DNA of 42,344 nucleotides, from positions 1 through 42,344 of the forward strand of contig DATDSD010000048.1 of NCBI GenBank assembly GCA_035291405.1, given 5' to 3'. The position numbers were made by a program, and so were the translations under genes. This DNA comes from Patescibacteria group bacterium. Its GTDB lineage: Bacteria; Patescibacteriota; Microgenomatia; UBA8517. The notes under the pieces are model-generated. The model saw only the letters and a list, made by a program, of their open reading frames with translations, had not been told where the DNA came from and ran no database searches. Of this stretch, positions 1-42,344 are shown one piece after another; the stretch's first letter is position 1, and the number at the start of each line of letters is the position of its first letter.

Positions 1-287
1 TTAGATGTCCTAATTAAGATATTTTCATCATATAAATTAAAAATAACGTCCTTTTTATTTTTTAAGTTGGGATTCCTAATTGATGTACCAATTGAAGTCA
101 AGTTATTGTTATTGGCTATAAACTCTTGAGTAAATTCTCTATCTTTATACACCGAAATTCTAATATTGGAATCATAACTAGGCTGAATATTCTTGGGTAT
201 AATTTTAAGAGCAAGGGAAAGAATAACAGGAACAATAAAAACCAAGAATAAAACTGTAAATATTGTAAGCCAAATCATTTTTTTCAT
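1..287 (-). CDS. hypothetical signal-anchored protein (partial; 3' end lies beyond left window edge)
   Basis: Not in the ORF track because no stop is reached. Minus-strand ATG at 287-285 (second ATG 278-276). Hand translation stays open to nt 1: MKKMIWLTIFTVLFLVFIVPVILSLALKIIPKNIQPSYDSNIRISVYKDREF... One N-terminal hydrophobic helix, then polar Asn-rich sequence. 9-nt gap after the TAA (297-299) of the upstream gene. Confidence 0.4.
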   Translation of the reverse strand, partial: MKKMIWLTIFTVLFLVFIVPVILSLALKIIPKNIQPSYDSNIRISVYKDREFTQEFIANNNNLTSIGTSIRNPNLKNKKDVIFNLYDENILIRTS

Positions 288-296
288 AATATTTCT

Positions 297-1508
297 TTAT
301 CTTGTTAATTTTTCACTTTTAAAAATCTTATATATAATCACACCAGCCCCTCCCGCAAACAACGAATGTAAAATACTTTGTAAATTATACGGATCAAAAA
401 TTTTTTGAATAAGTGTAAATGGCGTTGGAATTAAATCAAACCAACTACTATATATTCTGTACAAAGATATCGACATTGACCTATCCTGATACAGAAGTGG
501 AATAATTGTAGCAATTACTGCTAAATAAAATAAAGGATATGATAAATACGTTTTTTTGATAGATAATATCACTACAAAAGGAGCTATCCATAAAAGCCAA
601 GCGACATGAAAATGGGAAAAAGAAAATATAATTAGTAGGGTTGTTAACCAATATTTAAACACACTTATCTTTTTATCCATTAACCAGGCAATGTAAAATA
701 GTGCAGCAAATAGCAAAAGACCAACTATTATTGACTCACCAAAACCAACTTCAAAACCAGGATTAAATATTCTTGTGGTCAGGCCAGATATTAAAGTTGA
801 CTTGATAAAAGCCTGGGACATAAATGGTAAAGATATAAGGCCAAAAGTTAAAAACGGTATAAAGCCTAATAGAAATTTCTCTTTTATATTTTTACCTTTT
901 AAAATCAAAAACGGTACGAACAGTAGGGGATATAATTTAAACCCTGCTGCTATTCCCAATGATAAAGCAGCTAACTTTAATTTATTACTCTTAACCAAGA
1001 TTAAGGATAGTAATGTAATCGCAACTGGAAAGATATCAACGTTTCCAAATGCATAAATATAATAAATAGTAAAAGGATTAAAAAGCCACAACGTAAATGC
1101 TTTTTTATCTAATTTTTTATCATCAAAGTATTTTAATAATAAAAAGGCTATAGCAAAATCAAAAATCAAATAGGGTAATTTTAATATAACAAGGTATTTA
1201 AAAATATTTGGATCTAATGTAAAAGTATTGGAGTCAGCATTGTTTAACCAGGTACCAAATGCTTTGCCCAAAAACGGGGATGAAATAGCCTGATATCCTC
1301 CCAGTGTAAAATAAGTTAATGGAAAATAAACAAACTCATCTTTCATGGAAAGATTACTTTTATTAGTTTCTAGATAGGTGTATATGTTAAAAACTCCTCG
1401 TCTTAAGAATTGGCTCTGAAAATTAAAAGTTTTTATATCAGGATGAAATATAAAAGCTGAAACCAATAATCTTAAAACTACTGCCAAAATTAGTAATTTA
1501 ATCTTCAT
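297..1508 (-). CDS. polytopic membrane protein, probable GT-C-fold glycosyltransferase (GT87/DUF2029-like by eye)
   Basis: 403 aa, hydrophobic helices throughout, no soluble domain. Segments LKLPYLIFDFAIAFLL, FNPFTIYYIYAFGNVD and GFKLYPLLF resemble GT87/DUF2029-type mannosyltransferases. 11-nt overlap with the upstream gene. Confidence 0.45.
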   Translation of the reverse strand: MKIKLLILAVVLRLLVSAFIFHPDIKTFNFQSQFLRRGVFNIYTYLETNKSNLSMKDEFVYFPLTYFTLGGYQAISSPFLGKAFGTWLNNADSNTFTLDPNIFKYLVILKLPYLIFDFAIAFLLLKYFDDKKLDKKAFTLWLFNPFTIYYIYAFGNVDIFPVAITLLSLILVKSNKLKLAALSLGIAAGFKLYPLLFVPFLILKGKNIKEKFLLGFIPFLTFGLISLPFMSQAFIKSTLISGLTTRIFNPGFEVGFGESIIVGLLLFAALFYIAWLMDKKISVFKYWLTTLLIIFSFSHFHVAWLLWIAPFVVILSIKKTYLSYPLFYLAVIATIIPLLYQDRSMSISLYRIYSSWFDLIPTPFTLIQKIFDPYNLQSILHSLFAGGAGVIIYKIFKSEKLTR

Positions 1509-3132
1509 GTTTTAATTTTACTAATAAATATAAAAATGAAAAGAGTGATATTAAATCAAAAAAAAGTCTTAAAAACGATTCTTTATATTCTATTTCAACT
1601 TCATGTTTCCCGCTTGGAACCGCTAAACTAATTTGACCATATGGTTCCCCTGACATTATATTTACTTTCTTCCCATCAACTTTAGCTGTCCAGCCGGGGT
1701 AGTTATACTTATTATAACTAAGAGTAAAATTCTCAGTACTATCTGTTTTTATTTTTGCATTAAGAGCATTTATTTCCTGAATATCAAGTTTGACTAACTT
1801 GTTATCACTAAACACTCTTGGATAAACTTTATCTGGTCTAACTATAGTTTCTTTAGGTAATCTTAAATATTCTTCCGAAGTTTTTTTGTATTCTTCACTT
1901 GCAGATAGAATAGGAATATATCTATTTATATAATAATCATCAAGTCTCCCTAGATATTCACTTGTTTTAAAGTAATTAAAGTTAAGAGCAATAGAAAAAA
2001 CAATTATGACAAGCGCTAATATTTTTTGATATTTAAACTTTGCAAAAGATATCAAAAACAAAGGACTAACCAGTGTTGTCATTGCCAAAAATCTCCAAGG
2101 GAATTGAAAATAAGGTAAAAGTGGAAGATTTCTCCAAAGATAGGCAGATCGATAATTCATCATAAAGACACTTATTAAAAAGACTAAAATTGCCCAAATT
2201 AAAATTGTTCTTTTCTCAGTATCTATCTTTTTAAATTTGAAAAAAAACAAAACTGAACCTAACCCAACCACTATTAGCCCAACAGCACCCATATAAAAAG
2301 ACATTGTGTCGTAATTACCTGGAACTGATGCCCCATACCCCCAATAGGCGACAATAAATTGCTTTAATGCAGGAAAGTGATCATAAAAATTAAAAACCGT
2401 ATCATATTTCATTAAATTACTCTCATATATTGCGGGAAACCAAAAATAAATTGACGTAAGAAGTCCTAAAAAAAGACCTTTCAAGTTCTTAATAATATAT
2501 TTCTTTTGCAGAAAAATTAAAATAATAGCAAAGGGAAAAAACATATAAGATAAAATATTGTGCGACAATATAAGTGCTGCAGAGGAAATGGCCAGTATTA
2601 CATATTTTCCTTGAATAATTGCCAAAAGAATAATTGGAAAAAATACAAAAGCCACTATCTCCCCTACACTACCCCGCACAAATATTTCCAAGGCCCTATA
2701 AGGTGCATAGACGTAAAGAATTGAACCAGCCAGAGATAATTCTTCTGACAGATAATGCTTTAATAGTTTGTACATAAAATACATTGAGAAAGGAATTGAA
2801 AGTCCAAAGAGTAATTTCATACTGTTAACCAACGAAAAACCTATCAGGTGAAACACCTCAGCGATGTAAAAAGGTAGAGGGTAAACAAAAGTAAAAAGAG
2901 GATAACCGAAACCAAAGGAGAGATCTGGAACATATCTTGGTGGAAATTGTAGCATCTTTATAACTCTATCCATTTCATATAGCCATCCAATATGCAAATC
3001 GTCTGATACCCCAAAAAAACCATTTATAAATAGATATCGAACGGCAGGTAACGATATGATTAGTACTATTAACCATATGTACTTTGAAATTATTTTTTGA
3101 AATGATTCTGTCATTTGCACTTTTTTGTCCAT
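1498..3132 (-). CDS. GT-C-type membrane glycosyltransferase, tandem paralog A1 (YfhO-like architecture)
   Basis: 544 aa. Shares with A2/A3 an acidic first-loop motif (SDDLHIGWLYEM...RYVPDLSFGFGYPLF), YAPYRALEIFVRGSVGE and FQFPWRFL. It also shares a C-terminal beta-rich soluble region (PGWTAKVDGKKV...PSGKHEVEIEYK) plus a terminal TM helix. ATG 3114 forms an ATGA overlap with the A2 stop (TGA 3111-3113) and may be the true start. Confidence 0.55.
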   Translation of the reverse strand: MDKKVQMTESFQKIISKYIWLIVLIISLPAVRYLFINGFFGVSDDLHIGWLYEMDRVIKMLQFPPRYVPDLSFGFGYPLFTFVYPLPFYIAEVFHLIGFSLVNSMKLLFGLSIPFSMYFMYKLLKHYLSEELSLAGSILYVYAPYRALEIFVRGSVGEIVAFVFFPIILLAIIQGKYVILAISSAALILSHNILSYMFFPFAIILIFLQKKYIIKNLKGLFLGLLTSIYFWFPAIYESNLMKYDTVFNFYDHFPALKQFIVAYWGYGASVPGNYDTMSFYMGAVGLIVVGLGSVLFFFKFKKIDTEKRTILIWAILVFLISVFMMNYRSAYLWRNLPLLPYFQFPWRFLAMTTLVSPLFLISFAKFKYQKILALVIIVFSIALNFNYFKTSEYLGRLDDYYINRYIPILSASEEYKKTSEEYLRLPKETIVRPDKVYPRVFSDNKLVKLDIQEINALNAKIKTDSTENFTLSYNKYNYPGWTAKVDGKKVNIMSGEPYGQISLAVPSGKHEVEIEYKESFLRLFFDLISLFSFLYLLVKLKHED

Positions 3133-4757
3133 ATCAAAAGTCCTATAAAACTAAGGATCGATAATGTATTAGCAAATGTCCTTAGGAGAGTATTTCTAAA
3201 ATGGCCCTCAACATCATATTTTCCATCTGGGAGAAAAATTGAAATTCTACCTAAAACATTGTCATGAGTAATAATATGATTTTTTCCATTAACCTCAACT
3301 TCCCAATTAGGAAAATAAAAAATTGGCATTTCAATTTGAGTATCTTTTTTAACATCAATGTTAAAGGAAAATTTATTACTTTTATTTACAAAATCATAGA
3401 TAATTGCATCTCCAGAGATAATAATTGGGTCTATCTGTGCAGCTTCTCTAGGTTCAAGTGCAGTTTTGGGCAAATAATCTAAAAGTGCCCCCTTTCTCTG
3501 ATCGTCCCAAAGTTTACCTGACAATTTTTCTGAGTCTGAAACAGAATAATATTCTCGAGGTCTAAAATATCCCCAATTCAAAAAAATCGCCAATATTATT
3601 ATTAATAAACTAATAATTTTTCTATATTTCTCCTTTGCAATAAAAACAACTACTCCCCCCAATATTGATGATGTCAAAATTGATAATGACAAAAATCGCC
3701 AAGGAAATTGGAAAAATTGTAAAATTGAAATATTCTCCCAAAAGATAGTCGATTTGTTGTGAGTCATGAAGATCGAAAATAAAAATACTGTAAATATACC
3801 TAGTACTAAAATTTTTGTTTCCTTTTTAATCTTAGTTAAAAAGATGGCAACAACTGAAACTATGGTCAACAACCAATATGGCCATCCTATTTGAAAATTC
3901 ATTCCTCCCTCGGGCCCAGGAATTGAAGTTCCATAGCCCCAAACTCTGTCTAAAAATAACTGTTTGACACTAATAAAATTTGCTCTGTAATCCAACTCAA
4001 ATCTGGTTAGACTCTCAGTTTGAACTAGATTTTTCTCTAAAAATGCAGGAAGAGTAAAAAATGCAGACATTCCAAACGCTAAGATCAAAGACAGTAATAT
4101 TGGTTTTAAGGCTTTAAATTTTCCAACCCATACCCAATAAAACATCCAAACTAAAACAATTGGAACAAAAATAACTGTCATTATGTTATGAGTTATTAAA
4201 AATAAAAATAGTGTCAAAGAAAATAGTAAGTAATTTTTTTTCTCGGAAACAATAGCCTTATAACCAAAATATAAAACAAATGGGATTATGGAAAGCGCCA
4301 AGCTTTCTGATAATGCTCCCCTGACATAGATATCTAGCGCTTTATATGGTGCAAACATATAAAGAATTGCGGATGTTAGACCGGCATATTTACCCCACAA
4401 ATTCTTGATCAACAAATACATTCCAAAACTACCTCCAATAAGTGCCATAAAGAAAAGTATCTTTGCCGATCCAATAAATCCAAAAACAAAACTTAAAATT
4501 GCACCTAAATAATAAGCTAGGGGGCCATAAAAATTAAAAAGTGGCATTCCATTTCCCCACCCCATATCAGGAACCCACCTACAAGGGATTTGAAAATCGG
4601 AAAAACACTTCCTCATCTCAAATATCCTAATTATCTGTAAATCGTCTTGATGTGAAAAGTAACCGCTTCTAAAAAGAGGCCACGAAACAAACAATCCAAA
4701 GATAAATATTACTAAAAAAGGCCAATGTTTTTTTATTGTTTCTTTGATATTAGCCAT
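3111..4757 (-). CDS. GT-C-type membrane glycosyltransferase, tandem paralog A2
   Basis: 548 aa. SHQDDLQIIRIFEM...IPCRWVPDMGWGNGMPLFNFYGPLAYY; FAPYKALDIYVRGALSE; FQFPWRFL. C-terminal FPNWEVEVNGK...PDGKYDVEGHF plus a terminal TM. 25-nt overlap with the A3 end. Confidence 0.55.
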   Translation of the reverse strand: MANIKETIKKHWPFLVIFIFGLFVSWPLFRSGYFSHQDDLQIIRIFEMRKCFSDFQIPCRWVPDMGWGNGMPLFNFYGPLAYYLGAILSFVFGFIGSAKILFFMALIGGSFGMYLLIKNLWGKYAGLTSAILYMFAPYKALDIYVRGALSESLALSIIPFVLYFGYKAIVSEKKNYLLFSLTLFLFLITHNIMTVIFVPIVLVWMFYWVWVGKFKALKPILLSLILAFGMSAFFTLPAFLEKNLVQTESLTRFELDYRANFISVKQLFLDRVWGYGTSIPGPEGGMNFQIGWPYWLLTIVSVVAIFLTKIKKETKILVLGIFTVFLFSIFMTHNKSTIFWENISILQFFQFPWRFLSLSILTSSILGGVVVFIAKEKYRKIISLLIIILAIFLNWGYFRPREYYSVSDSEKLSGKLWDDQRKGALLDYLPKTALEPREAAQIDPIIISGDAIIYDFVNKSNKFSFNIDVKKDTQIEMPIFYFPNWEVEVNGKNHIITHDNVLGRISIFLPDGKYDVEGHFRNTLLRTFANTLSILSFIGLLIWTKKCK

Positions 4758-6406
4758 ATAATTATCCCCAAACTAATTAAAGATAGATAGTTTCCTATCG
4801 TTCTTATTATTGTATCAGTTAATCTGGCCTCGATTTGATACTCCCCCTTAGTTAGTTTAAAAGTAATAAGACCATAACAAAACTTTTCGAGTCTGCAATC
4901 GTTATTGTAATGATTTACAACATTACCATCCACAGTTACCTTCATTCCTGGAAAATCAAACAATGGTAACCGAATTGTTGCATCTTCTAAAACAGTTATC
5001 TTTCCAGTTTGATAATCGCTTCCCTTTTTATAATCAACAATATCTGCCTTACCATCTAATATCTCAGGTATTGCAGGTGCTTCATTTATTGGTGGAAATG
5101 TTGCATAAATTGGCAAGTAATCAAAAATACTAATTGTCATCTGTTTTTGCCAACTAGATCCTGAGAATTTATCTGAATCTTTAATATCAAGCCAGTCTTT
5201 AGGCACAAAGAAACCTATATTAATAATGATTGCCACTAAAATTACACCTATTCCCAAAAAATATTTATATTGTTTTGAAAAATATATTGCCAATCCCCCA
5301 AGAATTGAAAGTAAAAATATTGAGATTGATAAATACCTCCACGGGAACTGCATCCACCATAGGACAGGAAGTTTGGCCCACAAAAAACTTGATTTCATAT
5401 GAATCATAAACAAAGTAAGTATTGTAGAAAAACAAAGCATTAAAGAAAGAAAAGACAATTTAGGAAATTTTTTGTAATTTTTTATTGCTAAAATTCCGGC
5501 AATTAAGCCCATCAACCATTGGACCAGACCAACAGAAAGATTTAATTTTTCATCTGGAAAACCGGAAGAGCCATAACCCCATTCACGAGATATAAATAAC
5601 TTATATAAGCTTACAAAATGAGCTCTATAATCAAAATAGCCACCAAGCATCGATTCAACATGAACAAATTCTTTTTCGAAAATAACAGGAAGTGTAAAAA
5701 ACGAAGCCAGACCAATTCCCAATAATCCAGGCCATAATAATACTGGCCATCTCTTAATTTTATTCTCAGTAATTAACCAATAAACTGCCCAAATAATTGC
5801 AATTGGTGCAAAAATTAGAGACATCAAATTGTGTGTAGTTAATAAAAGACCCAATGATATGGCAAACCATATAATATATTTTTTCTTTTCAGTTTTGATA
5901 AGCATATAAATTGCCCAAAGAATAATCGGAAAAAATGTAAAAGCCCAAAATTCACTCATAGCTCCCCTAACATAAACTTCAACTGCTTTGTAGGGCACAT
6001 ATGTATAAAGAATAGAGGAAACAAAGGCAGGCCACGACCCAAGCAAGGAATCAACAAGAACAAACATTGCCAGAGCTGAAGCGACGTAGCCAATGATGAA
6101 TAAGATTTTTACTGCGTCTATGTATTGGAACCCAATTCTGTGAAGCAATGCTCCAACATAATAGACGGATGGGGGGTAATAATTAAACTGAGGATATCCA
6201 TATCCATAACCCGCATCAGGTACCCAGCGACATGGAATTTGGGCATCTTGGAAACATTTATCCATCTCATAGACTCTAAATGCCTGTAAATCATCTTGCA
6301 TAGAGAAAAATCCTGGACGTATTAAGTTCCAACAAACAGGAATTGTAGATAAAACAACAAGAAGTATCCAAGCTAATTTTTGATGACTTTTAATGAATTT
6401 GATCAC
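4733..6406 (-). CDS. GT-C-type membrane glycosyltransferase, tandem paralog A3
   Basis: 557 aa, GTG start at 6406. SMQDDLQAFRVYEM...IPCRWVPDAGYGYGYPQFNYYPP; YVPYKAVEVYVRGAMSE; MQFPWRYL. C-terminal FPGMKVTVDGN...TKGEYQIEARL plus a TM. First gene after a 41-nt gap. Confidence 0.55.
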   Translation of the reverse strand: MIKFIKSHQKLAWILLVVLSTIPVCWNLIRPGFFSMQDDLQAFRVYEMDKCFQDAQIPCRWVPDAGYGYGYPQFNYYPPSVYYVGALLHRIGFQYIDAVKILFIIGYVASALAMFVLVDSLLGSWPAFVSSILYTYVPYKAVEVYVRGAMSEFWAFTFFPIILWAIYMLIKTEKKKYIIWFAISLGLLLTTHNLMSLIFAPIAIIWAVYWLITENKIKRWPVLLWPGLLGIGLASFFTLPVIFEKEFVHVESMLGGYFDYRAHFVSLYKLFISREWGYGSSGFPDEKLNLSVGLVQWLMGLIAGILAIKNYKKFPKLSFLSLMLCFSTILTLFMIHMKSSFLWAKLPVLWWMQFPWRYLSISIFLLSILGGLAIYFSKQYKYFLGIGVILVAIIINIGFFVPKDWLDIKDSDKFSGSSWQKQMTISIFDYLPIYATFPPINEAPAIPEILDGKADIVDYKKGSDYQTGKITVLEDATIRLPLFDFPGMKVTVDGNVVNHYNNDCRLEKFCYGLITFKLTKGEYQIEARLTDTIIRTIGNYLSLISLGIIIWLISKKQ

Positions 6407-6412
6407 TTCTTC

Positions 6413-6420
6413 ATTTTACA
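6413..6420 (-). promoter_or_regulatory. -10 box TG-TAAAAT, 6 nt upstream of GTG 6406
   Basis: Minus strand: TGTAAAAT GAAGAA GTG. Confidence 0.35.
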
Positions 6421-6447
6421 ACAAAATGGGGTCTTTTTATTTATTGA

Positions 6448-6938
6448 TTACTTTTTATTCAAATCAATCTTTACTCTTACATCAAGCCTTGAATTCGGAT
6501 CATTCATCCAAACCGTTTTTGGAGTAATTTTATAAATTTTATATTTTTTACCATCAAAAACCATTGACTTAATAAACTGCATTGCTCTCTTGGTATTAAT
6601 TCCGCCATAGGGATATTCTCTTAATCCGTAAAGCTTAGCAATTCTTAATGAATCTTTTAAATTTACAGCTTCTGCAATTGCTTCAATTTGAAGTCCTATT
6701 CCTCGCCCCAAAGTTGTTGTGAATCAAAAATTGCGACTGCAACTTTCTTATTTTTGGAAATATTTTTACAATGTTCTGAAGTTGGCATTGAAACAAAATA
6801 CAAGTTCCAATCTTTATCAAAACAATAAACTACCGGAGAAATCCATGGACTGTTTCCTCCGACTGAAGCAATTGTTAGATATTGATTACCCTCAATTATT
6901 TTTCTAGCTAATCTATTTAAATCTCTAACCATGAACAT
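6448..6938 (-). pseudogene. pyridoxamine 5'-phosphate oxidase-like (FMN-binding split-barrel) gene interrupted by a frameshift
   Basis: Two adjacent ORFs (6696-6986 and 6448-6711) read as one PNPOx-like protein: ...YLTIASVGGNSPWISPVVYCFDKDWNLYFVSMPTSEHCKNI..VAVAIFDSQQL / GRGIGLQIEAIAEAV... Frames switch inside CTTTGGGGC (T3G4 run, 6701-6712). The likely start, ATG 6938-6936 (MFMVRD), forms a TAATG overlap with the stop of the upstream GT2. Confidence 0.6.
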
Positions 6939-7771
6939 TAATTCTTTATCAATCCTAATACTTTTTGCCACTTTTGACCAACCCAAATAATAGCGTTTAT
7001 TATGTAATGCTTAATTAAACCATGATAAGTTTTACTGGAGGGTATCAATTTCTTCCATCTTTGACTCTCATCAGCAAGTTTTTTAAATGTAGCTCCATGA
7101 TAATGTGTGATTACTGACTCCGGAAGGTAATAAACTTTTAAACCATTTTTCCAAGTCTGTCTACAGTAATCAATATCTTCAAAATAAGCAAAGTATCTTT
7201 CATCCAAAATTCCCACTCTTTTTTTTGCTTCTGGTGTTATTAAAAAAACAGCTCCAACCACAGCATCAACTGTTGTTGGTTTTTTGGATGTCGGTGCAAA
7301 TTTATCAAAAAGTCCTCTTTGCCCTAAGAAATACTGTTTAATTGCATTACTTATCGTAGGAAAGTTAAAACAAGACATTTGGAGTGTACCATCAATATTT
7401 AATAATTTACTTCCAACAACACCGGCGTCAGGATTTTTTTCTGCAAATTCGACTAATTTATTTAAAGAATTTTCATAAACAACAGTATCATTATTTAAAA
7501 GTAGTATATATTCACCTTTACTTTTTCTAATACCTTGATTATTGGCCTTGGCATAACCGGTATTGTTGTCATTAAAAATAGCGGTGAAATTATCATACAT
7601 CTTGTCATATTTTTTAAGCATTTCAACAGAACCATCATTACTACCATTATCTGTCACCAATACTTCAAAGGGGAAATTTAATTTGTGTTTATAAATTGAT
7701 TTAATACAACCTTCAGTTAGATCAACAGTATTTAGGTTTACAATAACAATAGAAAGTTTTATTTTTTTCAT
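6938..7771 (-). CDS. GT2 glycosyltransferase (WbbL/rhamnosyltransferase-like subfamily)
   Basis: 277 aa. LSIVIVNLN...VTDNGSNDGS...NTGYAKANNQG...LLNNDT...DERYFAYFEDIDYCRQ. 4-nt overlap with the upstream gene. Confidence 0.8.
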   Translation of the reverse strand: MKKIKLSIVIVNLNTVDLTEGCIKSIYKHKLNFPFEVLVTDNGSNDGSVEMLKKYDKMYDNFTAIFNDNNTGYAKANNQGIRKSKGEYILLLNNDTVVYENSLNKLVEFAEKNPDAGVVGSKLLNIDGTLQMSCFNFPTISNAIKQYFLGQRGLFDKFAPTSKKPTTVDAVVGAVFLITPEAKKRVGILDERYFAYFEDIDYCRQTWKNGLKVYYLPESVITHYHGATFKKLADESQRWKKLIPSSKTYHGLIKHYIINAIIWVGQKWQKVLGLIKN

Positions 7772-8667
7772 TGATAATTTGCAAATATAGCCTCATCAGA
7801 AACTTTACATTCTTTAATCTCTTTCTTTTTGGCCTTAAGAGCAATAGGAAGCCTACCCAAAGCCATAAAAATAATTATAAAATATCCAGGATGCGCAATC
7901 GCTCGAGAAAGCATTTTTATTATATGTTTTCTAATTAAGTTTTTACTTTGAATGTTTTTCCATAGCATTAATAACTGATTTCTTTCTTTAACTCTGGCAA
8001 CATATTTCTTTGGAAACTTAGAAATTGTAGACTCATGTTGATGAACTACTTTTCCGTTTGGCTCCCAAAGATTTATATAACCTCTTTTTGCAGCTCTAAA
8101 ACATAAATCAATATCTTCCCAATAAAAAGGAGAGAGAAGTTTTTCATCCATTCCACCAAGTTCCTGCCAAATACTTTTTCTAAAAACTCCACTTCCACCA
8201 CTTACATAAAAGCTTTGATGAGCTTCCTTGGTTTCTTTACTCATTGCAAGCTGTATATACCCTTCTGCAAAAAAACCCTTAGCACCACCATATCCTTCTT
8301 CGTGCGTTGAAACAGCAAAAACCTTTGGGTTATCAAAATGGGGTAAAAGCGACTCTAAAAAGTTTTTCTCTGGAATAACATCTGTATTTATCAAAAGAAT
8401 TAAATCTCCCTTTGTGGCTCTGACACCAGTATTTACCGCAGCTGAAAAACCTCTATTTTTTGTATGCTTTATAAGCTTTATTCTGCCCGCATATTCTTTA
8501 TTTAGAAAAGAAACACTGTTGTCCCAGCTTCCATCATCTACTACAATCACTTCAATTATGTTATTTACAGAGTTATTTACAGCTTCAAAAAGCATTGGTA
8601 AATTCTTTTCCATAATAGTCTTTCCGTTTATACTCGGCATAACGACTGATACGGTTAGTTTTTTCAT
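7768..8667 (-). CDS. GT2 glycosyltransferase
   Basis: 299 aa. VSVVMPS...VVDDGSWDNS...NRGFSAAVNTG...LINTDV...FYWEDIDLCFRA. 4-nt overlap with the upstream gene. Confidence 0.8.
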   Translation of the reverse strand: MKKLTVSVVMPSINGKTIMEKNLPMLFEAVNNSVNNIIEVIVVDDGSWDNSVSFLNKEYAGRIKLIKHTKNRGFSAAVNTGVRATKGDLILLINTDVIPEKNFLESLLPHFDNPKVFAVSTHEEGYGGAKGFFAEGYIQLAMSKETKEAHQSFYVSGGSGVFRKSIWQELGGMDEKLLSPFYWEDIDLCFRAAKRGYINLWEPNGKVVHQHESTISKFPKKYVARVKERNQLLMLWKNIQSKNLIRKHIIKMLSRAIAHPGYFIIIFMALGRLPIALKAKKKEIKECKVSDEAIFANYQ

Positions 8668-9704
8668 TTTATTATCTCTAATACTTTATTTTTAAAATTT
8701 AAATAATCAAAGTCTTTTGATCTCTGAACAGTAAATTCAGAAATCGATTTGAATTTTCCAGGAACCAAAGCTATCTTTTCTGTCTTGTTTATTAGATCAT
8801 TTATATTTTCCCACAAAAGATAAAGGTTTAAAGGTCCAATAATTTCTTTAAATCCTCCAGAATTAAAAACTAAAGGAACACAGCCTGAGGACATTGCCTC
8901 AATCAAGGTTATTCCAAAATGCTCTACTCCTTCAGGATTTTTAATTTCGTCCATTCCAAAGCCTGCAGCTGACCAAAAATACTTAGACTTACCATAAATT
9001 TCTCTAATTATATTAAAATCAGGGCTTTCAATAATTTCAATATTATAGTTTTTTGACAGTTTTCTTAATTTTTTAACATAATCTCCTACTCCAACTTCAG
9101 TACCACCCGCTAATATTAATTTCCAGTCTTCAAATTTTTTGTTTGTCACCAATTTTTTAAAAGATTTAATTAAAATTTCGTGACCTTTGTTTTGAACAAG
9201 ATTGGAAAACCTTCCAACATAACAAATTTGGTTTTCTTTTCTTTTCGGTTTGAAAAGTTTTACATCAATGGGAGGATATAAAACTTCAGAATTAACTCCA
9301 TATTCTTTATCAATAATTTTTTTAGTGAACTCTGAATTACAAATAATTTTATTCACTCGAAATAGTTTCATCTTATTAAGAAGAGACCTACCATCTACAT
9401 CGTGGAAAGGAACTTGAAAATGGATGTAATTCTTCTTTGCTCTAAGCGTCGGAATACTGCCATCGCTAACCCAAAAACAGATATCATAAGAGTCTCCTCT
9501 GTTAATATTTTTTACAAAATTTATATTTTGAGGAAGTTTTAAGCCAAAACGTGCAATAAGTTTTTCTTTTATCTTTTCTTCTTTCCATTCAATTGAAACA
9601 TCATAACCCAAGTCCTCTGCTAAGACTTTAGCAAAAGATAATGTATATTTTTCTCCGCCTCCTAATGTATCTAGGTACGGATTGTAGATAGCTGCTTTTC
9701 CCAT
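8664..9704 (-). CDS. GT4 (GT-B fold) glycosyltransferase
   Basis: 346 aa. N-terminal LGGGEKY and a C-terminal EX7E-type region EHFGITLIEAMSSGCVPLV. 34-nt overlap with the upstream gene. Confidence 0.75.
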   Translation of the reverse strand: MGKAAIYNPYLDTLGGGEKYTLSFAKVLAEDLGYDVSIEWKEEKIKEKLIARFGLKLPQNINFVKNINRGDSYDICFWVSDGSIPTLRAKKNYIHFQVPFHDVDGRSLLNKMKLFRVNKIICNSEFTKKIIDKEYGVNSEVLYPPIDVKLFKPKRKENQICYVGRFSNLVQNKGHEILIKSFKKLVTNKKFEDWKLILAGGTEVGVGDYVKKLRKLSKNYNIEIIESPDFNIIREIYGKSKYFWSAAGFGMDEIKNPEGVEHFGITLIEAMSSGCVPLVFNSGGFKEIIGPLNLYLLWENINDLINKTEKIALVPGKFKSISEFTVQRSKDFDYLNFKNKVLEIIK

Positions 9705-10396
9705 AATTTTGAATAGCTAATAAGTCTACTATAAATTTGATAAATTCCATAGATAATACCCTTTTTACCATCTAAGAAACATAATTCTTTTACAAACCTC
9801 AAAAAGAATTCTCTTAGGGCAACGGATATGAAACGAATTAAATTCATTTTTGGATGATTTGATTTAAATAACAAATCTCCTTCTATTTCAGACCATTTAT
9901 TGGTTTTTTCTATCATTTCATTAATTGTCATATCTTTATGATGAACAATTGAATTTTCAAGGTGTGCCAATTTACCAGCAAAAATTGGTTCTTCATGCAA
10001 ATCCCCCACCCATTTATTAAAAGTTTCTTTTCTGAAAAGTCTTTTTTGATAATCTGGCCATTGACCACCGTGCTTAAATTCCTGACCAAAAATAAAATTC
10101 CTACGAGGTATTGCGTATGCATTATTTTTGATATTTGAATTTTTAATAATTTTTATTATTTCATCTTTAAGTGCTGAGGTAACTTCTTCATCAGAATCTA
10201 TATATAAAATCCAACTGCCTTTAGATAACTGTAACCCTTTATTTCTCCATTTATCAAAACTTCCATTTAATTTTATTGTATCAACAGTAATTATCTCATC
10301 AGCAAAGGAAACAGAACTTAGACATTTTTTTAAAAGATCTTTATTTATCTTTCCACCCAGAAGAATTATTACTGAGAGGTCTAACGTTTTGCCCAT
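9671..10396 (-). CDS. small GT2 glycosyltransferase (WaaE/KdtX-like type)
   Basis: 241 aa. LSVIILLGG...IITVD...YIDSDEE...GGQWPDYQKRLFRK...LHEEP. Confidence 0.65.
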   Translation of the reverse strand: MGKTLDLSVIILLGGKINKDLLKKCLSSVSFADEIITVDTIKLNGSFDKWRNKGLQLSKGSWILYIDSDEEVTSALKDEIIKIIKNSNIKNNAYAIPRRNFIFGQEFKHGGQWPDYQKRLFRKETFNKWVGDLHEEPIFAGKLAHLENSIVHHKDMTINEMIEKTNKWSEIEGDLLFKSNHPKMNLIRFISVALREFFLRFVKELCFLDGKKGIIYGIYQIYSRLISYSKLWEKQLSTIRT

Positions 10397-11325
10397 TGCC
10401 CCATTCCTTTTTTTCCTAAAAGTGCATCAACCGCACCCCATTTTTGCCATGTTCTACCCATAAAAATAAGTCTAATAGTGTCTCTTAAAACTGCGAACTT
10501 AGTTCTTAATTTTGCATACCTTAGTGCAAAGTAGAATCTATTTCTAGTTAAAAAATAATCGTTTGTTGGGCTTCCGGAACCACCTGTTGAAGCTGAAACT
10601 TTATGCCACATACAAGTTGTTGGCACATAATAGGTTTTAAAGCCCTTACTTTTTGCTTTCATTGAAAAATCTGGATCTTCCCAATAAAGGAAAAATGATG
10701 GATCAAGGAAACCTACTTTTTTGAAAACTTCTCTTTTAATAATTAGGACCGCTCCATTTGCAAAATCTGTCTCTTCAATCTTGTCATATTGACCAATGTC
10801 TACTTCATCAACTCCTCTATGAGGGGAATATATATTGTCCCAGTCAAGTATTCCACCAGCATACCAAATAATTTTTCCTAGTTCTTTATTTTTATATCTG
10901 TCTTTGTGAAATTCGTACCCTGAAGCAAAATACATTTTAGGAGATGCTATACCAGCGTCGGGGGTTTTCTCCATAAAATCAACCAACTTAACTACCATAT
11001 CAGAAGGAACTATCACATCATTATTGAGTAGTATTATATAATCAGCTCCTCTTTTTAATGCATCTTTAATACCATAATTATTTCCTCCAGCGTAACCCCT
11101 ATTGGCTCCACTTTGAATAAACTTATATTTCATATTGGGTAGGCTATAATTTTTAAGTTCATTCTCTGTTCCATCTGAAGAATTATTGTCAACTACTATA
11201 CACTCAAGATTAAGGTTTCCCGATTTAAGCACGGCAATATCCTTTAACTCCTCTTTAGTCATAGCAAGAGCATTGGTTGTTAAAATTATTATTGAGACTG
11301 AAGGCTTCTTTTTATTTTTAACCAT
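10381..11325 (-). CDS. GT2 glycosyltransferase (WbbL-like subfamily)
   Basis: 314 aa. VSIIILTTN...VVDNNSSDGT...NRGYAGGNNYG...LLNNDV...FFLYWEDPDFSMKA. 37-nt overlap with the upstream gene and no alternative in-frame start nearby. Confidence 0.8.
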   Translation of the reverse strand: MVKNKKKPSVSIIILTTNALAMTKEELKDIAVLKSGNLNLECIVVDNNSSDGTENELKNYSLPNMKYKFIQSGANRGYAGGNNYGIKDALKRGADYIILLNNDVIVPSDMVVKLVDFMEKTPDAGIASPKMYFASGYEFHKDRYKNKELGKIIWYAGGILDWDNIYSPHRGVDEVDIGQYDKIEETDFANGAVLIIKREVFKKVGFLDPSFFLYWEDPDFSMKAKSKGFKTYYVPTTCMWHKVSASTGGSGSPTNDYFLTRNRFYFALRYAKLRTKFAVLRDTIRLIFMGRTWQKWGAVDALLGKKGMGQWAKR

Positions 11326-12200
11326 ATTGTTTTAATAAAATTATTACTTTCCCTAATTTCTGATTCAACAAACCACCAATTTATTTCTCTAAATGATTTT
11401 CTAAACTCTGGTTCAATTTCCGACAGACTGATTTTTTTCTTTTTGAAATCTTGTTTTTGCCAAAGTTTGGTATAAAGAACAACTTCGGACAATGACTGTA
11501 AAAGTGAAAGGGCCAAACCATGTAAACCGTCTTTATATCCACTCTCATAAAAGTATCGCCTTAGAAATTCCGATAGAGGTTTTCCTATTAACATAGTCCA
11601 AACAAATTCGACTCCTTTTCTATTAAGTTCCCTTGCCTGGACCGTGGTATATCTGTTCATTCTGGTTACATATTCCTCCAAAGATGAATAGGCTTTGTGT
11701 TTTATGGCCAATTCCTCACTTATTGGTAAATCATAACCTTTGCCAGTAGTCATTGGAACCGAATGAATTACTTGATTCCATGAAACACTTCCCCTTTTAA
11801 AAAATCTTATATTCATATCCGGCCACCAACCTGTGTGTTTCATCCACTTCCCAAAAATAATATTCTTTCTGGGAATTCTATAAAAGTCAGCAACAGGTTT
11901 TTTTACTTCTTTTTTTAGAAAAAGTTTTAAACTTTCTGACAATTCTTCATCTGGATCTAAAAGTATTATCCACTCATTTTTAGCCTTACTGATGGCAAAA
12001 TTTCTAGCAGGCTCGACAAATTGAAGTTTTTTATGCCTAAATACTTTTGCACCAAAACTTTTAGCAATCTCACGAGTTGTGTCAGTTGACATCATATCTA
12101 CAACAACTATTTCATTAGCAAAACCCTTTAAAGAAGATAAAGTTCTGGTTAACCTTCTTTCTTCATTATAGGTATTGATTACTGCTGAGATTTTAGGCAT
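11289..12200 (-). CDS. GT2 glycosyltransferase (WaaE/KdtX-like type)
   Basis: The ORF track begins at a TTG (12230). I prefer ATG 12200 (MPKISAVINTYNEE), which lies 9 nt downstream of a perfect TGTTATAAT. VVVDMMSTDTT...LDPDEE...GWWPDMNIRFF. Same subtype as 9671-10396. Confidence 0.7.
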   Translation of the reverse strand: MPKISAVINTYNEERRLTRTLSSLKGFANEIVVVDMMSTDTTREIAKSFGAKVFRHKKLQFVEPARNFAISKAKNEWIILLDPDEELSESLKLFLKKEVKKPVADFYRIPRKNIIFGKWMKHTGWWPDMNIRFFKRGSVSWNQVIHSVPMTTGKGYDLPISEELAIKHKAYSSLEEYVTRMNRYTTVQARELNRKGVEFVWTMLIGKPLSEFLRRYFYESGYKDGLHGLALSLLQSLSEVVLYTKLWQKQDFKKKKISLSEIEPEFRKSFREINWWFVESEIRESNNFIKTIWLKIKRSLQSQ

Positions 12201-12209
12201 ATTTAGAAT

Positions 12210-12218
12210 ATTATAACA
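12210..12218 (-). promoter_or_regulatory. extended -10 TGTTATAAT, 9 nt upstream of ATG 12200
   Basis: Minus strand: TGTTATAAT ATTCTAAAT ATG. Confidence 0.45.
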
Positions 12219-12239
12219 GTTTCGAATCAAACCTGTATG

Positions 12240-13994
12240 CTATTTGTTAGAAAATATAGTAACTTCTTTATTCTCAAAAATCTTTGTTAAACCTAGTTGA
12301 GAATCTCCCAAATATGCATGTTGATAGGTATTTCCTGGTAGGTTTTTTAACCAGTAAACATAGGCTATATTATTATCTTTTAAAAATTGCCTTGCCTTTT
12401 TCTCGTCAGATTCTTCATACCAGTCTAAAACGTCTTGTCTTCGTTTTTTCCAATCATAACCCATTATGTTTAAATTTACTTCGTCTTCTAAAAATACATC
12501 TTTTTGGGAAAAGGCAGACACATAAGCTGTTGATTCATATAGAAAAAGTGGTCTTGGTGGGTTACTCTCCGCCTGTTTTGCCATAATAGCATCAAATGGA
12601 TAAGTAAGGACTACACCTTGCGGTTGGTCTTTTAAAAAATCTAAAGCTTCCATTTCAAGGGTTGATATCTTCGCCTGTGGCATTAGTGGTAAATAGTGTT
12701 GCATGGTAGACCAAACTCCTAAGATCGTAAATAATAATATAAAAATTATCAAAAATCTTCTAAACACGTATTTAAGCTTTTCCAAAAGTAAACTCGTTGA
12801 AATACCGGCAAGGATTGAGAAGAAAAATAAATAATAGTAAAAAAATTGAATAGTATTCCAAGGAGTTCCTCTTTGAACGAAAAACATGGGAATTAAAATA
12901 GCTGCGATTAATATTGAGAAAATAAATATCATTACATCATTAATCTTTTCTTTTCTTTTTAGAATTCTTACTACAAAATCAAAACCGATAATTCTTAACC
13001 CCATATTTCCAATTATAAAAATAATAAATGATATTCCGTAAAAAATTATTCCCTTAAGCCAAATTTTTCCCATCTTATAAGTAGTCATTGCAGAATAAAA
13101 CTTCTCCCAACCCAATCTGTCAGAATAAGACATTAGTGTTTCCAAAAACCAAAATGGTTGCCACTGAATAGAATTTGAAGCTTCTTTATTAAATGGAATA
13201 AATAATAATATAGATATCAAAATCGAAGAAAGGAAAAGATACAATATTTTTGGACTTCTTTTAAAAGTAATGTTGTATATTGCAACCAGAAAGAGTCCCC
13301 CCAAAACAAGTAGACCGGCATAAACTTTAATCTGGATTAATAAACCAAACATTAAAGCGATTAGTATAAAATATTTAATGGAAGAATTTTTTAAGTATTT
13401 TATTAAGAACAAGAGCCCCCAGAGTATAAAAATTAAGGATAGTGCAAATGGAGGATTTATAAGCGTTGAGGAAGACTGAGAAGACCAAAACATAGATTCA
13501 CCAGTAATTACCCTATCCCTTAAGTATGTAACGACAAACCCAAAACTGCTGCCAAAAAAAACAAAAAATAAAGCCCATAAACTTTCATTTGTTGATCTTC
13601 TCCATTCGTATACAAATTTATAAACCAATATACCTATAAGGATTGAAAAGATAATGGGTAAAATCTGAAAATAAAGAATACTTATAGGAATACTAGTTAT
13701 TTTATTTAGTAAAGCAAGCAATAAATCAAAACCGAGATGATAATTTTTTAAAGCAAAACCTGAAAAAACAGGGTTATCTAAACTTCCTCTTGAGAGGGAT
13801 TCTGCTAGTGCAATGTGCCAAATGCCATCATGCCCATTTGCGCCCCAGAAACCAACACCGTAAGGATAATTTAATCCATTTCTGACCATGGTCAAAGACC
13901 ACAATAAAACACCAACGATAAAGGTTATTATTGTAAAATAGTAGGGTCTATTTTTTTGTATTGTTATCCGAATTTTACTTATTTTTGTCCCCAT
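12240..13994 (-). CDS. large polytopic membrane protein with C-terminal extracytoplasmic domain (GT-C-like or polymerase/ligase-like; function unresolved)
   Basis: 584 aa with more than 10 hydrophobic helices. N-terminal loop GANGHDGIWHIALAESLSRGS. About 130 aa of soluble C-terminus (LDFLKDQPQGVVLTYPFD...). No motif I can assign firmly. Confidence 0.4.
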   Translation of the reverse strand: MGTKISKIRITIQKNRPYYFTIITFIVGVLLWSLTMVRNGLNYPYGVGFWGANGHDGIWHIALAESLSRGSLDNPVFSGFALKNYHLGFDLLLALLNKITSIPISILYFQILPIIFSILIGILVYKFVYEWRRSTNESLWALFFVFFGSSFGFVVTYLRDRVITGESMFWSSQSSSTLINPPFALSLIFILWGLLFLIKYLKNSSIKYFILIALMFGLLIQIKVYAGLLVLGGLFLVAIYNITFKRSPKILYLFLSSILISILLFIPFNKEASNSIQWQPFWFLETLMSYSDRLGWEKFYSAMTTYKMGKIWLKGIIFYGISFIIFIIGNMGLRIIGFDFVVRILKRKEKINDVMIFIFSILIAAILIPMFFVQRGTPWNTIQFFYYYLFFFSILAGISTSLLLEKLKYVFRRFLIIFILLFTILGVWSTMQHYLPLMPQAKISTLEMEALDFLKDQPQGVVLTYPFDAIMAKQAESNPPRPLFLYESTAYVSAFSQKDVFLEDEVNLNIMGYDWKKRRQDVLDWYEESDEKKARQFLKDNNIAYVYWLKNLPGNTYQHAYLGDSQLGLTKIFENKEVTIFSNK

Positions 13995-14845
13995 GCTTCA
14001 ATTTCACCGGTATATGCTTTAAATGCAATATCTTTGATTTTTGACTTAGAAATTAATTTCAATAAATTTTCAAATACAAATGGAGAATAGTATTTTAATC
14101 GATTAAGAACATACTCTATGCTTAAAACATGATAGGTCCTTCTTGTTTCAATATTTTTGTATCCCGTTTTTTCTAATGCCAATCGCAATGATTTTTGAGA
14201 AAAATACATAATGTGTTCGCCTGGTTTGTAATGGTACCAAAGACCCTTTAATAATTTATGCCATAGGCCACCGACATCCGGAGTAACCAAAAAAATATAA
14301 CCTTTGCTTTTTAATAATTTATAGGATGTTCTAAGTTCATAAAGAGGATCTTCAACATGCTCTATAACATCTTGATATGCGATTGCATCAAATGAATTTG
14401 GTTTAAAATCTGCTTTATCTAATGTTGTATTTTTAACATCCAACCCTCTTTTTTTTGCAAACTCGTATGCAAATTTTGAAACTTCAACACCGTAAATATC
14501 TTTCCAACCTTCTTCCTTAGCAGCCATTAAACAATCCCCCAAGGCACAGCCAACATCTAAAAAATTTTTCTTTCCGCCGATTCTTTTTTGTAATTTATTA
14601 AGTCTGTCTGTAAATGTCTTTCTATTAACTCTCATGCCTTCATAATAATTTGCATATCCGCCTTTTGGATTTTGGTTTTGAAAGTAAGATTTATCATACT
14701 GAGCCAAAACATTTTCAGAAGGAAAAAAGTCCCAAACAAATGAACAATTATTACACTTAGCCAATTTATATCCATGCATAGCCCAATACTCTAAAGTATT
14801 TTTGTTTCCACAAATCAAGCAAACATGTTTATTTTGTTTAATCAT
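13979..14845 (-). CDS. class I SAM-dependent methyltransferase with N-terminal zinc ribbon
   Basis: 288 aa. CLICGNKN...CNNCSF (CxxC x2), then SAM motif I FLDVGCALGDCL and post-I/II AYQDVIEHVEDP. Confidence 0.75.
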   Translation of the reverse strand: MIKQNKHVCLICGNKNTLEYWAMHGYKLAKCNNCSFVWDFFPSENVLAQYDKSYFQNQNPKGGYANYYEGMRVNRKTFTDRLNKLQKRIGGKKNFLDVGCALGDCLMAAKEEGWKDIYGVEVSKFAYEFAKKRGLDVKNTTLDKADFKPNSFDAIAYQDVIEHVEDPLYELRTSYKLLKSKGYIFLVTPDVGGLWHKLLKGLWYHYKPGEHIMYFSQKSLRLALEKTGYKNIETRRTYHVLSIEYVLNRLKYYSPFVFENLLKLISKSKIKDIAFKAYTGEIEAWGQK

Positions 14846-14848
14846 TTG

Positions 14849-16315
14849 CTAATTTCGATTAAAAATGGTTTTAAAGCTTTTTTTAGCATCTTCAACTAAA
14901 CTTACCCCAATCATCGAAACTATTGAGACTGCATAGGTAATTACTCCTGCTAGAGTTAGAATTCCTAATGAATAAAAACTCACTGATAAGAATTTCTTAA
15001 GAAAAATCAAAACTAAAAACATAATTAAAGATGCAACTAACGGTTTAATTATTGAATCATAGATTGAAAAATTAACATATTTTTTAGCGATATATATAGC
15101 AACGATTGAAGAAAGTCCCACCAAACTATATCCAATAGATGCTCCATTTACTCCAAACTTAATCGCCAACAGTGGTATAAGCGCCCAAGTTAATACTGTC
15201 CACATAATCATTAAGTAAAAAGTTATTTTAATTTTACCAATAGCATTTAATAAATTAGTTAATTGAGTAGTAGCGGCCGCAAATGCAAAGTTAATTGATA
15301 CAAAGATTAAAGGAACTAGTGCAATGGTCCATTTATTATATTTAGGAATAAGTTCTACAATCCAAGGCATTAATATAATAATTCCCACTAAACTTGGAAA
15401 AACCAGTAAACAAATGAAAAATATCGATCTTGTTACACTTCGTTCCAAATGATCCTTTTCTAATTGTAATCTGGAAAAAGCAGGAAAGGTAACACGTGTA
15501 ACTGTATCCATAAAAAAGGTTAGCGGTAATCGCGCTACTTTTTGAGCAAAGGAAAGTACACCAATACCAATCGGGCCAATAATTCCACCCAATATAAGTA
15601 CCATTCCATCATCTTTAAATGTAGCTAGAAGAGTATTTACTTGATATGGAACACCAAATTTAAATAATCCCTTTAAGGTTGATGTAGAAAAAGCAAATCC
15701 TAGTCTCCAAGGCTGAATCCAATAAATTGTAACTAGGCCAACTAAACTTCTAACAACAACTGCAATAGTAAAACTGGTAATACCAAATCCTTTCATTGCT
15801 AAAAATACTAAAATAATATTATAAACAAATGTTTCTAATATTTGAGGGAAAACTAATTTAACAAACTCTAATTTTCTTTCCAATAAAACAGATGGAATAC
15901 TTTTAAAAGAAGATATCCAAAGTGAAAAACCTAATGCATATAAAAGATATTTTCCAGAAACCGTAAGAGAATAGTGACTTACAATTAATGGTGAAAAGAA
16001 AATCAGTAAGATGAGAAGTATTAACATCAGAATTTGTTGAACAGTGAAGGTTGTTTTAAGGTCAGTTTCGGATGGAGCATCCTTTTTCTGAATGAGAGCA
16101 GCTGCTAAACCAATATCAGAGAAATATGTCAAAAAATTAACAACCGCAGAAACTATTGCAAAAACTCCAAATTCACTAACACCAAGATAAGCAAAAAGAA
16201 GAAGTTGTGCAACTAGCGAGACAATTTGTAAAACCAAAGTCCTGCCAGTTAAAACAACCACTCCCCTGACAGATCGCGATTTTACATCATGAATTGACAA
16301 GTTTTCATTATCCAC
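14849..16315 (-). CDS. Wzx-like oligosaccharide flippase (MOP/polysaccharide biosynthesis protein family)
   Basis: 488 aa, about 12-14 TM. The N-terminal pattern RGVVVLTGRTLVLQIVSLVAQLLLFAYLGVSEFGVFAIV is typical of Wzx/RfbX-type proteins. GTG start at 16315. Confidence 0.65.
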   Translation of the reverse strand: MDNENLSIHDVKSRSVRGVVVLTGRTLVLQIVSLVAQLLLFAYLGVSEFGVFAIVSAVVNFLTYFSDIGLAAALIQKKDAPSETDLKTTFTVQQILMLILLILLIFFSPLIVSHYSLTVSGKYLLYALGFSLWISSFKSIPSVLLERKLEFVKLVFPQILETFVYNIILVFLAMKGFGITSFTIAVVVRSLVGLVTIYWIQPWRLGFAFSTSTLKGLFKFGVPYQVNTLLATFKDDGMVLILGGIIGPIGIGVLSFAQKVARLPLTFFMDTVTRVTFPAFSRLQLEKDHLERSVTRSIFFICLLVFPSLVGIIILMPWIVELIPKYNKWTIALVPLIFVSINFAFAAATTQLTNLLNAIGKIKITFYLMIMWTVLTWALIPLLAIKFGVNGASIGYSLVGLSSIVAIYIAKKYVNFSIYDSIIKPLVASLIMFLVLIFLKKFLSVSFYSLGILTLAGVITYAVSIVSMIGVSLVEDAKKSFKTIFNRN

Positions 16316-16321
16316 AGCTAA

Positions 16322-16330
16322 ATTGTAACA
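16322..16330 (-). promoter_or_regulatory. extended -10 TGTTACAAT, 6 nt upstream of GTG 16315
   Basis: Minus strand: TGTTACAAT TTAGCT GTG. Confidence 0.45.
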
Positions 16331-16339
16331 TCTTGAGGG

Positions 16340-17917
16340 TTACTTTTTTAGTTCAAAAAGATAAAGCTCTTCTTGTGGACCATATATGCCGTATTGATCT
16401 GAATCTGTAAGTCTTAAAGCTTTTGGAAACTTTCTAATTAATGTGAAACCCTGTTCTTCCGCATCCGCCCTAAATCTTGATTTATTAATAACCAAATAGG
16501 TTTTATTTCCTGCCTCAATCGACTCTTTTAAGCTTTTTGGTGTGTCAACAATAATAACACCCACACCTATAACGATAACGTTATCAAGATCATTTAGATA
16601 TATTTGTAATCCATCTGGCAAAGTACCGAAATATCCTTCTGTACCAACAACTATTTGTTTTCCTGGATTTTTTGCTTCCTCGTCTTTTAAGTAATCTGCA
16701 ACTTCTTTTATACCTTGTCCTGCAGTCCATTCTTCCAAATACCCAGATCTTTCTCCTCTTGGAAGATTTGCTTTTTCAGGATTGTTCCAAAGATAATAGT
16801 TAAATTGCATAGCCTGAAAAATAAATATAACCAATATAAAAGCAATAAACCTCTTTAAGATTCTTGATTCAGTTAAGAAAGCCATCGCCACAATAATAAA
16901 AAGGTATGGAAAGATAAAAAACATGTATCTAGCTGTAAATACTCTAGCTAATTCTGACTGAATAAATAAAGGGAAGATTGACCAAAGAAGTAAAATAAAA
17001 GCTTCTTTAATATATTTCTTTAATCCAAAATATATACCCAAGAAAAATAACGGGATCAACATAAATGGACCCATTTTAATAATCCAAACTCCAAAATCTT
17101 TTAAGTATGGAATTAATGGATCAAAAAAATTAGTCCATATATGACTAACCGGCAATACATAGTCCCCTGTTCTAGAGTTTAATAACTCAAAATTGGGCCC
17201 AAGTCTTTGGATATTATACATACCAAAAGCTAAGACATAGGTGACTGTTAGAAGCGCAGAAAGTTTAAAAAATTGAGTTACTATTTCATTTTTCTTTTTT
17301 GACCAAGGAATTAGTACCCAAAAGCTTGGCAAAAGAATTGCAAAAAATATTGCAGGTGATTTAGTTAACACAGCAAATCCTAAGAAAAATCCTGTAATTA
17401 ATGCAAGATCAAGTCTTTTATATCTTGCAGTTAAGACACCAAAAATAGCTGTCCAGATACCAAACATTGAAAGCATTGAATCAACTAAAGCCATTCTGTC
17501 AAAAAATACAGCAAACGGTGAAACACTGTAAAGAAAAGTTGAAATTAATGAAACTTTCTTATTCTTTAGTAAAAGATAGCTTAAAGTAAATATCCCTACA
17601 ATTGTTCCTAAACCAGTAACAATTGAAACTAATCTACCAATGAATAAAGGGTCAGAAAAATATTTAATGAGAAACATTAAAACCCACATAAACATAGGTT
17701 GTTTACCATCAGATAAAGGTAAAAATCTTAAAGTGGGTTCATTTGCCATTACCTGTGCCCACCTAACATAAATTGCTTCATCAACAAAAATTGGCAATTT
17801 CGTGAGATTGTAAAATCTAACAAAAAATCCAATCAAAATAATTGCAAGCAACCCAAACCCTGTCCAGTTCCATTCACGAAATATTTTTTTGAAGTCCATA
17901 TAATCAAATATTATCAC
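16340..17917 (-). CDS. ArnT/PMT_2-like GT-C glycosyltransferase
   Basis: 525 aa. RFYNLTKLPIFVDEAIYVRWAQ (acidic DE motif in the first periplasmic loop), many TM helices and a C-terminal soluble domain. The track start is GTG 17917. ATG 17899 (MDFKKIF) is an alternative, preceded by TGTGATAAT/TGATAATAT. Confidence 0.6.
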   Translation of the reverse strand: MIIFDYMDFKKIFREWNWTGFGLLAIILIGFFVRFYNLTKLPIFVDEAIYVRWAQVMANEPTLRFLPLSDGKQPMFMWVLMFLIKYFSDPLFIGRLVSIVTGLGTIVGIFTLSYLLLKNKKVSLISTFLYSVSPFAVFFDRMALVDSMLSMFGIWTAIFGVLTARYKRLDLALITGFFLGFAVLTKSPAIFFAILLPSFWVLIPWSKKKNEIVTQFFKLSALLTVTYVLAFGMYNIQRLGPNFELLNSRTGDYVLPVSHIWTNFFDPLIPYLKDFGVWIIKMGPFMLIPLFFLGIYFGLKKYIKEAFILLLWSIFPLFIQSELARVFTARYMFFIFPYLFIIVAMAFLTESRILKRFIAFILVIFIFQAMQFNYYLWNNPEKANLPRGERSGYLEEWTAGQGIKEVADYLKDEEAKNPGKQIVVGTEGYFGTLPDGLQIYLNDLDNVIVIGVGVIIVDTPKSLKESIEAGNKTYLVINKSRFRADAEEQGFTLIRKFPKALRLTDSDQYGIYGPQEELYLFELKK

Positions 17918-17956
17918 AAATAAATAAACTATTTTAATCTTAATTCGAAAGAATAA

Positions 17957-18521
17957 TTATTGCATTAGAAGTTTTAATAATACGGGAATTTCAAAAACAC
18001 CATCTTCTGCAGAAAAATGACCTTTTTTATCTTCAACAATAATCTCTGCATTAAAGTTATCTTTAAATAATTTTTTATTAATTTAAAAAAGGTACTACAG
18101 GATCATCTTTAGAAAAAATACAAATAACCTTTTCCACTTTTTCTTTTATATTTTTCATATTTACATCAAATTTTAACCACGGTTCTGCCAATAATTTTTC
18201 TTCATTAGTTGATAAATTTAAATACCACCATGGCGCAACTAAAATAAGTCTATCTGCTTTTTGATCGGTGGAAACAGTATTCAAAAATCTTAAAATTGTT
18301 TGACAACCAATTGAATGACCAATAAAAATATCATCATCCTTAATTTCACCAACAACTTCATGCAATTTATTCACCCATAAACCAATTTTTGGATAATTAG
18401 TATCAGGCATTTCAGGTACAACCACCTCAAATCCTAAATTTGAAATTTCTTTTTTTGCCCAAGGAAACCATTCCTTCTTTGGATTTCCTCCCCAACCGTG
18501 AATTATAAAAACCCTAGACAT
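17957..18521 (-). pseudogene. YdeN/RBBP9-like alpha/beta serine hydrolase interrupted by a +1 frameshift
   Basis: The 147-aa ORF (18078-18521) has VFIIHGWGGNP and the nucleophile elbow GHSIGC but stops at ...DPVVPFLN*. The missing C-terminus (NKKLFKDNFNAEIIVEDKKGHFSAEDGVFEIPVLLKLLMQ*, with the family GHF histidine) continues in the +1 frame to TAA 17957-17959. The switch lies within CCTTTTTTAAATTAAT (about 18072-18087). Confidence 0.6.
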
Positions 18522-18536
18522 TTATATATATTAGTA

Positions 18537-19913
18537 TTATATCCCCTGCCAGATTAGACCGATGCCATCAAACTGTTTCATTCCTCTCATACCATCAAAT
18601 CCGTCAGGAAGAATTATTGAAAATATTTTAGTCTCTCCTTTTTGAGGGGGTATGTCAGCCTTAATTCCATAATAATCAAAAATAAACTTAAAACCAAATT
18701 GGTCACCAGGTTTTATGCTTAACGATATTCCATAATTTTCTTTTCCACCCTTAGAAATTATAAACTCGGTAACATCAATTTTTGATTTAAGACTCCAACT
18801 TCTTTTGTAACTGTACCACGTTTTAAAATTAAGGTACGTGGCTACAACTAAAATTATTATTAAAATAATTCTTTTTTCTGATATTTTCTTTAACAGAAAA
18901 CCCAACATAAATATAAGAGATGGGATAGTCATCATCAAATAATATTCTGAAAATTTTCCCTGTTGTATGTAAAAAAATGACGATGGGAAAATTGTTGTGA
19001 TCAAGAGAAGAAGTGCTAGTTTTTTACTGTTTTTATCTCTAAGTAAGCTAATACAATTTACCAAAATCAATGCAAAAAAGCCTTTTATAATAAAACTGTC
19101 CAAAATATTTACACTTCTTGGATAAACTAGAGAAACTACGTTATACGCCAAAGTGTTTATAATTTTTCCAAACCCCACAAAATAAAGAGCACCATCACCC
19201 TTTGTAATTTCTAGAATCCTTTTAATATTTATAAAATTATGAGTTATATCAAAAAGTATATTTGGAGACAAACCAACAAATAAAATACATAAAGAATGTA
19301 AAACTATTGAAAGTCTTGGCTTAACAGGTCTCACAAATACTAAATAGATGAAAATAGACAAAAAGCTCAAAAATATACCAAAATGAGATTGAAAACCTAA
19401 AATAAATCCTGTTGTCATTAGTAAATAACCAAAATCATTCTCTTTAGAAATATATGCACCCCAGAGAAAAACTATCTGGGAAATAAAAAAAAGAGACGGT
19501 GCCCAGGGACTTTGGTCCCATGTTATTAAGTTAAATGAAATTGAGGTTAAAAATAAAAGAATAAAAGAAACTTTTTTATCAATAAATTTATTCGTAAATA
19601 AGAAAACTGCATATACTGTTATAACTCCAAGAATTACACTCAAAACTGCTCCTGAAATCGGGTTGTCATCAAAAAAATAAGAAACCGCACTTGTAAGATA
19701 GACATATCCAGGCCCAATGGAAAAGTCTCCAACAGATGTTTTGGGCCCAAGTAAAGCTAAGTCTCCATTCAATATTTCTTTTGCACGATAGGCGATCCAC
19801 TCCTGATCTGCGTCAAACATGGTTCTCTCTGGAAGTTTATAGAAACGTAAAAACGTTCCTAAGATAATAAAAAAAATAACTAAAAGATTATTAAAAGTAA
19901 TAAATCGTCTCAT
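18537..19913 (-). CDS. GT-C-type membrane glycosyltransferase, paralog B1 (ArnT/PMT_2-like)
   Basis: 458 aa. RFYKLPERTMFDADQEWIAYRAKEIL..LLGPKTSVG..GPGYVYL; later LFDITHNF. Soluble C-terminal domain. Confidence 0.55.
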   Translation of the reverse strand: MRRFITFNNLLVIFFIILGTFLRFYKLPERTMFDADQEWIAYRAKEILNGDLALLGPKTSVGDFSIGPGYVYLTSAVSYFFDDNPISGAVLSVILGVITVYAVFLFTNKFIDKKVSFILLFLTSISFNLITWDQSPWAPSLFFISQIVFLWGAYISKENDFGYLLMTTGFILGFQSHFGIFLSFLSIFIYLVFVRPVKPRLSIVLHSLCILFVGLSPNILFDITHNFINIKRILEITKGDGALYFVGFGKIINTLAYNVVSLVYPRSVNILDSFIIKGFFALILVNCISLLRDKNSKKLALLLLITTIFPSSFFYIQQGKFSEYYLMMTIPSLIFMLGFLLKKISEKRIILIIILVVATYLNFKTWYSYKRSWSLKSKIDVTEFIISKGGKENYGISLSIKPGDQFGFKFIFDYYGIKADIPPQKGETKIFSIILPDGFDGMRGMKQFDGIGLIWQGI

Positions 19914-19916
19914 TCA

Positions 19917-20723
19917 TCATTTCAACAAATAGACCCCTTTAATAGCATTTGCTTTAACCTTTAATAAATCCCTCAAACCCTCCCATGAGTCTTTAATTGG
20001 ATTAACTTTTGTTCCCTCCTTATGATGCCAAACAACAGGAACCTCAGTAACCTTAAGTTTTAATTTCTTAGCAATATACAATATTTCCAAATCAAAACCA
20101 GCAGAAACTGAAGCTCCGCTGGTTAATTTTGTTTCATTAAATATTTTTAATCTCTTGAATATTTTCTGACTAGCCTCTTTTGTAAATGCCTTAAAACCAC
20201 ACTGAGTATCTTTAAATGGAAGTTGTAAAATCAAATTTCTTAAAATCATAAATCCAAAAGCCATTGTTTTCCTTATTAATGGAGCCCCTTCTCTTCCTGC
20301 ACGTGATCCAATTACAACATCAAAACCTTCGTTAATTTTTGATAGCACTTTCTCTAATTGATCAATTGGTGTAGCTTGATCCATATCGTCAAAAATGATA
20401 ACTTTCCCGGTAGCCTTAAGCATTCCTGCAATAACTGTCCCTCCTTTTCCTCTGTGGGGTTCTCTAAAAACTTTTATGTTGTTATTACCAGAGGATAAGT
20501 TATGACTTTTTGCAAATTTCTCCGATAATTCTGCCGTCTTATCAATTGATCCGTCATCAACTACCAGTATTTCCCATGAATAATCTTGTTCCTTTAAATA
20601 ATCAACCATTCCAGAAAGAGACCCTGTTCTTATATTGTTTTCTTCGTTATACGAAGGAATAACAATTGAGAGAAATATATTTTTGTCATCTTTGATCAAA
20701 TTTTGTTTATTTTGTTTTGTCAT
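19917..20723 (-). CDS. polyprenyl-phosphate sugar synthase (GT2; Dpm1/GtrB/ArnC-like)
   Basis: FLSIVIPSYNEENNI...VVDDGSIDKT...HRGKGG...FDDMDQATP. The ORF-track start 20786 would overlap B2 by 53 nt. ATG 20723 (MTKQNKQ) lies 10 nt after the B2 stop. Confidence 0.75.
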   Translation of the reverse strand: MTKQNKQNLIKDDKNIFLSIVIPSYNEENNIRTGSLSGMVDYLKEQDYSWEILVVDDGSIDKTAELSEKFAKSHNLSSGNNNIKVFREPHRGKGGTVIAGMLKATGKVIIFDDMDQATPIDQLEKVLSKINEGFDVVIGSRAGREGAPLIRKTMAFGFMILRNLILQLPFKDTQCGFKAFTKEASQKIFKRLKIFNETKLTSGASVSAGFDLEILYIAKKLKLKVTEVPVVWHHKEGTKVNPIKDSWEGLRDLLKVKANAIKGVYLLK

Positions 20724-20733
20724 TTTGTTGTTT

Positions 20734-22209
20734 TTATTCAACATATCCAAACATTGAATCTGTAAGGTTAGAGTTTGCACCACCACAACTATTAATTACC
20801 TCCTTCATATTATAACGCCCATAATCAGGATATATAAGACCTAATGAACCAAAACTTTTATCTATCTTATTAACTAATTCGTGGGGAAAAACAATTGTAT
20901 AAACAGGCGAATTTGAAATTGGATTATTAACATGCATTCCTTCCAACCAATAAAGATATCTGTAACCCAAATCATATCCAGGCTTTGTAATATACGATAT
21001 TGAAACACAGGGATAGTTATGAGCCAGACTATCTATTTTAATTTCTCTAACCAGTGCTATTTTTTCAACATATCCTTTTTTATCAGTATTGTATCTAAAT
21101 AAATAATTTAAATTTGATAAGACAAATAGACCAAGTAAAATATAAAAAATCTCTTTGCCTAAAATATTCTTGTGAAGATCTGACAGTGCAAGCGATAGGA
21201 TAAAGATCCAAACAATATTCATTCCATTTAAATAATATTCTGAAGGGTTAAGTGGGTTAAGTGTAAAAAAAAGTAAATATAATCCTTGCCAGACTAAAAA
21301 AATTGTGCACAAAAAAGTATTAATTCTTTTGGTTCTGTATAAATAAATAAATAAAAGTAGATATGTAATAAATACTAATTTCGGATTAATAAAATTATAT
21401 TTTGATAAAATACCAATAGCATTTTTGTTAGCCAACTGCATTACTCTATCAAACTTTGCAGATTTACTTAAAAACACCACACTTGTTTCTTTCTTGGTTG
21501 TTAAAGAAAGAACTATTGATTTAGTCTGACTGAAATTATGTCGATATTCGAAAAATAAAAGTGGACCATTTACCACAAACAACATAAGCAAACCAACAAA
21601 CAATGCCTTTAAATTTATTTTTTGTTTTGAGTATATAAAAGCTATTAAAATTAATGGTGTGAGTAAGATAAGGGCAAGATTTAAATGCCACACTAGACCG
21701 ATTAAAATTGCAGATAATATAAATCCATAAAGTTGTTTACCCTTAAAAATTAAAAATAAGCTATATAAAAACCAAACAGTCAACAAGACTACAGGCATCG
21801 TGGGAACCACTTCACGATCAGTAAAAACCATTAAAGCCGAGACAGAATAGATAAAAGCACCAATTAAACCTACTTTAGTATTTGCAATTTTATTAAAGAC
21901 AAAAAAAATACTGTAAGTTGTAAAAACCCCCAGTAAGATTGTTAAAAATACTGCAGGTAATGGATTCATCTGTCCAAGTAAATAAAATGGTATTTGCAGA
22001 TAATAAAAAAGTGCACCTATAAAAACACCCTGACTTGAAGTTTCTTGTCCTATCAATCGAAGATGTCCATTCACTAAGATATCTTTAATTATCCACGAAG
22101 CAAGGTCAGAATCATGAGAAAAAACATAATAACTTTTAAAGTTATATATACGCACTAAAAATGCGACCGTAAGAATCAAAAATAAAATTAATTTATTTGT
22201 TTTATTCAT
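20734..22209 (-). CDS. GT-C-type membrane glycosyltransferase, paralog B2
   Basis: 491 aa. RIYNFKSYYVFSHDSDLASWIIKDIL..LIGQETSSQG..GALFYYL; FFEYRHNF. Soluble C-terminal domain. Confidence 0.55.
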   Translation of the reverse strand: MNKTNKLILFLILTVAFLVRIYNFKSYYVFSHDSDLASWIIKDILVNGHLRLIGQETSSQGVFIGALFYYLQIPFYLLGQMNPLPAVFLTILLGVFTTYSIFFVFNKIANTKVGLIGAFIYSVSALMVFTDREVVPTMPVVLLTVWFLYSLFLIFKGKQLYGFILSAILIGLVWHLNLALILLTPLILIAFIYSKQKINLKALFVGLLMLFVVNGPLLFFEYRHNFSQTKSIVLSLTTKKETSVVFLSKSAKFDRVMQLANKNAIGILSKYNFINPKLVFITYLLLFIYLYRTKRINTFLCTIFLVWQGLYLLFFTLNPLNPSEYYLNGMNIVWIFILSLALSDLHKNILGKEIFYILLGLFVLSNLNYLFRYNTDKKGYVEKIALVREIKIDSLAHNYPCVSISYITKPGYDLGYRYLYWLEGMHVNNPISNSPVYTIVFPHELVNKIDKSFGSLGLIYPDYGRYNMKEVINSCGGANSNLTDSMFGYVE

Positions 22210-23671
22210 GTGTGATTCTCTCCCTTTTATCTACGGTTATACCTCCAAATTTAACCGACTCTGTAACTTTACCTATTCCATCTTGTCTATCAAGCCAAGC
22301 TTCAAGTCTTTCAGGGTGTGGTGGATCAATTTCATATAAAGTATAAAGTACTGTTGTTAATTTTTCCTGCTGTCCTAAATTTTGCCATAGAAATAAGTAT
22401 TCATATGCATATGGAATAACTGGTGGAACATAAACATCCACATTAAAGGGATTATTCTTACTGTCCGACTTAATCCAGTTAATTACAGATAGTTGATTCT
22501 TAAAAGCAATAATTTCTCCGTCATTTAAACTTTTGCCATAATTAAATTTGAAACTTTGATAGTTTTTAAAAAGGAAAATGGACATAAAAATAATTAATAT
22601 AAATTTGCCAAATTTTAACTTTGTTAAATTTATAAAAATGAATGAAAAAAACAAAATAAATATTAGATAATATCCGGTGAAATAATAATCATAAAATCCT
22701 CCCAAATTACTAACAAAGAATAAAGTACCCAAGAATGGAGCCAAAAATAAGATAAAAACTATCTTAAATCTATCTTCTTTCCAATATTTCTTAAAATTAC
22801 GGAATATATTAAAAATAAAAAGAACAAAAAAAGGCAAAAACAATAAATTACCGTTCACAAAAAACTTCGATGCAAAAATATCATAATATGTTTTTAATCT
22901 TAATATTAAAATTTGAACAAAATTGTAGGTAAATGAGTTTTCTTGAAATATAAAATTATATAAAGCACCAGATAAAACACCAGGGTGTCTTATTTCAAAA
23001 ATCATCTGAGGAAGAAATGTAAACAAAAAAGTCATCAAAGAAAGTATGAGTATTTTTAAACTTGGTAATATTTTACGGTTAATGAATAATATTAATATTA
23101 GAGCCGGAATATAATAAATTTCAGTTGCAGCACCAAAGTTTAATCCCATTCCAATTAAAAATGTAGCCAGTGGTAGAGACCAAACTTTTTTCTCTAAGTA
23201 TCTAAAAAATACCCAAACCAGTGCTATTCCAATTAATAACATTGGTGTAGGATTTGAAAGCCAACGTGATGAATTAATTATATAGCTGGAAAATCCAGCC
23301 AAAAAAGCAGCCAACAAACCCACACTTTTACCTCCTAATTTATTTCCCACATCATACAAAACATAAATTGCAAAAACAGTAATCGAAATTAAAAAAAATG
23401 ATGGAAATATAGGATTTCCTTTACCTAGGTAGTAAAATGGTGCAATTAAATAATAATACCAAGGTCCTCGAAACATCCCCGTAAAACCCATCATTGGTCC
23501 AATTAGAAACAATTTACCTTTATTGATTAAGTCCCAAATTACCAAGGCATCTCGTCCTTGGTCATACCAAAAACCTAAAAGTTCAGGTAATCTATAAATT
23601 CTTAAAAGAAATGCGGACAATAAAATGATGAGGATATTAAACCTTTTTGTTAGCATATTTCCTACACACAT
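22202..23671 (-). CDS. GT-C-type membrane glycosyltransferase, paralog B3
   Basis: 489 aa. RIYRLPELLGFWYDQGRDALVIWDLI..LIGPMMGFTG..GPWYYYL; IFEIRHPG. Alternative start ATG 23656 (MLTKRFN). Either start overlaps the nrnA end. Confidence 0.55.
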   Translation of the reverse strand: MCVGNMLTKRFNILIILLSAFLLRIYRLPELLGFWYDQGRDALVIWDLINKGKLFLIGPMMGFTGMFRGPWYYYLIAPFYYLGKGNPIFPSFFLISITVFAIYVLYDVGNKLGGKSVGLLAAFLAGFSSYIINSSRWLSNPTPMLLIGIALVWVFFRYLEKKVWSLPLATFLIGMGLNFGAATEIYYIPALILILFINRKILPSLKILILSLMTFLFTFLPQMIFEIRHPGVLSGALYNFIFQENSFTYNFVQILILRLKTYYDIFASKFFVNGNLLFLPFFVLFIFNIFRNFKKYWKEDRFKIVFILFLAPFLGTLFFVSNLGGFYDYYFTGYYLIFILFFSFIFINLTKLKFGKFILIIFMSIFLFKNYQSFKFNYGKSLNDGEIIAFKNQLSVINWIKSDSKNNPFNVDVYVPPVIPYAYEYLFLWQNLGQQEKLTTVLYTLYEIDPPHPERLEAWLDRQDGIGKVTESVKFGGITVDKRERITHE

Positions 23672-24635
23672 CTAAAACCTTCTCAACAGCTTCATTAAAA
23701 GGCAATCCTTCAATTTTAGTCGCAGAAGCGACTTTGTGGCCTCCCCCACCTAATTCTTTGGCAATTTGCGATGTATCAAAATCGGTTCTACCCCTAAAAC
23801 TCACAGTCATGTAATTTGGCTTCTCTTCAACTCCAATTAAACCAAAGTCTGTGCCGTCAACGATTGGAGCAAACAGACTTGCAGCTTTTGATTTTGCTTC
23901 GTCTAACGAATTATATTTACTAAAAATTTCATAAGGCACAAAAGACCAAGCAAATTTAAATTCGTTGTCTATTTCCATATTTAGTAACACTTGAGACCAA
24001 AATTTTAATAATTCTATTTTTTCGCTTCTATAAATTCTATTAGTAATCATGTCTTTATTGGCCCCCAACTCCATCAAAATTGATGCAATTGATAATGTTT
24101 TTGGAGTAACATTTGGATAAGCAAATGCTCCAGTATCACCAATAATTGAGGTTAGTAAACACTCAGAAATATCTTTGTCTAAACTAAATTGCCAATCTGC
24201 AAAAACATCAAAAAGGATCTCACCCACCGAAGTGGCTTTATCATCAACTAATCTAATATTTCCCTCTAATGTACTTATGTAATGATGGTCAATAACAACC
24301 GTAAAAATATTTGGCTTTTCAGAGGTATCCTCGTCTAATAAAAGCGATAAATTTGGAGTATCTAAAGTAATAAATAAATCATACTGAGAAAAATCAAATT
24401 TTTTGAATAACACCCCAAGCTTGATGTCATCATATCCACCTAAATAATCAACTTGTTTAGTAATCTGATCGCTTGGACAAATAACATCTACCCGTTTCCC
24501 CATTTTTTCCAAGACTAGCTTCATCGCCAACGTACTACCTAATCCATCAGGATCAGGGCCACGATGGCAATTGAGAAGTATTTTATTTGCCTTTTTTATT
24601 TCATCTAAAATTAATTGTGATTCTGGGTAATTCAT
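23637..24635 (-). CDS. nrnA: DHH/DHHA1 phosphoesterase (NrnA-like oligoribonuclease / pAp phosphatase)
   Basis: 332 aa. HRGPDPDGLGS, DTPN, VIDHHY (DHH motif) and LGGGGHKVASA (DHHA1 GGGH motif). Confidence 0.8.
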   Translation of the reverse strand: MNYPESQLILDEIKKANKILLNCHRGPDPDGLGSTLAMKLVLEKMGKRVDVICPSDQITKQVDYLGGYDDIKLGVLFKKFDFSQYDLFITLDTPNLSLLLDEDTSEKPNIFTVVIDHHYISTLEGNIRLVDDKATSVGEILFDVFADWQFSLDKDISECLLTSIIGDTGAFAYPNVTPKTLSIASILMELGANKDMITNRIYRSEKIELLKFWSQVLLNMEIDNEFKFAWSFVPYEIFSKYNSLDEAKSKAASLFAPIVDGTDFGLIGVEEKPNYMTVSFRGRTDFDTSQIAKELGGGGHKVASATKIEGLPFNEAVEKVLDVCRKYANKKV

Positions 24636-24656
24636 AATTTTAATTTCAAGCCTTGC

Positions 24657-26180
24657 TTATCTTGAATGTATTAATTTGTATATTATAACACCATCAACTT
24701 CCCATTTTTCTTCAATTTTACTCCAGCCGAAATTAGCTACCTCTGCTTTAGGAGAATGTGTTGGATCACACTTAACCTCTTCCATTTCACAAACAACAAA
24801 CAATTGATTTGATATGGATTTACTGTCCCATATATCAGCATGTAGGGGTGTGTATCCTTCTTTTTCCAAAAAATAAGCGTACCCGTCTTCATAATTTCTT
24901 TCCGCCAAGACTGCCAGATTAAAGGAGGTTTCTTTTGATTCCTCAATTATTTTTGATGAAACATTTTGAGCTCTTTGAAGTTGTTTGTTTGGTGAATACT
25001 TAAGAGGAGAATTAATAATGTTAATGTAAACTACAAATAAAAATAAAAAAATCAACATTGTTTTGCCAATCTTACTTAGACCATCAAAAACTCCATCTAT
25101 GAAACCTGCTAAGAATAAAAATGGAGCAGTAAACAAAAGACCAAAATAATGATCATGTATTTCAAACTTAAAAAGACCTAAGCCAAAAAGACCAGCAATC
25201 ATCCAAATTGTCAAAGTACTAAAACCTGACGCTTCATTGGTGTGTAGTCTTTTTCTACCCAACAAAAAAAGTACCGATGGAATAGAGATAACCGCAACTA
25301 TTATCTTTCCTAGAGTTTCCATTCTTCCCGCCAATAATCTTGTTGATATTAAATTAAGAACTTCAGGTAATTTAATTACAGATGCCCAAATATTTTTGGA
25401 AAAAGCATCTTCTCCGGTAACAAAAAGTGAACTTGCTGCTTTGTAGTTAATCCAATCATGTCTTATATCAAAGAATAAAAGAGGAGACATCAAACCTAAA
25501 AAAATTACCAAGGAAATAGCTGATAATTTTATAAATCTAACAACTTTTGCTTTCTCGTTTATTTCTTGACTTTCAAAAGAAGTCTTTAAAAAAATTAAAA
25601 TCCAATAAAAGCCCAGCACAGGTGCCAGAAGTAGTCCAAAATAATGAGACTGTAATACAAAAGCATAGGAAATCGCACAGGTTAAAAGCCATTTAAAATT
25701 CTCTCTTTTCCAAACCATCCAGATTGAATAAATAGCAAGCAGTGAAAAGAAAGGCATTATGTTTGGGTTCCAAGAACTTTTGGAAAAAATTATTACAGTT
25801 GGAGATATTGCATAAAGGGTGGCAGCAATTAAACCCGCTCTTTTAGAAAACCACTTAAGTCCTACATAATAAACCATAAAAATGGTAGCAACACCTATTA
25901 ATGCAATCAAGACAGATGGGCCGACAGGAGAAAAATTGAAAAGCCAAAGAAAAGGAGAAATAAGATAATAGTAAAGTGGGCCTAGATACATGTTTCCGAT
26001 TGAAGTGCCGGGGCCAATCAACATCAAATCAAAATCAACTAAAAATCTTCTGACGATAATTGCATCTCGCCCCTCATCTCCCAAAAATGTCATATATTCT
26101 CCAATTTTGTAGAGTCTAAAAAATGCTCCAATTAATAAAATTGTAATAAGTATCGAATTTTCTTTTAGAAATTTTCTCAT
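24657..26180 (-). CDS. GT-C-type membrane glycosyltransferase, paralog B4
   Basis: 507 aa. RLYKIGEYMTFLGDEGRDAIIVRRFL..LIGPGTSIGN..GPLYYYL; FFDIRHDW. Soluble C-terminal domain. ATGA overlap with the upstream GT2 stop. Confidence 0.55.
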   Translation of the reverse strand: MRKFLKENSILITILLIGAFFRLYKIGEYMTFLGDEGRDAIIVRRFLVDFDLMLIGPGTSIGNMYLGPLYYYLISPFLWLFNFSPVGPSVLIALIGVATIFMVYYVGLKWFSKRAGLIAATLYAISPTVIIFSKSSWNPNIMPFFSLLAIYSIWMVWKRENFKWLLTCAISYAFVLQSHYFGLLLAPVLGFYWILIFLKTSFESQEINEKAKVVRFIKLSAISLVIFLGLMSPLLFFDIRHDWINYKAASSLFVTGEDAFSKNIWASVIKLPEVLNLISTRLLAGRMETLGKIIVAVISIPSVLFLLGRKRLHTNEASGFSTLTIWMIAGLFGLGLFKFEIHDHYFGLLFTAPFLFLAGFIDGVFDGLSKIGKTMLIFLFLFVVYINIINSPLKYSPNKQLQRAQNVSSKIIEESKETSFNLAVLAERNYEDGYAYFLEKEGYTPLHADIWDSKSISNQLFVVCEMEEVKCDPTHSPKAEVANFGWSKIEEKWEVDGVIIYKLIHSR

Positions 26181-26881
26181 CTTAATTTACGCCACAGGCG
26201 AAACAAATCAACGAAACTCTGTAGGATTACCTTTACATTTCTACCGGTTCCCTTTCCTTGTACCCTTGGTAAATGTGTAACAGAAATCTCAACTATTTTA
26301 AAACCGGATTTTTTTGCTTTAATCAAAAACTCAGAGGAGATAAATGCACCTCTTTCACTTTCTAACGTGGGAATTCTGTTAATTACTTTTTTACTAACTA
26401 ATTTAAAACCACAATCAATGTCATGAACATGTAAACCGAAAAGTATCATTACGGCTATTTCCCACATTCTTGAAGTTATTATTTTAAATTTACTTACTTG
26501 TCTTTTTTTGTAATAACCAATTATTAAATCAGCATTTGTTTCTTGTTGTTTCTCAAAAAATAAATTTATTTCACTAAAATCAAATTGGCCGTCTGAATCA
26601 GTAAAGATAATCCAAGGATATTTTGCATTATAAAAGCCAGATTTAAGACTTGCACCATAACCTCTATTTACTTCATGATTAATAACTCTTATTCTTTTAT
26701 CTTCACTTGAAAGTTCTTCTGAAATTTTTTTTGTATTGTCAGTTGAACCATCGTTAACAATTATAATTTCCCAATTCTCGACATATTTTAAAAGAACAGC
26801 CTTAGATTTTATAACTGTATTTTTAATATTCCCCTCTTCATTATATGCAGGGAAAAAGACTGATAATGATTTTATTTTCAT
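26177..26881 (-). CDS. polyprenyl-phosphate sugar synthase (GT2; GtrB/ArnC-like)
   Basis: 234 aa. LSVFFPAYNEEGNI...IVNDGSTDNT...NRGYGASLKSG...FTDSDGQF. Confidence 0.75.
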   Translation of the reverse strand: MKIKSLSVFFPAYNEEGNIKNTVIKSKAVLLKYVENWEIIIVNDGSTDNTKKISEELSSEDKRIRVINHEVNRGYGASLKSGFYNAKYPWIIFTDSDGQFDFSEINLFFEKQQETNADLIIGYYKKRQVSKFKIITSRMWEIAVMILFGLHVHDIDCGFKLVSKKVINRIPTLESERGAFISSEFLIKAKKSGFKIVEISVTHLPRVQGKGTGRNVKVILQSFVDLFRLWRKLR

Positions 26882-26957
26882 AAAAAATAAATTTGAGATT
26901 TCATCATAAAGAAATTTGTATTTTCATCTATTAGTCTAACACAAGTGAAGCTATTTG

Positions 26958-26966
26958 TGATATTAT
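26958..26966 (+). promoter_or_regulatory. extended -10 TGATATTAT, 6 nt upstream of ATG 26973
   Basis: Plus strand: TGATATTAT CAAAGT ATG. Confidence 0.45.
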
Positions 26967-26972
26967 CAAAGT

Positions 26973-28103
26973 ATGGGTCGAATCAAAAAATTCATTCCTC
27001 TTATTCTCCTATCTTTAATTCCCACGCTTTTGATTTGGCTTCCATTTTACTTAAGAGTCAAGTCATTTTGGACAATTCCACTTCCACAACAGGGAATGGC
27101 AACAATTGTCGCTAACTTTGATGGACCATTATATTTAGCCGTTGCTAAAACTTTTTATGATCCTCAAAGTTTAGGGGCTAATTATCAGTTTCCCTTATCT
27201 CATGAGTATTACTCTGCACATTTTCCGCTTTTCCCAATGTTAATTAAGGTTTTTTCACCAATTTTAGGACATCCTTATTCCATGCTTTTTGTGACACTAA
27301 TTTCTTCAATAATGGCACTTTACTTTTTTTATATTCACTCACGAGAATATTTATCCAAAGAAAATGCGCTGTTTCTAACTTCTGTTTTTTCAATTTTTCC
27401 TGCTAGATGGTTAATAGTAAGATCAGTTGGATCACCAGAACCACTATTTGTAGCCTTAATTCTTGCATCAGTCTACTACTTTAGGAAAGAAAAATATTTA
27501 CTTGCGGGAATTGCTGGTTTTTTCGCCCAAATGACAAAATCTCCTGCAATTTTACTTTTCTTTGCATATTTAATTCAGATCATTATTCCTCACATCAAAG
27601 ACCTTAAAAAAATAGAGTTTAAGAAATATTTACCATTACTTTTAATTCCAGTTGGGTTATTGGTCGTTTTTACAATATATGCAGTAAGGTATGGAGATTT
27701 CTTTACTTATTTTAAATCTGGAGACAACATTCATCTTTTCTTCCCGCCATTTCAAATTTTTAATTATTCAGCCTCATGGGTAGGAACCTTCTGGCTTGAA
27801 GAAGTAATCTTCATCTACGCAATTGGGGTTTTGGGAATTTATAAGTTATATCAAGAAAAAATGACAATGTATTTTTATTTCACACTTACCTTCTTTGTTT
27901 CGCTTCTCTTTGTTGCCCACAGGGACTTACTTAGGTATGCACTTCCCATTGTACCGTTTTTATTAATTGCATTTAGAGAAATCTTAATCAAAAAAGAATT
28001 TAAAATTGTACTTGCAGTAATTATTATTCCAATTTATCTTTATTCTCTAGCCTTCATCTCACAAAATGCCATGCCAATTGCCAATTGGAATCCATTTTTG
28101 TAA
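26973..28103 (+). CDS. polytopic membrane protein, probable GT-C mannosyltransferase (PIG-V/GT76-like by eye)
   Basis: 376 aa, all-membrane. The first loop VANFDGPLYLAVAKTFYDP resembles the DG..Y..IA motif of PIG-V-type enzymes. Confidence 0.4.
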   Translation: MGRIKKFIPLILLSLIPTLLIWLPFYLRVKSFWTIPLPQQGMATIVANFDGPLYLAVAKTFYDPQSLGANYQFPLSHEYYSAHFPLFPMLIKVFSPILGHPYSMLFVTLISSIMALYFFYIHSREYLSKENALFLTSVFSIFPARWLIVRSVGSPEPLFVALILASVYYFRKEKYLLAGIAGFFAQMTKSPAILLFFAYLIQIIIPHIKDLKKIEFKKYLPLLLIPVGLLVVFTIYAVRYGDFFTYFKSGDNIHLFFPPFQIFNYSASWVGTFWLEEVIFIYAIGVLGIYKLYQEKMTMYFYFTLTFFVSLLFVAHRDLLRYALPIVPFLLIAFREILIKKEFKIVLAVIIIPIYLYSLAFISQNAMPIANWNPFL

Positions 28104-28107
28104 AAAT

Positions 28108-28800
28108 ATGGGCAAGCTTACCGGCCACCAACTTAAACAAATTGAAGTAATTAAAAAGATTGAAAAGCTATTCAATCAAAACAAAATAAGCGCCGTATCA
28201 AAAATCGATGATTATGAAAATGACCCAAGAATTTGTTTAACTAGCGTACATTTTCCATCAAAAAAACTTACAAAAATTATTGTAGCTAAAATTATTGAAC
28301 CACTACAAAAAATTGACAAGAATATATTTTACTATCCCCCAGAATCATTACACTTAACCGTTAAAAACATTCGAACAATCAATAATCCTCCGGATTTCAA
28401 AACAAACGACTTGTTAACCGCAAAAAAAGTTTTTTCAAAAGTAATACCCAAGCTCCACAAATTTAAAATTTATTATTATAAACTCGTAATTTACCCCAAT
28501 AGTTTATCTATTGTCTATACAACTGATCCAGAATTGGATTTAATTTTTTCAGAATTGGATAAAGCATTAAATAAATCAGGTTTGCCTGACAATAAATTCT
28601 ATGCAAATAATAAATATATTATTTCCAATATAACTCTTGCACGATTTTATGGTCAACCCACACCGGAATTTAAGAATGAAGTAAAAAGGATTGCGAAATT
28701 AAATATATTCGATAACTACATAATAGATAGCGTTACCTTATTAACGGCAAACGCAGCAATGAAAAATAAAAAGATTATAGGTAAATGGAAACTTCAATAA
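28108..28800 (+). CDS. 2H phosphoesterase (LigT/ThpR-like) with a degenerate second HxT motif
   Basis: ATG 28108 (MGKLTGHQ) lies 4 nt after the upstream stop; the track start 28066 overlaps the upstream gene. First motif SLHLTVKNI (CAC 28351-28353). The second motif reads SNITLARF, where the family has HITLAR (AAT 28627-28629). Confidence 0.5.
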   Translation: MGKLTGHQLKQIEVIKKIEKLFNQNKISAVSKIDDYENDPRICLTSVHFPSKKLTKIIVAKIIEPLQKIDKNIFYYPPESLHLTVKNIRTINNPPDFKTNDLLTAKKVFSKVIPKLHKFKIYYYKLVIYPNSLSIVYTTDPELDLIFSELDKALNKSGLPDNKFYANNKYIISNITLARFYGQPTPEFKNEVKRIAKLNIFDNYIIDSVTLLTANAAMKNKKIIGKWKLQ

Positions 28801-28846
28801 ACATTATCGTGGGTTTTTAAGTACATTATCAGTCTAACTATATGAA

Positions 28847-29101
28847 ATGGAGATTCCTAGGCATTGGAGACTAAAACAACAGAGGTATAGACTAATTGGG
28901 GATATCTGCAAAAATAACCATCCGGCATTTCCACCAGATGATGTCTGCAAACAATGTCCCCACGATAAAGCAATAACAGATGCAATAGCTGAAAGTGCAG
29001 CAACAGCAGAAAAAGAAATTGCTGGTATAAAGGCAAAAATACTAATTTATGAAGCAAGTCCAGATAAATACGAATCACTAGACGAAATTGTAATAATTTA
29101 A
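28847..29101 (+). CDS. small zinc-ribbon protein (DUF35/COG1545-like N-terminal module, no OB fold)
   Basis: 84 aa. IPRHWRLKQQRYRLIGDICKNNHPAFPPDDVCKQCPHD resembles the N-terminus of DUF35 Zn-ribbon proteins, followed by an Ala/Glu-rich tail. The antisense 73-aa ORF is Leu-rich low complexity. Confidence 0.4.
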   Translation: MEIPRHWRLKQQRYRLIGDICKNNHPAFPPDDVCKQCPHDKAITDAIAESAATAEKEIAGIKAKILIYEASPDKYESLDEIVII

Positions 29102-29102
29102 T

Positions 29103-30224
29103 TTACTTCTTCTTCCAAATCACCTTGGTATACATAAAATAATTGTAAGGAAGAACCATGAATAAAACGATGAAAGCCAAAACCAGAAAATCATATTTTG
29201 CCCCTACCAGTTTTGTACCGATTGGTCCTGCAATTGATTGAATGATTAAAGCTCCGGCAGAAGTTAAATTAAACTGCAAAAACTTCAAAATTGTAGCTTT
29301 CAGTCCTCTTATCTCAGAATCTTTAAAAGTCCAAATATTATTAAATACATAGTTATTAATAATTGCAAGTTCAGTTGCAAACAACCAAACAAAAAGTTCC
29401 GAAAGACCAAGATATCTAAAAAGTCTTAAAAAGACAAAATTTACAACAAACCCGGTTCCTCCCACAATTCCAAATTTTATAAACTTCTGTTTATCTTTAA
29501 TTCCTAAAACGATAACTGTTAAATAACTTACTATTAACTCTTTAATGTTGAATTTTGATTTTTCTTTACTTCTTGGTGCAAACTCCAATGGAACCTCCTT
29601 AACATTTTTTGCATTTTTATATGATTGGTATAAAAGGTCAATTTTATAAGCGAACCTATCCAAGTGCATTAATTTTTCAAGCTCTATTTTATCTAACACC
29701 CCTTTAACTTTAGTAAGCCTAAAGCCTGTTGTCATGTCGTGAATTGAGAATTTGGTTAAAACAACTCGTGCAAACAAATTACCAAAATAACTCATCATCT
29801 TGCGAGGGATTGCCCATTCTTTTGGAATCGAACCACCTGGAATGTAACGACTCCCTATAACATAGTCTGCCCCGTTTAGATAAGCTTCCACCATGGGCTT
29901 AACAAATCTTGGAGGATGTTGAAAATCAGCATCCATTTCCATAACAGCATCAGCCTTTAAGTTGCTAACTGCATATTGAAAACCCCTAACATAGGCCCAA
30001 CCAAGGCCTGATTTATCTCCTTGTTGTATAAAATGAAGGTTCTTTCTTGTTTTTGAAGCCTCCTCTACAATTTTTTGAGTATCGTCCTTTGAGTTGTTAT
30101 CAACAATTAAAAGATGCATATCTGCATTAATTTTAGGAAGCTCATTATCATAGAGTTCCTCAATCATCTTTTTAATGTTTTCAGCTTCGTTCCAAGCAGG
30201 CATAACAATTACTACTTTATCCAT
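29103..30224 (-). CDS. polyprenyl-phosphate mannose/hexose synthase (GT2) fused to a C-terminal GtrA-like 4-TM domain
   Basis: 373 aa. VVIVMPAWNEAENI...IVDNNSKDDT...MEMDADFQHPP (Dpm1/Ppm signature). C-terminal KFGIVGGTGFVVNFVFLRLF...INNYVFNNIWTF (GtrA family). Confidence 0.75.
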   Translation of the reverse strand: MDKVVIVMPAWNEAENIKKMIEELYDNELPKINADMHLLIVDNNSKDDTQKIVEEASKTRKNLHFIQQGDKSGLGWAYVRGFQYAVSNLKADAVMEMDADFQHPPRFVKPMVEAYLNGADYVIGSRYIPGGSIPKEWAIPRKMMSYFGNLFARVVLTKFSIHDMTTGFRLTKVKGVLDKIELEKLMHLDRFAYKIDLLYQSYKNAKNVKEVPLEFAPRSKEKSKFNIKELIVSYLTVIVLGIKDKQKFIKFGIVGGTGFVVNFVFLRLFRYLGLSELFVWLFATELAIINNYVFNNIWTFKDSEIRGLKATILKFLQFNLTSAGALIIQSIAGPIGTKLVGAKYDFLVLAFIVLFMVLPYNYFMYTKVIWKKK

Positions 30225-30266
30225 ACAGATTAACTTTACAATGATTTAAGGGTAAAATACAAGGAT

Positions 30267-30923
30267 ATGTTGAAAATTGATATCCTTACACTTTTTCCTA
30301 AGATGTTTGTTGGACCTTTAACTGAGTCAATCATGTGGAGAGCCCAAGACAAGAAGTTTATAAACTTAAATATTGTTGATCTTAGACAATTTGGAATAGA
30401 CGAAAGAAAAACAGTTGATGATAGACCATATGGCGGCGGGGCAGGAATGATTATTCGGGTCGATGTTATTAATAAAGCCTTAAAATCAATTAAAGTTAAA
30501 CCCAAAACAAAAGGGGTGAAAATTGTAATGACTGATGCCGGCGGGGAAAAGTTCACACAAGAAAAAGCAAATGAATTTTCAAAACTCAAAAGACTTGTCG
30601 TAATTTGTGGACATTACGAGGGAATTGATCATAGGGTTCATGAGAATTTAGTAGATGAAATAATTTCAATAGGTGATTATGTTTTAACAGGTGGTGAAAT
30701 CCCTGCAATGGTTATTATTGATACGGTAACAAGACTTATTCCAAATGTAATTAAACCAGAATCCCTCTTAGAAGAGTCTCATTCAGATATCAAAAGTGAA
30801 TATCCACAATATACAAGACCACCTATTTATAAACCCTCACTCTTTGGCAAAACTTGGAAAGTACCTGAAATACTTCTTTCTGGAAATCACAAAAAAATTG
30901 ATAAATGGAGAAAAACACGATAG
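30267..30923 (+). CDS. trmD: tRNA (guanine37-N1)-methyltransferase
   Basis: 218 aa. IDILTLFPKMF...DDRPYGGGAGM...VICGHYEGIDHRV...ISIGDYVLTGGEIPAMVIIDTVTRLIPNV...YPQYTRP. Confidence 0.95.
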   Translation: MLKIDILTLFPKMFVGPLTESIMWRAQDKKFINLNIVDLRQFGIDERKTVDDRPYGGGAGMIIRVDVINKALKSIKVKPKTKGVKIVMTDAGGEKFTQEKANEFSKLKRLVVICGHYEGIDHRVHENLVDEIISIGDYVLTGGEIPAMVIIDTVTRLIPNVIKPESLLEESHSDIKSEYPQYTRPPIYKPSLFGKTWKVPEILLSGNHKKIDKWRKTR

Positions 30924-30935
30924 AATACGCACATT

Positions 30936-31175
30936 ATGGCAAAAGAAGATGATTGTTTCACTTGTGCCTTAGTAGAATTTAATAAGGTAGCTGATGGTAA
31001 TGAAGGATGTGTTGGTAAAGTTATCTGCATAAAAAAACCGGGAGAACCCACCAGACGTACTATTCAAGCAACAGCAGATAAAAAAGAGCCATTTATGCAT
31101 TGTTCAAGAGTTGAAGGTATTGACTGTCCAGTGAGTAGTGAGGAAGACGAAGTTATATACAATTTAAAAAACTAA
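30936..31175 (+). CDS. hypothetical small Cys-rich protein
   Basis: 79 aa, 6 Cys (CFTC...C...C...C...C) and an acidic C-terminus. Starts 12 nt after trmD. TAGAAT (30921-30926) lies 9 nt upstream of the ATG. Confidence 0.35.
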   Translation: MAKEDDCFTCALVEFNKVADGNEGCVGKVICIKKPGEPTRRTIQATADKKEPFMHCSRVEGIDCPVSSEEDEVIYNLKN

Positions 31176-32065
31176 AGTTTATCTACAAAATCATCAACCA
31201 TTTCTTTCCAACTTCTAAGTTTCATCTCCAACCTAAGTTGTGTTTTTTCAGTTTTTAGTCCTCCAAGTCTTGGTCTTGGAGTTCTACCTTCTGCTTTTAA
31301 AAACTCTTCCATGGATCCTTTTTGAACCACACCTTCTATATTTCTTGCTCTTTTAAGTAAATATTCAACAAAATCAAATGGGGTAGCAACGTCACTTGAA
31401 ACAATATGAAAAATACCTTCCAATTCTTCTTCCAATATTTTTGAAAGTGGATTAATAAGATCTTCTAAATATAAGGGTGTAAATGTTTGATCAGTAAATA
31501 TTGGAAACAATTTTCCTTCATCAAACAGTTTCAAATAGTTTTTTGCAAAATCTAATTTTAAATCATATTTAGCTGAAGAAAATGGATATGCAATTCTAAC
31601 TATCGCATATCTTGACTCAGATTCTGAAACAAATTTTTCCGCCCTGTTTTTGGTCCAACCATACCATCCTATTCCATCCATAATTTCAGGAATATTAGCT
31701 TCCTCATCATATGGTCCTGAATCTTCATTATTACCGGTAAATACAAAGTCTGTAGAAATTTGGACAAGAAATCTATCATATTGTTTACAAGCTTCAGATA
31801 AATACTTTGGTCCAAAAGCATTTAAATTCCAAGTTAAACCACTCTCGTTTCCTCTTTCTTTTTCAGCACCGTCTACATTAGTAACAGCAGCAAAATTTAG
31901 GATAGTATCAAATAAATTATCTTTAAAATATTTGTTAACTGCGTTTTTATCTGTAATGTCCAAAATTTTTTCATCAACTGCGATAATCTCCAACTTATCT
32001 TTGGCTAATTCCACAAATCTTGAACCAACTAGACCTGAAGCTCCAATCACTAATATTTTTTTCAT
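31172..32065 (-). CDS. rfbD: dTDP-4-dehydrorhamnose reductase (RmlD-type)
   Basis: 297 aa. KILVIGASGLVGSRF...ILNFAAVTNVDGAE...ISTDFVFTGN...PYDE...YGWTKNRAEKF (YxxxK). Confidence 0.8.
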   Translation of the reverse strand: MKKILVIGASGLVGSRFVELAKDKLEIIAVDEKILDITDKNAVNKYFKDNLFDTILNFAAVTNVDGAEKERGNESGLTWNLNAFGPKYLSEACKQYDRFLVQISTDFVFTGNNEDSGPYDEEANIPEIMDGIGWYGWTKNRAEKFVSESESRYAIVRIAYPFSSAKYDLKLDFAKNYLKLFDEGKLFPIFTDQTFTPLYLEDLINPLSKILEEELEGIFHIVSSDVATPFDFVEYLLKRARNIEGVVQKGSMEEFLKAEGRTPRPRLGGLKTEKTQLRLEMKLRSWKEMVDDFVDKL

Positions 32066-32640
32066 TTGAATTTATCAGGAAAGAGTTCTCTTAATTTTGG
32101 GTTTTTCATATCTCTTTCAGAAAGAATTGGATTATTAATAGGCCATTTAATAGCAAGGTCTGGATCATCCCATGCAACACCTCGAGCTTTACTATCATCC
32201 CAATATTCATCTATAAGATAAAAATAGTGCATCATTTCAGTTCCCAATGTGCATATGGAGTTTCCAATTCCTCCACTAGGCAAAAATAATGCCTGTCTTG
32301 GAGAATCTTTTTTGGTGTTGTCAATTGTAATGTATTCTACTTTTCCAAATGTTTTTGAACCTGGTCTCAAATCACAAATTGGAGCATATAATATACCGGT
32401 TATTGGGTAGATTAATTTGTTCCAGTCCTCAGAGTGGACTGCTTTAATGACACCAGGTTTAATATAAGCATGAGTCCATTGAACCGGATTAAATTCAATT
32501 CCCGTTGCAACTTTTAATTCTTCTTTATTATATGGTTCATGAAGAAATCCTCTTGCGTCTCCCAATATTGGCCTTTGAATTAAGACGACACCTTCAATTG
32601 AAGTTTTGATTATATGTTTCTCCGGGTCAAACCTCATCAT
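32062..32640 (-). CDS. rfbC: dTDP-4-dehydrorhamnose 3,5-epimerase (RmlC-type cupin)
   Basis: 192 aa. GDARGFLHEPY...HYFYLIDEYWDD...WDDPDLAIKWP. 4-nt overlap with rfbD. Confidence 0.8.
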   Translation of the reverse strand: MMRFDPEKHIIKTSIEGVVLIQRPILGDARGFLHEPYNKEELKVATGIEFNPVQWTHAYIKPGVIKAVHSEDWNKLIYPITGILYAPICDLRPGSKTFGKVEYITIDNTKKDSPRQALFLPSGGIGNSICTLGTEMMHYFYLIDEYWDDSKARGVAWDDPDLAIKWPINNPILSERDMKNPKLRELFPDKFK

Positions 32641-32677
32641 ATGTGTAAATTGATTCTAGTTTAAAAAGCTATCAATT

Positions 32678-33208
32678 TCAATTGGAATCTTTAACTTTTT
32701 GTAACAATTCTTGATAATATCTTTTTGTCTCATCGGTTCCTTCTTTAGGTGCCCAAGATGCAAAAGATTTATCGTCTTCACTGCGATATCCGCTAGGTTG
32801 TTTTTTGGATTCCAACAACACAACATCTTCTTCACATACCACAGTATGCATTTGCCCAGACTTGATGACAATAATTTTCCTTCCGTCTTCCCTATCTGAA
32901 AGTTTGACAATTCTGGTTATTTCACCTAACTCATCAAAAAAAACAACATTTGCCTCACCTTTTAAAATTCTAAAGATCTCTGTCTTACCTTCTTCTTTAT
33001 GTACATGAGGTTGAACATAATTATTTGCAACAATTGCATTTATAAACAAGTGTTGTCTATCTTCATCTCTTTCATGAATTCTAAAATTATATCTACCTTT
33101 TTTACTTATCTTTGCTTTTTCTAACGCTAAAGAAATTGTTTGAGGATCAAAATAATCACTAGATTTAGTATATTTTGTTAAACGATCTGAATCCTGCCCA
33201 TGTTCCAT
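32678..33208 (-). CDS. WbuC-family cupin
   Basis: 176 aa. GRYNFRIHE...QHLFINAIVANNYVQPHVH...TEIFRILKGEANVVFFDELGEI, a pattern I recognise from WbuC cupin proteins of O-antigen clusters. Confidence 0.55.
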   Translation of the reverse strand: MEHGQDSDRLTKYTKSSDYFDPQTISLALEKAKISKKGRYNFRIHERDEDRQHLFINAIVANNYVQPHVHKEEGKTEIFRILKGEANVVFFDELGEITRIVKLSDREDGRKIIVIKSGQMHTVVCEEDVVLLESKKQPSGYRSEDDKSFASWAPKEGTDETKRYYQELLQKVKDSN

Positions 33209-33210
33209 GT

Positions 33211-34059
33211 TTATTTATATTTAAATGTAGACTTTAAAATGTCTTCAGCTACATTTTTATTCTTCGCCGTTATTAAAAACAATTTTTCATCTTGCCCCCA
33301 AGTTTTAAAATCATAACTTCCGATGAAATTTCCATTTTTATCCACCATTACACCTCCTAATGTCGTATTCATTAAATATAAAATCGGTTGTTCCAAATTA
33401 CCTTTTCTTGTTACTTCAATTAATCCACAATATTTATTGTCTGTGCAAATTGAAAAAATTGACCAAGCTGTAGAACCGGTCATTACCCATGGCTTATCAC
33501 CATAAACAGTTAATTCTTCTGGAAAATATTTATTGGCCAACATCTTAGAATCACTAAATTTTTCATCTACTACAAAATTTTTTAATTTTTCAAAATTTTT
33601 TGTTTTTACATCATATACATATACCCCATCGTTTTTAATCGTTATTATAATTTTTGCTTCTTCCATCATGGCAAGACCGGAAATTATAAAGTCGTCATAT
33701 TTTGGATTATTAACTTTTGCTACAGCAATCATAGTTCCATATCCAAACTCGGATTTTGCAAGATAATTACTACTTCCATCTAGTCCATCAAAAACAGAAA
33801 AAATTTGCCCTTCTCCTTCACCTATTTCTCCTTCACCTATTTCTTCACCTTTATAAATTAACTTAGTTTTTGATTCTTTCGAATAATTTTTAAGTGATGC
33901 CAAAAGAATTTCTTCGGCTTCAACGTCAGCCCTCATGGCCATGTCTCCAAATCTATTTTGTTTATCTTTTAATTTTCCTTTTTCACCTAATTTAAGATGG
34001 TTATCATAAACTTTTAATAAACCGTCAAATATAATTTGTTGAAGAGGATCAAATTTCAT
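33211..34059 (-). CDS. IMPase/FBPase-superfamily sugar phosphatase
   Basis: 282 aa. The metal/phosphate motif VFDGLDGSSNY matches DP(I/L)DG(S/T)xN, and an upstream EAEE acidic motif is present. Contains an in-frame EIGEG duplication. Confidence 0.55.
   Translation of the reverse strand: MKFDPLQQIIFDGLLKVYDNHLKLGEKGKLKDKQNRFGDMAMRADVEAEEILLASLKNYSKESKTKLIYKGEEIGEGEIGEGEGQIFSVFDGLDGSSNYLAKSEFGYGTMIAVAKVNNPKYDDFIISGLAMMEEAKIIITIKNDGVYVYDVKTKNFEKLKNFVVDEKFSDSKMLANKYFPEELTVYGDKPWVMTGSTAWSIFSICTDNKYCGLIEVTRKGNLEQPILYLMNTTLGGVMVDKNGNFIGSYDFKTWGQDEKLFLITAKNKNVAEDILKSTFKYK
33813..33850. repeat. 15-bp in-frame tandem duplication (2.5 copies)
   Basis: ctccttcacctattt occurs twice, plus a partial copy. 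It encodes EIGEGEIGEGE in the IMPase-like protein. Confidence 0.8.
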
Positions 34060-34062
34060 AAA

Positions 34063-34818
34063 TTAGAAAAGTAAGGCTAGGGCAGACAATGTATATCCAT
34101 CTTTAAATTCATATATTTTTCCATCTGAATCTTTATATTCCTGTTTTTTGATAATTTCTTTTAATTCTTCATTATCAACAATCAAGAGTCCCTTAATAGC
34201 CTCTGTTGCTTCCCTTTCCGGTTTTCCTGTAATTTCAATTACTGCCTTATAAATCTCAACCCTTGAAGATAAAACTGCAGAATCTGGAAAAACTTCACCA
34301 ATTTTTTGTGGATCTCCAATCATTTCAGCTCCCATTTCTTCTGAAAGTTCATTCTTAACAGTTTTTAAGAGGCTGTTTCCTAAATCCTTTCCACCCCTTG
34401 GAAATTCAATACACCAATTTTTTGTAGCATTACGATAGTTTTTCAAAAAAATTAATTTTCCATCTGTAGTAAATGGAGCAATTACAACACCAGCAAATCC
34501 AGATTCTAAACTTCCCCAAGAAATCCATCTATTAAAGGTTGTATAACTTCCATCAGGCAATCTTAAAGGTTCATGCACAGAAAGTCCCCATCTGTTTTCA
34601 TCAAAAATTCCTATTTGAGCTCTCTTTCTGGCGTCTTCTAAAGAAGCTCCGGATTTAAACATTCTTTCCGCAGCACCTTCTTCACACTGGGGAAACAAAT
34701 TAATATCAAAAATCATTTCAATTTCACCTTTTGTGTAATCACCAACATAACCTAAATGGGATTTATATTTTTCTACGAAGTCTAAATATTCTTTGTATCT
34801 TTCTTCTGAAAATTTCAT
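34063..34818 (-). CDS. Nudix hydrolase with N-terminal extension
   Basis: 251 aa. Near-canonical Nudix box G-GKDLG-N-SLLKTVK-NELSEEMGA (Gx5Ex7REUxEExGU with E->N and R->N; the EUxEExGU core is kept). Confidence 0.6.
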   Translation of the reverse strand: MKFSEERYKEYLDFVEKYKSHLGYVGDYTKGEIEMIFDINLFPQCEEGAAERMFKSGASLEDARKRAQIGIFDENRWGLSVHEPLRLPDGSYTTFNRWISWGSLESGFAGVVIAPFTTDGKLIFLKNYRNATKNWCIEFPRGGKDLGNSLLKTVKNELSEEMGAEMIGDPQKIGEVFPDSAVLSSRVEIYKAVIEITGKPEREATEAIKGLLIVDNEELKEIIKKQEYKDSDGKIYEFKDGYTLSALALLF

Positions 34819-34826
34819 ATGAAGTT

Positions 34827-34835
34827 ATTCTAACA
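34827..34835 (-). promoter_or_regulatory. extended -10 TGTTAGAAT, 8 nt upstream of ATG 34818
   Basis: Minus strand: TGTTAGAAT AACTTCAT ATG. Confidence 0.45.
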
Positions 34836-34850
34836 TAAAAAATGTCTTTC

Positions 34851-34912
34851 TTGCCGTGCGGTTGATTTTAAAAAATTAAATTAATAATTTTTTTATCATA
34901 CCGCACAGGCAA
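34851..34912. other. long-loop hairpin at the left island boundary (possible terminator/insulator)
   Basis: TTGCCGTGCGGT (34851-34862) pairs with ACCGCACAGGCAA (34900-34912), with one bulged A. The 37-nt loop (34863-34899) is 100% A/T. Confidence 0.35.
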
Positions 34913-35208
34913 AACTCCTTGACACCCAGTCACCTCTTTATTACAACAGCGCAGAACGCTATTGGTTTACGGAAGTGGCTAGGAGCCAGAAGTAATAATC
35001 ATTTAGGGTTTTTTTGGATCATTTTTCGCTCTTGGTTGAGCGGAAGGAGAACCCATTAACCTTTCCTTAAGGACTCTCATTTTGCCTTGTAGCAAAGACA
35101 AAAATCTTTAGCTGGGATGAAAGATAGGTGCATGGCCATTAGCATCCATCCTTTGACAATGATGAATCGAGAGTTTCCTTAACAGGGAGTTAGGAACTTA
35201 ACTCTTGG
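34913..35208. ncRNA. candidate structured non-coding RNA or long structured 3' UTR (strand unresolved)
   Basis: ~300 nt, about 45% G+C, with no ORF of 60 aa or more on either strand. Several local hairpins and one long-range helix are listed in the findings. TTGACA at 34919-34924 faces into it on the + strand. Confidence 0.25.
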
Positions 35209-35784
35209 TTAGTCGAACAATCCCACCATAAACGCCTTGCCGATCACTGACTGACCCATCTGGTCGCGATGTTTTGCGAAAGTTTTGAACTTCATCCAGA
35301 AGGGTTTACCAGCAAGGTTAGGAAGGCTGTCCGCTTTCCGAATTACGGCGATTTCATGAACAATTCCGTCGCCGCCAATGACACGGGCAGTATTTGAGTC
35401 TCCTCGGCCCAGGGATACAATTTCAACTTCAACACCTTCGGGTAAATCCGGAAGGTCTTTTTTGTTGTCCCAGGACTTCCTAGAAACTTCAACACGTGGC
35501 CCAGTGTGCCGTTGGTTCCGCTGTACTGCAACGTACCAAACACCCTTATACTTTGCTACCAAGGGTCGGATTAGACCAATGGTGCCATCCGGTTTCTCTA
35601 CCTCTTTAATAAGGGGTTGAAATACCGGGAGATCGGGATGACGACGCTCAGCTGGCTCAAACGAATAGAGCGTCTCTTGCCCTGTTTCTGAGTCGATGTG
35701 GAAAAACCTGAAGGTATCACCCTCATATTCTTCATAGACCCAACCGCCAGGGTAAACTTTACGGTGAACTACTTTCTTAAGCAT
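35209..35784 (-). CDS. hypothetical protein, Nudix-fold-like without a Nudix box (GC-rich, probably xenologous)
   Basis: 191 aa. By eye it aligns to the C-terminal domain of the rmlB fusion: YKGVWYVAVQRNQRHTGPRVEVS vs RKGEITHLATQREQKFPTGSVEYT, and EIVSLGR vs QIISLGR. The Nudix helix is absent. It has its own promoter and an AGGAG SD. Confidence 0.6.
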   Translation of the reverse strand: MLKKVVHRKVYPGGWVYEEYEGDTFRFFHIDSETGQETLYSFEPAERRHPDLPVFQPLIKEVEKPDGTIGLIRPLVAKYKGVWYVAVQRNQRHTGPRVEVSRKSWDNKKDLPDLPEGVEVEIVSLGRGDSNTARVIGGDGIVHEIAVIRKADSLPNLAGKPFWMKFKTFAKHRDQMGQSVIGKAFMVGLFD

Positions 35785-35790
35785 TGTACT

Positions 35791-35795
35791 CTCCT
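35791..35795 (-). promoter_or_regulatory. Shine-Dalgarno AGGAG, 6 nt upstream of ATG 35784
   Basis: Minus strand reads ...TTTAACAGGAGAGTACAATG. Confidence 0.6.
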
Positions 35796-35823
35796 GTTAA
35801 AGAGCGCAGATGATCCAGCCTGC

Positions 35824-35851
35824 ATTTTACCATTTTGAATCTAAAAGTCAA
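35824..35851 (-). promoter_or_regulatory. sigma70-type promoter of the island gene
   Basis: Minus strand: TTGACT (35851-35846), 16-nt spacer, TGG-TAAAAT (35832-35824). The -35 box begins 4 nt after the rmlB-fusion stop. Confidence 0.55.
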
Positions 35852-35854
35852 GAA

Positions 35855-37747
35855 TTATAGGATATTTTTATTGAGGTTTAAACGGGTTAAAGCTGAAAGG
35901 AAATAGGCATCATCACATTTATTAATAAGGTCAGCTAGTTTATCAATTGGCCAAAGAACAATTCCTTCATCTTCTTCAAATTTATCCCCTTTTTGACAAT
36001 CTTTATAAAGATCATCTGATAGATTAACTATAACTGCATAAAGGTTTGGTTTGTTATTTGTCATACCTGCGTCTGGGTTAAGTCTGCCAAGGGAAATTAT
36101 TTGATCCAAAACTACATCATTTTTAGCTACACTTAGGTTCAAGTCTTTTTGAATAGATCTAATTATAAAATCTAAAACTGATTCATTTAATTTTGGAAAA
36201 CCTCCTGCCAAAGTATACTCAACACTTCCTGTTGGAAACTTTTGTTCTCTTTGTGTTGCTAAATGGGTGATTTCTCCCTTTCTCTTAACTAAAACTAAAA
36301 GTTTAGCACCTGATTTAGGTCCCCAACCCCAGGAATAATATCCTTCCATCCTTTTAACTTTAAGTTTGTTTTCAACTTCAAACCAAGATCCGATACCATA
36401 TACCCCAAATTTGGGATCGGCATGCTCTATCTTTGACAGCTTTAAGATAGTATCCCCGTTTATATGGTCATCTCTTCCCGCCAAGTCCTCAACATATCCA
36501 AAAGTTGAGGGGTTAATCCCTAATGTTTTTATTTCATCTTTTATTTCTGAGGAACTATTCTGATACCATTTTTTACTTTCAAGATTTTTCATTACAATCT
36601 CGTATCTGACTAAATTTTGTTCTACAAAATGTTTGTCGGCATCAAAGGCAACTTTATCTTTTTTTACAGGCTTCTCTATTTTTCCAAAAACAAATTTAGT
36701 TTTACCTGACTCTCTATCAAGGGAGATATAGGCAGAAATTGTTTTTGAAGAATCCATGATCATTGCCTTTCTTTTAAGAAGTGGTCTCCACCAATCTTCG
36801 TTTTCTTTGTACCATTTGATTGTTTCTTTAAGTCCCTCATTAAAATCATCTCTTCCAATCTCTGGTTTCCAACCTAACTCTTCAATAATTTTTGTAGCAT
36901 CAATGGCATACCTTCTATCATTACTGTGTCTATCAGAAACATGTCTGATCATATTTTCATCTGCACCAAATAGTTCCACAACTTTCTTGGCAATGTAGCC
37001 ATTGCTCCTGTCATTATTTGAACCCACTAAATATGTTTCACCTTTTTTGCCTTTTTGAAGAATTAAATCAATTGCTGATGAGTGGTCTCTTGTGTGAATC
37101 CAATCTCTGACGTTTCTACCGTCACCATGAAGAGGAACTTTAATATTATCAATTAAATTAGCAACGATTATTGGAACATATTTTTCAGGAAACTGGTAGG
37201 GTCCGTAATTATTAGAACAATTAGAAATAGTAATATACATTCCAGTTTTTTGGTAAAAATCTAACACAATATTGTCAGCTTCAGCTTTTGAAAGAGCATA
37301 TAGATTATCTGGTCTTGGAGAGTATGGAGTTTTCTCACTAAATTTTGCTTCTGAATCTAAAGGAAGCTCTCCATAAACTTCATCCGTACTTATATGATGA
37401 AATCTTGGAACTCCTGCTTTTTGTGCTTCCTCAAGAAGGGTTAAGGTTCCATGAACATTTGTCTGCCAATAGGTTGATGGATCAAAAATTGCTCTATCTA
37501 CATGACTTTCTGCAGCAAAATGGACAACAGCATCAACGCCCTTTAAGTGCTCTGACATTTTTTTCCTGTCGTTAATATCAGCCTCAACAAACTCAATTTC
37601 CTTTTTGACTGGAGTTAAATTTTCAATGTTTCCAGCATAAGTTAAGGCATCAACAACAATGATTTTATCTTGGGGGTGTTTTTCCACCCAATAGTGAACA
37701 AAATTTGCTCCTATAAAACCCGCTGCGCCTGTTACAAGTAATTTCAT
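35855..37747 (-). CDS. rfbB: dTDP-glucose 4,6-dehydratase (RmlB-type) fused to a ~300-aa C-terminal domain with a degenerate Nudix fold
   Basis: 630 aa. The N-terminal ~330 aa are RmlB-like: LLVTGAAGFIGANFV...FAAESHVDRA...HISTDEVYG...PYALSKAEAD (YxxxK). The C-terminus has G-FPKLN-E-SVLDFII-RSIQKDLNL, the Nudix box positions with REUxEE replaced by RSIQKD. ATGA overlap with galU. Confidence 0.8.
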   Translation of the reverse strand: MKLLVTGAAGFIGANFVHYWVEKHPQDKIIVVDALTYAGNIENLTPVKKEIEFVEADINDRKKMSEHLKGVDAVVHFAAESHVDRAIFDPSTYWQTNVHGTLTLLEEAQKAGVPRFHHISTDEVYGELPLDSEAKFSEKTPYSPRPDNLYALSKAEADNIVLDFYQKTGMYITISNCSNNYGPYQFPEKYVPIIVANLIDNIKVPLHGDGRNVRDWIHTRDHSSAIDLILQKGKKGETYLVGSNNDRSNGYIAKKVVELFGADENMIRHVSDRHSNDRRYAIDATKIIEELGWKPEIGRDDFNEGLKETIKWYKENEDWWRPLLKRKAMIMDSSKTISAYISLDRESGKTKFVFGKIEKPVKKDKVAFDADKHFVEQNLVRYEIVMKNLESKKWYQNSSSEIKDEIKTLGINPSTFGYVEDLAGRDDHINGDTILKLSKIEHADPKFGVYGIGSWFEVENKLKVKRMEGYYSWGWGPKSGAKLLVLVKRKGEITHLATQREQKFPTGSVEYTLAGGFPKLNESVLDFIIRSIQKDLNLSVAKNDVVLDQIISLGRLNPDAGMTNNKPNLYAVIVNLSDDLYKDCQKGDKFEEDEGIVLWPIDKLADLINKCDDAYFLSALTRLNLNKNIL

Positions 37748-38625
37748 TTTAAGTCAAGTGAAGCTAAATATTTTTTGAACTCACCATTTAAGTCTTTGTG
37801 TTTTAATGCAAACTCGACAACTGTTTTTAAGTATTCAAGTTTACTTCCAGTGTCATAATAGGTTCCATTCTTAATCTCACAGGCATAAACAGGAATCCCT
37901 TGTTCTCTTAAGACATTGATCGCATCTACTAACCACACTTCTCCACCTTTTGTTGGTTTAAGATTTTTTAAAGCAGGAAAAATTTCGGGAGGTAAAATAT
38001 AAGCTCCATGAGTCGCTAAATTAGAAGGGGCTTCTTCAGGAAGAGGTTTTTCTACTATTCTTTTAATTTCAAATACACCATCAGCAACATCTTTGAGTTC
38101 CGCAATACCATATTTTGATAGTCTATCTTTAGACTCAATTCTAACGCCTGAAATTACCACTCCTCCGTATTTTTCCCACACTTTCATCATTTGAGACAGT
38201 CGAGGAGGATCAGAACTAATAAACTCATCTCCCCATAAAACAGCAAAACTTTCACTTCCAATTACCGATTCAGCCGAGAGAACGGGTGTTCCGTTTCCAT
38301 AAATTCCTTTTTGTCTGACATATATGAAATTTGCCATCTCAGCAATTTTATTTATTTCCTTTAATAGCTCTTCTTTACCTCCCCGAATTAAGTTATTCAC
38401 TAAATCTGCATTTGGTAAATCAAAATGATCTTCAATTGCTCTTTTTGATGATCCAGTAACTATAACAACATCTTCTATTCCACTGTTAACGGCTTCTTCA
38501 ACTACATACTGAATGACAGGTTTATCTACAATGGGAAGCATCTCTTTAGGCATAGCTTTTGTCTGAGGAAGGAATCTAGTTCCAAAGCCAGCTGCTGGTA
38601 TTACTGCCTTCGTTATTTTTTTCAT
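37744..38625 (-). CDS. galU: UTP--glucose-1-phosphate uridylyltransferase
   Basis: 293 aa. KAVIPAAGFGTRFLPQTKAMPKEMLPIVDKPVIQYVVEEA...VLWGDEF...YDTGSKLEYL. Confidence 0.85.
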   Translation of the reverse strand: MKKITKAVIPAAGFGTRFLPQTKAMPKEMLPIVDKPVIQYVVEEAVNSGIEDVVIVTGSSKRAIEDHFDLPNADLVNNLIRGGKEELLKEINKIAEMANFIYVRQKGIYGNGTPVLSAESVIGSESFAVLWGDEFISSDPPRLSQMMKVWEKYGGVVISGVRIESKDRLSKYGIAELKDVADGVFEIKRIVEKPLPEEAPSNLATHGAYILPPEIFPALKNLKPTKGGEVWLVDAINVLREQGIPVYACEIKNGTYYDTGSKLEYLKTVVEFALKHKDLNGEFKKYLASLDLK

Positions 38626-38648
38626 CGTGTGAAAAGATTATACAGATA

Positions 38649-38903
38649 CTATGTTCTAAAAATCAAGGTTAGAACTAAAACTAGGCCTAAAATTGAAACG
38701 GCTACATATTCAAAAACTACAGTCCAACAAATATCTTTGTGAATTGCATGATGAATAATACCCCATGAAACATACGATAATGATAGGGCAACTACTATGG
38801 CAATTTGAAAATATTTATCATACGAATAAACATAAAATCCAGTTAATCCTGCCAAAAATATTGCAATTAACGATACGTAATGTGGTATGTGTTTTGTATT
38901 CAT
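38649..38903 (-). CDS. hypothetical small membrane protein (3 TM)
   Basis: 84 aa with three hydrophobic helices and His-rich loops (IIHHAIHKD). Confidence 0.45.
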   Translation of the reverse strand: MNTKHIPHYVSLIAIFLAGLTGFYVYSYDKYFQIAIVVALSLSYVSWGIIHHAIHKDICWTVVFEYVAVSILGLVLVLTLIFRT

Positions 38904-38915
38904 AAATTTATTTTT

Positions 38916-39857
38916 TTATAATATTTTTCCAGATTTTAATATCAACATAATCAACATAATCATGCCCAAAAAGGCAACATGGGCAAATGTCCTTCCCGCG
39001 ATTCTAACAATCCTTCTTCTTGAAACCAAAAAGGCATCAAGAGCAAAAACTACAAGCAAAAGACCAACAACAGCAATTGAAGCTGTACGTGTAGTGTTAA
39101 ATGGCGAAATCAATATTTCTTGGTTAGGTTGAGGACTTGTTATTGTTGCTTGAACCTTAGGGTTTTGTGTCACGACAGGGATAGCTGTTGGTGCCTGAGT
39201 AGGTTCTAGTGTAGGTATAACTGTTTGTAATGCTAATGGAGCAGGTTGTTGAGTTTCTTTCGTGGCTGTTTGAGCCACTGGAGCATTTACTTTATCAGCA
39301 TATGTAGACCCAAAAAATTGAACTATAATTGTTGTGTCTATTCCGGCCAAATCACCCTCAGTAACTCCAATCCCAACTTCTTTGTATTTGGGGTTTAAAA
39401 TATTATCTCTATGTGTTGGTGAATTCATCCAAGCGTCAACCGCAGAGGATGCACTGCTAAAATCTCTTGCTAAGTTTTCTCCTGCATACCTATATTTATA
39501 GCCAAAATCACTAAAAAATTTCCAGGGTTGTGTTCCATCTGGTGCCACGTGAGCCCAATAATCCCTATCTATCATGTCTCTTCCCTTGGTATATGCAGCA
39601 GAAGCTAACGTCTGATTGTAAGTAAGTGGGGTAAGTCCAGCTTCAGCTCTTTTTTGATTTGTTAATCTTACTACCTCTTCAGGTGAAATCTGGGCAGCAT
39701 AGCCTAAAATATTAGGTTTTAAATTTGGCAAAAGACTAATTAAACTCTGAAAAACCACAAACAATGAAGCAATAACAATTAAGCTTGATGAATGTAAAAT
39801 CTTAGCCTTGTGATTATTACTTTCTCTTGGAATAAAAAGATGAATTAACTTCCCCAT
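38916..39857 (-). CDS. CAP/SCP (YkwD-like) domain protein with N- and C-terminal membrane anchors
   Basis: 313 aa. N-terminal TM, then a CAP domain (NQKRAEAGL...DYWAHVAPDG...YAGENLA...AVDAWMNSPTHRDNILNPKYKEVGIGV). A Pro/Thr/Gln linker follows, then a C-terminal hydrophobic region. Confidence 0.75.
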   Translation of the reverse strand: MGKLIHLFIPRESNNHKAKILHSSSLIVIASLFVVFQSLISLLPNLKPNILGYAAQISPEEVVRLTNQKRAEAGLTPLTYNQTLASAAYTKGRDMIDRDYWAHVAPDGTQPWKFFSDFGYKYRYAGENLARDFSSASSAVDAWMNSPTHRDNILNPKYKEVGIGVTEGDLAGIDTTIIVQFFGSTYADKVNAPVAQTATKETQQPAPLALQTVIPTLEPTQAPTAIPVVTQNPKVQATITSPQPNQEILISPFNTTRTASIAVVGLLLVVFALDAFLVSRRRIVRIAGRTFAHVAFLGMIMLIMLILKSGKIL

Positions 39858-39863
39858 TAATTC

Positions 39864-39872
39864 ATCATATCA
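39864..39872 (-). promoter_or_regulatory. extended -10 TGATATGAT, 6 nt upstream of ATG 39857
   Basis: Minus strand: TGATATGAT GAATTA ATG. Confidence 0.45.
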
Positions 39873-39878
39873 AATTTT

Positions 39879-42344
39879 TTACTTGTTTTTATACTTTTTG
39901 AAGAGAATATTAAGGATTATGGCTAATAATATTAGCCCTCCCCCAATTAAGACAAATTTATTATTTGGGATGGTATGTGCAATTTTTTCAATTAATGATG
40001 GGTTTTCATTAATATTCCCAGATTCACTGGTTTCTACCTTCTCATCACCTAAAACCTGTCCAGTAGCCTCTTTAGGAAGCTGTCTGACGCTACCTGATCC
40101 ATTTTGAGGCTGGGTTTGGGTAACAGTAGTAGTCGTAGTGGTTGTGCTTCCATCACCCACTAAACTTGATGAATTTCCCGCTTTGTCTATTGCTCTAATA
40201 GAGTAATAGTAGGTTTTATCTGGAGATGCATCGTTTCCATAGGTCATGTCTGAATTTGGAGAACCTGAAACCTTAGCAATTTCATGACTGCTGTCAGCCG
40301 AGAAATCAACCGTCTCACCACGATATATGATTACACTGTCAAAATCAGCGTCTGATGGATTCCTCCAATGTAATTTATTTTCGCTTCCTAAAACATCTCT
40401 ATAATAGCCTGAAACAGGGGATGGTCCAGAATTATCAAAAATTACACTGGTCTCATCACTTACTCCTCCATCAAGAGTAACCTTAAAATAAAATTTAGCT
40501 TCTTCTGTCACCTGAAGAGATGTAACTTGAACCTGACAAGGATTTGAGGTTATATCAATCAAACTCCCGAAATCTTGATACGATCCACCCTCTTTTTTGT
40601 AAGAGAATTGAACATTGCTACCACCTAAGGCTGAGCATGATAATTTGAAGTCGTTTGTATTAACATAACTTGGTAAGCCTTGTATTGAAACAGTTGGAGT
40701 AATAGCCATGGCTTGTTTTGCAAAAACCATCAGACCTAATAAGGCTACCAGAAAACTTAATAATTTTGATTTATTTTTACCATTTTTGTTTTTCTTCAAA
40801 TAAAGACCAGTTGTTAATCCTAGTAATGCAAGAGCTAGTAACCATGTCGGATTTCCAGTAGCCGGAAGCTCAATTGAGGCACCTAATACTTGACCATTAA
40901 GGTTCCCTCCATAGCTCAAGCCTAAACCTACATTAACTGTTGAATCAGCAATGTTACATTCAGTTGTTTCAACAATCTGATCAATTTGGATAGCTGCAAA
41001 TAATAATGTATCAAACCCACCATTAAATCTACCAATTTCTGCATTACAAGTGGCTAAGTTTTTGTACGAACCATTAATAACTGAGTCTGAAATCTTTGCA
41101 TTGTACGTAATAACCTTAATTCCATCTTTTTCCACTGAACCAATATTCCACTCAAGAGTGTTCCCTGAAATTGTCGGGTCAGAAATTGAAACACCATCAA
41201 GCATAGATGTACCAGCAATATAACTAAATCCTCCAGGAAGTGCATCTATTACTTTGACGTTTTCAAGATTCATGTTCCCTGAATTTGTTAAAGTTAATGT
41301 ATAAGTTACTATGTCCCCTCTTTGAGCATTGTTTTTGTTATTTGACTTAGTAATCTCAACGTTAGGATCTTTCAAAAAGTTTCCAAAATTATATCCATCA
41401 AAATTATCATCAGGCAAAACCACCCTGTGACAAGATCCTGGATATGTTTGTTCCCATCTAGGTTTATTTACTTCACAAACTTCATAGGTTCCCGGTAGTA
41501 AATTTTCAAACCAATATTCACCAAAGTGTTCTTCTCCACCATCTGTTTGCATTGAGTCAATTAGTTGACGAATATCCTGACCATCACCTTCAGTAATTTT
41601 ATAAAGCTCTATTGTCCATCCAGAAAGTTTCTCTTCACATCCAAATTCAACATCAATCAATCCTCTTGTAAAGAAACTGCTGGGGCATCTTTGTCCATCC
41701 TGATTTATATCATTCCATTTATAACCATGAATTGAACCTAGTTGCGCGTTACCAAATCTCAATAGGCTGTTTTGTTGGCCGGAAGTTGAAATTTCTGTTT
41801 GCCAACAAACAGGAGCTTCGTCTGTATTTCCGGAACCGTTGACAACGGCAACACCATACTCCGGATGTGTGATTCCTGTATCCGTAACCGGAACATCACT
41901 AACCTTGGGCCATGTTTGGCTATAGTTGGTTTGTTGTACCTCGCAAATATAATATGTACCAGGATAAAGATCGGCGAATTTATACTGACCAAGAACACCT
42001 GTATTTGAAGTGGTCACCTCTTTAGGTGTTTGCCAATCACTGCTATAGAGCCTAATATCCCAACCATCAAGATAACTTTCGTTCAATTCGTGAGCCATCC
42101 CGTCACCATCTACATCATCATATTTTTTGCCAATGACGCTACCCAGTTCAAAATTGCCAAACTGAAGACCAATGAGATCTTCCCCAGCACCCAGGGTAAC
42201 ATCAAAACAGTTTGACCCGTCTTTGTTGGGGTTAAGCTCTGTATTTACACTTCCAACTAAGCCTGATTGAATCCAGCCATCTTTGAGAGTTTCGCAAACC
42301 AGATATCTTCCAGGTTTGAGGTCTTTAAATTTATATTGACCTAA
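39879..42344 (-). CDS. large surface protein (SdrD-B-like repeats, DUF11, internal LPATG sorting signal, FN3-like domain, C-terminal TM); 5' end beyond the right window edge
   Basis: The track starts at M 42098, but hand translation shows the frame open to 42344 (LGQYKFKDLKPGRYLVCE...GSVIGKKYDDVDGDG-MAHE). The repeated motif GQYKF(K/A)DL.PG.Y..CE / GEYWFENLLPGTYEVCE and GSIHGYKWNDINQDGQ indicate SdrD-B/Cna-B-like domains. ITKSNNKNNAQRGDIVTYTLTLTNSGNMNLENVKVIDALPGGFSY is DUF11-like. The FN3-like region is LHWRNPSDADFDSVIIYRG...YYYSIRAIDKAGN. Confidence 0.8.
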   Translation of the reverse strand, partial: LGQYKFKDLKPGRYLVCETLKDGWIQSGLVGSVNTELNPNKDGSNCFDVTLGAGEDLIGLQFGNFELGSVIGKKYDDVDGDGMAHELNESYLDGWDIRLYSSDWQTPKEVTTSNTGVLGQYKFADLYPGTYYICEVQQTNYSQTWPKVSDVPVTDTGITHPEYGVAVVNGSGNTDEAPVCWQTEISTSGQQNSLLRFGNAQLGSIHGYKWNDINQDGQRCPSSFFTRGLIDVEFGCEEKLSGWTIELYKITEGDGQDIRQLIDSMQTDGGEEHFGEYWFENLLPGTYEVCEVNKPRWEQTYPGSCHRVVLPDDNFDGYNFGNFLKDPNVEITKSNNKNNAQRGDIVTYTLTLTNSGNMNLENVKVIDALPGGFSYIAGTSMLDGVSISDPTISGNTLEWNIGSVEKDGIKVITYNAKISDSVINGSYKNLATCNAEIGRFNGGFDTLLFAAIQIDQIVETTECNIADSTVNVGLGLSYGGNLNGQVLGASIELPATGNPTWLLALALLGLTTGLYLKKNKNGKNKSKLLSFLVALLGLMVFAKQAMAITPTVSIQGLPSYVNTNDFKLSCSALGGSNVQFSYKKEGGSYQDFGSLIDITSNPCQVQVTSLQVTEEAKFYFKVTLDGGVSDETSVIFDNSGPSPVSGYYRDVLGSENKLHWRNPSDADFDSVIIYRGETVDFSADSSHEIAKVSGSPNSDMTYGNDASPDKTYYYSIRAIDKAGNSSSLVGDGSTTTTTTTVTQTQPQNGSGSVRQLPKEATGQVLGDEKVETSESGNINENPSLIEKIAHTIPNNKFVLIGGGLILLAIILNILFKKYKNK
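40704..40763 (-). other. internal signal-peptide-like segment with an AxA site
   Basis: LLSFLVALLGLMVFAKQAMA followed by ITPTV. It comes immediately after the basic tail of the sorting signal. Confidence 0.5.
40854..40868 (-). other. LPATG sortase recognition motif (internal)
   Basis: CTT CCG GCT ACT GGA on the minus strand, followed by the hydrophobic NPTWLLALALLGLTTGLYL and the basic KKNKNGKNKSK. Confidence 0.7.

Follow-up and report, generated by a model that had tools for sequence, protein, structure and literature searches.

Gene content and extent of the locus

What does a bacterium with a very small genome make with a locus composed mostly of glycosyltransferase genes, and on which side of the membrane is it made? 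The question is raised by a 42,344-nucleotide stretch of DNA (the window) on a scaffold assigned to Candidatus Woesebacteria (Microgenomates, CPR) from a groundwater metagenome of the Rifle aquifer type. Positions 297-30224 of the window contain 28 ORFs, of which 20 encode glycosyltransferases as judged from Pfam matches, paralogy and predicted fold. Since glycosyltransferases normally make up about 1-2% of genes, this number is far beyond the chance expectation for such a gene class. The 20 comprise 11 polytopic GT-C-like proteins (seven identified by Pfam, two by paralogy and two by predicted fold), eight GT2 proteins (seven clear, with g8 borderline) and one GT4 protein (g7), and the other genes include one Wzx flippase (g13) and one methyltransferase (g12). 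This census agrees in every count with an earlier note on this DNA.

The boundaries at 297 and 30224 drawn in that note proved arbitrary. We walked the scaffold outward from the window by about 42 kb on the left and 26 kb on the right, which gave a composite of 110.8 kb with zero mismatches in the overlaps. The glycosylation locus runs on leftward of the window for more than 40 kb, and its right side takes in the rml genes. Over at least 80 kb, the locus contains 74 ORFs, among them 27 GT-C-like, 10 GT2 and four GT4 proteins, six methyltransferases and the dTDP-rhamnose genes; 18 of the 27 GT-C-like calls are above curated Pfam cut-offs and nine rely on paralogy or sub-threshold matches. The earlier suggestion that the balance between extracytoplasmic and cytoplasmic transferases is the reverse of the usual one is correct and understated, as 27 GT-C-like proteins face 14 GT2/GT4 proteins (about 2:1) across at least 80 kb. 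A GT2-PMT fusion gene is also found in this super-locus. That the investment is large for a small genome is likewise confirmed: a relative with a closed genome (CP011214.1) has only 819 kb, and at least 80 kb would be roughly a tenth of the likely genome.

Synteny with orthologue identities of 45-80% is observed in that closed genome (L008) and in L009, L010, L011 and L014, while intragenomic paralogues are merely 22-39% identical. The GC content of the locus is that of its surroundings, and TrmD and other housekeeping genes are syntenic to the same degree as the glycosylation genes. The locus is not a variable island but a core pathway of long standing, and what the window covers is the middle of a conserved glycosylation super-locus in the chromosome of a Candidatus Woesebacteria genome.

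Polytopic GT-C-like proteins

Features are encoded on the minus strand unless marked (+). The first polytopic protein, g1 (403 aa, 297..1508), is a GT87-type GT-C of the PimE-like family (28.9 bits, cut-off 25) with about 9 TM helices and an Asp in its first loop ('FHPD'). The PTPS_related-family protein g3 (548 aa, 3111..4757; PF10131, 47.6 bits) has 11 TM helices, one of them C-terminal, and its operon position is taken by YfhO-family genes in the relatives L029 and L030. Two paralogues accompany it: g2 (544 aa, 1498..3132), which found no match in the Pfam search, aligns over its full length with g3 and g4 at 30% identity and carries a conserved 'DD' in its first loop, and g4 (557 aa, 4733..6406) is 39% identical to g3, with weak PTPS_related and PMT_2 matches. 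A joint profile of g2-g4 aligned to the PMT_2 paralogue set with an hhalign probability of 97%. The PMT_2-type proteins are g14 (16340..17917; PMT_2 44.3 bits, PMT 30.5 bits), which carries 'VDE' in loop 1, and g16 (18537..19913; 26.1 bits, exactly the cut-off) with its paralogues g18 (20734..22209; 32.5 bits), g19 (22202..23671; 39.5 bits) and g21 (24657..26180; PMT_2 40 bits, PMT 26.5 bits).

For the remaining two, g11 and g23, Pfam gave no significant match (even a weak one occurs in only 2 of 77 g11 family members), and hhalign aligned them to the PMT_2 set with probabilities of 0.7% and 8.7%, respectively. Both are assigned as putative GT-C enzymes on the basis of AlphaFold2 models. For g23 (376 aa, 26973..28103 (+); pLDDT 88.9), a minimal GT-C, all significant PDB matches of the model are GT-C proteins, namely AglB, STT3, ALG6, ArnT and PimE. 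No other polytopic protein of the locus is as highly conserved, its orthologues being 58-75% identical over five genome loci; among the 120 relatives listed, which are 62-94% identical to it, 14 have a precomputed Pfam PMT_2 match. The model of g11 (584 aa, 12240..13994; pLDDT 88.7), a GT-C of an uncharacterised family, predicts an architecture similar to STT3, AglB and PglB, with about 13 TM helices and a C-terminal globular domain, and its 22 best matches in the PDB are all oligosaccharyltransferases (OSTs) of these three types (E 3.6e-11 to 1e-6). Its loop 1 contains an invariant 'GHDG.WH', and neither a WWDYG-like (WWD) motif nor a DxD was found.

The Wzx operon, other transferases and sugar supply

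Wzx directly precedes g11 in L010 and L028-L030, and in one further case (P0278) the g11 homologue is fused to Wzx. The three genomes L028-L030 retain an operon of Wzx, g11, GT2, GT2, GT2-like and GT4 genes. In the window, g12 (13979..14845; Methyltransf_23, 88 bits), a SAM-dependent methyltransferase, intervenes between g11 and the MOP-family flippase g13 (14849..16315; Polysacc_synt_3 180.7 bits, NCBIfam MOP flippase 125 bits). The operon continues with g10 (11289..12230; Glycos_transf_2, 72 bits), a GT2 of the GmaR/SunS-like subgroup whose nearest solved structures are GmaR (E 5e-17) and SunS (E 2e-13); the cytoplasmic GT2 g9 (10381..11325; 68.7 bits), which matches a rhamnosyltransferase subfamily with 76 bits, under its cut-off; the GT2-like g8 (9671..10396; 23.4 bits, cut-off 23.3), which is 31% identical to its paralogue g10 and whose position is kept in L028-L030; and the GT-B-fold GT4 g7 (8664..9704; Glycos_transf_1, 65.9 bits), with an orthologous GT4 in the equivalent position in the same three genomes. 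Next to these are two more cytoplasmic GT2 genes, g6 (7768..8667; 88 bits) and g5 (6938..7771; 98 bits), the latter with a rhamnosyltransferase as top NCBIfam subfamily (62 bits, under its cut-off).

Three further GT2 proteins had been described as Dpm1/GtrB-like, and homology searches agree. The best solved relatives of g17 (19917..20786) are DPMS, ArnC and GtrB (E 2e-14 to 1e-12), with PgfS as its top NCBIfam match (78 bits, under its cut-off), and those of g22 (26177..26881) are GtrB (sll0501) and ArnC (E 3e-12), with orthologues 73-75% identical. The archaeal-type Dol-P-Man-synthase-like g25 (29103..30224) contains a fused four-helix GtrA/DPMS TM domain (Glycos_transf_2 93 bits, GtrA_DPMS_TM 52 bits) and aligns over its full length to Pyrococcus furiosus DPMS (5mlz, E 1e-40).

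Sugar supply is represented by RmlD and RmlC (31172..32640; 31172-32065, RmlD_sub_bind 169 bits, and 32062-32640, dTDP_sugar_isom 117 bits), an RmlB-like dehydratase with an extra C-terminal half (35855-37747; GDP_Man_Dehyd, 240 bits) and an RmlA-like nucleotidyltransferase (37744-38625; NTP_transferase, 100 bits). Other window genes encode a small serine hydrolase-like protein (g15, 18078..18521; Ser_hydrolase, 61.9 bits) and a DHH/DHHA1 NrnA-like phosphoesterase (g20, 23637..24635; DHH 53.9 bits, NrnA 77 bits, under its cut-off), a housekeeping-type gene inside the glycosylation locus whose position is kept in L008-L010. A PNPOx-like gene (6448..6986) is split by a frameshift into ORFs of 96 and 87 aa, which jointly align to an intact 152-aa paralogue adjoining another GT2 in L022. 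The ORF g24 (244 aa, 28066..28800 (+)) has no Pfam or NCBIfam match and is missing from L008-L010.

In agreement with the earlier note, no phosphoglycosyltransferase (PGT; PF00953, PF02397), Wzy_C, Wzz or ABC exporter was found in the window, nor an LCP catalytic domain, and the same holds for the 110.8-kb composite, including the roughly 42 kb on the left and 26 kb on the right. The composite shows no enzyme that would prime a lipid-linked oligosaccharide and none that would attach a polymer to peptidoglycan (LCP) or lipid. The lack of a priming enzyme is not in itself odd, because polyprenyl-phosphate-sugar synthases do not need a phosphoglycosyltransferase and primers of the WecA/TagO/GacO type are usually encoded elsewhere. 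The searches revealed no GtrA-type flippase as a separate protein, which leaves three flippase candidates: Wzx, the TM domain fused in g25 and, encoded farther left on the scaffold, an MprF-flippase-like protein (LPG_synthase_TM).

Candidate acceptors

Two surface proteins are encoded at the right end of the window, and both are candidate acceptors. The CAP-domain membrane protein (38916..39857; CAP, 78 bits) has a Pro/Thr/Gln-rich linker, as read from its sequence. The other (39879..42344; DUF11, SdrD_B and SpaA domains) is the C-terminal third of a 2249-aa protein cut at the window end, whose complete gene, with two sortases beside it, is present in L005. In the 2249-aa protein, residues 36-125 form a Pro/Thr-rich linker, a poly-Thr tract and an LPATG at 1921 are also present, and N-X-S/T sequons are depleted (25 observed versus 36 expected, z = -2.15). 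More generally, two kinds of candidate acceptor may be considered: a glycopolymer, either of the secondary cell-wall type or membrane-anchored, and linkers rich in Pro, Thr and Ser in surface proteins that sortase anchors.

Alternative interpretations

That the GT-C calls are mostly over-annotations of transporters or of some other kind of membrane protein is hardly credible. The Pfam scores of g1 and g16 are close to threshold, g2 and g4, like g11 and g23, have no significant match, and sequence-level PDB matches are absent; but most calls exceed the curated cut-offs for GT-C families, the models of g11 and g23 reach transporters only with E > 0.05 and TM-scores near 0.1, loop 1 has a retained acidic residue in every GT-C paralogue family of the locus, and the polytopic genes are interleaved with polyprenyl-phosphate-sugar synthases, one being fused to such a synthase. 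Pfam, hhalign and predicted folds placed none of these proteins in a non-glycosyltransferase family. An ordinary Wzx/Wzy capsule or O-antigen-like locus, with PGT, polymerase and chain-length regulator elsewhere and the GT-Cs as side-chain decorators, would account for Wzx, the cytoplasmic GT2/GT4 block, the methyltransferase and the rml genes, all of which such loci usually contain, and the priming enzymes WecA, TagO and GacO are often unlinked. We nevertheless consider this improbable, given the absence of PGT, Wzy_C, Wzz, LCP and ABC exporter from 110 kb and the twofold excess of GT-C genes. Nor is the locus hypervariable: its conservation between species is at housekeeping level, its GC content matches the surroundings, housekeeping genes are embedded in it, and in every genome examined the slot adjoining Wzx is filled by the GT-C g11.

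Could g11 be a true OST, in a pathway like archaeal Agl or Campylobacter Pgl? A DPM1-like GT2 would then prime on polyprenyl monophosphate, so that no phosphoglycosyltransferase would be needed; cytoplasmic transferases and the methyltransferase would extend the chain, Wzx would flip it, g11 would attach the whole chain at once to Asn residues in surface proteins, and PMT-like GT-Cs would add the last sugars in the manner of AglS. The structural matches of g11, which include a weak one to the AglB C-terminal globular domain, point this way, as do the matches of g17, g22 and g25 to AglJ and haloarchaeal Dol-P-hexose transferase models (50-55 bits), the archaeal DPMS-like character of g25, the absence of PGT from 110 kb, and a gene set that we take to parallel AglJ/D, AglG/I/E, AglP, AglR, AglB and AglS of Haloferax volcanii. 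Against this, g11 lacks both a WWDYG-like motif and a DxD, none of its 77 family members has a Pfam STT3 match, there is no sequence-level match to solved OSTs, and sequons are depleted, not enriched, in the surface protein. Foldseek ranks OSTs first for g23 too, and since g23 has no C-terminal domain, this ranking is partly generic to GT-C; a true OST is very improbable. Protein O-glycosylation as the main function, modelled on the actinobacterial Pmt, streptococcal Pgf and GtrB/PgtC2 pathways, appears possible but doubtful. On this reading, polyprenyl-phosphate sugars would be the donors and PMT/PMT_2/YfhO-like GT-C paralogues the enzymes, and the modified residues would be Ser/Thr within disordered linkers of proteins that are secreted or anchored by sortase, among them the 2249-aa and CAP proteins encoded next to the locus. 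Six paralogues, g14 and g21 among them, pass the cut-off of PF02366 (PMT), PgfS is the top NCBIfam match for both g17 and g25, and both neighbouring proteins have linkers rich in Pro and Thr, the 2249-aa one also a poly-Thr tract, LPATG and two adjacent sortases; in Streptococcus mutans, pgf genes likewise adjoin those of their adhesin substrates (PMC12041528). However, known bacterial protein O-glycosylation systems have 1-3 GT-C enzymes, not 27, and the substrates glycosylated by PMT_2-family enzymes include teichoic acids, polysaccharides and lipid A as well. General collinearity, which takes in TrmD and other housekeeping genes to the same extent, may be all that keeps the surface-protein genes beside the locus.

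Proposed glycosylation system

A greatly expanded multi-component transmembrane glycosylation system is the best reading of the locus, and we regard it as likely. With gene identities taken from homology, we infer the order of action and the substrates as follows. Nucleotide sugars would come from RmlABCD and several epimerases. The conserved operon (g13, g12, g11, g10, g9, g8 and g7, then g6 and g5 in the window) would make and flip a lipid-linked oligosaccharide, probably methylated and containing rhamnose, which g11, with its predicted OST-like architecture, may pass on or polymerise outside the membrane. In parallel, g17, g22 and g25 would charge polyprenyl phosphate with single sugars, a step for which a phosphoglycosyltransferase is not required, and after flipping these would feed the array of GT-C paralogues (11 in the window, 27 in at least 80 kb), each with a conserved Asp in the first outer loop and presumably with its own linkage or acceptor, for transfer to extracytoplasmic acceptors. 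With 27 membrane enzymes acting outside the cell membrane, this Woesebacterium with its tiny genome therefore probably builds an unusually elaborate, so far undescribed surface glycan. The earlier proposal that the glycan is built largely outside the membrane is supported by the GT-C excess, but Wzx, g11 and four transferases, near the rml genes, make up a conserved cytoplasmic module for a lipid-linked oligosaccharide, so that assembly is not exclusively extracytoplasmic.

The principle of systems combining GT-A, flippase and GT-C components is known and has been reviewed (PMC8035078). The resemblance to actinobacterial lipoarabinomannan (LAM)/arabinogalactan or PMT machinery noted earlier fits the PMT, PMT_2 and GT87 members and the DPMS-like synthase, but not the Emb/Aft families; because these have no member here, the mycobacterial system is an analogue and not the same family. 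As a mechanism, the closest parallel is still the mycobacterial assembly of LAM and arabinogalactan, which are built from two or three lipid-sugar donors.

Gene content of the glycosylation span

The span at 297-30224 contains 28 open reading frames (ORFs), which lie on the minus strand throughout except for g23, g24 and an 84-aa ORF (28847-29101), and whose ends mostly overlap or abut, an operon-like layout (genes of the span are numbered g1 to g25). The earlier note had counted, among about 28 genes, 11 encoding GT-C-like proteins (polytopic glycosyltransferases of extracytoplasmic type), eight of family GT2 and one of family GT4, and Pfam, paralogy, hhalign and predicted fold together show this count to be correct. 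In Pfam, g1 belongs to GT87 and g3 to PTPS_related; g14, g16, g18, g19 and g21 match PMT_2, some of them together with PMT; g5, g6, g8 (borderline), g9, g10, g17, g22 and g25 match Glycos_transf_2, and g7 matches Glycos_transf_1. The Wzx protein g13 (14849-16315, minus strand) matches Polysacc_synt_3 with 180.7 bits, and g12 is a SAM methyltransferase.

For g5 and g9 the nearest subfamily is rhamnosyltransferase, with scores below the cut-off. The closest solved structures to g10 (11289-12230) are GmaR, the Listeria flagellin O-GlcNAc transferase (E 5e-17), and SunS, and g8 (9671-10396) shares this kinship through its paralogy with g10. GmaR and SunS, a peptide S-glycosyltransferase, modify proteins and peptides and are not polysaccharide GT2s. 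A PNPOx-like gene (6448-6986, minus strand), of the pyridoxamine-phosphate-oxidase fold, adjoins the GT2 gene g5 and is divided by a frameshift near 6700 into ORFs of 96 and 87 aa; an intact 152-aa PNPOx-like paralogue adjoins another GT2 gene, followed by an SDR, in the retrieved locus L022 (12267-13438), so the pairing of GT2 with PNPOx occurs twice.

Assignment of the polytopic proteins to GT-C

Hydropathy scans predict 9-12 transmembrane (TM) segments in all 11 polytopic proteins of the window. Seven of these pass Pfam cut-offs for GT-C families (g1, g3, g14, g16, which lies at the cut-off, g18, g19 and g21). Two more, g2 and g4, are paralogous to g3 over the full length (30-39% identical), and the profile of g2-g4 aligns with the PMT_2 paralogues over the N-terminal GT-C module with an hhalign probability of 97%. 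The PMT family itself (PF02366) is above cut-off in g14 (30.5 bits), g21 (26.5 bits), a 545-aa protein of locus L001 (38.1 bits) and a 549-aa protein of locus L016 (36.7 bits), and precomputed Pfam annotation lists it also for a 489-aa protein and for a GT2-PMT fusion. An acidic residue is kept in loop 1 of every paralogue family, where loop topology is inferred: an invariant Asp within "F..D[EQS]" in the PMT_2 set, an invariant "DD" in g2-g4, "HPD" in g1, and, in the g11 and g23 families, an invariant "HD" and "N.DGP", respectively.

The two other proteins, g11 (12240-13994, minus strand) and g23 (26973-28103, plus strand), have no significant Pfam match, and hhalign comparison of their families with the PMT_2 paralogues is not significant (0.7% and 8.7%). 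We aligned 76-77 homologues for each and searched the PDB by fold (Foldseek) with AF2 models, which are helical bundles predicted with pLDDT 88.7 (g11) and 88.9 (g23) and a pTM of 0.90. In both cases only GT-C enzymes match. The matches of g23 are AglB, STT3, ALG6, ArnT, ALG9/12, PimE, PMT and Emb, and transporters reach E > 0.3 at best, with TM-scores near 0.1; no Wzy or WaaL structure was matched by either model. It is thus by predicted fold alone that g11 and g23 belong to GT-C. Searches of PDB chain sequences with the profiles A1, A2 and A4 and with g1 and g14 as single queries returned nothing usable; fold comparison was the only approach that worked for the GT-C paralogues. The GT-C nature that the earlier note had read into the polytopic proteins was accordingly recovered in the Pfam and Foldseek checks, which led to GT-C families and structures.

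Extent of the locus and its surroundings

The flanks of the window were obtained through exact-protein look-ups from a 116,992-bp groundwater metagenome scaffold (ENA ERZ28563683 ANAN16-1_SAMN03842445 scaffold_99), and identical DNA is present in groundwater metagenomes of JGI and in the MAG GCA_036803585.1 at NCBI. Walking this scaffold gave a composite of 110,763 bp without a single mismatch in the overlaps. The names attached to homologues are Candidatus Woesebacteria, Microgenomates and Patescibacteria. Apparent strain differences to the left of g1 between locus L001 and loci L002-L004 are scaffold gaps, the aligned DNA being 100% identical.

From RmlA to the left end of the composite the locus covers at least 80.6 kb and 74 ORFs, which include 27 GT-C-like, 10 GT2 and four GT4 proteins; the length is a lower bound, as glycosylation genes run up to the left end of the DNA obtained. 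Pfam cut-offs are passed by 18 of the 27 GT-C-like proteins, and the other nine are assigned by paralogy, fold or sub-threshold matches. To the left of 297-30224 are 16 further polytopic GT-C-like proteins, two GT2, three GT4, five methyltransferases, three epimerases, an LPG_synthase_TM protein (MprF-flippase-like) and the GT2-PMT fusion gene. To the right are TrmD, then RmlD, RmlC, RmlB, RmlA, a CAP-domain protein and a 2249-aa surface protein, past which lie two sortases and an epimerase; farther right are plain housekeeping genes (FtsEX, a PcsB-like protein, RF, TGT, SecA and SerRS).

Several other genes of this region deserve mention. An NrnA-like DHH phosphoesterase gene (23637-24635) and trmD (30267-30923) sit inside the locus, and their positions are kept in other Woesebacteria. 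The ORF g26 (30236-30589, minus strand, 117 aa) is most likely spurious: it is antisense to trmD, its apparent conservation tracks that of TrmD, and it is called as a gene in no source. The RmlB-like dTDP-glucose 4,6-dehydratase (35855-37747) has 630 aa, the dehydratase occupying residues 1-300 and the extra C-terminal stretch of about 330 residues showing at most a faint match to DUF2271; this long form is kept in two of the related loci (L008 and L011), and the version in a third (L010) has 332 aa. Between the CAP gene and rmlA, an 84-aa ORF (38649-38903, minus strand) with three predicted TM helices is called as a gene in every metagenome copy and matches no family. Amid the glycosylation genes, one gene (L022 13457-15004) encodes a 515-aa protein in which a VKOR domain (residues 12-134) is fused to a quinone-dependent dihydroorotate dehydrogenase (PyrD, 279 bits). 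Scans of the window for tRNA genes and Rfam families gave no match.

GC content stays at 0.28-0.33 across the glycosylation span, with no compositional break. Given this uniformity, the embedded housekeeping genes and the conserved synteny, we reject the reading as a horizontally acquired island.

Candidate synthases and flippases, and the priming step

Three GT2 proteins that the earlier note had called Dpm1/GtrB-like do have polyprenyl-phosphate-sugar synthases as their closest relatives, which is the activity predicted for them. The alignment of g25 with the Pyrococcus Dol-P-Man synthase (5mlz) is full-length (E 1e-40), and g25 carries a fused GtrA/DPMS membrane domain (52 bits); for g22 and g17 the first solved matches are GtrB, ArnC and DPMS. 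Two of the three stand directly between GT-C genes, g17 between g16 and g18 and g22 between g21 and g23. Co-location with these three synthase-like proteins is the only ground that speaks for polyprenyl-(pyro)phosphate sugars as donors of the predicted GT-Cs. The GT2-PMT/PMT_2 GT-C fusion gene (L026 18815-20696, at least 788 aa), which extends past the end of the DNA obtained, would combine synthase and transferase in one protein.

No stand-alone GtrA was found in the locus. Candidates for flipping lipid-linked sugars are the fused GtrA/DPMS TM domain of g25, the Wzx protein g13 (180 bits) and the LPG_synthase_TM protein (L026 6204-7184; 131.8 bits). The last of these, with 326 aa and about 10 TM segments, corresponds to the flippase part of MprF and is encoded between a PMT_2 and a GT4 gene.

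The earlier note had seen no PGT (phosphoglycosyltransferase), no clear Wzy or Wzz and no ABC exporter, and Pfam scans of the window bear this out. An initiating PGT (WecA/MraY, PF00953; WbaP/PglC, PF02397) is absent from the window and from the called genes of the 110.8-kb composite, so that no PGT/Wzy/Wzz set stands just outside the window; over the same 110 kb there was no match to Wzy_C, O-antigen polymerase, Wzz or the LCP catalytic domain. The nearest things to an LCP protein or an ABC transporter in this DNA are two small LytR_C-only proteins and the cell-division ATPase FtsE. The LytR_C-only proteins (219 and 215 aa; L027 7598-8257 and 9324-9971), which have no LCP catalytic domain, are encoded about 17-20 kb beyond the right end of the window, one on each side of the gene for tRNA-guanine transglycosylase. 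Priming enzymes of the WecA/TagO/GacO type are usually encoded unlinked, and therefore a missing primer is not anomalous in itself. A second possibility, by analogy with Euryarchaeota, is that an AglJ-like GT2 primes on polyprenyl monophosphate.

Conservation among Woesebacteria

The closest complete genome found is that of Candidatus Woesebacteria bacterium GW2011_GWF1_31_35 (CP011214.1, 819,458 bp), of which 21 kb were compared (locus L008). Synteny holds across this and three further relatives (L008-L011): the order Wzx, g14, g16/g17, g19, the NrnA-like gene, g21, g22, g23, g25 and TrmD is kept, and continues with RmlD/RmlC, then RmlB/RmlA, the CAP gene and the large surface protein. For the left part of the locus, an equivalent array is found on a 593-kb contig (L014). 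Orthologues in L008-L011 are 45-80% identical at the amino acid level, similar to the embedded housekeeping genes. The most conserved members are g23, g22, g25 and g17, with g23 being 58-75% identical in five genome loci and 62-94% identical among the 120 relatives listed.

Paralogues within the genome are 22-39% identical at most. Taken with the orthologue identities and the synteny, this indicates that the expansion is ancient and stably inherited. The same three observations, namely conserved gene order, orthologues at 45-80% and paralogues at 22-39%, exclude tandem amplification of recent date and an antigen island of the hypervariable kind.

The g11 family and the Wzx operon

We consider g11 the most informative single gene of the locus. 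Its family has 1,585 representatives after clustering at 50% identity, and among relatives with a named source almost all come from Patescibacteria/CPR. The family lies outside Pfam, as 2 of 77 members have a weak PMT_2 match and none of the 77 matches STT3 at E <= 1, and a search of PDB sequences with its profile gave no match at E <= 10. The AF2 model has about 13 TM helices, with a TM region up to about residue 434 and an alpha/beta domain at 435-584. Its 22 best PDB matches are all oligosaccharyltransferases (OSTs: human, yeast and canine STT3, AglB and PglB; E 3.6e-11 to 1e-6), followed by DPY19, AftD, AftA and ArnT; the match to the C-terminal globular domain of AglB (3vu0_B) is weak (E 0.04). 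The motif WWDYG defines STT3, AglB and PglB. Neither WW[DE] nor W[WYF]D[YFW]G occurs anywhere in g11, which also has no DxD, and the family consensus likewise has no WWDYG; for want of this motif we do not file g11 as an OST.

In three further genomes (L028-L030) the gene order is Wzx, g11 (which overlaps Wzx), GT2, GT2, a GT2-like gene and GT4. In L010 g11 abuts Wzx, and in the window the methyltransferase gene g12 stands between them. The GT4 gene is followed in L028-L030 by a methyltransferase and two GT2 genes or by a YfhO-family GT-C, and in the window by g6 and g5 and then g2-g4. A g11 homologue from another metagenome (P0278) is a single protein of 1,639 aa with a complete N-terminal Wzx domain that is 51% identical to g13. 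Through the adjacency to Wzx and this fusion, g11 is tied functionally to Wzx and to a lipid-linked glycan that would be built in the cytoplasm. Candidate roles for g11 are polymerization of the glycan, its transfer en bloc, or the use of a Wzx-flipped monosaccharide in the manner of GacK/GacL.

Many members of the family (e.g., the metagenomic homologues P0242 and P0262) are longer: they measure 1,000-1,160 aa and carry, besides a signal peptide, an extracytoplasmic domain of about 430 aa at the N-terminus that belongs to no recognized family.

Candidate acceptors

The gene of the 2249-aa surface protein is cut by the end of the window (39879-42344), continues in locus L005 (3230-9979) and is adjoined by the two sortase genes. 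Residues 36-125 of the protein form a linker rich in Pro, Thr and Glu, and a signal peptide and a poly-Thr tract are present as well. Its sortase signal is internal (LPATG at residue 1921, a TM helix, KKNKNGKNK and then about 300 more residues), and the tail contains, besides a C-terminal TM helix, an Fn3-like part, a TTTTTT tract and another segment that resembles a signal peptide; in locus L006, from another sample, gene calling splits the gene into 2185 + 74 aa. A Pro/Thr/Gln linker is present in the CAP protein.

The Pro/Thr/Ser-rich linkers of such neighboring proteins are candidate acceptors for the sugars of the locus, and in S. mutans the pgf glycosylation genes adjoin their adhesin substrates (PMC12041528). 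The argument from adjacency is weakened, however, by the fact that the whole region, housekeeping genes included, is collinear between species. Protein O-glycosylation would also have to accommodate 27 GT-C proteins, far above the number in any known system of this kind, and a reading as protein O-mannosylation meets the difficulty that PMT_2-type enzymes act on non-protein acceptors too. As for N-glycosylation, N-X-S/T sequons are depleted in the 2249-aa protein (25 observed vs 36 +/- 5 expected from shuffles, z = -2.15) and near expectation in other exported proteins. This lack of enrichment makes N-glycosylation less probable and lends it no support.

Proposed mechanism and significance

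Homology establishes the gene identities, from which we infer an order of action and substrates. RmlABCD and the epimerases would supply nucleotide sugars. The conserved Wzx-g11 operon would assemble and flip a lipid-linked oligosaccharide, on which g11 would then act, and g17, g22 and g25 would load single sugars onto polyprenyl phosphate, a step that would need no PGT. The GT-C array would finally add these polyprenyl-phosphate-borne sugars outside the membrane. A bolder proposal, which we think unlikely, is that the g11 family is an unrecognized OST-like enzyme, transferring the Wzx-flipped oligosaccharide en bloc to an acceptor on a protein or in the cell wall after priming on polyprenyl monophosphate by a DPM1/AglJ-like GT2; such priming would account for the absence of a PGT from the DNA searched. 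Were this proposal true, the array of 27 GT-C proteins would represent, in a bacterium with less than 1 Mb of DNA, a counterpart of the glycan elaboration that takes place in the ER lumen or outside the mycobacterial membrane.

CPR/Patescibacteria are ultrasmall, mostly uncultured and thought to be host-attached, and their surface chemistry is almost unknown; the surface is the interface of this lifestyle. Glycosylation genes take up at least 80 kb in a lineage of about 0.8-1 Mb, are conserved between species and encode 27 predicted extracytoplasmic transferases, which implies a central place for an elaborate surface glycan in the biology of this lineage. The building blocks of the locus are all of known kinds. 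Undescribed in the literature searched are its scale (27 GT-C-like proteins, about a tenth of a genome of less than 1 Mb), its conserved organization, and the g11 and g23 families. These families widen the sequence space of the GT-C fold, one of them with a predicted architecture like that of oligosaccharyltransferases. The compact operon of Wzx, g11 and four transferases is a testable part of the locus that might be produced in glyco-engineered E. coli. Literature on GT-C, GT39, oligosaccharyltransferases and mannosyltransferases of CPR/Patescibacteria/Microgenomates yielded no account of such a locus, the sole remark being the mention, without analysis, of "29 glycosyl transferases" in one Microgenomates genome (PMC7143001).

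Comparison with known systems

The locus shares Wzx (g13) with Wzx/Wzy loci and differs from them in having no PGT, Wzy or Wzz/PCP within 110 kb. Multi-component transmembrane glycosylation systems of Gram-positive bacteria combine a GT-A of the CsbB/GtrB type, a flippase of the GtcA/GtrA or Wzx type and a GT-C of the YfhO/GtlB/GacL type, as in L. lactis CsdAB/CD/EF and S. pyogenes GacI/J/K/L (PMC8035078). Similar here are the GT2 polyprenyl-phosphate-sugar synthases beside PMT_2 and YfhO/PTPS_related GT-Cs, the Wzx-type flippase inside the cluster and the lack of a priming enzyme in it, and the adjacent rhamnose biosynthesis genes recall streptococcal rhamnopolysaccharide loci. In contrast, known organisms with such systems carry between one and about four GT-A/GT-C pairs, dispersed over genomes of 2-4 Mb, whereas 27 GT-C-like proteins are encoded here in one locus of a genome likely smaller than 1 Mb; the synthases are far fewer than the GT-Cs, and no stand-alone GtrA, rhamnan-backbone ABC transporter or LCP ligase was seen in the locus.

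Streptococcal protein O-glycosylation (PgfS/PgfE/PgfM1/PgfM2, GtrB/PgtC2) likewise places a GT-A, GT-Cs and an epimerase beside sortase-anchored Ser/Thr-rich adhesins (PMC12041528). PgfS is the top NCBIfam match of g17 and g25, but far below equivalog cut-offs, and there are two GT-Cs in that system as against 27 here. With STT3/AglB/PglB, g11 shares a predicted architecture in which about 13 TM helices precede a C-terminal globular domain and loop 1 carries an Asp, and the operon partnership with a Wzx-like flippase, cytoplasmic glycosyltransferases and a methyltransferase, together with DPM1/AglJ-like GT2s, recalls the archaeal Agl systems. Unlike these enzymes, g11 has neither WWDYG nor an STT3 Pfam match nor similarity to the sequences of solved OSTs, and the candidate acceptor is not enriched in sequons.

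The earlier note had also seen a resemblance to actinobacterial arabinogalactan/LAM or protein O-mannosylation machinery. This holds as an analogy: a ratio of many enzymes to few predicted donors, GT87 and PMT are found here, but Emb and Aft are not. As in the mycobacterial synthesis of LM/LAM and arabinogalactan (Ppm1, PimE/GT87, MptA-C, EmbA-C, AftA-D), many GT-Cs and few polyprenyl-phosphate donors would build a large glycan outside the membrane, and there is a GT87 member (g1), a polyprenyl-P-mannose-synthase-like protein (g25) and an abundance of methyltransferases. However, no protein of the window matches the Emb/Aft Pfam families (Arabinose_trans, AftA), GT87 (g1) alone being common to both; AftA and AftD are distant structural matches at best to the g11 and g23 models, and neither a UbiA-type phosphoribosyltransferase nor DprE1 was recognized here. 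The host, moreover, is a CPR bacterium, and its paralogues are mostly of the PMT_2 type. M. tuberculosis has roughly 15-20 GT-Cs, fewer than the 27 found here, in a genome about five times larger.

Follow-up and report, generated by a model that had tools for sequence, protein, structure and literature searches.

A GC-rich cassette within a nucleotide-sugar operon combines an orphan gene, a conserved 3'UTR RNA and predicted 5'/3'-UTR pairing

A GC-rich segment in a nucleotide-sugar operon

The window (the whole 42,344-nt stretch of DNA that was analysed) carries a set of nucleotide-sugar genes in the order RmlA, RmlB fusion, GC-rich island, Nudix, IMPase-like, cupin-like, RmlC and RmlD, confirming the context given in an earlier note on this DNA, which had placed the island between the rmlB fusion and the Nudix/IMPase/cupin/rmlC/rmlD genes. 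The RmlB fusion matches TIGR01181 at 2.4e-119 over residues 2–323, and the same 630-aa protein occurs in the related locus L016. The 251-aa protein on the other side of the island matches NudE at 3e-6 and PF00293 at an E-value of 0.0025, under the cut-off, and has 90% identical homologs in L016 and in a further relative, L017. The main features of the locus are as follows.

35855..37747, minus strand: RmlB dTDP-glucose 4,6-dehydratase (TIGR01181) with a C-terminal domain of ~300 aa; upstream flank
34842..35861, minus strand: the island as a whole; a segment absent from L016 and L017, where a 29-nt spacer stands
35824..35851, minus strand: sigma-70-type promoter, from a consensus scan and a conserved block in nine other loci
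35785..35817, minus strand: 5'UTR of ~33 nt, nearly invariant across loci and conserved above the CDS
35810-35817, minus strand: 5'UTR segment A, UGGAUCAU, at or near the predicted 5' end
35800-35806, minus strand: 5'UTR segment B, CGCUCUU
35789-35795, minus strand: Shine–Dalgarno (SD) sequence AGGAGAG
35209..35784, minus strand: CDS of a 191-aa orphan-family protein (open reading frame, homologs, predicted Nudix-like fold, no Nudix box)
34915..34992, minus strand: second long hairpin in the 3'UTR, with the plus-strand CTTGACA box in its stem
34837..34925, minus strand: terminator-like composite hairpin and U6 (GC-rich base, internal loop, A/U extension)
34063..34818, minus strand: Nudix-like protein of 251 aa, apparently leaderless and with a promoter of its own; downstream flank

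The segment 34842-35861 is the sole GC-rich island in the 42 kb, at 42–51% G+C compared with ~31%. In 200-nt windows the G+C fraction is 0.44–0.51 over 34900–35800 and 0.23–0.39 in the flanks, and a scan across the 42 kb found no other 1-kb window above 0.40. The claimed jump in composition is thus real and unique in the window, and a recount reproduced the earlier hand counts exactly (29/60, 32/60, 16/60 and 19/60). GC3 of the 191-aa reading frame is 0.47, whereas the 34 other reading frames of at least 150 aa have a mean of 0.23 (sd 0.027, maximum 0.29), an excess of +0.24 that lies ~9 sd off the host distribution. Even the poorly conserved spacer at 34926-35002 has 44% G+C, compared with 22–36% in host intergenic regions. 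Functionally constrained sequence makes up most of the island.

The promoter comprises a −35 box TTGACT at 35846-35851, a 16-nt spacer and a TG-extended −10 box TAAAAT at 35824-35829 (TG-G-TAAAAT), so the promoter read earlier at 35851..35824 on the minus strand is indeed present by consensus scan; the transcription start was placed from the position of the −10 box. Upstream of the homologous gene in nine other loci the block TTGACTTTTAG..TCAAA..−10 is kept. An SD is unusual in this neighbourhood, as had been asserted: within 25 nt upstream, only 4 of the 34 other reading frames have a 4-mer SD core and one of the 34 a 5-mer core. Since the other reading frames of the window largely lack an SD, the description of the island's expression signals as foreign in style holds. 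The earlier note had also pointed to inward-facing CTTGAC boxes at both ends. Both exist, but they are not element ends or terminal repeats: the box at the promoter end is the −35 box, conserved in all homologous loci, and the other lies inside a hairpin stem.

At the distal end, the element 34925..34837 on the minus strand has a predicted energy of −31.5 kcal/mol (z = −6.6) and runs into UUUUUU; by the hairpin and U-tract criterion it is a predicted intrinsic terminator, although at this length it is beyond detection by a simple terminator scanner. Its U-tract abuts the −10 box of the next gene, TGTTAGAAT (34827-34835). The same architecture (CCGUACGG arms, a long interior and a U-run) also stands 3' of the RNA described below in L018 and L006, and a 36-nt block of the terminator is 97% identical to positions 1306–1340 of L015. 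The hairpin noted earlier at 34851-34913 therefore exists, with its arm in single copy in the window, but the pure A/T loop assigned to it is not an unpaired loop, being itself paired. The second long hairpin in the 3'UTR is also unusually stable (−36.1 kcal/mol, z = −6.3, with none of 200 shuffles as stable); its conservation in other loci is not obvious. From its sequence signals the island appears to form one independent minus-strand transcription unit, its parts presumably co-transcribed. These results support the view of a compositionally foreign module of ~1 kb, with its own promoter, SD and terminator, that interrupts the nucleotide-sugar operon.

The orphan protein and the structured RNA in its 3'UTR

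Divergence of the 191-aa reading frame by codon position is 0.22/0.10/0.52, which identifies it as a real CDS. Its family is tiny: we found 14 close homologs, 16 representatives among 1.84 billion (1.84e9) proteins, and a single GTDB species that carries it, a Ca. Woesebacteria. Many Arg, Lys and Asn residues are invariant in the family. The window protein has no Pfam or NCBIfam match at E ≤ 0.1 and no PHROG or PADLOC match, ten distant family members have no Pfam match, and the family profile has no sequence match among PDB chains at E ≤ 10. The Nudix box (GX5EX7REUXEEXGU) is absent from the window protein and from 18 family members by both strict and relaxed regular expressions. However, an AF2 model built from 13 sequences (pLDDT 78.7) gave 50 listed Foldseek matches in the PDB, all of them Nudix-fold or Nudix-like-domain proteins (best E-value 5e-4, TM-scores 0.17–0.49). 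The modelled fold therefore weakly matches the Nudix superfamily, in the manner of ADP-ribose pyrophosphatases, the Nudix domain of NrtR, RppH and EvaA, and in an alignment read by eye its strand motifs VAVxRNxRH...VE and G.GDSNTAR resemble the ADPRase type. Nudix hydrolases (PF00293) have both the Nudix box and a profile match, whereas this protein has neither. Given the missing box, the lack of Pfam, NCBIfam and PDB sequence matches and the TM-scores of 0.17–0.49, hydrolase activity is unlikely and the label of Nudix hydrolase is not warranted. Some Nudix-fold proteins that are not hydrolases bind RNA, CFIm25/NUDT21 among them, and both NrtR and CFIm25 are non-catalytic proteins of this fold.

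The earlier note had suggested that the 191-aa protein is a xenologous copy recombined in beside resident paralogs. Paralogy with the neighbours was rejected: hhalign gave probabilities of 0.07% with the 251-aa Nudix protein and 0.15% with the C-terminal domain of the RmlB fusion, leaving the weak match in fold as the only link.

The ~300 nt that had been described as GC-rich and non-coding are not filler: they form a structured 3'UTR RNA, which is conserved and moves together with the gene. The 3'UTR is ~370 nt long and structured, and its first ~200 nt form the conserved RNA, which comprises a hairpin next to the stop codon, a three-way junction and a 3' domain containing the invariant segment GAGCGAAAAAUGAUCCA.

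35187-35204 (element 35179..35204), minus strand: hairpin H0, directly 3' of the stop codon, covarying between groups
35179-35189, minus strand: anti-SD-like CUCC(C)UGUUAA overlapping H0, with CUCCUG in all nine close loci
35069..35180, minus strand: 5' domain, a three-way junction (RNAalifold, covariance model, compensatory changes)
35169-35180 with 35069-35078, minus strand: long-range helix P1, compensatory changes in 8 of 8 pairs
35115-35154, minus strand: P2/P2a, with compensatory changes in 4 of 4 pairs of P2
35091-35113, minus strand: P3, compensatory changes in 7 of 8 pairs
35003..35068, minus strand: 3' domain with invariant columns, including the invariant AAGGUUA..GGGUU..CCU
35027-35042, minus strand: hairpin P5
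35027-35033 (B') and 35015-35022 (A'), minus strand: the invariant single-stranded segment, complementary to the 5'UTR
35006-35010, minus strand: AAACCC pairing with GGGUU (P6)

The non-coding stretch 3' of the gene is conserved in every locus, and RNAalifold returned the same architecture from two subgroups independently. Since MAFFT misaligned the 5' half across the RNA subgroups, and L014 in the concatenated UTRs, a covariance-model alignment was used and L014 was treated separately. Across eight loci, compensatory changes are found in 28 of the 38 RNA pairs, a figure reached by none of 500 shuffles, and 88.6% of alignment cells are paired as opposed to 37–50% with partners slid, values that come from only eight sequences in a covariance-model alignment itself fitted to the structure. 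H0, which begins only a few nucleotides after the stop codon, covaries between groups (GAGGCUA/UAGCCUC in one, GAGUUA/UAACUC in the other). A covariance model trained on five group-1 sequences finds full-length copies in the window (E-value 1e-10), L003 and L005, all at E ≤ 1e-10, and matches the RNA of L018 at 2.7e-33. The invariant pattern of the 3' domain occurs once in the window, against an expectation of none by chance. The fold of that domain is ambiguous, with a local hairpin P4' and a pseudoknot P4+P6 both compatible with the data.

Gene and RNA co-occur over a range of 38–100% amino acid identity, down to the distant member L014 (38%). A metagenome pattern scan returned seven loci, two with the gene plus the RNA, and no RNA lacking the gene; L007, L008, L009, L011 and L012 were rejected as RNA loci, having no similarity beyond a 22-nt A-rich pattern, and are chance matches. 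Rfam 15 gave nothing at the gathering score in the window, L001–L003, L005 or L006, and at E ≤ 10 over 34750–35950 only noise (E 4.5–9.5); ARAGORN found no tRNA or tmRNA, and a full-text literature search found no description of the motif. On this comparative evidence the element is a conserved structured RNA absent from Rfam. We also considered, and rejected, a role as leader or riboswitch of the downstream gene: those genes differ among loci (rho, DUF218, Nudix) and have their own TTGACA promoters after the RNA, and the window, L018 and L006 each have a long hairpin 3' of the RNA, which in the first two of them finishes with a U-run.

Complementarity between the two UTRs

The invariant segment of the 3' domain is complementary to the conserved 5' end of the mRNA in all ten loci, and each of them is predicted to form a duplex with the same geometry, at −19 to −24 kcal/mol. 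With the whole 3'UTR RNA left free to fold, the duplex is kept in 9/9 loci (ddG −9.6 to −18.9). In the alignment 95.9% of cells are paired, compared with 25–34% when the partners are slid. Sequence changes on the two sides match: L002 has a compensatory change (GGAUCG/CGAUCC), helix B has an A-U to U-A swap in the window and in L010, and L014 has matching deletions on both sides, pairing UGGUCAUU-GCUCUUU with AAAGAGC-A-AAUGACCA. The L014 locus contains no second window within 6 kcal/mol of this duplex. In L019, which belongs to a distant subfamily and has the same synteny, neither the RNA nor the 5'UTR element is present.

Among the nine close loci most of the paired positions are invariant, with only two pairs (three cells) compensatory, and in GC-richer loci from a few to 26 other windows match or beat the energy of the duplex; the conserved complementary segments could instead be two binding sites for a common factor. 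Pairing between the SD and the anti-SD-like sequence appears in the minimum-energy cofold in only two of nine loci, although CUCCUG is kept in 9/9 of the close ones. The terminator position, and the lack of any visible promoter in the interval from CDS to RNA, lead us to infer that both UTRs reside on one transcript.

Origin of the cassette and its possible regulatory role

Two relatives of ~80% DNA identity, L016 and L017, pass directly from the stop codon of the RmlB fusion through 29 nt to the Nudix promoter. In blastn alignments, window 37749..35862 corresponds to L016 46..1935 and window 34841..33725 to L016 1965..3079, so that the operon without the island, which the earlier note had proposed to look for, does exist. 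A third relative, L015, carries other, AT-rich cargo of 2.85 kb at the island site and retains 36 nt of the terminator hairpin, a piece that could be a scar of older presence, as well as a CTTGACTT box directly after the RmlB-fusion stop codon. The relatives available for this site represent only three lineages, roughly equidistant from the window. Elsewhere the family gene has a different setting, following a large surface protein gene and preceding rho, and in L018 the next gene after the cassette is a homolog (71% identical) of the window's Nudix gene. Recombination through Nudix-gene homology, by way of an arrangement like that in L018, was considered and rejected, as the homology with L016 begins again on the upstream side of the Nudix promoter. 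The closest homologs of the protein (67–78% amino acid identity) are in loci of ~40–42% G+C with GC3 of 0.44–0.48. Third codon positions differ by ~50% from these homologs, and yet there has been no amelioration.

The reading that we favour, and hold to be somewhat better than an even bet, is that of a horizontally acquired cassette with 5'/3'-UTR pairing similar to that of icaR and hbs. The cassette would have entered by horizontal transfer from a related lineage of ~40% G+C into what appears to be a ~31% G+C candidate-phyla-radiation host (Microgenomates/Woesebacteria-like), its landing site being the 29-nt spacer from the rmlB-fusion gene to the Nudix gene of the rhamnose operon. Its atypical composition and the empty site in L016 and L017 make horizontal acquisition probable; gain and loss both fit the comparison of relatives.

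It is less likely, and in our judgement rather improbable, that the cassette is an old resident, precisely deleted in L016 and L017 and mostly replaced in L015, whose G+C has been held up by selection on RNA structure, codon choice or high expression. The promoter, 5'UTR, RNA and terminator are all constrained, and in all seven other loci examined the family gene exceeds its neighbours in GC3, being the GC3-richest gene or nearly so in each host. As every genome examined has a lower G+C than its copy of the gene, part of the excess is intrinsic rather than due to recent transfer only. The 97%-identical terminator piece and the box in L015, and the L018 cassette upstream of a Nudix homolog, also fit long residence. 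However, an excess of ~9 sd is large, the weakly conserved spacer is GC-rich too, the conserved neighbourhood elsewhere is a different one, the closest homologs are in loci of higher G+C, and the empty site is a clean 29-nt spacer. The earlier note had named the same gene at the same position in relatives as a sign of an old resident gene; the gene is not found there in these relatives, although it is GC-richer than its host everywhere. An assembly chimera, in which a piece of a co-occurring ~40% G+C organism was spliced into the contig, we regard as barely credible. The change in composition is abrupt, the closest homologs have the required G+C and the data are presumably metagenomic, but the contig resumes the operon exactly where L016 continues 29 nt on, a clean insertion not expected of a chimera; the boundaries coincide with a complete promoter-to-terminator unit whose U-tract merges into the next gene's promoter, and AT-rich L015 shares 36 nt of the terminator. 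Nearly as improbable is a small mobile element (MITE-like, IS-like or an integrative islet) or a toxin–antitoxin or defence cassette in a variable hotspot. Such a reading would account for three states of the same intergenic site among relatives, the CTTGAC boxes near both ends and the weak DUF3800 match of the L015 cargo in a defence library. Against it, and as the earlier note had already observed, there is no integrase or transposase reading frame in or beside the island and no target-site duplication, nor did we find terminal inverted repeats beyond 6–7 nt; the CTTGAC box on the left is the conserved −35 box in all loci, the cassette is present once in the window and once per locus, the gene holds a stable syntenic position in its usual hosts, PADLOC and PHROGs gave nothing, and IMG/VR, INPHARED and PLSDB gave no match to the cassette in viral contigs, phages or plasmids. 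Of the suggestion that this is a small mobile or regulatory module, the regulatory half is close to the mark and autonomous mobility is without evidence.

As to function, an account that deserves some weight, although we consider it doubtful, is that the 3' RNA acts mainly in trans or as part of an RNP, as a stable RNA, either cut from the 3'UTR or made as a separate transcript, that is bound by the encoded Nudix-like protein, with the 5'UTR complementarity secondary (feedback by released RNA, or coincidental binding sites). The strongly covariation-supported P1–P3 domain takes no part in 5'/3' pairing, the protein is rich in invariant Arg, Lys and Asn, and gene and RNA stay together over the whole range of identity. 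On the other hand, H0 starts a few nucleotides after the stop codon, and no promoter-like sequence separates the CDS from the RNA (judged by eye, the formal scan covering the window). This account is compatible with the favoured one and does not exclude it. A more elaborate version, which we put forward as speculative and unlikely in its full form, is a hitherto undescribed, transferable RNP and regulatory module of candidate-phyla-radiation bacteria, in which a catalytically dead Nudix-fold protein reads either the three-way-junction RNA of its own 3'UTR or the nucleotide status of the mRNA 5' end as it lies against that RNA. The protein would then set a toehold switch, with local hairpins (H0, P5) in one state and a circularised, 5'/3'-paired mRNA in the other.

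Returning to the acquired cassette with paired UTRs, the conserved segments suggest how pairing might proceed. The extreme 5' end of the message (UGGAUCAU) would first dock on the exposed AUGAUCCA of its own 3'UTR, which would act as a toehold; the neighbouring 5'UTR sequence CGCUC(A/U)UU, a mimic of the 5' strand of P5, would then invade P5, and the outcome would be a bipartite 5'/3'-UTR duplex of 13–17 bp. The anti-SD-like CUCCUGUU beside H0 may additionally pair with the SD region. Such pairing would control the stability of the message, its translation or both, as in S. aureus icaR and B. subtilis hbs, and the encoded protein is a plausible candidate for a feedback ligand of the three-way-junction domain. 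We infer from these comparisons that the two UTRs pair in vivo, to repress or to protect the message, and that the protein may have a part in this.

The monocistronic icaR mRNA of Staphylococcus aureus has a long 3'UTR that is complementary to its own 5'UTR and contains a C-rich anti-SD-like sequence, UCCCCUG (PMC3868564). The cassette shares the long complementary 3'UTR, with CUCCUG(UU) in place of UCCCCUG, but in its best-supported duplex the 5'-side partners are the very start of the mRNA and a stretch upstream of the SD, SD pairing being only possible, and its 3'UTR has a conserved three-way-junction domain that icaR lacks. For the cassette, RNase III cleavage and a translation block would be hypothetical, and the two systems share neither sequence similarity nor an Rfam family. 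In Bacillus subtilis, hbs has a 14-bp interaction between its 5' and 3' UTRs (PMC5737220). The cassette resembles it in having a predicted long-range duplex of similar length between the UTRs, a short mRNA and a strong SD, and by analogy sequestration of the 5' end could protect the message from 5'-end-dependent or endonucleolytic decay. The gene, organism and sequence differ, however, and the duplex here is bipartite and competes with the local hairpin P5.

Polysaccharide and O-antigen clusters hold flexible "islets". The present site is similar in its presence, absence and swapping of cargo at one intergenic position among sugar-nucleotide genes, but the cargo is not glycan-related, being a gene-plus-RNA module with a home locus next to rho.

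Self-pairing of the 5' and 3' UTRs is a rare kind of bacterial self-regulation, and the known cases come with little comparative evidence. In the present case the pairing was deduced purely from comparative data on ten loci, and it is linked to an RNA of ~200 nt that is supported by covariation and not in Rfam, and to a protein family not in Pfam. The host lineage is uncultivated and post-transcriptional control in it is almost uncharted, and the findings yield hypotheses that are open to mutational testing. If the RNP reading is true, an RNA family and a protein family, both new, would together form one autoregulatory unit. The whole unit (promoter, SD, CDS, RNA and terminator) could evidently move intact into a host whose genes are mostly SD-less or leaderless, and would thus illustrate how an expression module in nature can be portable and self-insulated.

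Composition and boundaries of the island

In 200-nt windows the G+C content rises to 0.44-0.51 at ~34900-35800 as compared with 0.23-0.39 in the flanks, and no 1-kb window of the 42 kb besides the island exceeds 0.40. The GC-rich island described in the earlier note is therefore real, and all four of that note's hand counts proved exact on recount. GC3 is 0.47 in the island ORF but averages 0.23 (sd 0.027, maximum 0.29) in the other 34 window ORFs of at least 150 aa. All genes of this region are on the minus strand, and the island interrupts a rhamnose operon:

37744-38625, minus: RmlA, first in order
35855-37747, minus: RmlB fused to a ~300-aa C-terminal domain, directly before the island
34063-34818, minus: Nudix-like gene (251 aa), directly after the island
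following the Nudix-like gene, minus: IMPase-like, cupin-like, RmlC and RmlD genes, in this order

The RmlB part (dTDP-glucose 4,6-dehydratase) occupies residues 1-323 of the fusion, which is kept in relatives (48-1940 in L016). Its C-terminal domain has no intact Nudix box and is weakly similar to the neighbouring 251-aa protein (BLASTP E 0.001).

Using homologs of this 251-aa downstream neighbour we located relatives at the same operon site and compared their contigs. In L016 and L017 (33% G+C; neighbour protein 90% identical and DNA ~80% identical to the window) 29 nt separate the 630-aa RmlB fusion from the Nudix gene's promoter; the operon thus exists without the island, as the earlier note had proposed to look for. 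Window 37749..35862 aligns with L016 46..1935 and window 34841..33725 with L016 1965..3079, which defines the island as 34842-35861 (1020 bp), almost exactly where the earlier note had placed it. A third relative, L015 (31.6% G+C), has a different 2.85-kb cargo at this site (493-3339), consisting of five AT-rich genes (GC3 0.18-0.23) for proteins of 131, 134, 132, 244 and 192 aa, the last a DUF3800 protein. This cargo begins with a CTTGACTT -35-like box directly after the RmlB-fusion stop and, between convergent genes, shares a 36-nt block (1306-1340, 97% identical) with the island's terminator hairpin. Taken together, the three states show that the site is polymorphic: empty, occupied by the cassette, or occupied by other cargo.

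Elsewhere in the window, within a tightly packed glycosylation gene array, 17918-18536 and 6407-6937 (619 and 531 nt; 27% and 31% G+C) hold no ORF of at least 150 aa and gave no Rfam match.

The cassette, its protein and its origin

The island is a single gene unit with the following features:

35851..35824, minus: promoter found by scan, TTGACT, 16 nt, TG-G-TAAAAT
~33 nt, minus: 5'UTR, with AGGAGAG 5 nt ahead of the ATG
35209-35784, minus: CDS of 191 aa, the only ORF in the island
~370 nt, minus: non-coding 3' region
34992..34915, minus: second long hairpin (-36.1 kcal/mol, z -6.3)
34925..34837, minus: predicted terminator, a composite hairpin then U6 (-31.5 kcal/mol, z -6.6)

What had been read as a 37-nt A/T loop in the end hairpin is itself a 9-bp helix, and the CTTGAC boxes are not terminal repeats: one is the -35 hexamer and the plus-strand CTTGACA lies within the second long hairpin. 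The expression signals do look foreign, since a 4-mer SD core precedes only 4 of the 34 other window ORFs and the cassette's SD-dependent design is truly unlike the host's. Host genes look largely SD-less. Many window ORFs have a -10-like box a few nt ahead of the ATG, a pattern suggesting that leaderless mRNAs are widespread. In several ORFs these boxes, often TG-extended, lie 6-10 nt before the start codon (for example 34827-34835, ahead of the ATG at 34818).

The 191-aa protein matched nothing in Pfam, NCBIfam, PHROG or PADLOC, nor did the family profile in a PDB sequence search. The family is very small: 5.8 billion proteins held 14 close clusters, and a profile search of 1.84 billion gave 16 representatives. 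A scan of 185,579 GTDB species representatives with two short peptide patterns, which may miss divergent members, returned one, a Ca. Woesebacteria MAG (L006). Divergence from the homolog in L003 is 0.22/0.10/0.52 by codon position, and this is therefore a genuine CDS under purifying selection. The PDB matches listed for its AF2 model (pLDDT 78.7) are all Nudix-fold (ADP-ribose pyrophosphatases, the NrtR Nudix domain, RppH and EvaA) and weak (best E 5e-4, TM-scores 0.17-0.49); the Nudix box is absent from every family member examined. Profile comparisons with the two neighbouring Nudix-like sequences were negative (probabilities 0.07% and 0.15%), so the proposed homology to the AT-rich neighbours holds at most at the fold-superfamily level and the idea of a xenologous copy beside resident paralogs finds no support.

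In the other loci carrying the gene the order is sortase, a ~900-aa large protein, the gene with its RNA, and rho (conserved, housekeeping), in loci of 40-47% G+C. The closest relatives of the window copy (77-78% amino acid identity) match it in GC3 and come from loci of ~40-42% G+C; third positions have diverged from these relatives by ~50%, yet show no amelioration towards the host's 0.23, and the weakly conserved island spacer is likewise GC-rich. Together with the empty site in L016 and L017, these data favour acquisition of the cassette from an unsampled ~40% G+C donor. That it was anciently present and later lost in relatives seems rather unlikely but deserves a place, because GC3 of the gene exceeds that of its neighbours in every host, L015 keeps part of the terminator, and in L018 a homolog of the same Nudix gene directly follows the cassette. 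Since the contig resumes the same operon precisely where the relatives do, we consider a chimeric assembly unlikely. Nothing pointed to autonomous mobility of the cassette, or to its carriage by a phage or plasmid. Of the earlier interpretation, the acquired, self-contained module stands, while the paralog of the neighbours and the element with terminal repeats do not.

In L018 (7056-10199, ~40% G+C) the gene and RNA precede a 71%-identical homolog of the 251-aa Nudix protein, then rho; the adjacency is that of the window but within the family's usual neighbourhood, and may be either coincidence or a functional link. In L001, also carrying the family gene, rho is closely followed by an IS200/IS605-like pair (12296-14343; Y1 transposase and a 404-aa ORF), which does not adjoin the cassette.

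A conserved structured RNA after the gene

In every locus with a close homolog, the gene is followed by 190-380 nt of non-coding DNA that can be aligned across loci and for which an Rfam search returned nothing even at E<=10. RNAalifold, run on two subgroups separately, gave an identical architecture:

directly after the stop codon, minus: H0 hairpin
P1, minus: long-range helix closing a three-way junction whose other arms are P2/P2a and P3
3' domain, minus: hairpin P5 and invariant single-stranded stretches

Built solely from five group-1 sequences, a covariance model recovers the other subgroup full-length (the window, 49 bits, E 1e-10; L003; L005) and also L018 (E 2.7e-33). In the 8-sequence alignment 88.6% of cells are paired, against 37-50% with partners slid, compensatory changes occur in 28 of 38 pairs, and 0 of 500 shuffles attain these values. 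The 3'-domain data fit both a local hairpin P4' and a P4+P6 arrangement. The RNA is found also with the distant member L014 (38% amino acid identity), and a metagenome-wide scan with an invariant 22-nt pattern placed it exclusively beside the gene. Five other matches, considered as RNA copies without the gene, were rejected as chance matches. Judged by this comparative evidence, the "non-coding GC-rich DNA" is a predicted 3'UTR RNA, undescribed and covariation-supported, that is co-inherited with an orphan protein of predicted Nudix-like fold.

The P2a loop (window 35125-35140, minus) is self-complementary: the window reads AUGGCCAU, L003 and L005 read ACAGGCCUGU, and group-1 loops retain a GCCU core. 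This loop might serve in kissing-loop pairing or dimerisation, or be contacted by a protein.

Complementarity of the 5'UTR to the 3'UTR

All loci keep the promoter and 5'UTR as TTGACTTTTAG..TCAAA..-10..UGGAUCAnnUnCGCGCUCAUUAACAGGAGA, and conservation here is tighter than in the CDS. An invariant 3' element, GAGCGAAAAAUGAUCCA, is complementary to the 5'UTR via helix A, UGGAUCA(U) with (A)UGAUCCA, and helix B, CGCUC(A/U)UU with AA(U/A)GAGCG, whose 5'UTR strand is a mimic of P5's 5' strand. Judging by the -10 box position, helix A would take in the extreme 5' end of the mRNA. RNAduplex predicts the duplex in 10/10 loci in the same register (-19 to -24 kcal/mol), and RNAcofold retains it in 9/9 loci with the whole 3'UTR RNA free to self-fold (ddG -9.6 to -18.9). 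When the UTRs of nine loci are concatenated and aligned, 95.9% of duplex cells pair, against 25-34% when slid, with only two compensatory pairs (3 cells): L002 has GGAUCG/CGAUCC, and the window and L010 show an A-U to U-A swap.

In L014 the duplex is UGGUCAUU-GCUCUUU with AAAGAGC-A-AAUGACCA (-21.1 kcal/mol; elsewhere in the locus no segment surpasses -14.7), and deletions and substitutions match on both strands, changes that we regard as independent support for the predicted duplex. An anti-SD-like CUCCUG(UU) adjoining H0, kept in 9/9 close loci, can pair with AACAGGAG, a pairing found in the minimum-energy cofold of only two loci. Neither the 5'UTR element nor the RNA is present in L019, a distant 280-aa subfamily member with the same synteny (904-aa protein, gene, rho). 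This locus (4940-5000, 5843-5900) retains a CTTGACTTTT -35 box and a AAAACCCTAG remnant after the stop codon; its leader has CUCCUG in place of the SD and no 5'UTR pairing segments.

The 3'UTR RNA seems to pair with its own message at the 5' end; among systems studied by experiment, icaR (PMC3868564) and hbs (PMC5737220) come closest to this arrangement.

Follow-up and report, generated by a model that had tools for sequence, protein, structure and literature searches.

The window analysed here is the whole of contig C48 (42,344 nucleotides), which belongs to a metagenome-derived draft genome of an uncultured, ultra-small Patescibacteria group bacterium (G000; 66 contigs, 85% complete). On its minus strand lies ORF 39879..42344, a single open frame of 821 codons whose 5' side runs off the contig end. 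The ORF codes for the C-terminal part of an adhesin, a junction through which there is no stop codon, and a membrane-anchored FN3 module. The preliminary description of this DNA had quoted residues from both sides of the junction as one uninterrupted reading frame, and they are present as written. All features described below are on the minus strand.

Two domains were recognized in the adhesin part: an SdrD B-like/SpaA prealbumin-like fold domain (adhesin residues 75-151, 41892..42122; Pfam PF17210, E = 8.5e-14, and PF17802, E = 1.1e-10) and a DUF11/isopeptide-type fimbrial D2-like domain (adhesin residues 329-435, 41040..41360; PF01345, E = 1.1e-14, together with TIGR01451 and TIGR04226). The sortase motif LPATG is preceded by more than 490 residues here and by about 1,850 in the orthologue from G001, a genome of the same genus. 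That orthologue starts ...MKKFLSVLASVSLLINSLFAPLTAIA/QEV; the corresponding N-terminus, and with it the adhesin's own signal peptide, is absent from the G000 assembly. A comparison of the N-terminal 1,000 residues of the G001 protein with the G000 genome did not find the remaining adhesin gene, the only hit being a weak repeat match inside the window. Downstream of the cassette is a conserved neighbour, a gene for a CAP-domain membrane protein (38916..39857; PF00188, E = 1.1e-21), and the gene order around it is common to G001, L038 and L039.

The junction begins with the LPATG motif (40868-40854), followed by a hydrophobic helix of 19 residues, NPTWLLALALLGLTTGLYL (40853-40797), which is the sorting signal's stop-transfer element, and by the charged tail KKNKNGKNKSK (40796-40764; 11 aa, net charge +6). 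This is the layout of an LPXTG substrate, and the segment scores 19.7 bits with the NCBIfam model TIGR01167 (LPXTG_anchor), above the cut-off of 15.9, in agreement with the earlier view of it as a textbook sortase signal. In split orthologues the sorting signal stands at the extreme C-terminus. In G000 it does not, as the frame continues for 324 residues beyond LPATG. The first of these to leave the basic loop form a second hydrophobic segment, LLSFLVALLGLMVFAKQAMA (40763-40704), which can be read as the h- and c-regions of a signal peptide, LLSFLVALLGLMVFA-KQAMA. It matches the N-terminal signal peptides of stand-alone orthologues column by column, for example MQNKFKHSLWLLVFGLWLATRPVLA/ITPTVSIQDLPSY, as expected from its earlier description as a signal peptide with an AxA site. 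Signal peptidase I (SPase I) is predicted to cut after AMA, and the following ITPTV begins at 40703. The loop KKNKNGKNKSK serves two signals, ending the sorting signal as its tail and opening the following signal peptide as its n-region.

The preliminary description further proposed an FN3-like module, a poly-Thr linker and a final transmembrane segment, and structure prediction bears this out. An AlphaFold2 model of the second module (mean pLDDT 82) contains two beta-sandwiches, with pLDDT above 90 over residues 1-185, and its best Foldseek matches are tandem FN3 pairs, namely NEO1 FN5-FN6 and contactin FN1-FN3 (E = 2.5e-7 and weaker, probability 1.00). By this model the module carries the FN3 beta-sandwich fold in two tandem domains (40149..40703). 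They are followed by a predicted disordered stalk rich in Thr, Gln and Glu (model residues 189-248, 39960..40139, pLDDT below 50) and by a C-terminal membrane helix (model residues 249-272) with the basic tail KKYKNK (39882..39959). Sequence profiles gave less: Pfam returned only sub-threshold Ig-like matches for the second module (PF25788, E = 0.019; PF24489, E = 0.085), and NCBIfam profiles gave no match to ORF residues 548-821. The module is undamaged, its mature part being 79% identical to the nearest stand-alone homologue; a second search put the identity at 76%.

The machinery that such a protein would need is encoded in G000. The preliminary description had called for a search for sortase; there are two, with PF04203 matches above cut-off at C23:9019-9411 and C22:187-528. 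SPase I is also encoded, as are five penicillin-binding proteins, from which a cell wall is to be expected.

Whether the adhesin and the FN3 protein are one gene or two was a question left by the preliminary description, and among relatives both forms occur. The nearest relatives have the split layout: G001, four further genomes (G104, G076, G075 and G088) and the contigs L038 and L040, which are 71-76% identical to G000 and the first of which keeps the gene order behind the cassette. In these split cassettes the two genes overlap by 8-14 nt and are in different frames. Within the order, on the other hand, 10 of 26 orthologous loci are fused, and in a sample of 401 genomes of the class we counted 26 genomes with the fused form and about 40 with the split one. 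The fused state was also seen in closed genomes, among them G020, G064, G065 and G333, which consist of one contig each.

To compare the junctions we took G000 and 30 other fused loci. The sorting motif, first helix, basic loop and second helix are kept in all 31, and a small-x-Ala cleavage site in 30. The loops are 4-23 aa long with a net charge of +2 to +11, a range that includes the G000 loop. In seven junctions, those of G065, G055, G064, G160, G158, G333 and G332, the loop lacks any ATG, GTG or TTG in frame. G000 has the same set of elements as the other 30 loci, from the motif through helix, basic loop, second helix and small-x-Ala site to the mature N-terminus xxVxIxxLPxY. In many other fused lineages it was the in-frame stop that was lost instead, leaving loops such as KKMAKF..., and these have since diverged. 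The G000 locus is nested in a clade of four split loci (support 99/98). A single ancestral fusion was rejected when all fused forms were constrained to one clade (AU test, p = 2.5e-45); the same test on the nine other fused forms without G000 gave p = 0.03. The fused layout itself is therefore real and recurrent.

At the junction, G000 departs from the layout of its closest relatives by one base. In those relatives the two genes share a 14-nt overlap, ATGnnAAAAAnTAA, the ATG of the second gene lying 14 nt before the TAA of the first and in another frame. The overlap in G000 is shorter by exactly one base. The difference lies at 40773-40778, within a site (40771..40778) made up of a run of five A (40778-40774), a T (40773) and a latent TAA (40773-40771). 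Insertion of one A or T at 40773-40778 gives the adhesin its stop back, brings the ATG into the frame of the FN3 gene and restores the 14-nt overlap; the first product would then end in ...KKNKNGKK or ...KN and the second would begin MVKNKSKLL... or MVKIKSKLL... (compare MQKIKIF in L040). As it stands, the leftover ATG of the downstream gene (40783-40781) is in the +1 frame and opens only the octapeptide MVKINQNY. An in-frame TTG is also present (40799-40797), as the last codon of the first helix, and is a possible internal start. The earlier statement that no ATG, GTG or TTG start lies between the two parts was therefore wrong. No Shine-Dalgarno motif was found upstream of this TTG, which is uninformative, as only 5 of the 34 genes in the window have one.

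The G000 fusion is thus either very recent or an assembly indel. That the latent ATG and TAA are both intact is equally compatible with an indel from assembly or consensus calling and with a mutation of very recent date. The junction sits 1.5 kb from the contig end, and the nearest protein in a collection of 5.8 billion sequences is only 76% identical. A protein-guided scan of metagenome contigs for the same population found no relative, and an exact-pattern scan that permitted a 13-nt or a 14-nt junction returned nothing, although near-identical records may have been excluded from these scans.

With moderate confidence, we favor a genuine fusion: two genes whose translation is normally coupled would have been joined in frame very recently to give this ORF. 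The first would encode a giant secreted adhesin ending in an LPATG sorting signal and the second a protein that begins with a signal peptide, continues with two FN3 domains and a stalk, and is anchored in the membrane at its C-terminus; loss of one base from the 14-nt overlap would have placed both in one frame. One alternative is that the base was dropped from the A5-T run by assembly or consensus calling, the organism in fact carrying two ordinary genes that overlap by 14 nt. We consider this unlikely, though not negligibly so. It would account for the fact that one extra base in a homopolymer-type run brings back stop, start and the overlap length of the relatives, for the lack of decay in the latent ATG and TAA, and for the split state of all four nearest orthologues in the tree, and the genome is a metagenome draft in 66 contigs. 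However, G000 has a coding density of 92.5%, 18 ORFs over 800 aa with long ORFs intact, and no broken genes across the 42-kb window, so indel errors must be rare, and a rare mistake would need to hit about 14 specific bases. Repeated fusion of this same junction in relatives also gives a genuine event a much higher prior. Pervasive homopolymer errors in G000 were rejected as well, since coding density and long ORFs speak against them.

Other explanations accept the deletion and differ in its consequences. It may be harmful or transient, a minority or recent allele in which misprocessing of the hairpin leaves the adhesin tethered to the membrane or leads to loss of the FN3 protein; the locus would then be heading for decay or reversion. 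The intact latent signals, which speak for an event too recent for selection to have acted, and the otherwise split state of the nearest clade are consistent with this; however, the loop length and charge of G000 fall inside the range of long-established fused forms and neither module shows other damage, and we regard this outcome as quite unlikely. It could also be speculated that the fusion is real while the FN3 protein is mainly made separately from the TTG at 40799-40797, the polyprotein being a tolerated by-product. Such a start would yield a complete signal peptide, M-KKNKNGKNKSK-LLSF...AMA, the missing Shine-Dalgarno motif is no objection in a genome that rarely uses one, and an in-frame ATG is retained in the loop of many fused relatives. 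On the other hand, TTG is a weak start, and this one sits inside a translated gene near which ribosomes no longer terminate, so that coupling by termination and reinitiation is lost. The seven fused relatives without an in-frame start in the loop nevertheless keep the second module and the A-x-A site. Separate synthesis from the TTG is accordingly very unlikely in our estimate.

If the ORF is a genuine fusion, as we favor, it was presumably tolerated because its topology fits. The helix of the sorting signal would stop transfer, leaving the N side outside and the C side inside. The basic tail would be kept in the cytoplasm and shared with the following signal peptide, whose n-region it would supply. 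This former signal peptide would re-insert, forming the other leg of a hairpin, and restart export of the FN3 module, which the last helix would anchor in the membrane. Sortase would then cut between LPAT and G and move the adhesin to a wall precursor, and signal peptidase I would cut after AMA. The products would be the same two as those of the split genes plus a hairpin remnant of roughly 50 residues. That the fused protein is cut into two products at the membrane is probable, judging from the occurrence of the same fusion in many relatives. The proposal of the preliminary description, one precursor cut twice, finds support as an architecture in the recurrent fusion and the conserved junctions. 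For G000 in particular it overlooked the in-frame TTG and the single base in the A5-T run that separates this locus from the two-gene layout.

A more radical outcome is conceivable. Instead of a wall precursor, sortase could use as acceptor the amine at the fresh N-terminus that signal peptidase exposes on the FN3 protein, and join the adhesin to it. The membrane hairpin would be excised and its flanks re-joined, as in splicing, leaving the giant adhesin covalently attached to a membrane-anchored FN3 stalk. We hold this to be highly improbable; if true, it would account for the constant adjacency of the two genes, for their translational coupling and for the frequency of their fusion.

Sortase sorting signals are regarded as C-terminal and are annotated accordingly. 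The G000 signal resembles the canonical one (TIGR01167) in its LPATG motif, 19-residue helix and Lys-rich tail and in the presence of sortases in the genome, and differs from it in the 324 residues that follow, which contain another export signal and another anchored protein. The split cassette of relatives has the same orthologous modules, CAP gene, sorting signal and signal peptide, and differs from G000 by the one base that leaves the latter with a single frame.

Among published systems, the nearest parallel is an LPXTG region that lies N-terminally in streptococcal IgA1 protease and in the other Zmp proteases. In IgA1 protease (ZmpA), ZmpB, ZmpC and ZmpD, LPXTG is followed by two membrane-spanning segments, the second of which has been proposed to function as a further signal peptide, with cleavage by signal peptidase (PMC3518915, citing Bender and Weiser 2006). 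G000 would share this hairpin logic, with a basic loop of 11 residues between helices 1 and 2 and a putative cut between AMA and I. In contrast, the Zmp motif is near the N-terminus behind a short leader, whereas the G000 motif is behind a giant adhesin. What lies downstream also differs, being a zinc-metalloprotease in the Zmp proteins and, in G000, a small FN3 protein that is itself anchored at its C-terminus; Pfam and NCBIfam found no metalloprotease or other protease domain in the ORF. Unlike the Zmp layout, that of G000 would have arisen by fusing two genes that are still separate in relatives. A literature search for internal LPXTG signals in CPR or Microgenomates found no paper; a study of a new CPR pilus concerns a chaperone-type system, not a sortase (PMC13278184).

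In the window, as in dozens of related Patescibacteria, a protein contains a complete sorting signal within its chain and, behind it, another export signal. A protein of this layout would be a naturally occurring bacterial precursor of two products, with two housekeeping enzymes of the membrane making the cuts. Single-base indels at overlaps of this kind call for a check at the level of reads before they are built upon, and gene callers and sortase-substrate predictors that demand a C-terminal signal will miss such proteins. What the window adds is a likely origin for a fusion of this type, the loss of one base from a 14-nt stop/start overlap. As this loss joins two exported proteins without a change of topology, the cassette can apparently switch easily between split and fused forms.

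The genome under study (G000) is assembled to 704,555 bases in 66 contigs (85% complete, about 31% G+C), of which contig C48 is the entire window; the source names given for homologues found by searching are Microgenomates, Woesebacteria and Patescibacteria. An open frame at 39879..42344 on the minus strand, with its 5' end beyond the contig edge, crosses the junction without a stop as ...GASIE-LPATG-NPTWLLALALLGLTTGLYL-KKNKNGKNKSK-LLSFLVALLGLMVFAKQAMA-ITPTV.... Pfam and NCBIfam place SdrD_B, SpaA-fold and DUF11/isopeptide-type domains in its upstream part. The junction sorting signal scores 19.7 bits against TIGR01167 (LPXTG_anchor; cut-off 15.9 bits) and agrees with an LPXTG sorting signal in every sequence criterion except the defining C-terminal position. 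The downstream 274 residues gave no sequence-family match above threshold in Pfam or NCBIfam. In their predicted fold (mean pLDDT 82), two beta-sandwiches are followed by a disordered stalk rich in Thr and then by a terminal helix; the PDB entries that match it best are tandem FN3 pairs. The sequence, the TIGR01167 match and the predicted fold thus bear out the preliminary description of the junction and its flanking parts, except for its statement that no start codon lies between them: an in-frame TTG (40799-40797, minus) is the final codon of the first helix, and an ATG (40783-40781, minus) lies in the +1 frame, where it presently opens only MVKINQNY*.

In a six-frame search of related genomes, the two halves were separate genes in some and a single gene in others. 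They are split in the closest relatives, namely G001 (same genus), G104, G076, G075, G088 and the contigs L038 and L040 (71-76% identity). In these relatives the adhesin, which in G001 is 1,849 residues long and starts with a signal peptide, ends in LPATG-helix-K(R/K)KYAK(N)*. The ATG of the second gene lies 8-14 nt before this stop in another frame, and its product opens with a normal signal peptide, e.g. MQNKFKHSLWLLVFGLWLATRPVLA|ITPTVSIQDLPSY. The genes behind the cassette in L038 match those of the window: a CAP-domain protein, a GalU-type transferase and a 630-residue dehydratase. The CAP-domain protein (window 38916-39857, minus strand, 3' of the cassette) has hydrophobic segments at both ends, is likewise found behind the cassette in locus L039 and G001, and may be part of the same surface module.

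The window's own contribution is to show how such a fusion originates, which can apparently be read straight from the sequence. When the window's AAAAATGGTAAAAATAAATC was aligned against the relatives' AAATATGCAAAAAATTAAAA, the split layout was recreated by inserting a single base, either an A in the A5 run (40778-40774) or a T at 40773. With this insertion, ...LYLKKNKNGKK* or ...KN* becomes the end of gene 1, and gene 2 opens with MVKNKSKLLSF... or MVKIKSKLLSF... (L040, for comparison, has MQKIKIF). The two genes then overlap by 14 nt, the same as in L040, G104 and G088. Because a single added base restores stop, start and overlap, we infer that the fusion in G000 is the loss of one base from the stop/start overlap.

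At the order level, 26 genomes have the locus, and in 10 of them it forms a single uninterrupted frame. A class sample of 401 genomes held 26 fused forms, about 40 split forms and 2 split by a single in-frame TAA; all 21 of the fused class-level loci that we read directly were confirmed, and the fused form is present in the one-contig genomes G020, G064, G065 and G333. Judged from these sequences, the fused layout is genuine in other genomes and occurs repeatedly. The best FN3-module tree, in which G000 is nested within a clade of four split loci (support 99/98), requires four state changes. A single origin of all fused forms was rejected (AU test, p = 2.5e-45), and that of the nine others, with G000 left out, marginally so (p = 0.03).

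Fusion has also come about by another route, as seen at L053 and L058 (G345 and G404) and at L055, L057, L054, L056, L059 and L060. In certain families both genes share a frame with one TAA between them. Fused relatives of this type keep the gene-2 ATG directly after a 4-6-residue tail (KKMAKF..., KMKKNL...), so these fusions probably arose by stop loss and not by frameshift.

We tabulated 31 fused junctions. All had a sorting motif (22 LPxTG-like, 5 of them LPAAG, and 9 GAATG) and a second hydrophobic segment, while (A/V/I/T/L)-x-A preceded the conserved mature N-terminus in 30. The first helix spans 19-30 residues, and the loop 4-23 residues with a net charge of +2 to +11; the G000 loop (11 residues, +6) falls inside the range of established fused forms. 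Seven loops (G055, G065, G064, G160, G158, G333 and G332) contain no in-frame ATG, GTG or TTG, and there the FN3 module can therefore be produced only within the long protein. In G020, G064 and G065, which belong to one genus, the loop and h-region have diverged and the motif and A-x-A site have not, which argues that both putative cleavage sites are kept under selection. The GAATG junctions are nine fused loci in eight other families (L041-L048 and L050, from G395, G160, G152, G158, G212, G187, G448, G333 and G450). In these, (Q)VLGAATG(S/A)(P/E)T precedes the first helix, with GAATG in place of LPxTG; either GAATG is a variant of the sortase motif or the motif has been lost.

The order of the junction parts is established from the sequence, each junction signal is homologous to a working signal of the split genes, and G000 encodes two sortases, signal peptidase I and five penicillin-binding proteins. 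The precursor would be exported via Sec until the sorting-signal helix halted transfer, leaving the basic loop inside; the former signal peptide would then re-insert as a hairpin and restart export, and the last helix would anchor the FN3 protein. Sortase would cut at LPAT|G and the adhesin would be joined to the wall, while signal peptidase would cut at AMA|I, leaving a membrane hairpin remnant of about 50 residues. As a C-in tail joins an N-in signal peptide, fusion should be topologically free, and this lack of cost would explain the frequent switching between fused and split forms. The proposal of one precursor and two cuts is supported as an architecture by the recurrent fused relatives, while for G000 it hinges on the putative loss of one base.

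One possibility is that this loss is an assembly error and that the two genes are really split in the organism. In G000 the former start (ATG) and the former stop (TAA) are both undamaged, so the fusion either happened very recently or is not real. No other assembly of the same population turned up in two scans of metagenome contigs. However, the assembly has a coding density of 92.5%, no Ns and 18 ORFs of more than 800 residues, and no gene is broken across the 42-kb window; indel errors are therefore rare, and a rare error would need to strike about 14 particular bases. Real fusions at the same junction have, moreover, happened repeatedly in relatives. We consider an error unlikely and, on this indirect evidence, favor a real change. 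Within a fused gene, it is also possible that the FN3 protein is made by internal initiation at the TTG. Only 5 of the 34 window genes have GGAG, GAGG or AGGA within 20 nt 5' of the start codon. The organism seems to initiate translation mostly without Shine-Dalgarno motifs, which is why the TTG may serve as a start.

The literature search found no published description of such an internal-signal fusion in CPR bacteria. The nearest parallel is the streptococcal Zmp proteases. Their LPXTG motif precedes two membrane segments, of which the latter has been proposed to act as an additional signal peptide and to be cleaved by signal peptidase (PMC3518915). We rejected membership of this family: the motif lies behind a giant adhesin in G000 but behind a short leader in Zmp, the G000 fusion has no metalloprotease domain, and its layout derives from two genes that are still separate in relatives.

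Other ends resembling sorting signals occur in G000. On contig C22 (locus L003, 178-1363, minus), a secreted Thr/Pro-rich protein of 220 residues is followed immediately by a sortase of 180 residues. The secreted protein ends in GGQVLGTSTMAGTG, a hydrophobic segment and KNGKKKN; its variant motif, MAGTG, comes after a 'QVLG(A/T)ST' stretch that the adhesin shares. Two ORFs, on C32 (plus strand) and C50 (minus strand), have the ends ...IPETGANFPTILGAGFGIIMILISLALAL* and ...LPDAGTSWPTILGTAFGILIILGSLLLAF*, which resemble sorting signals without any basic tail.
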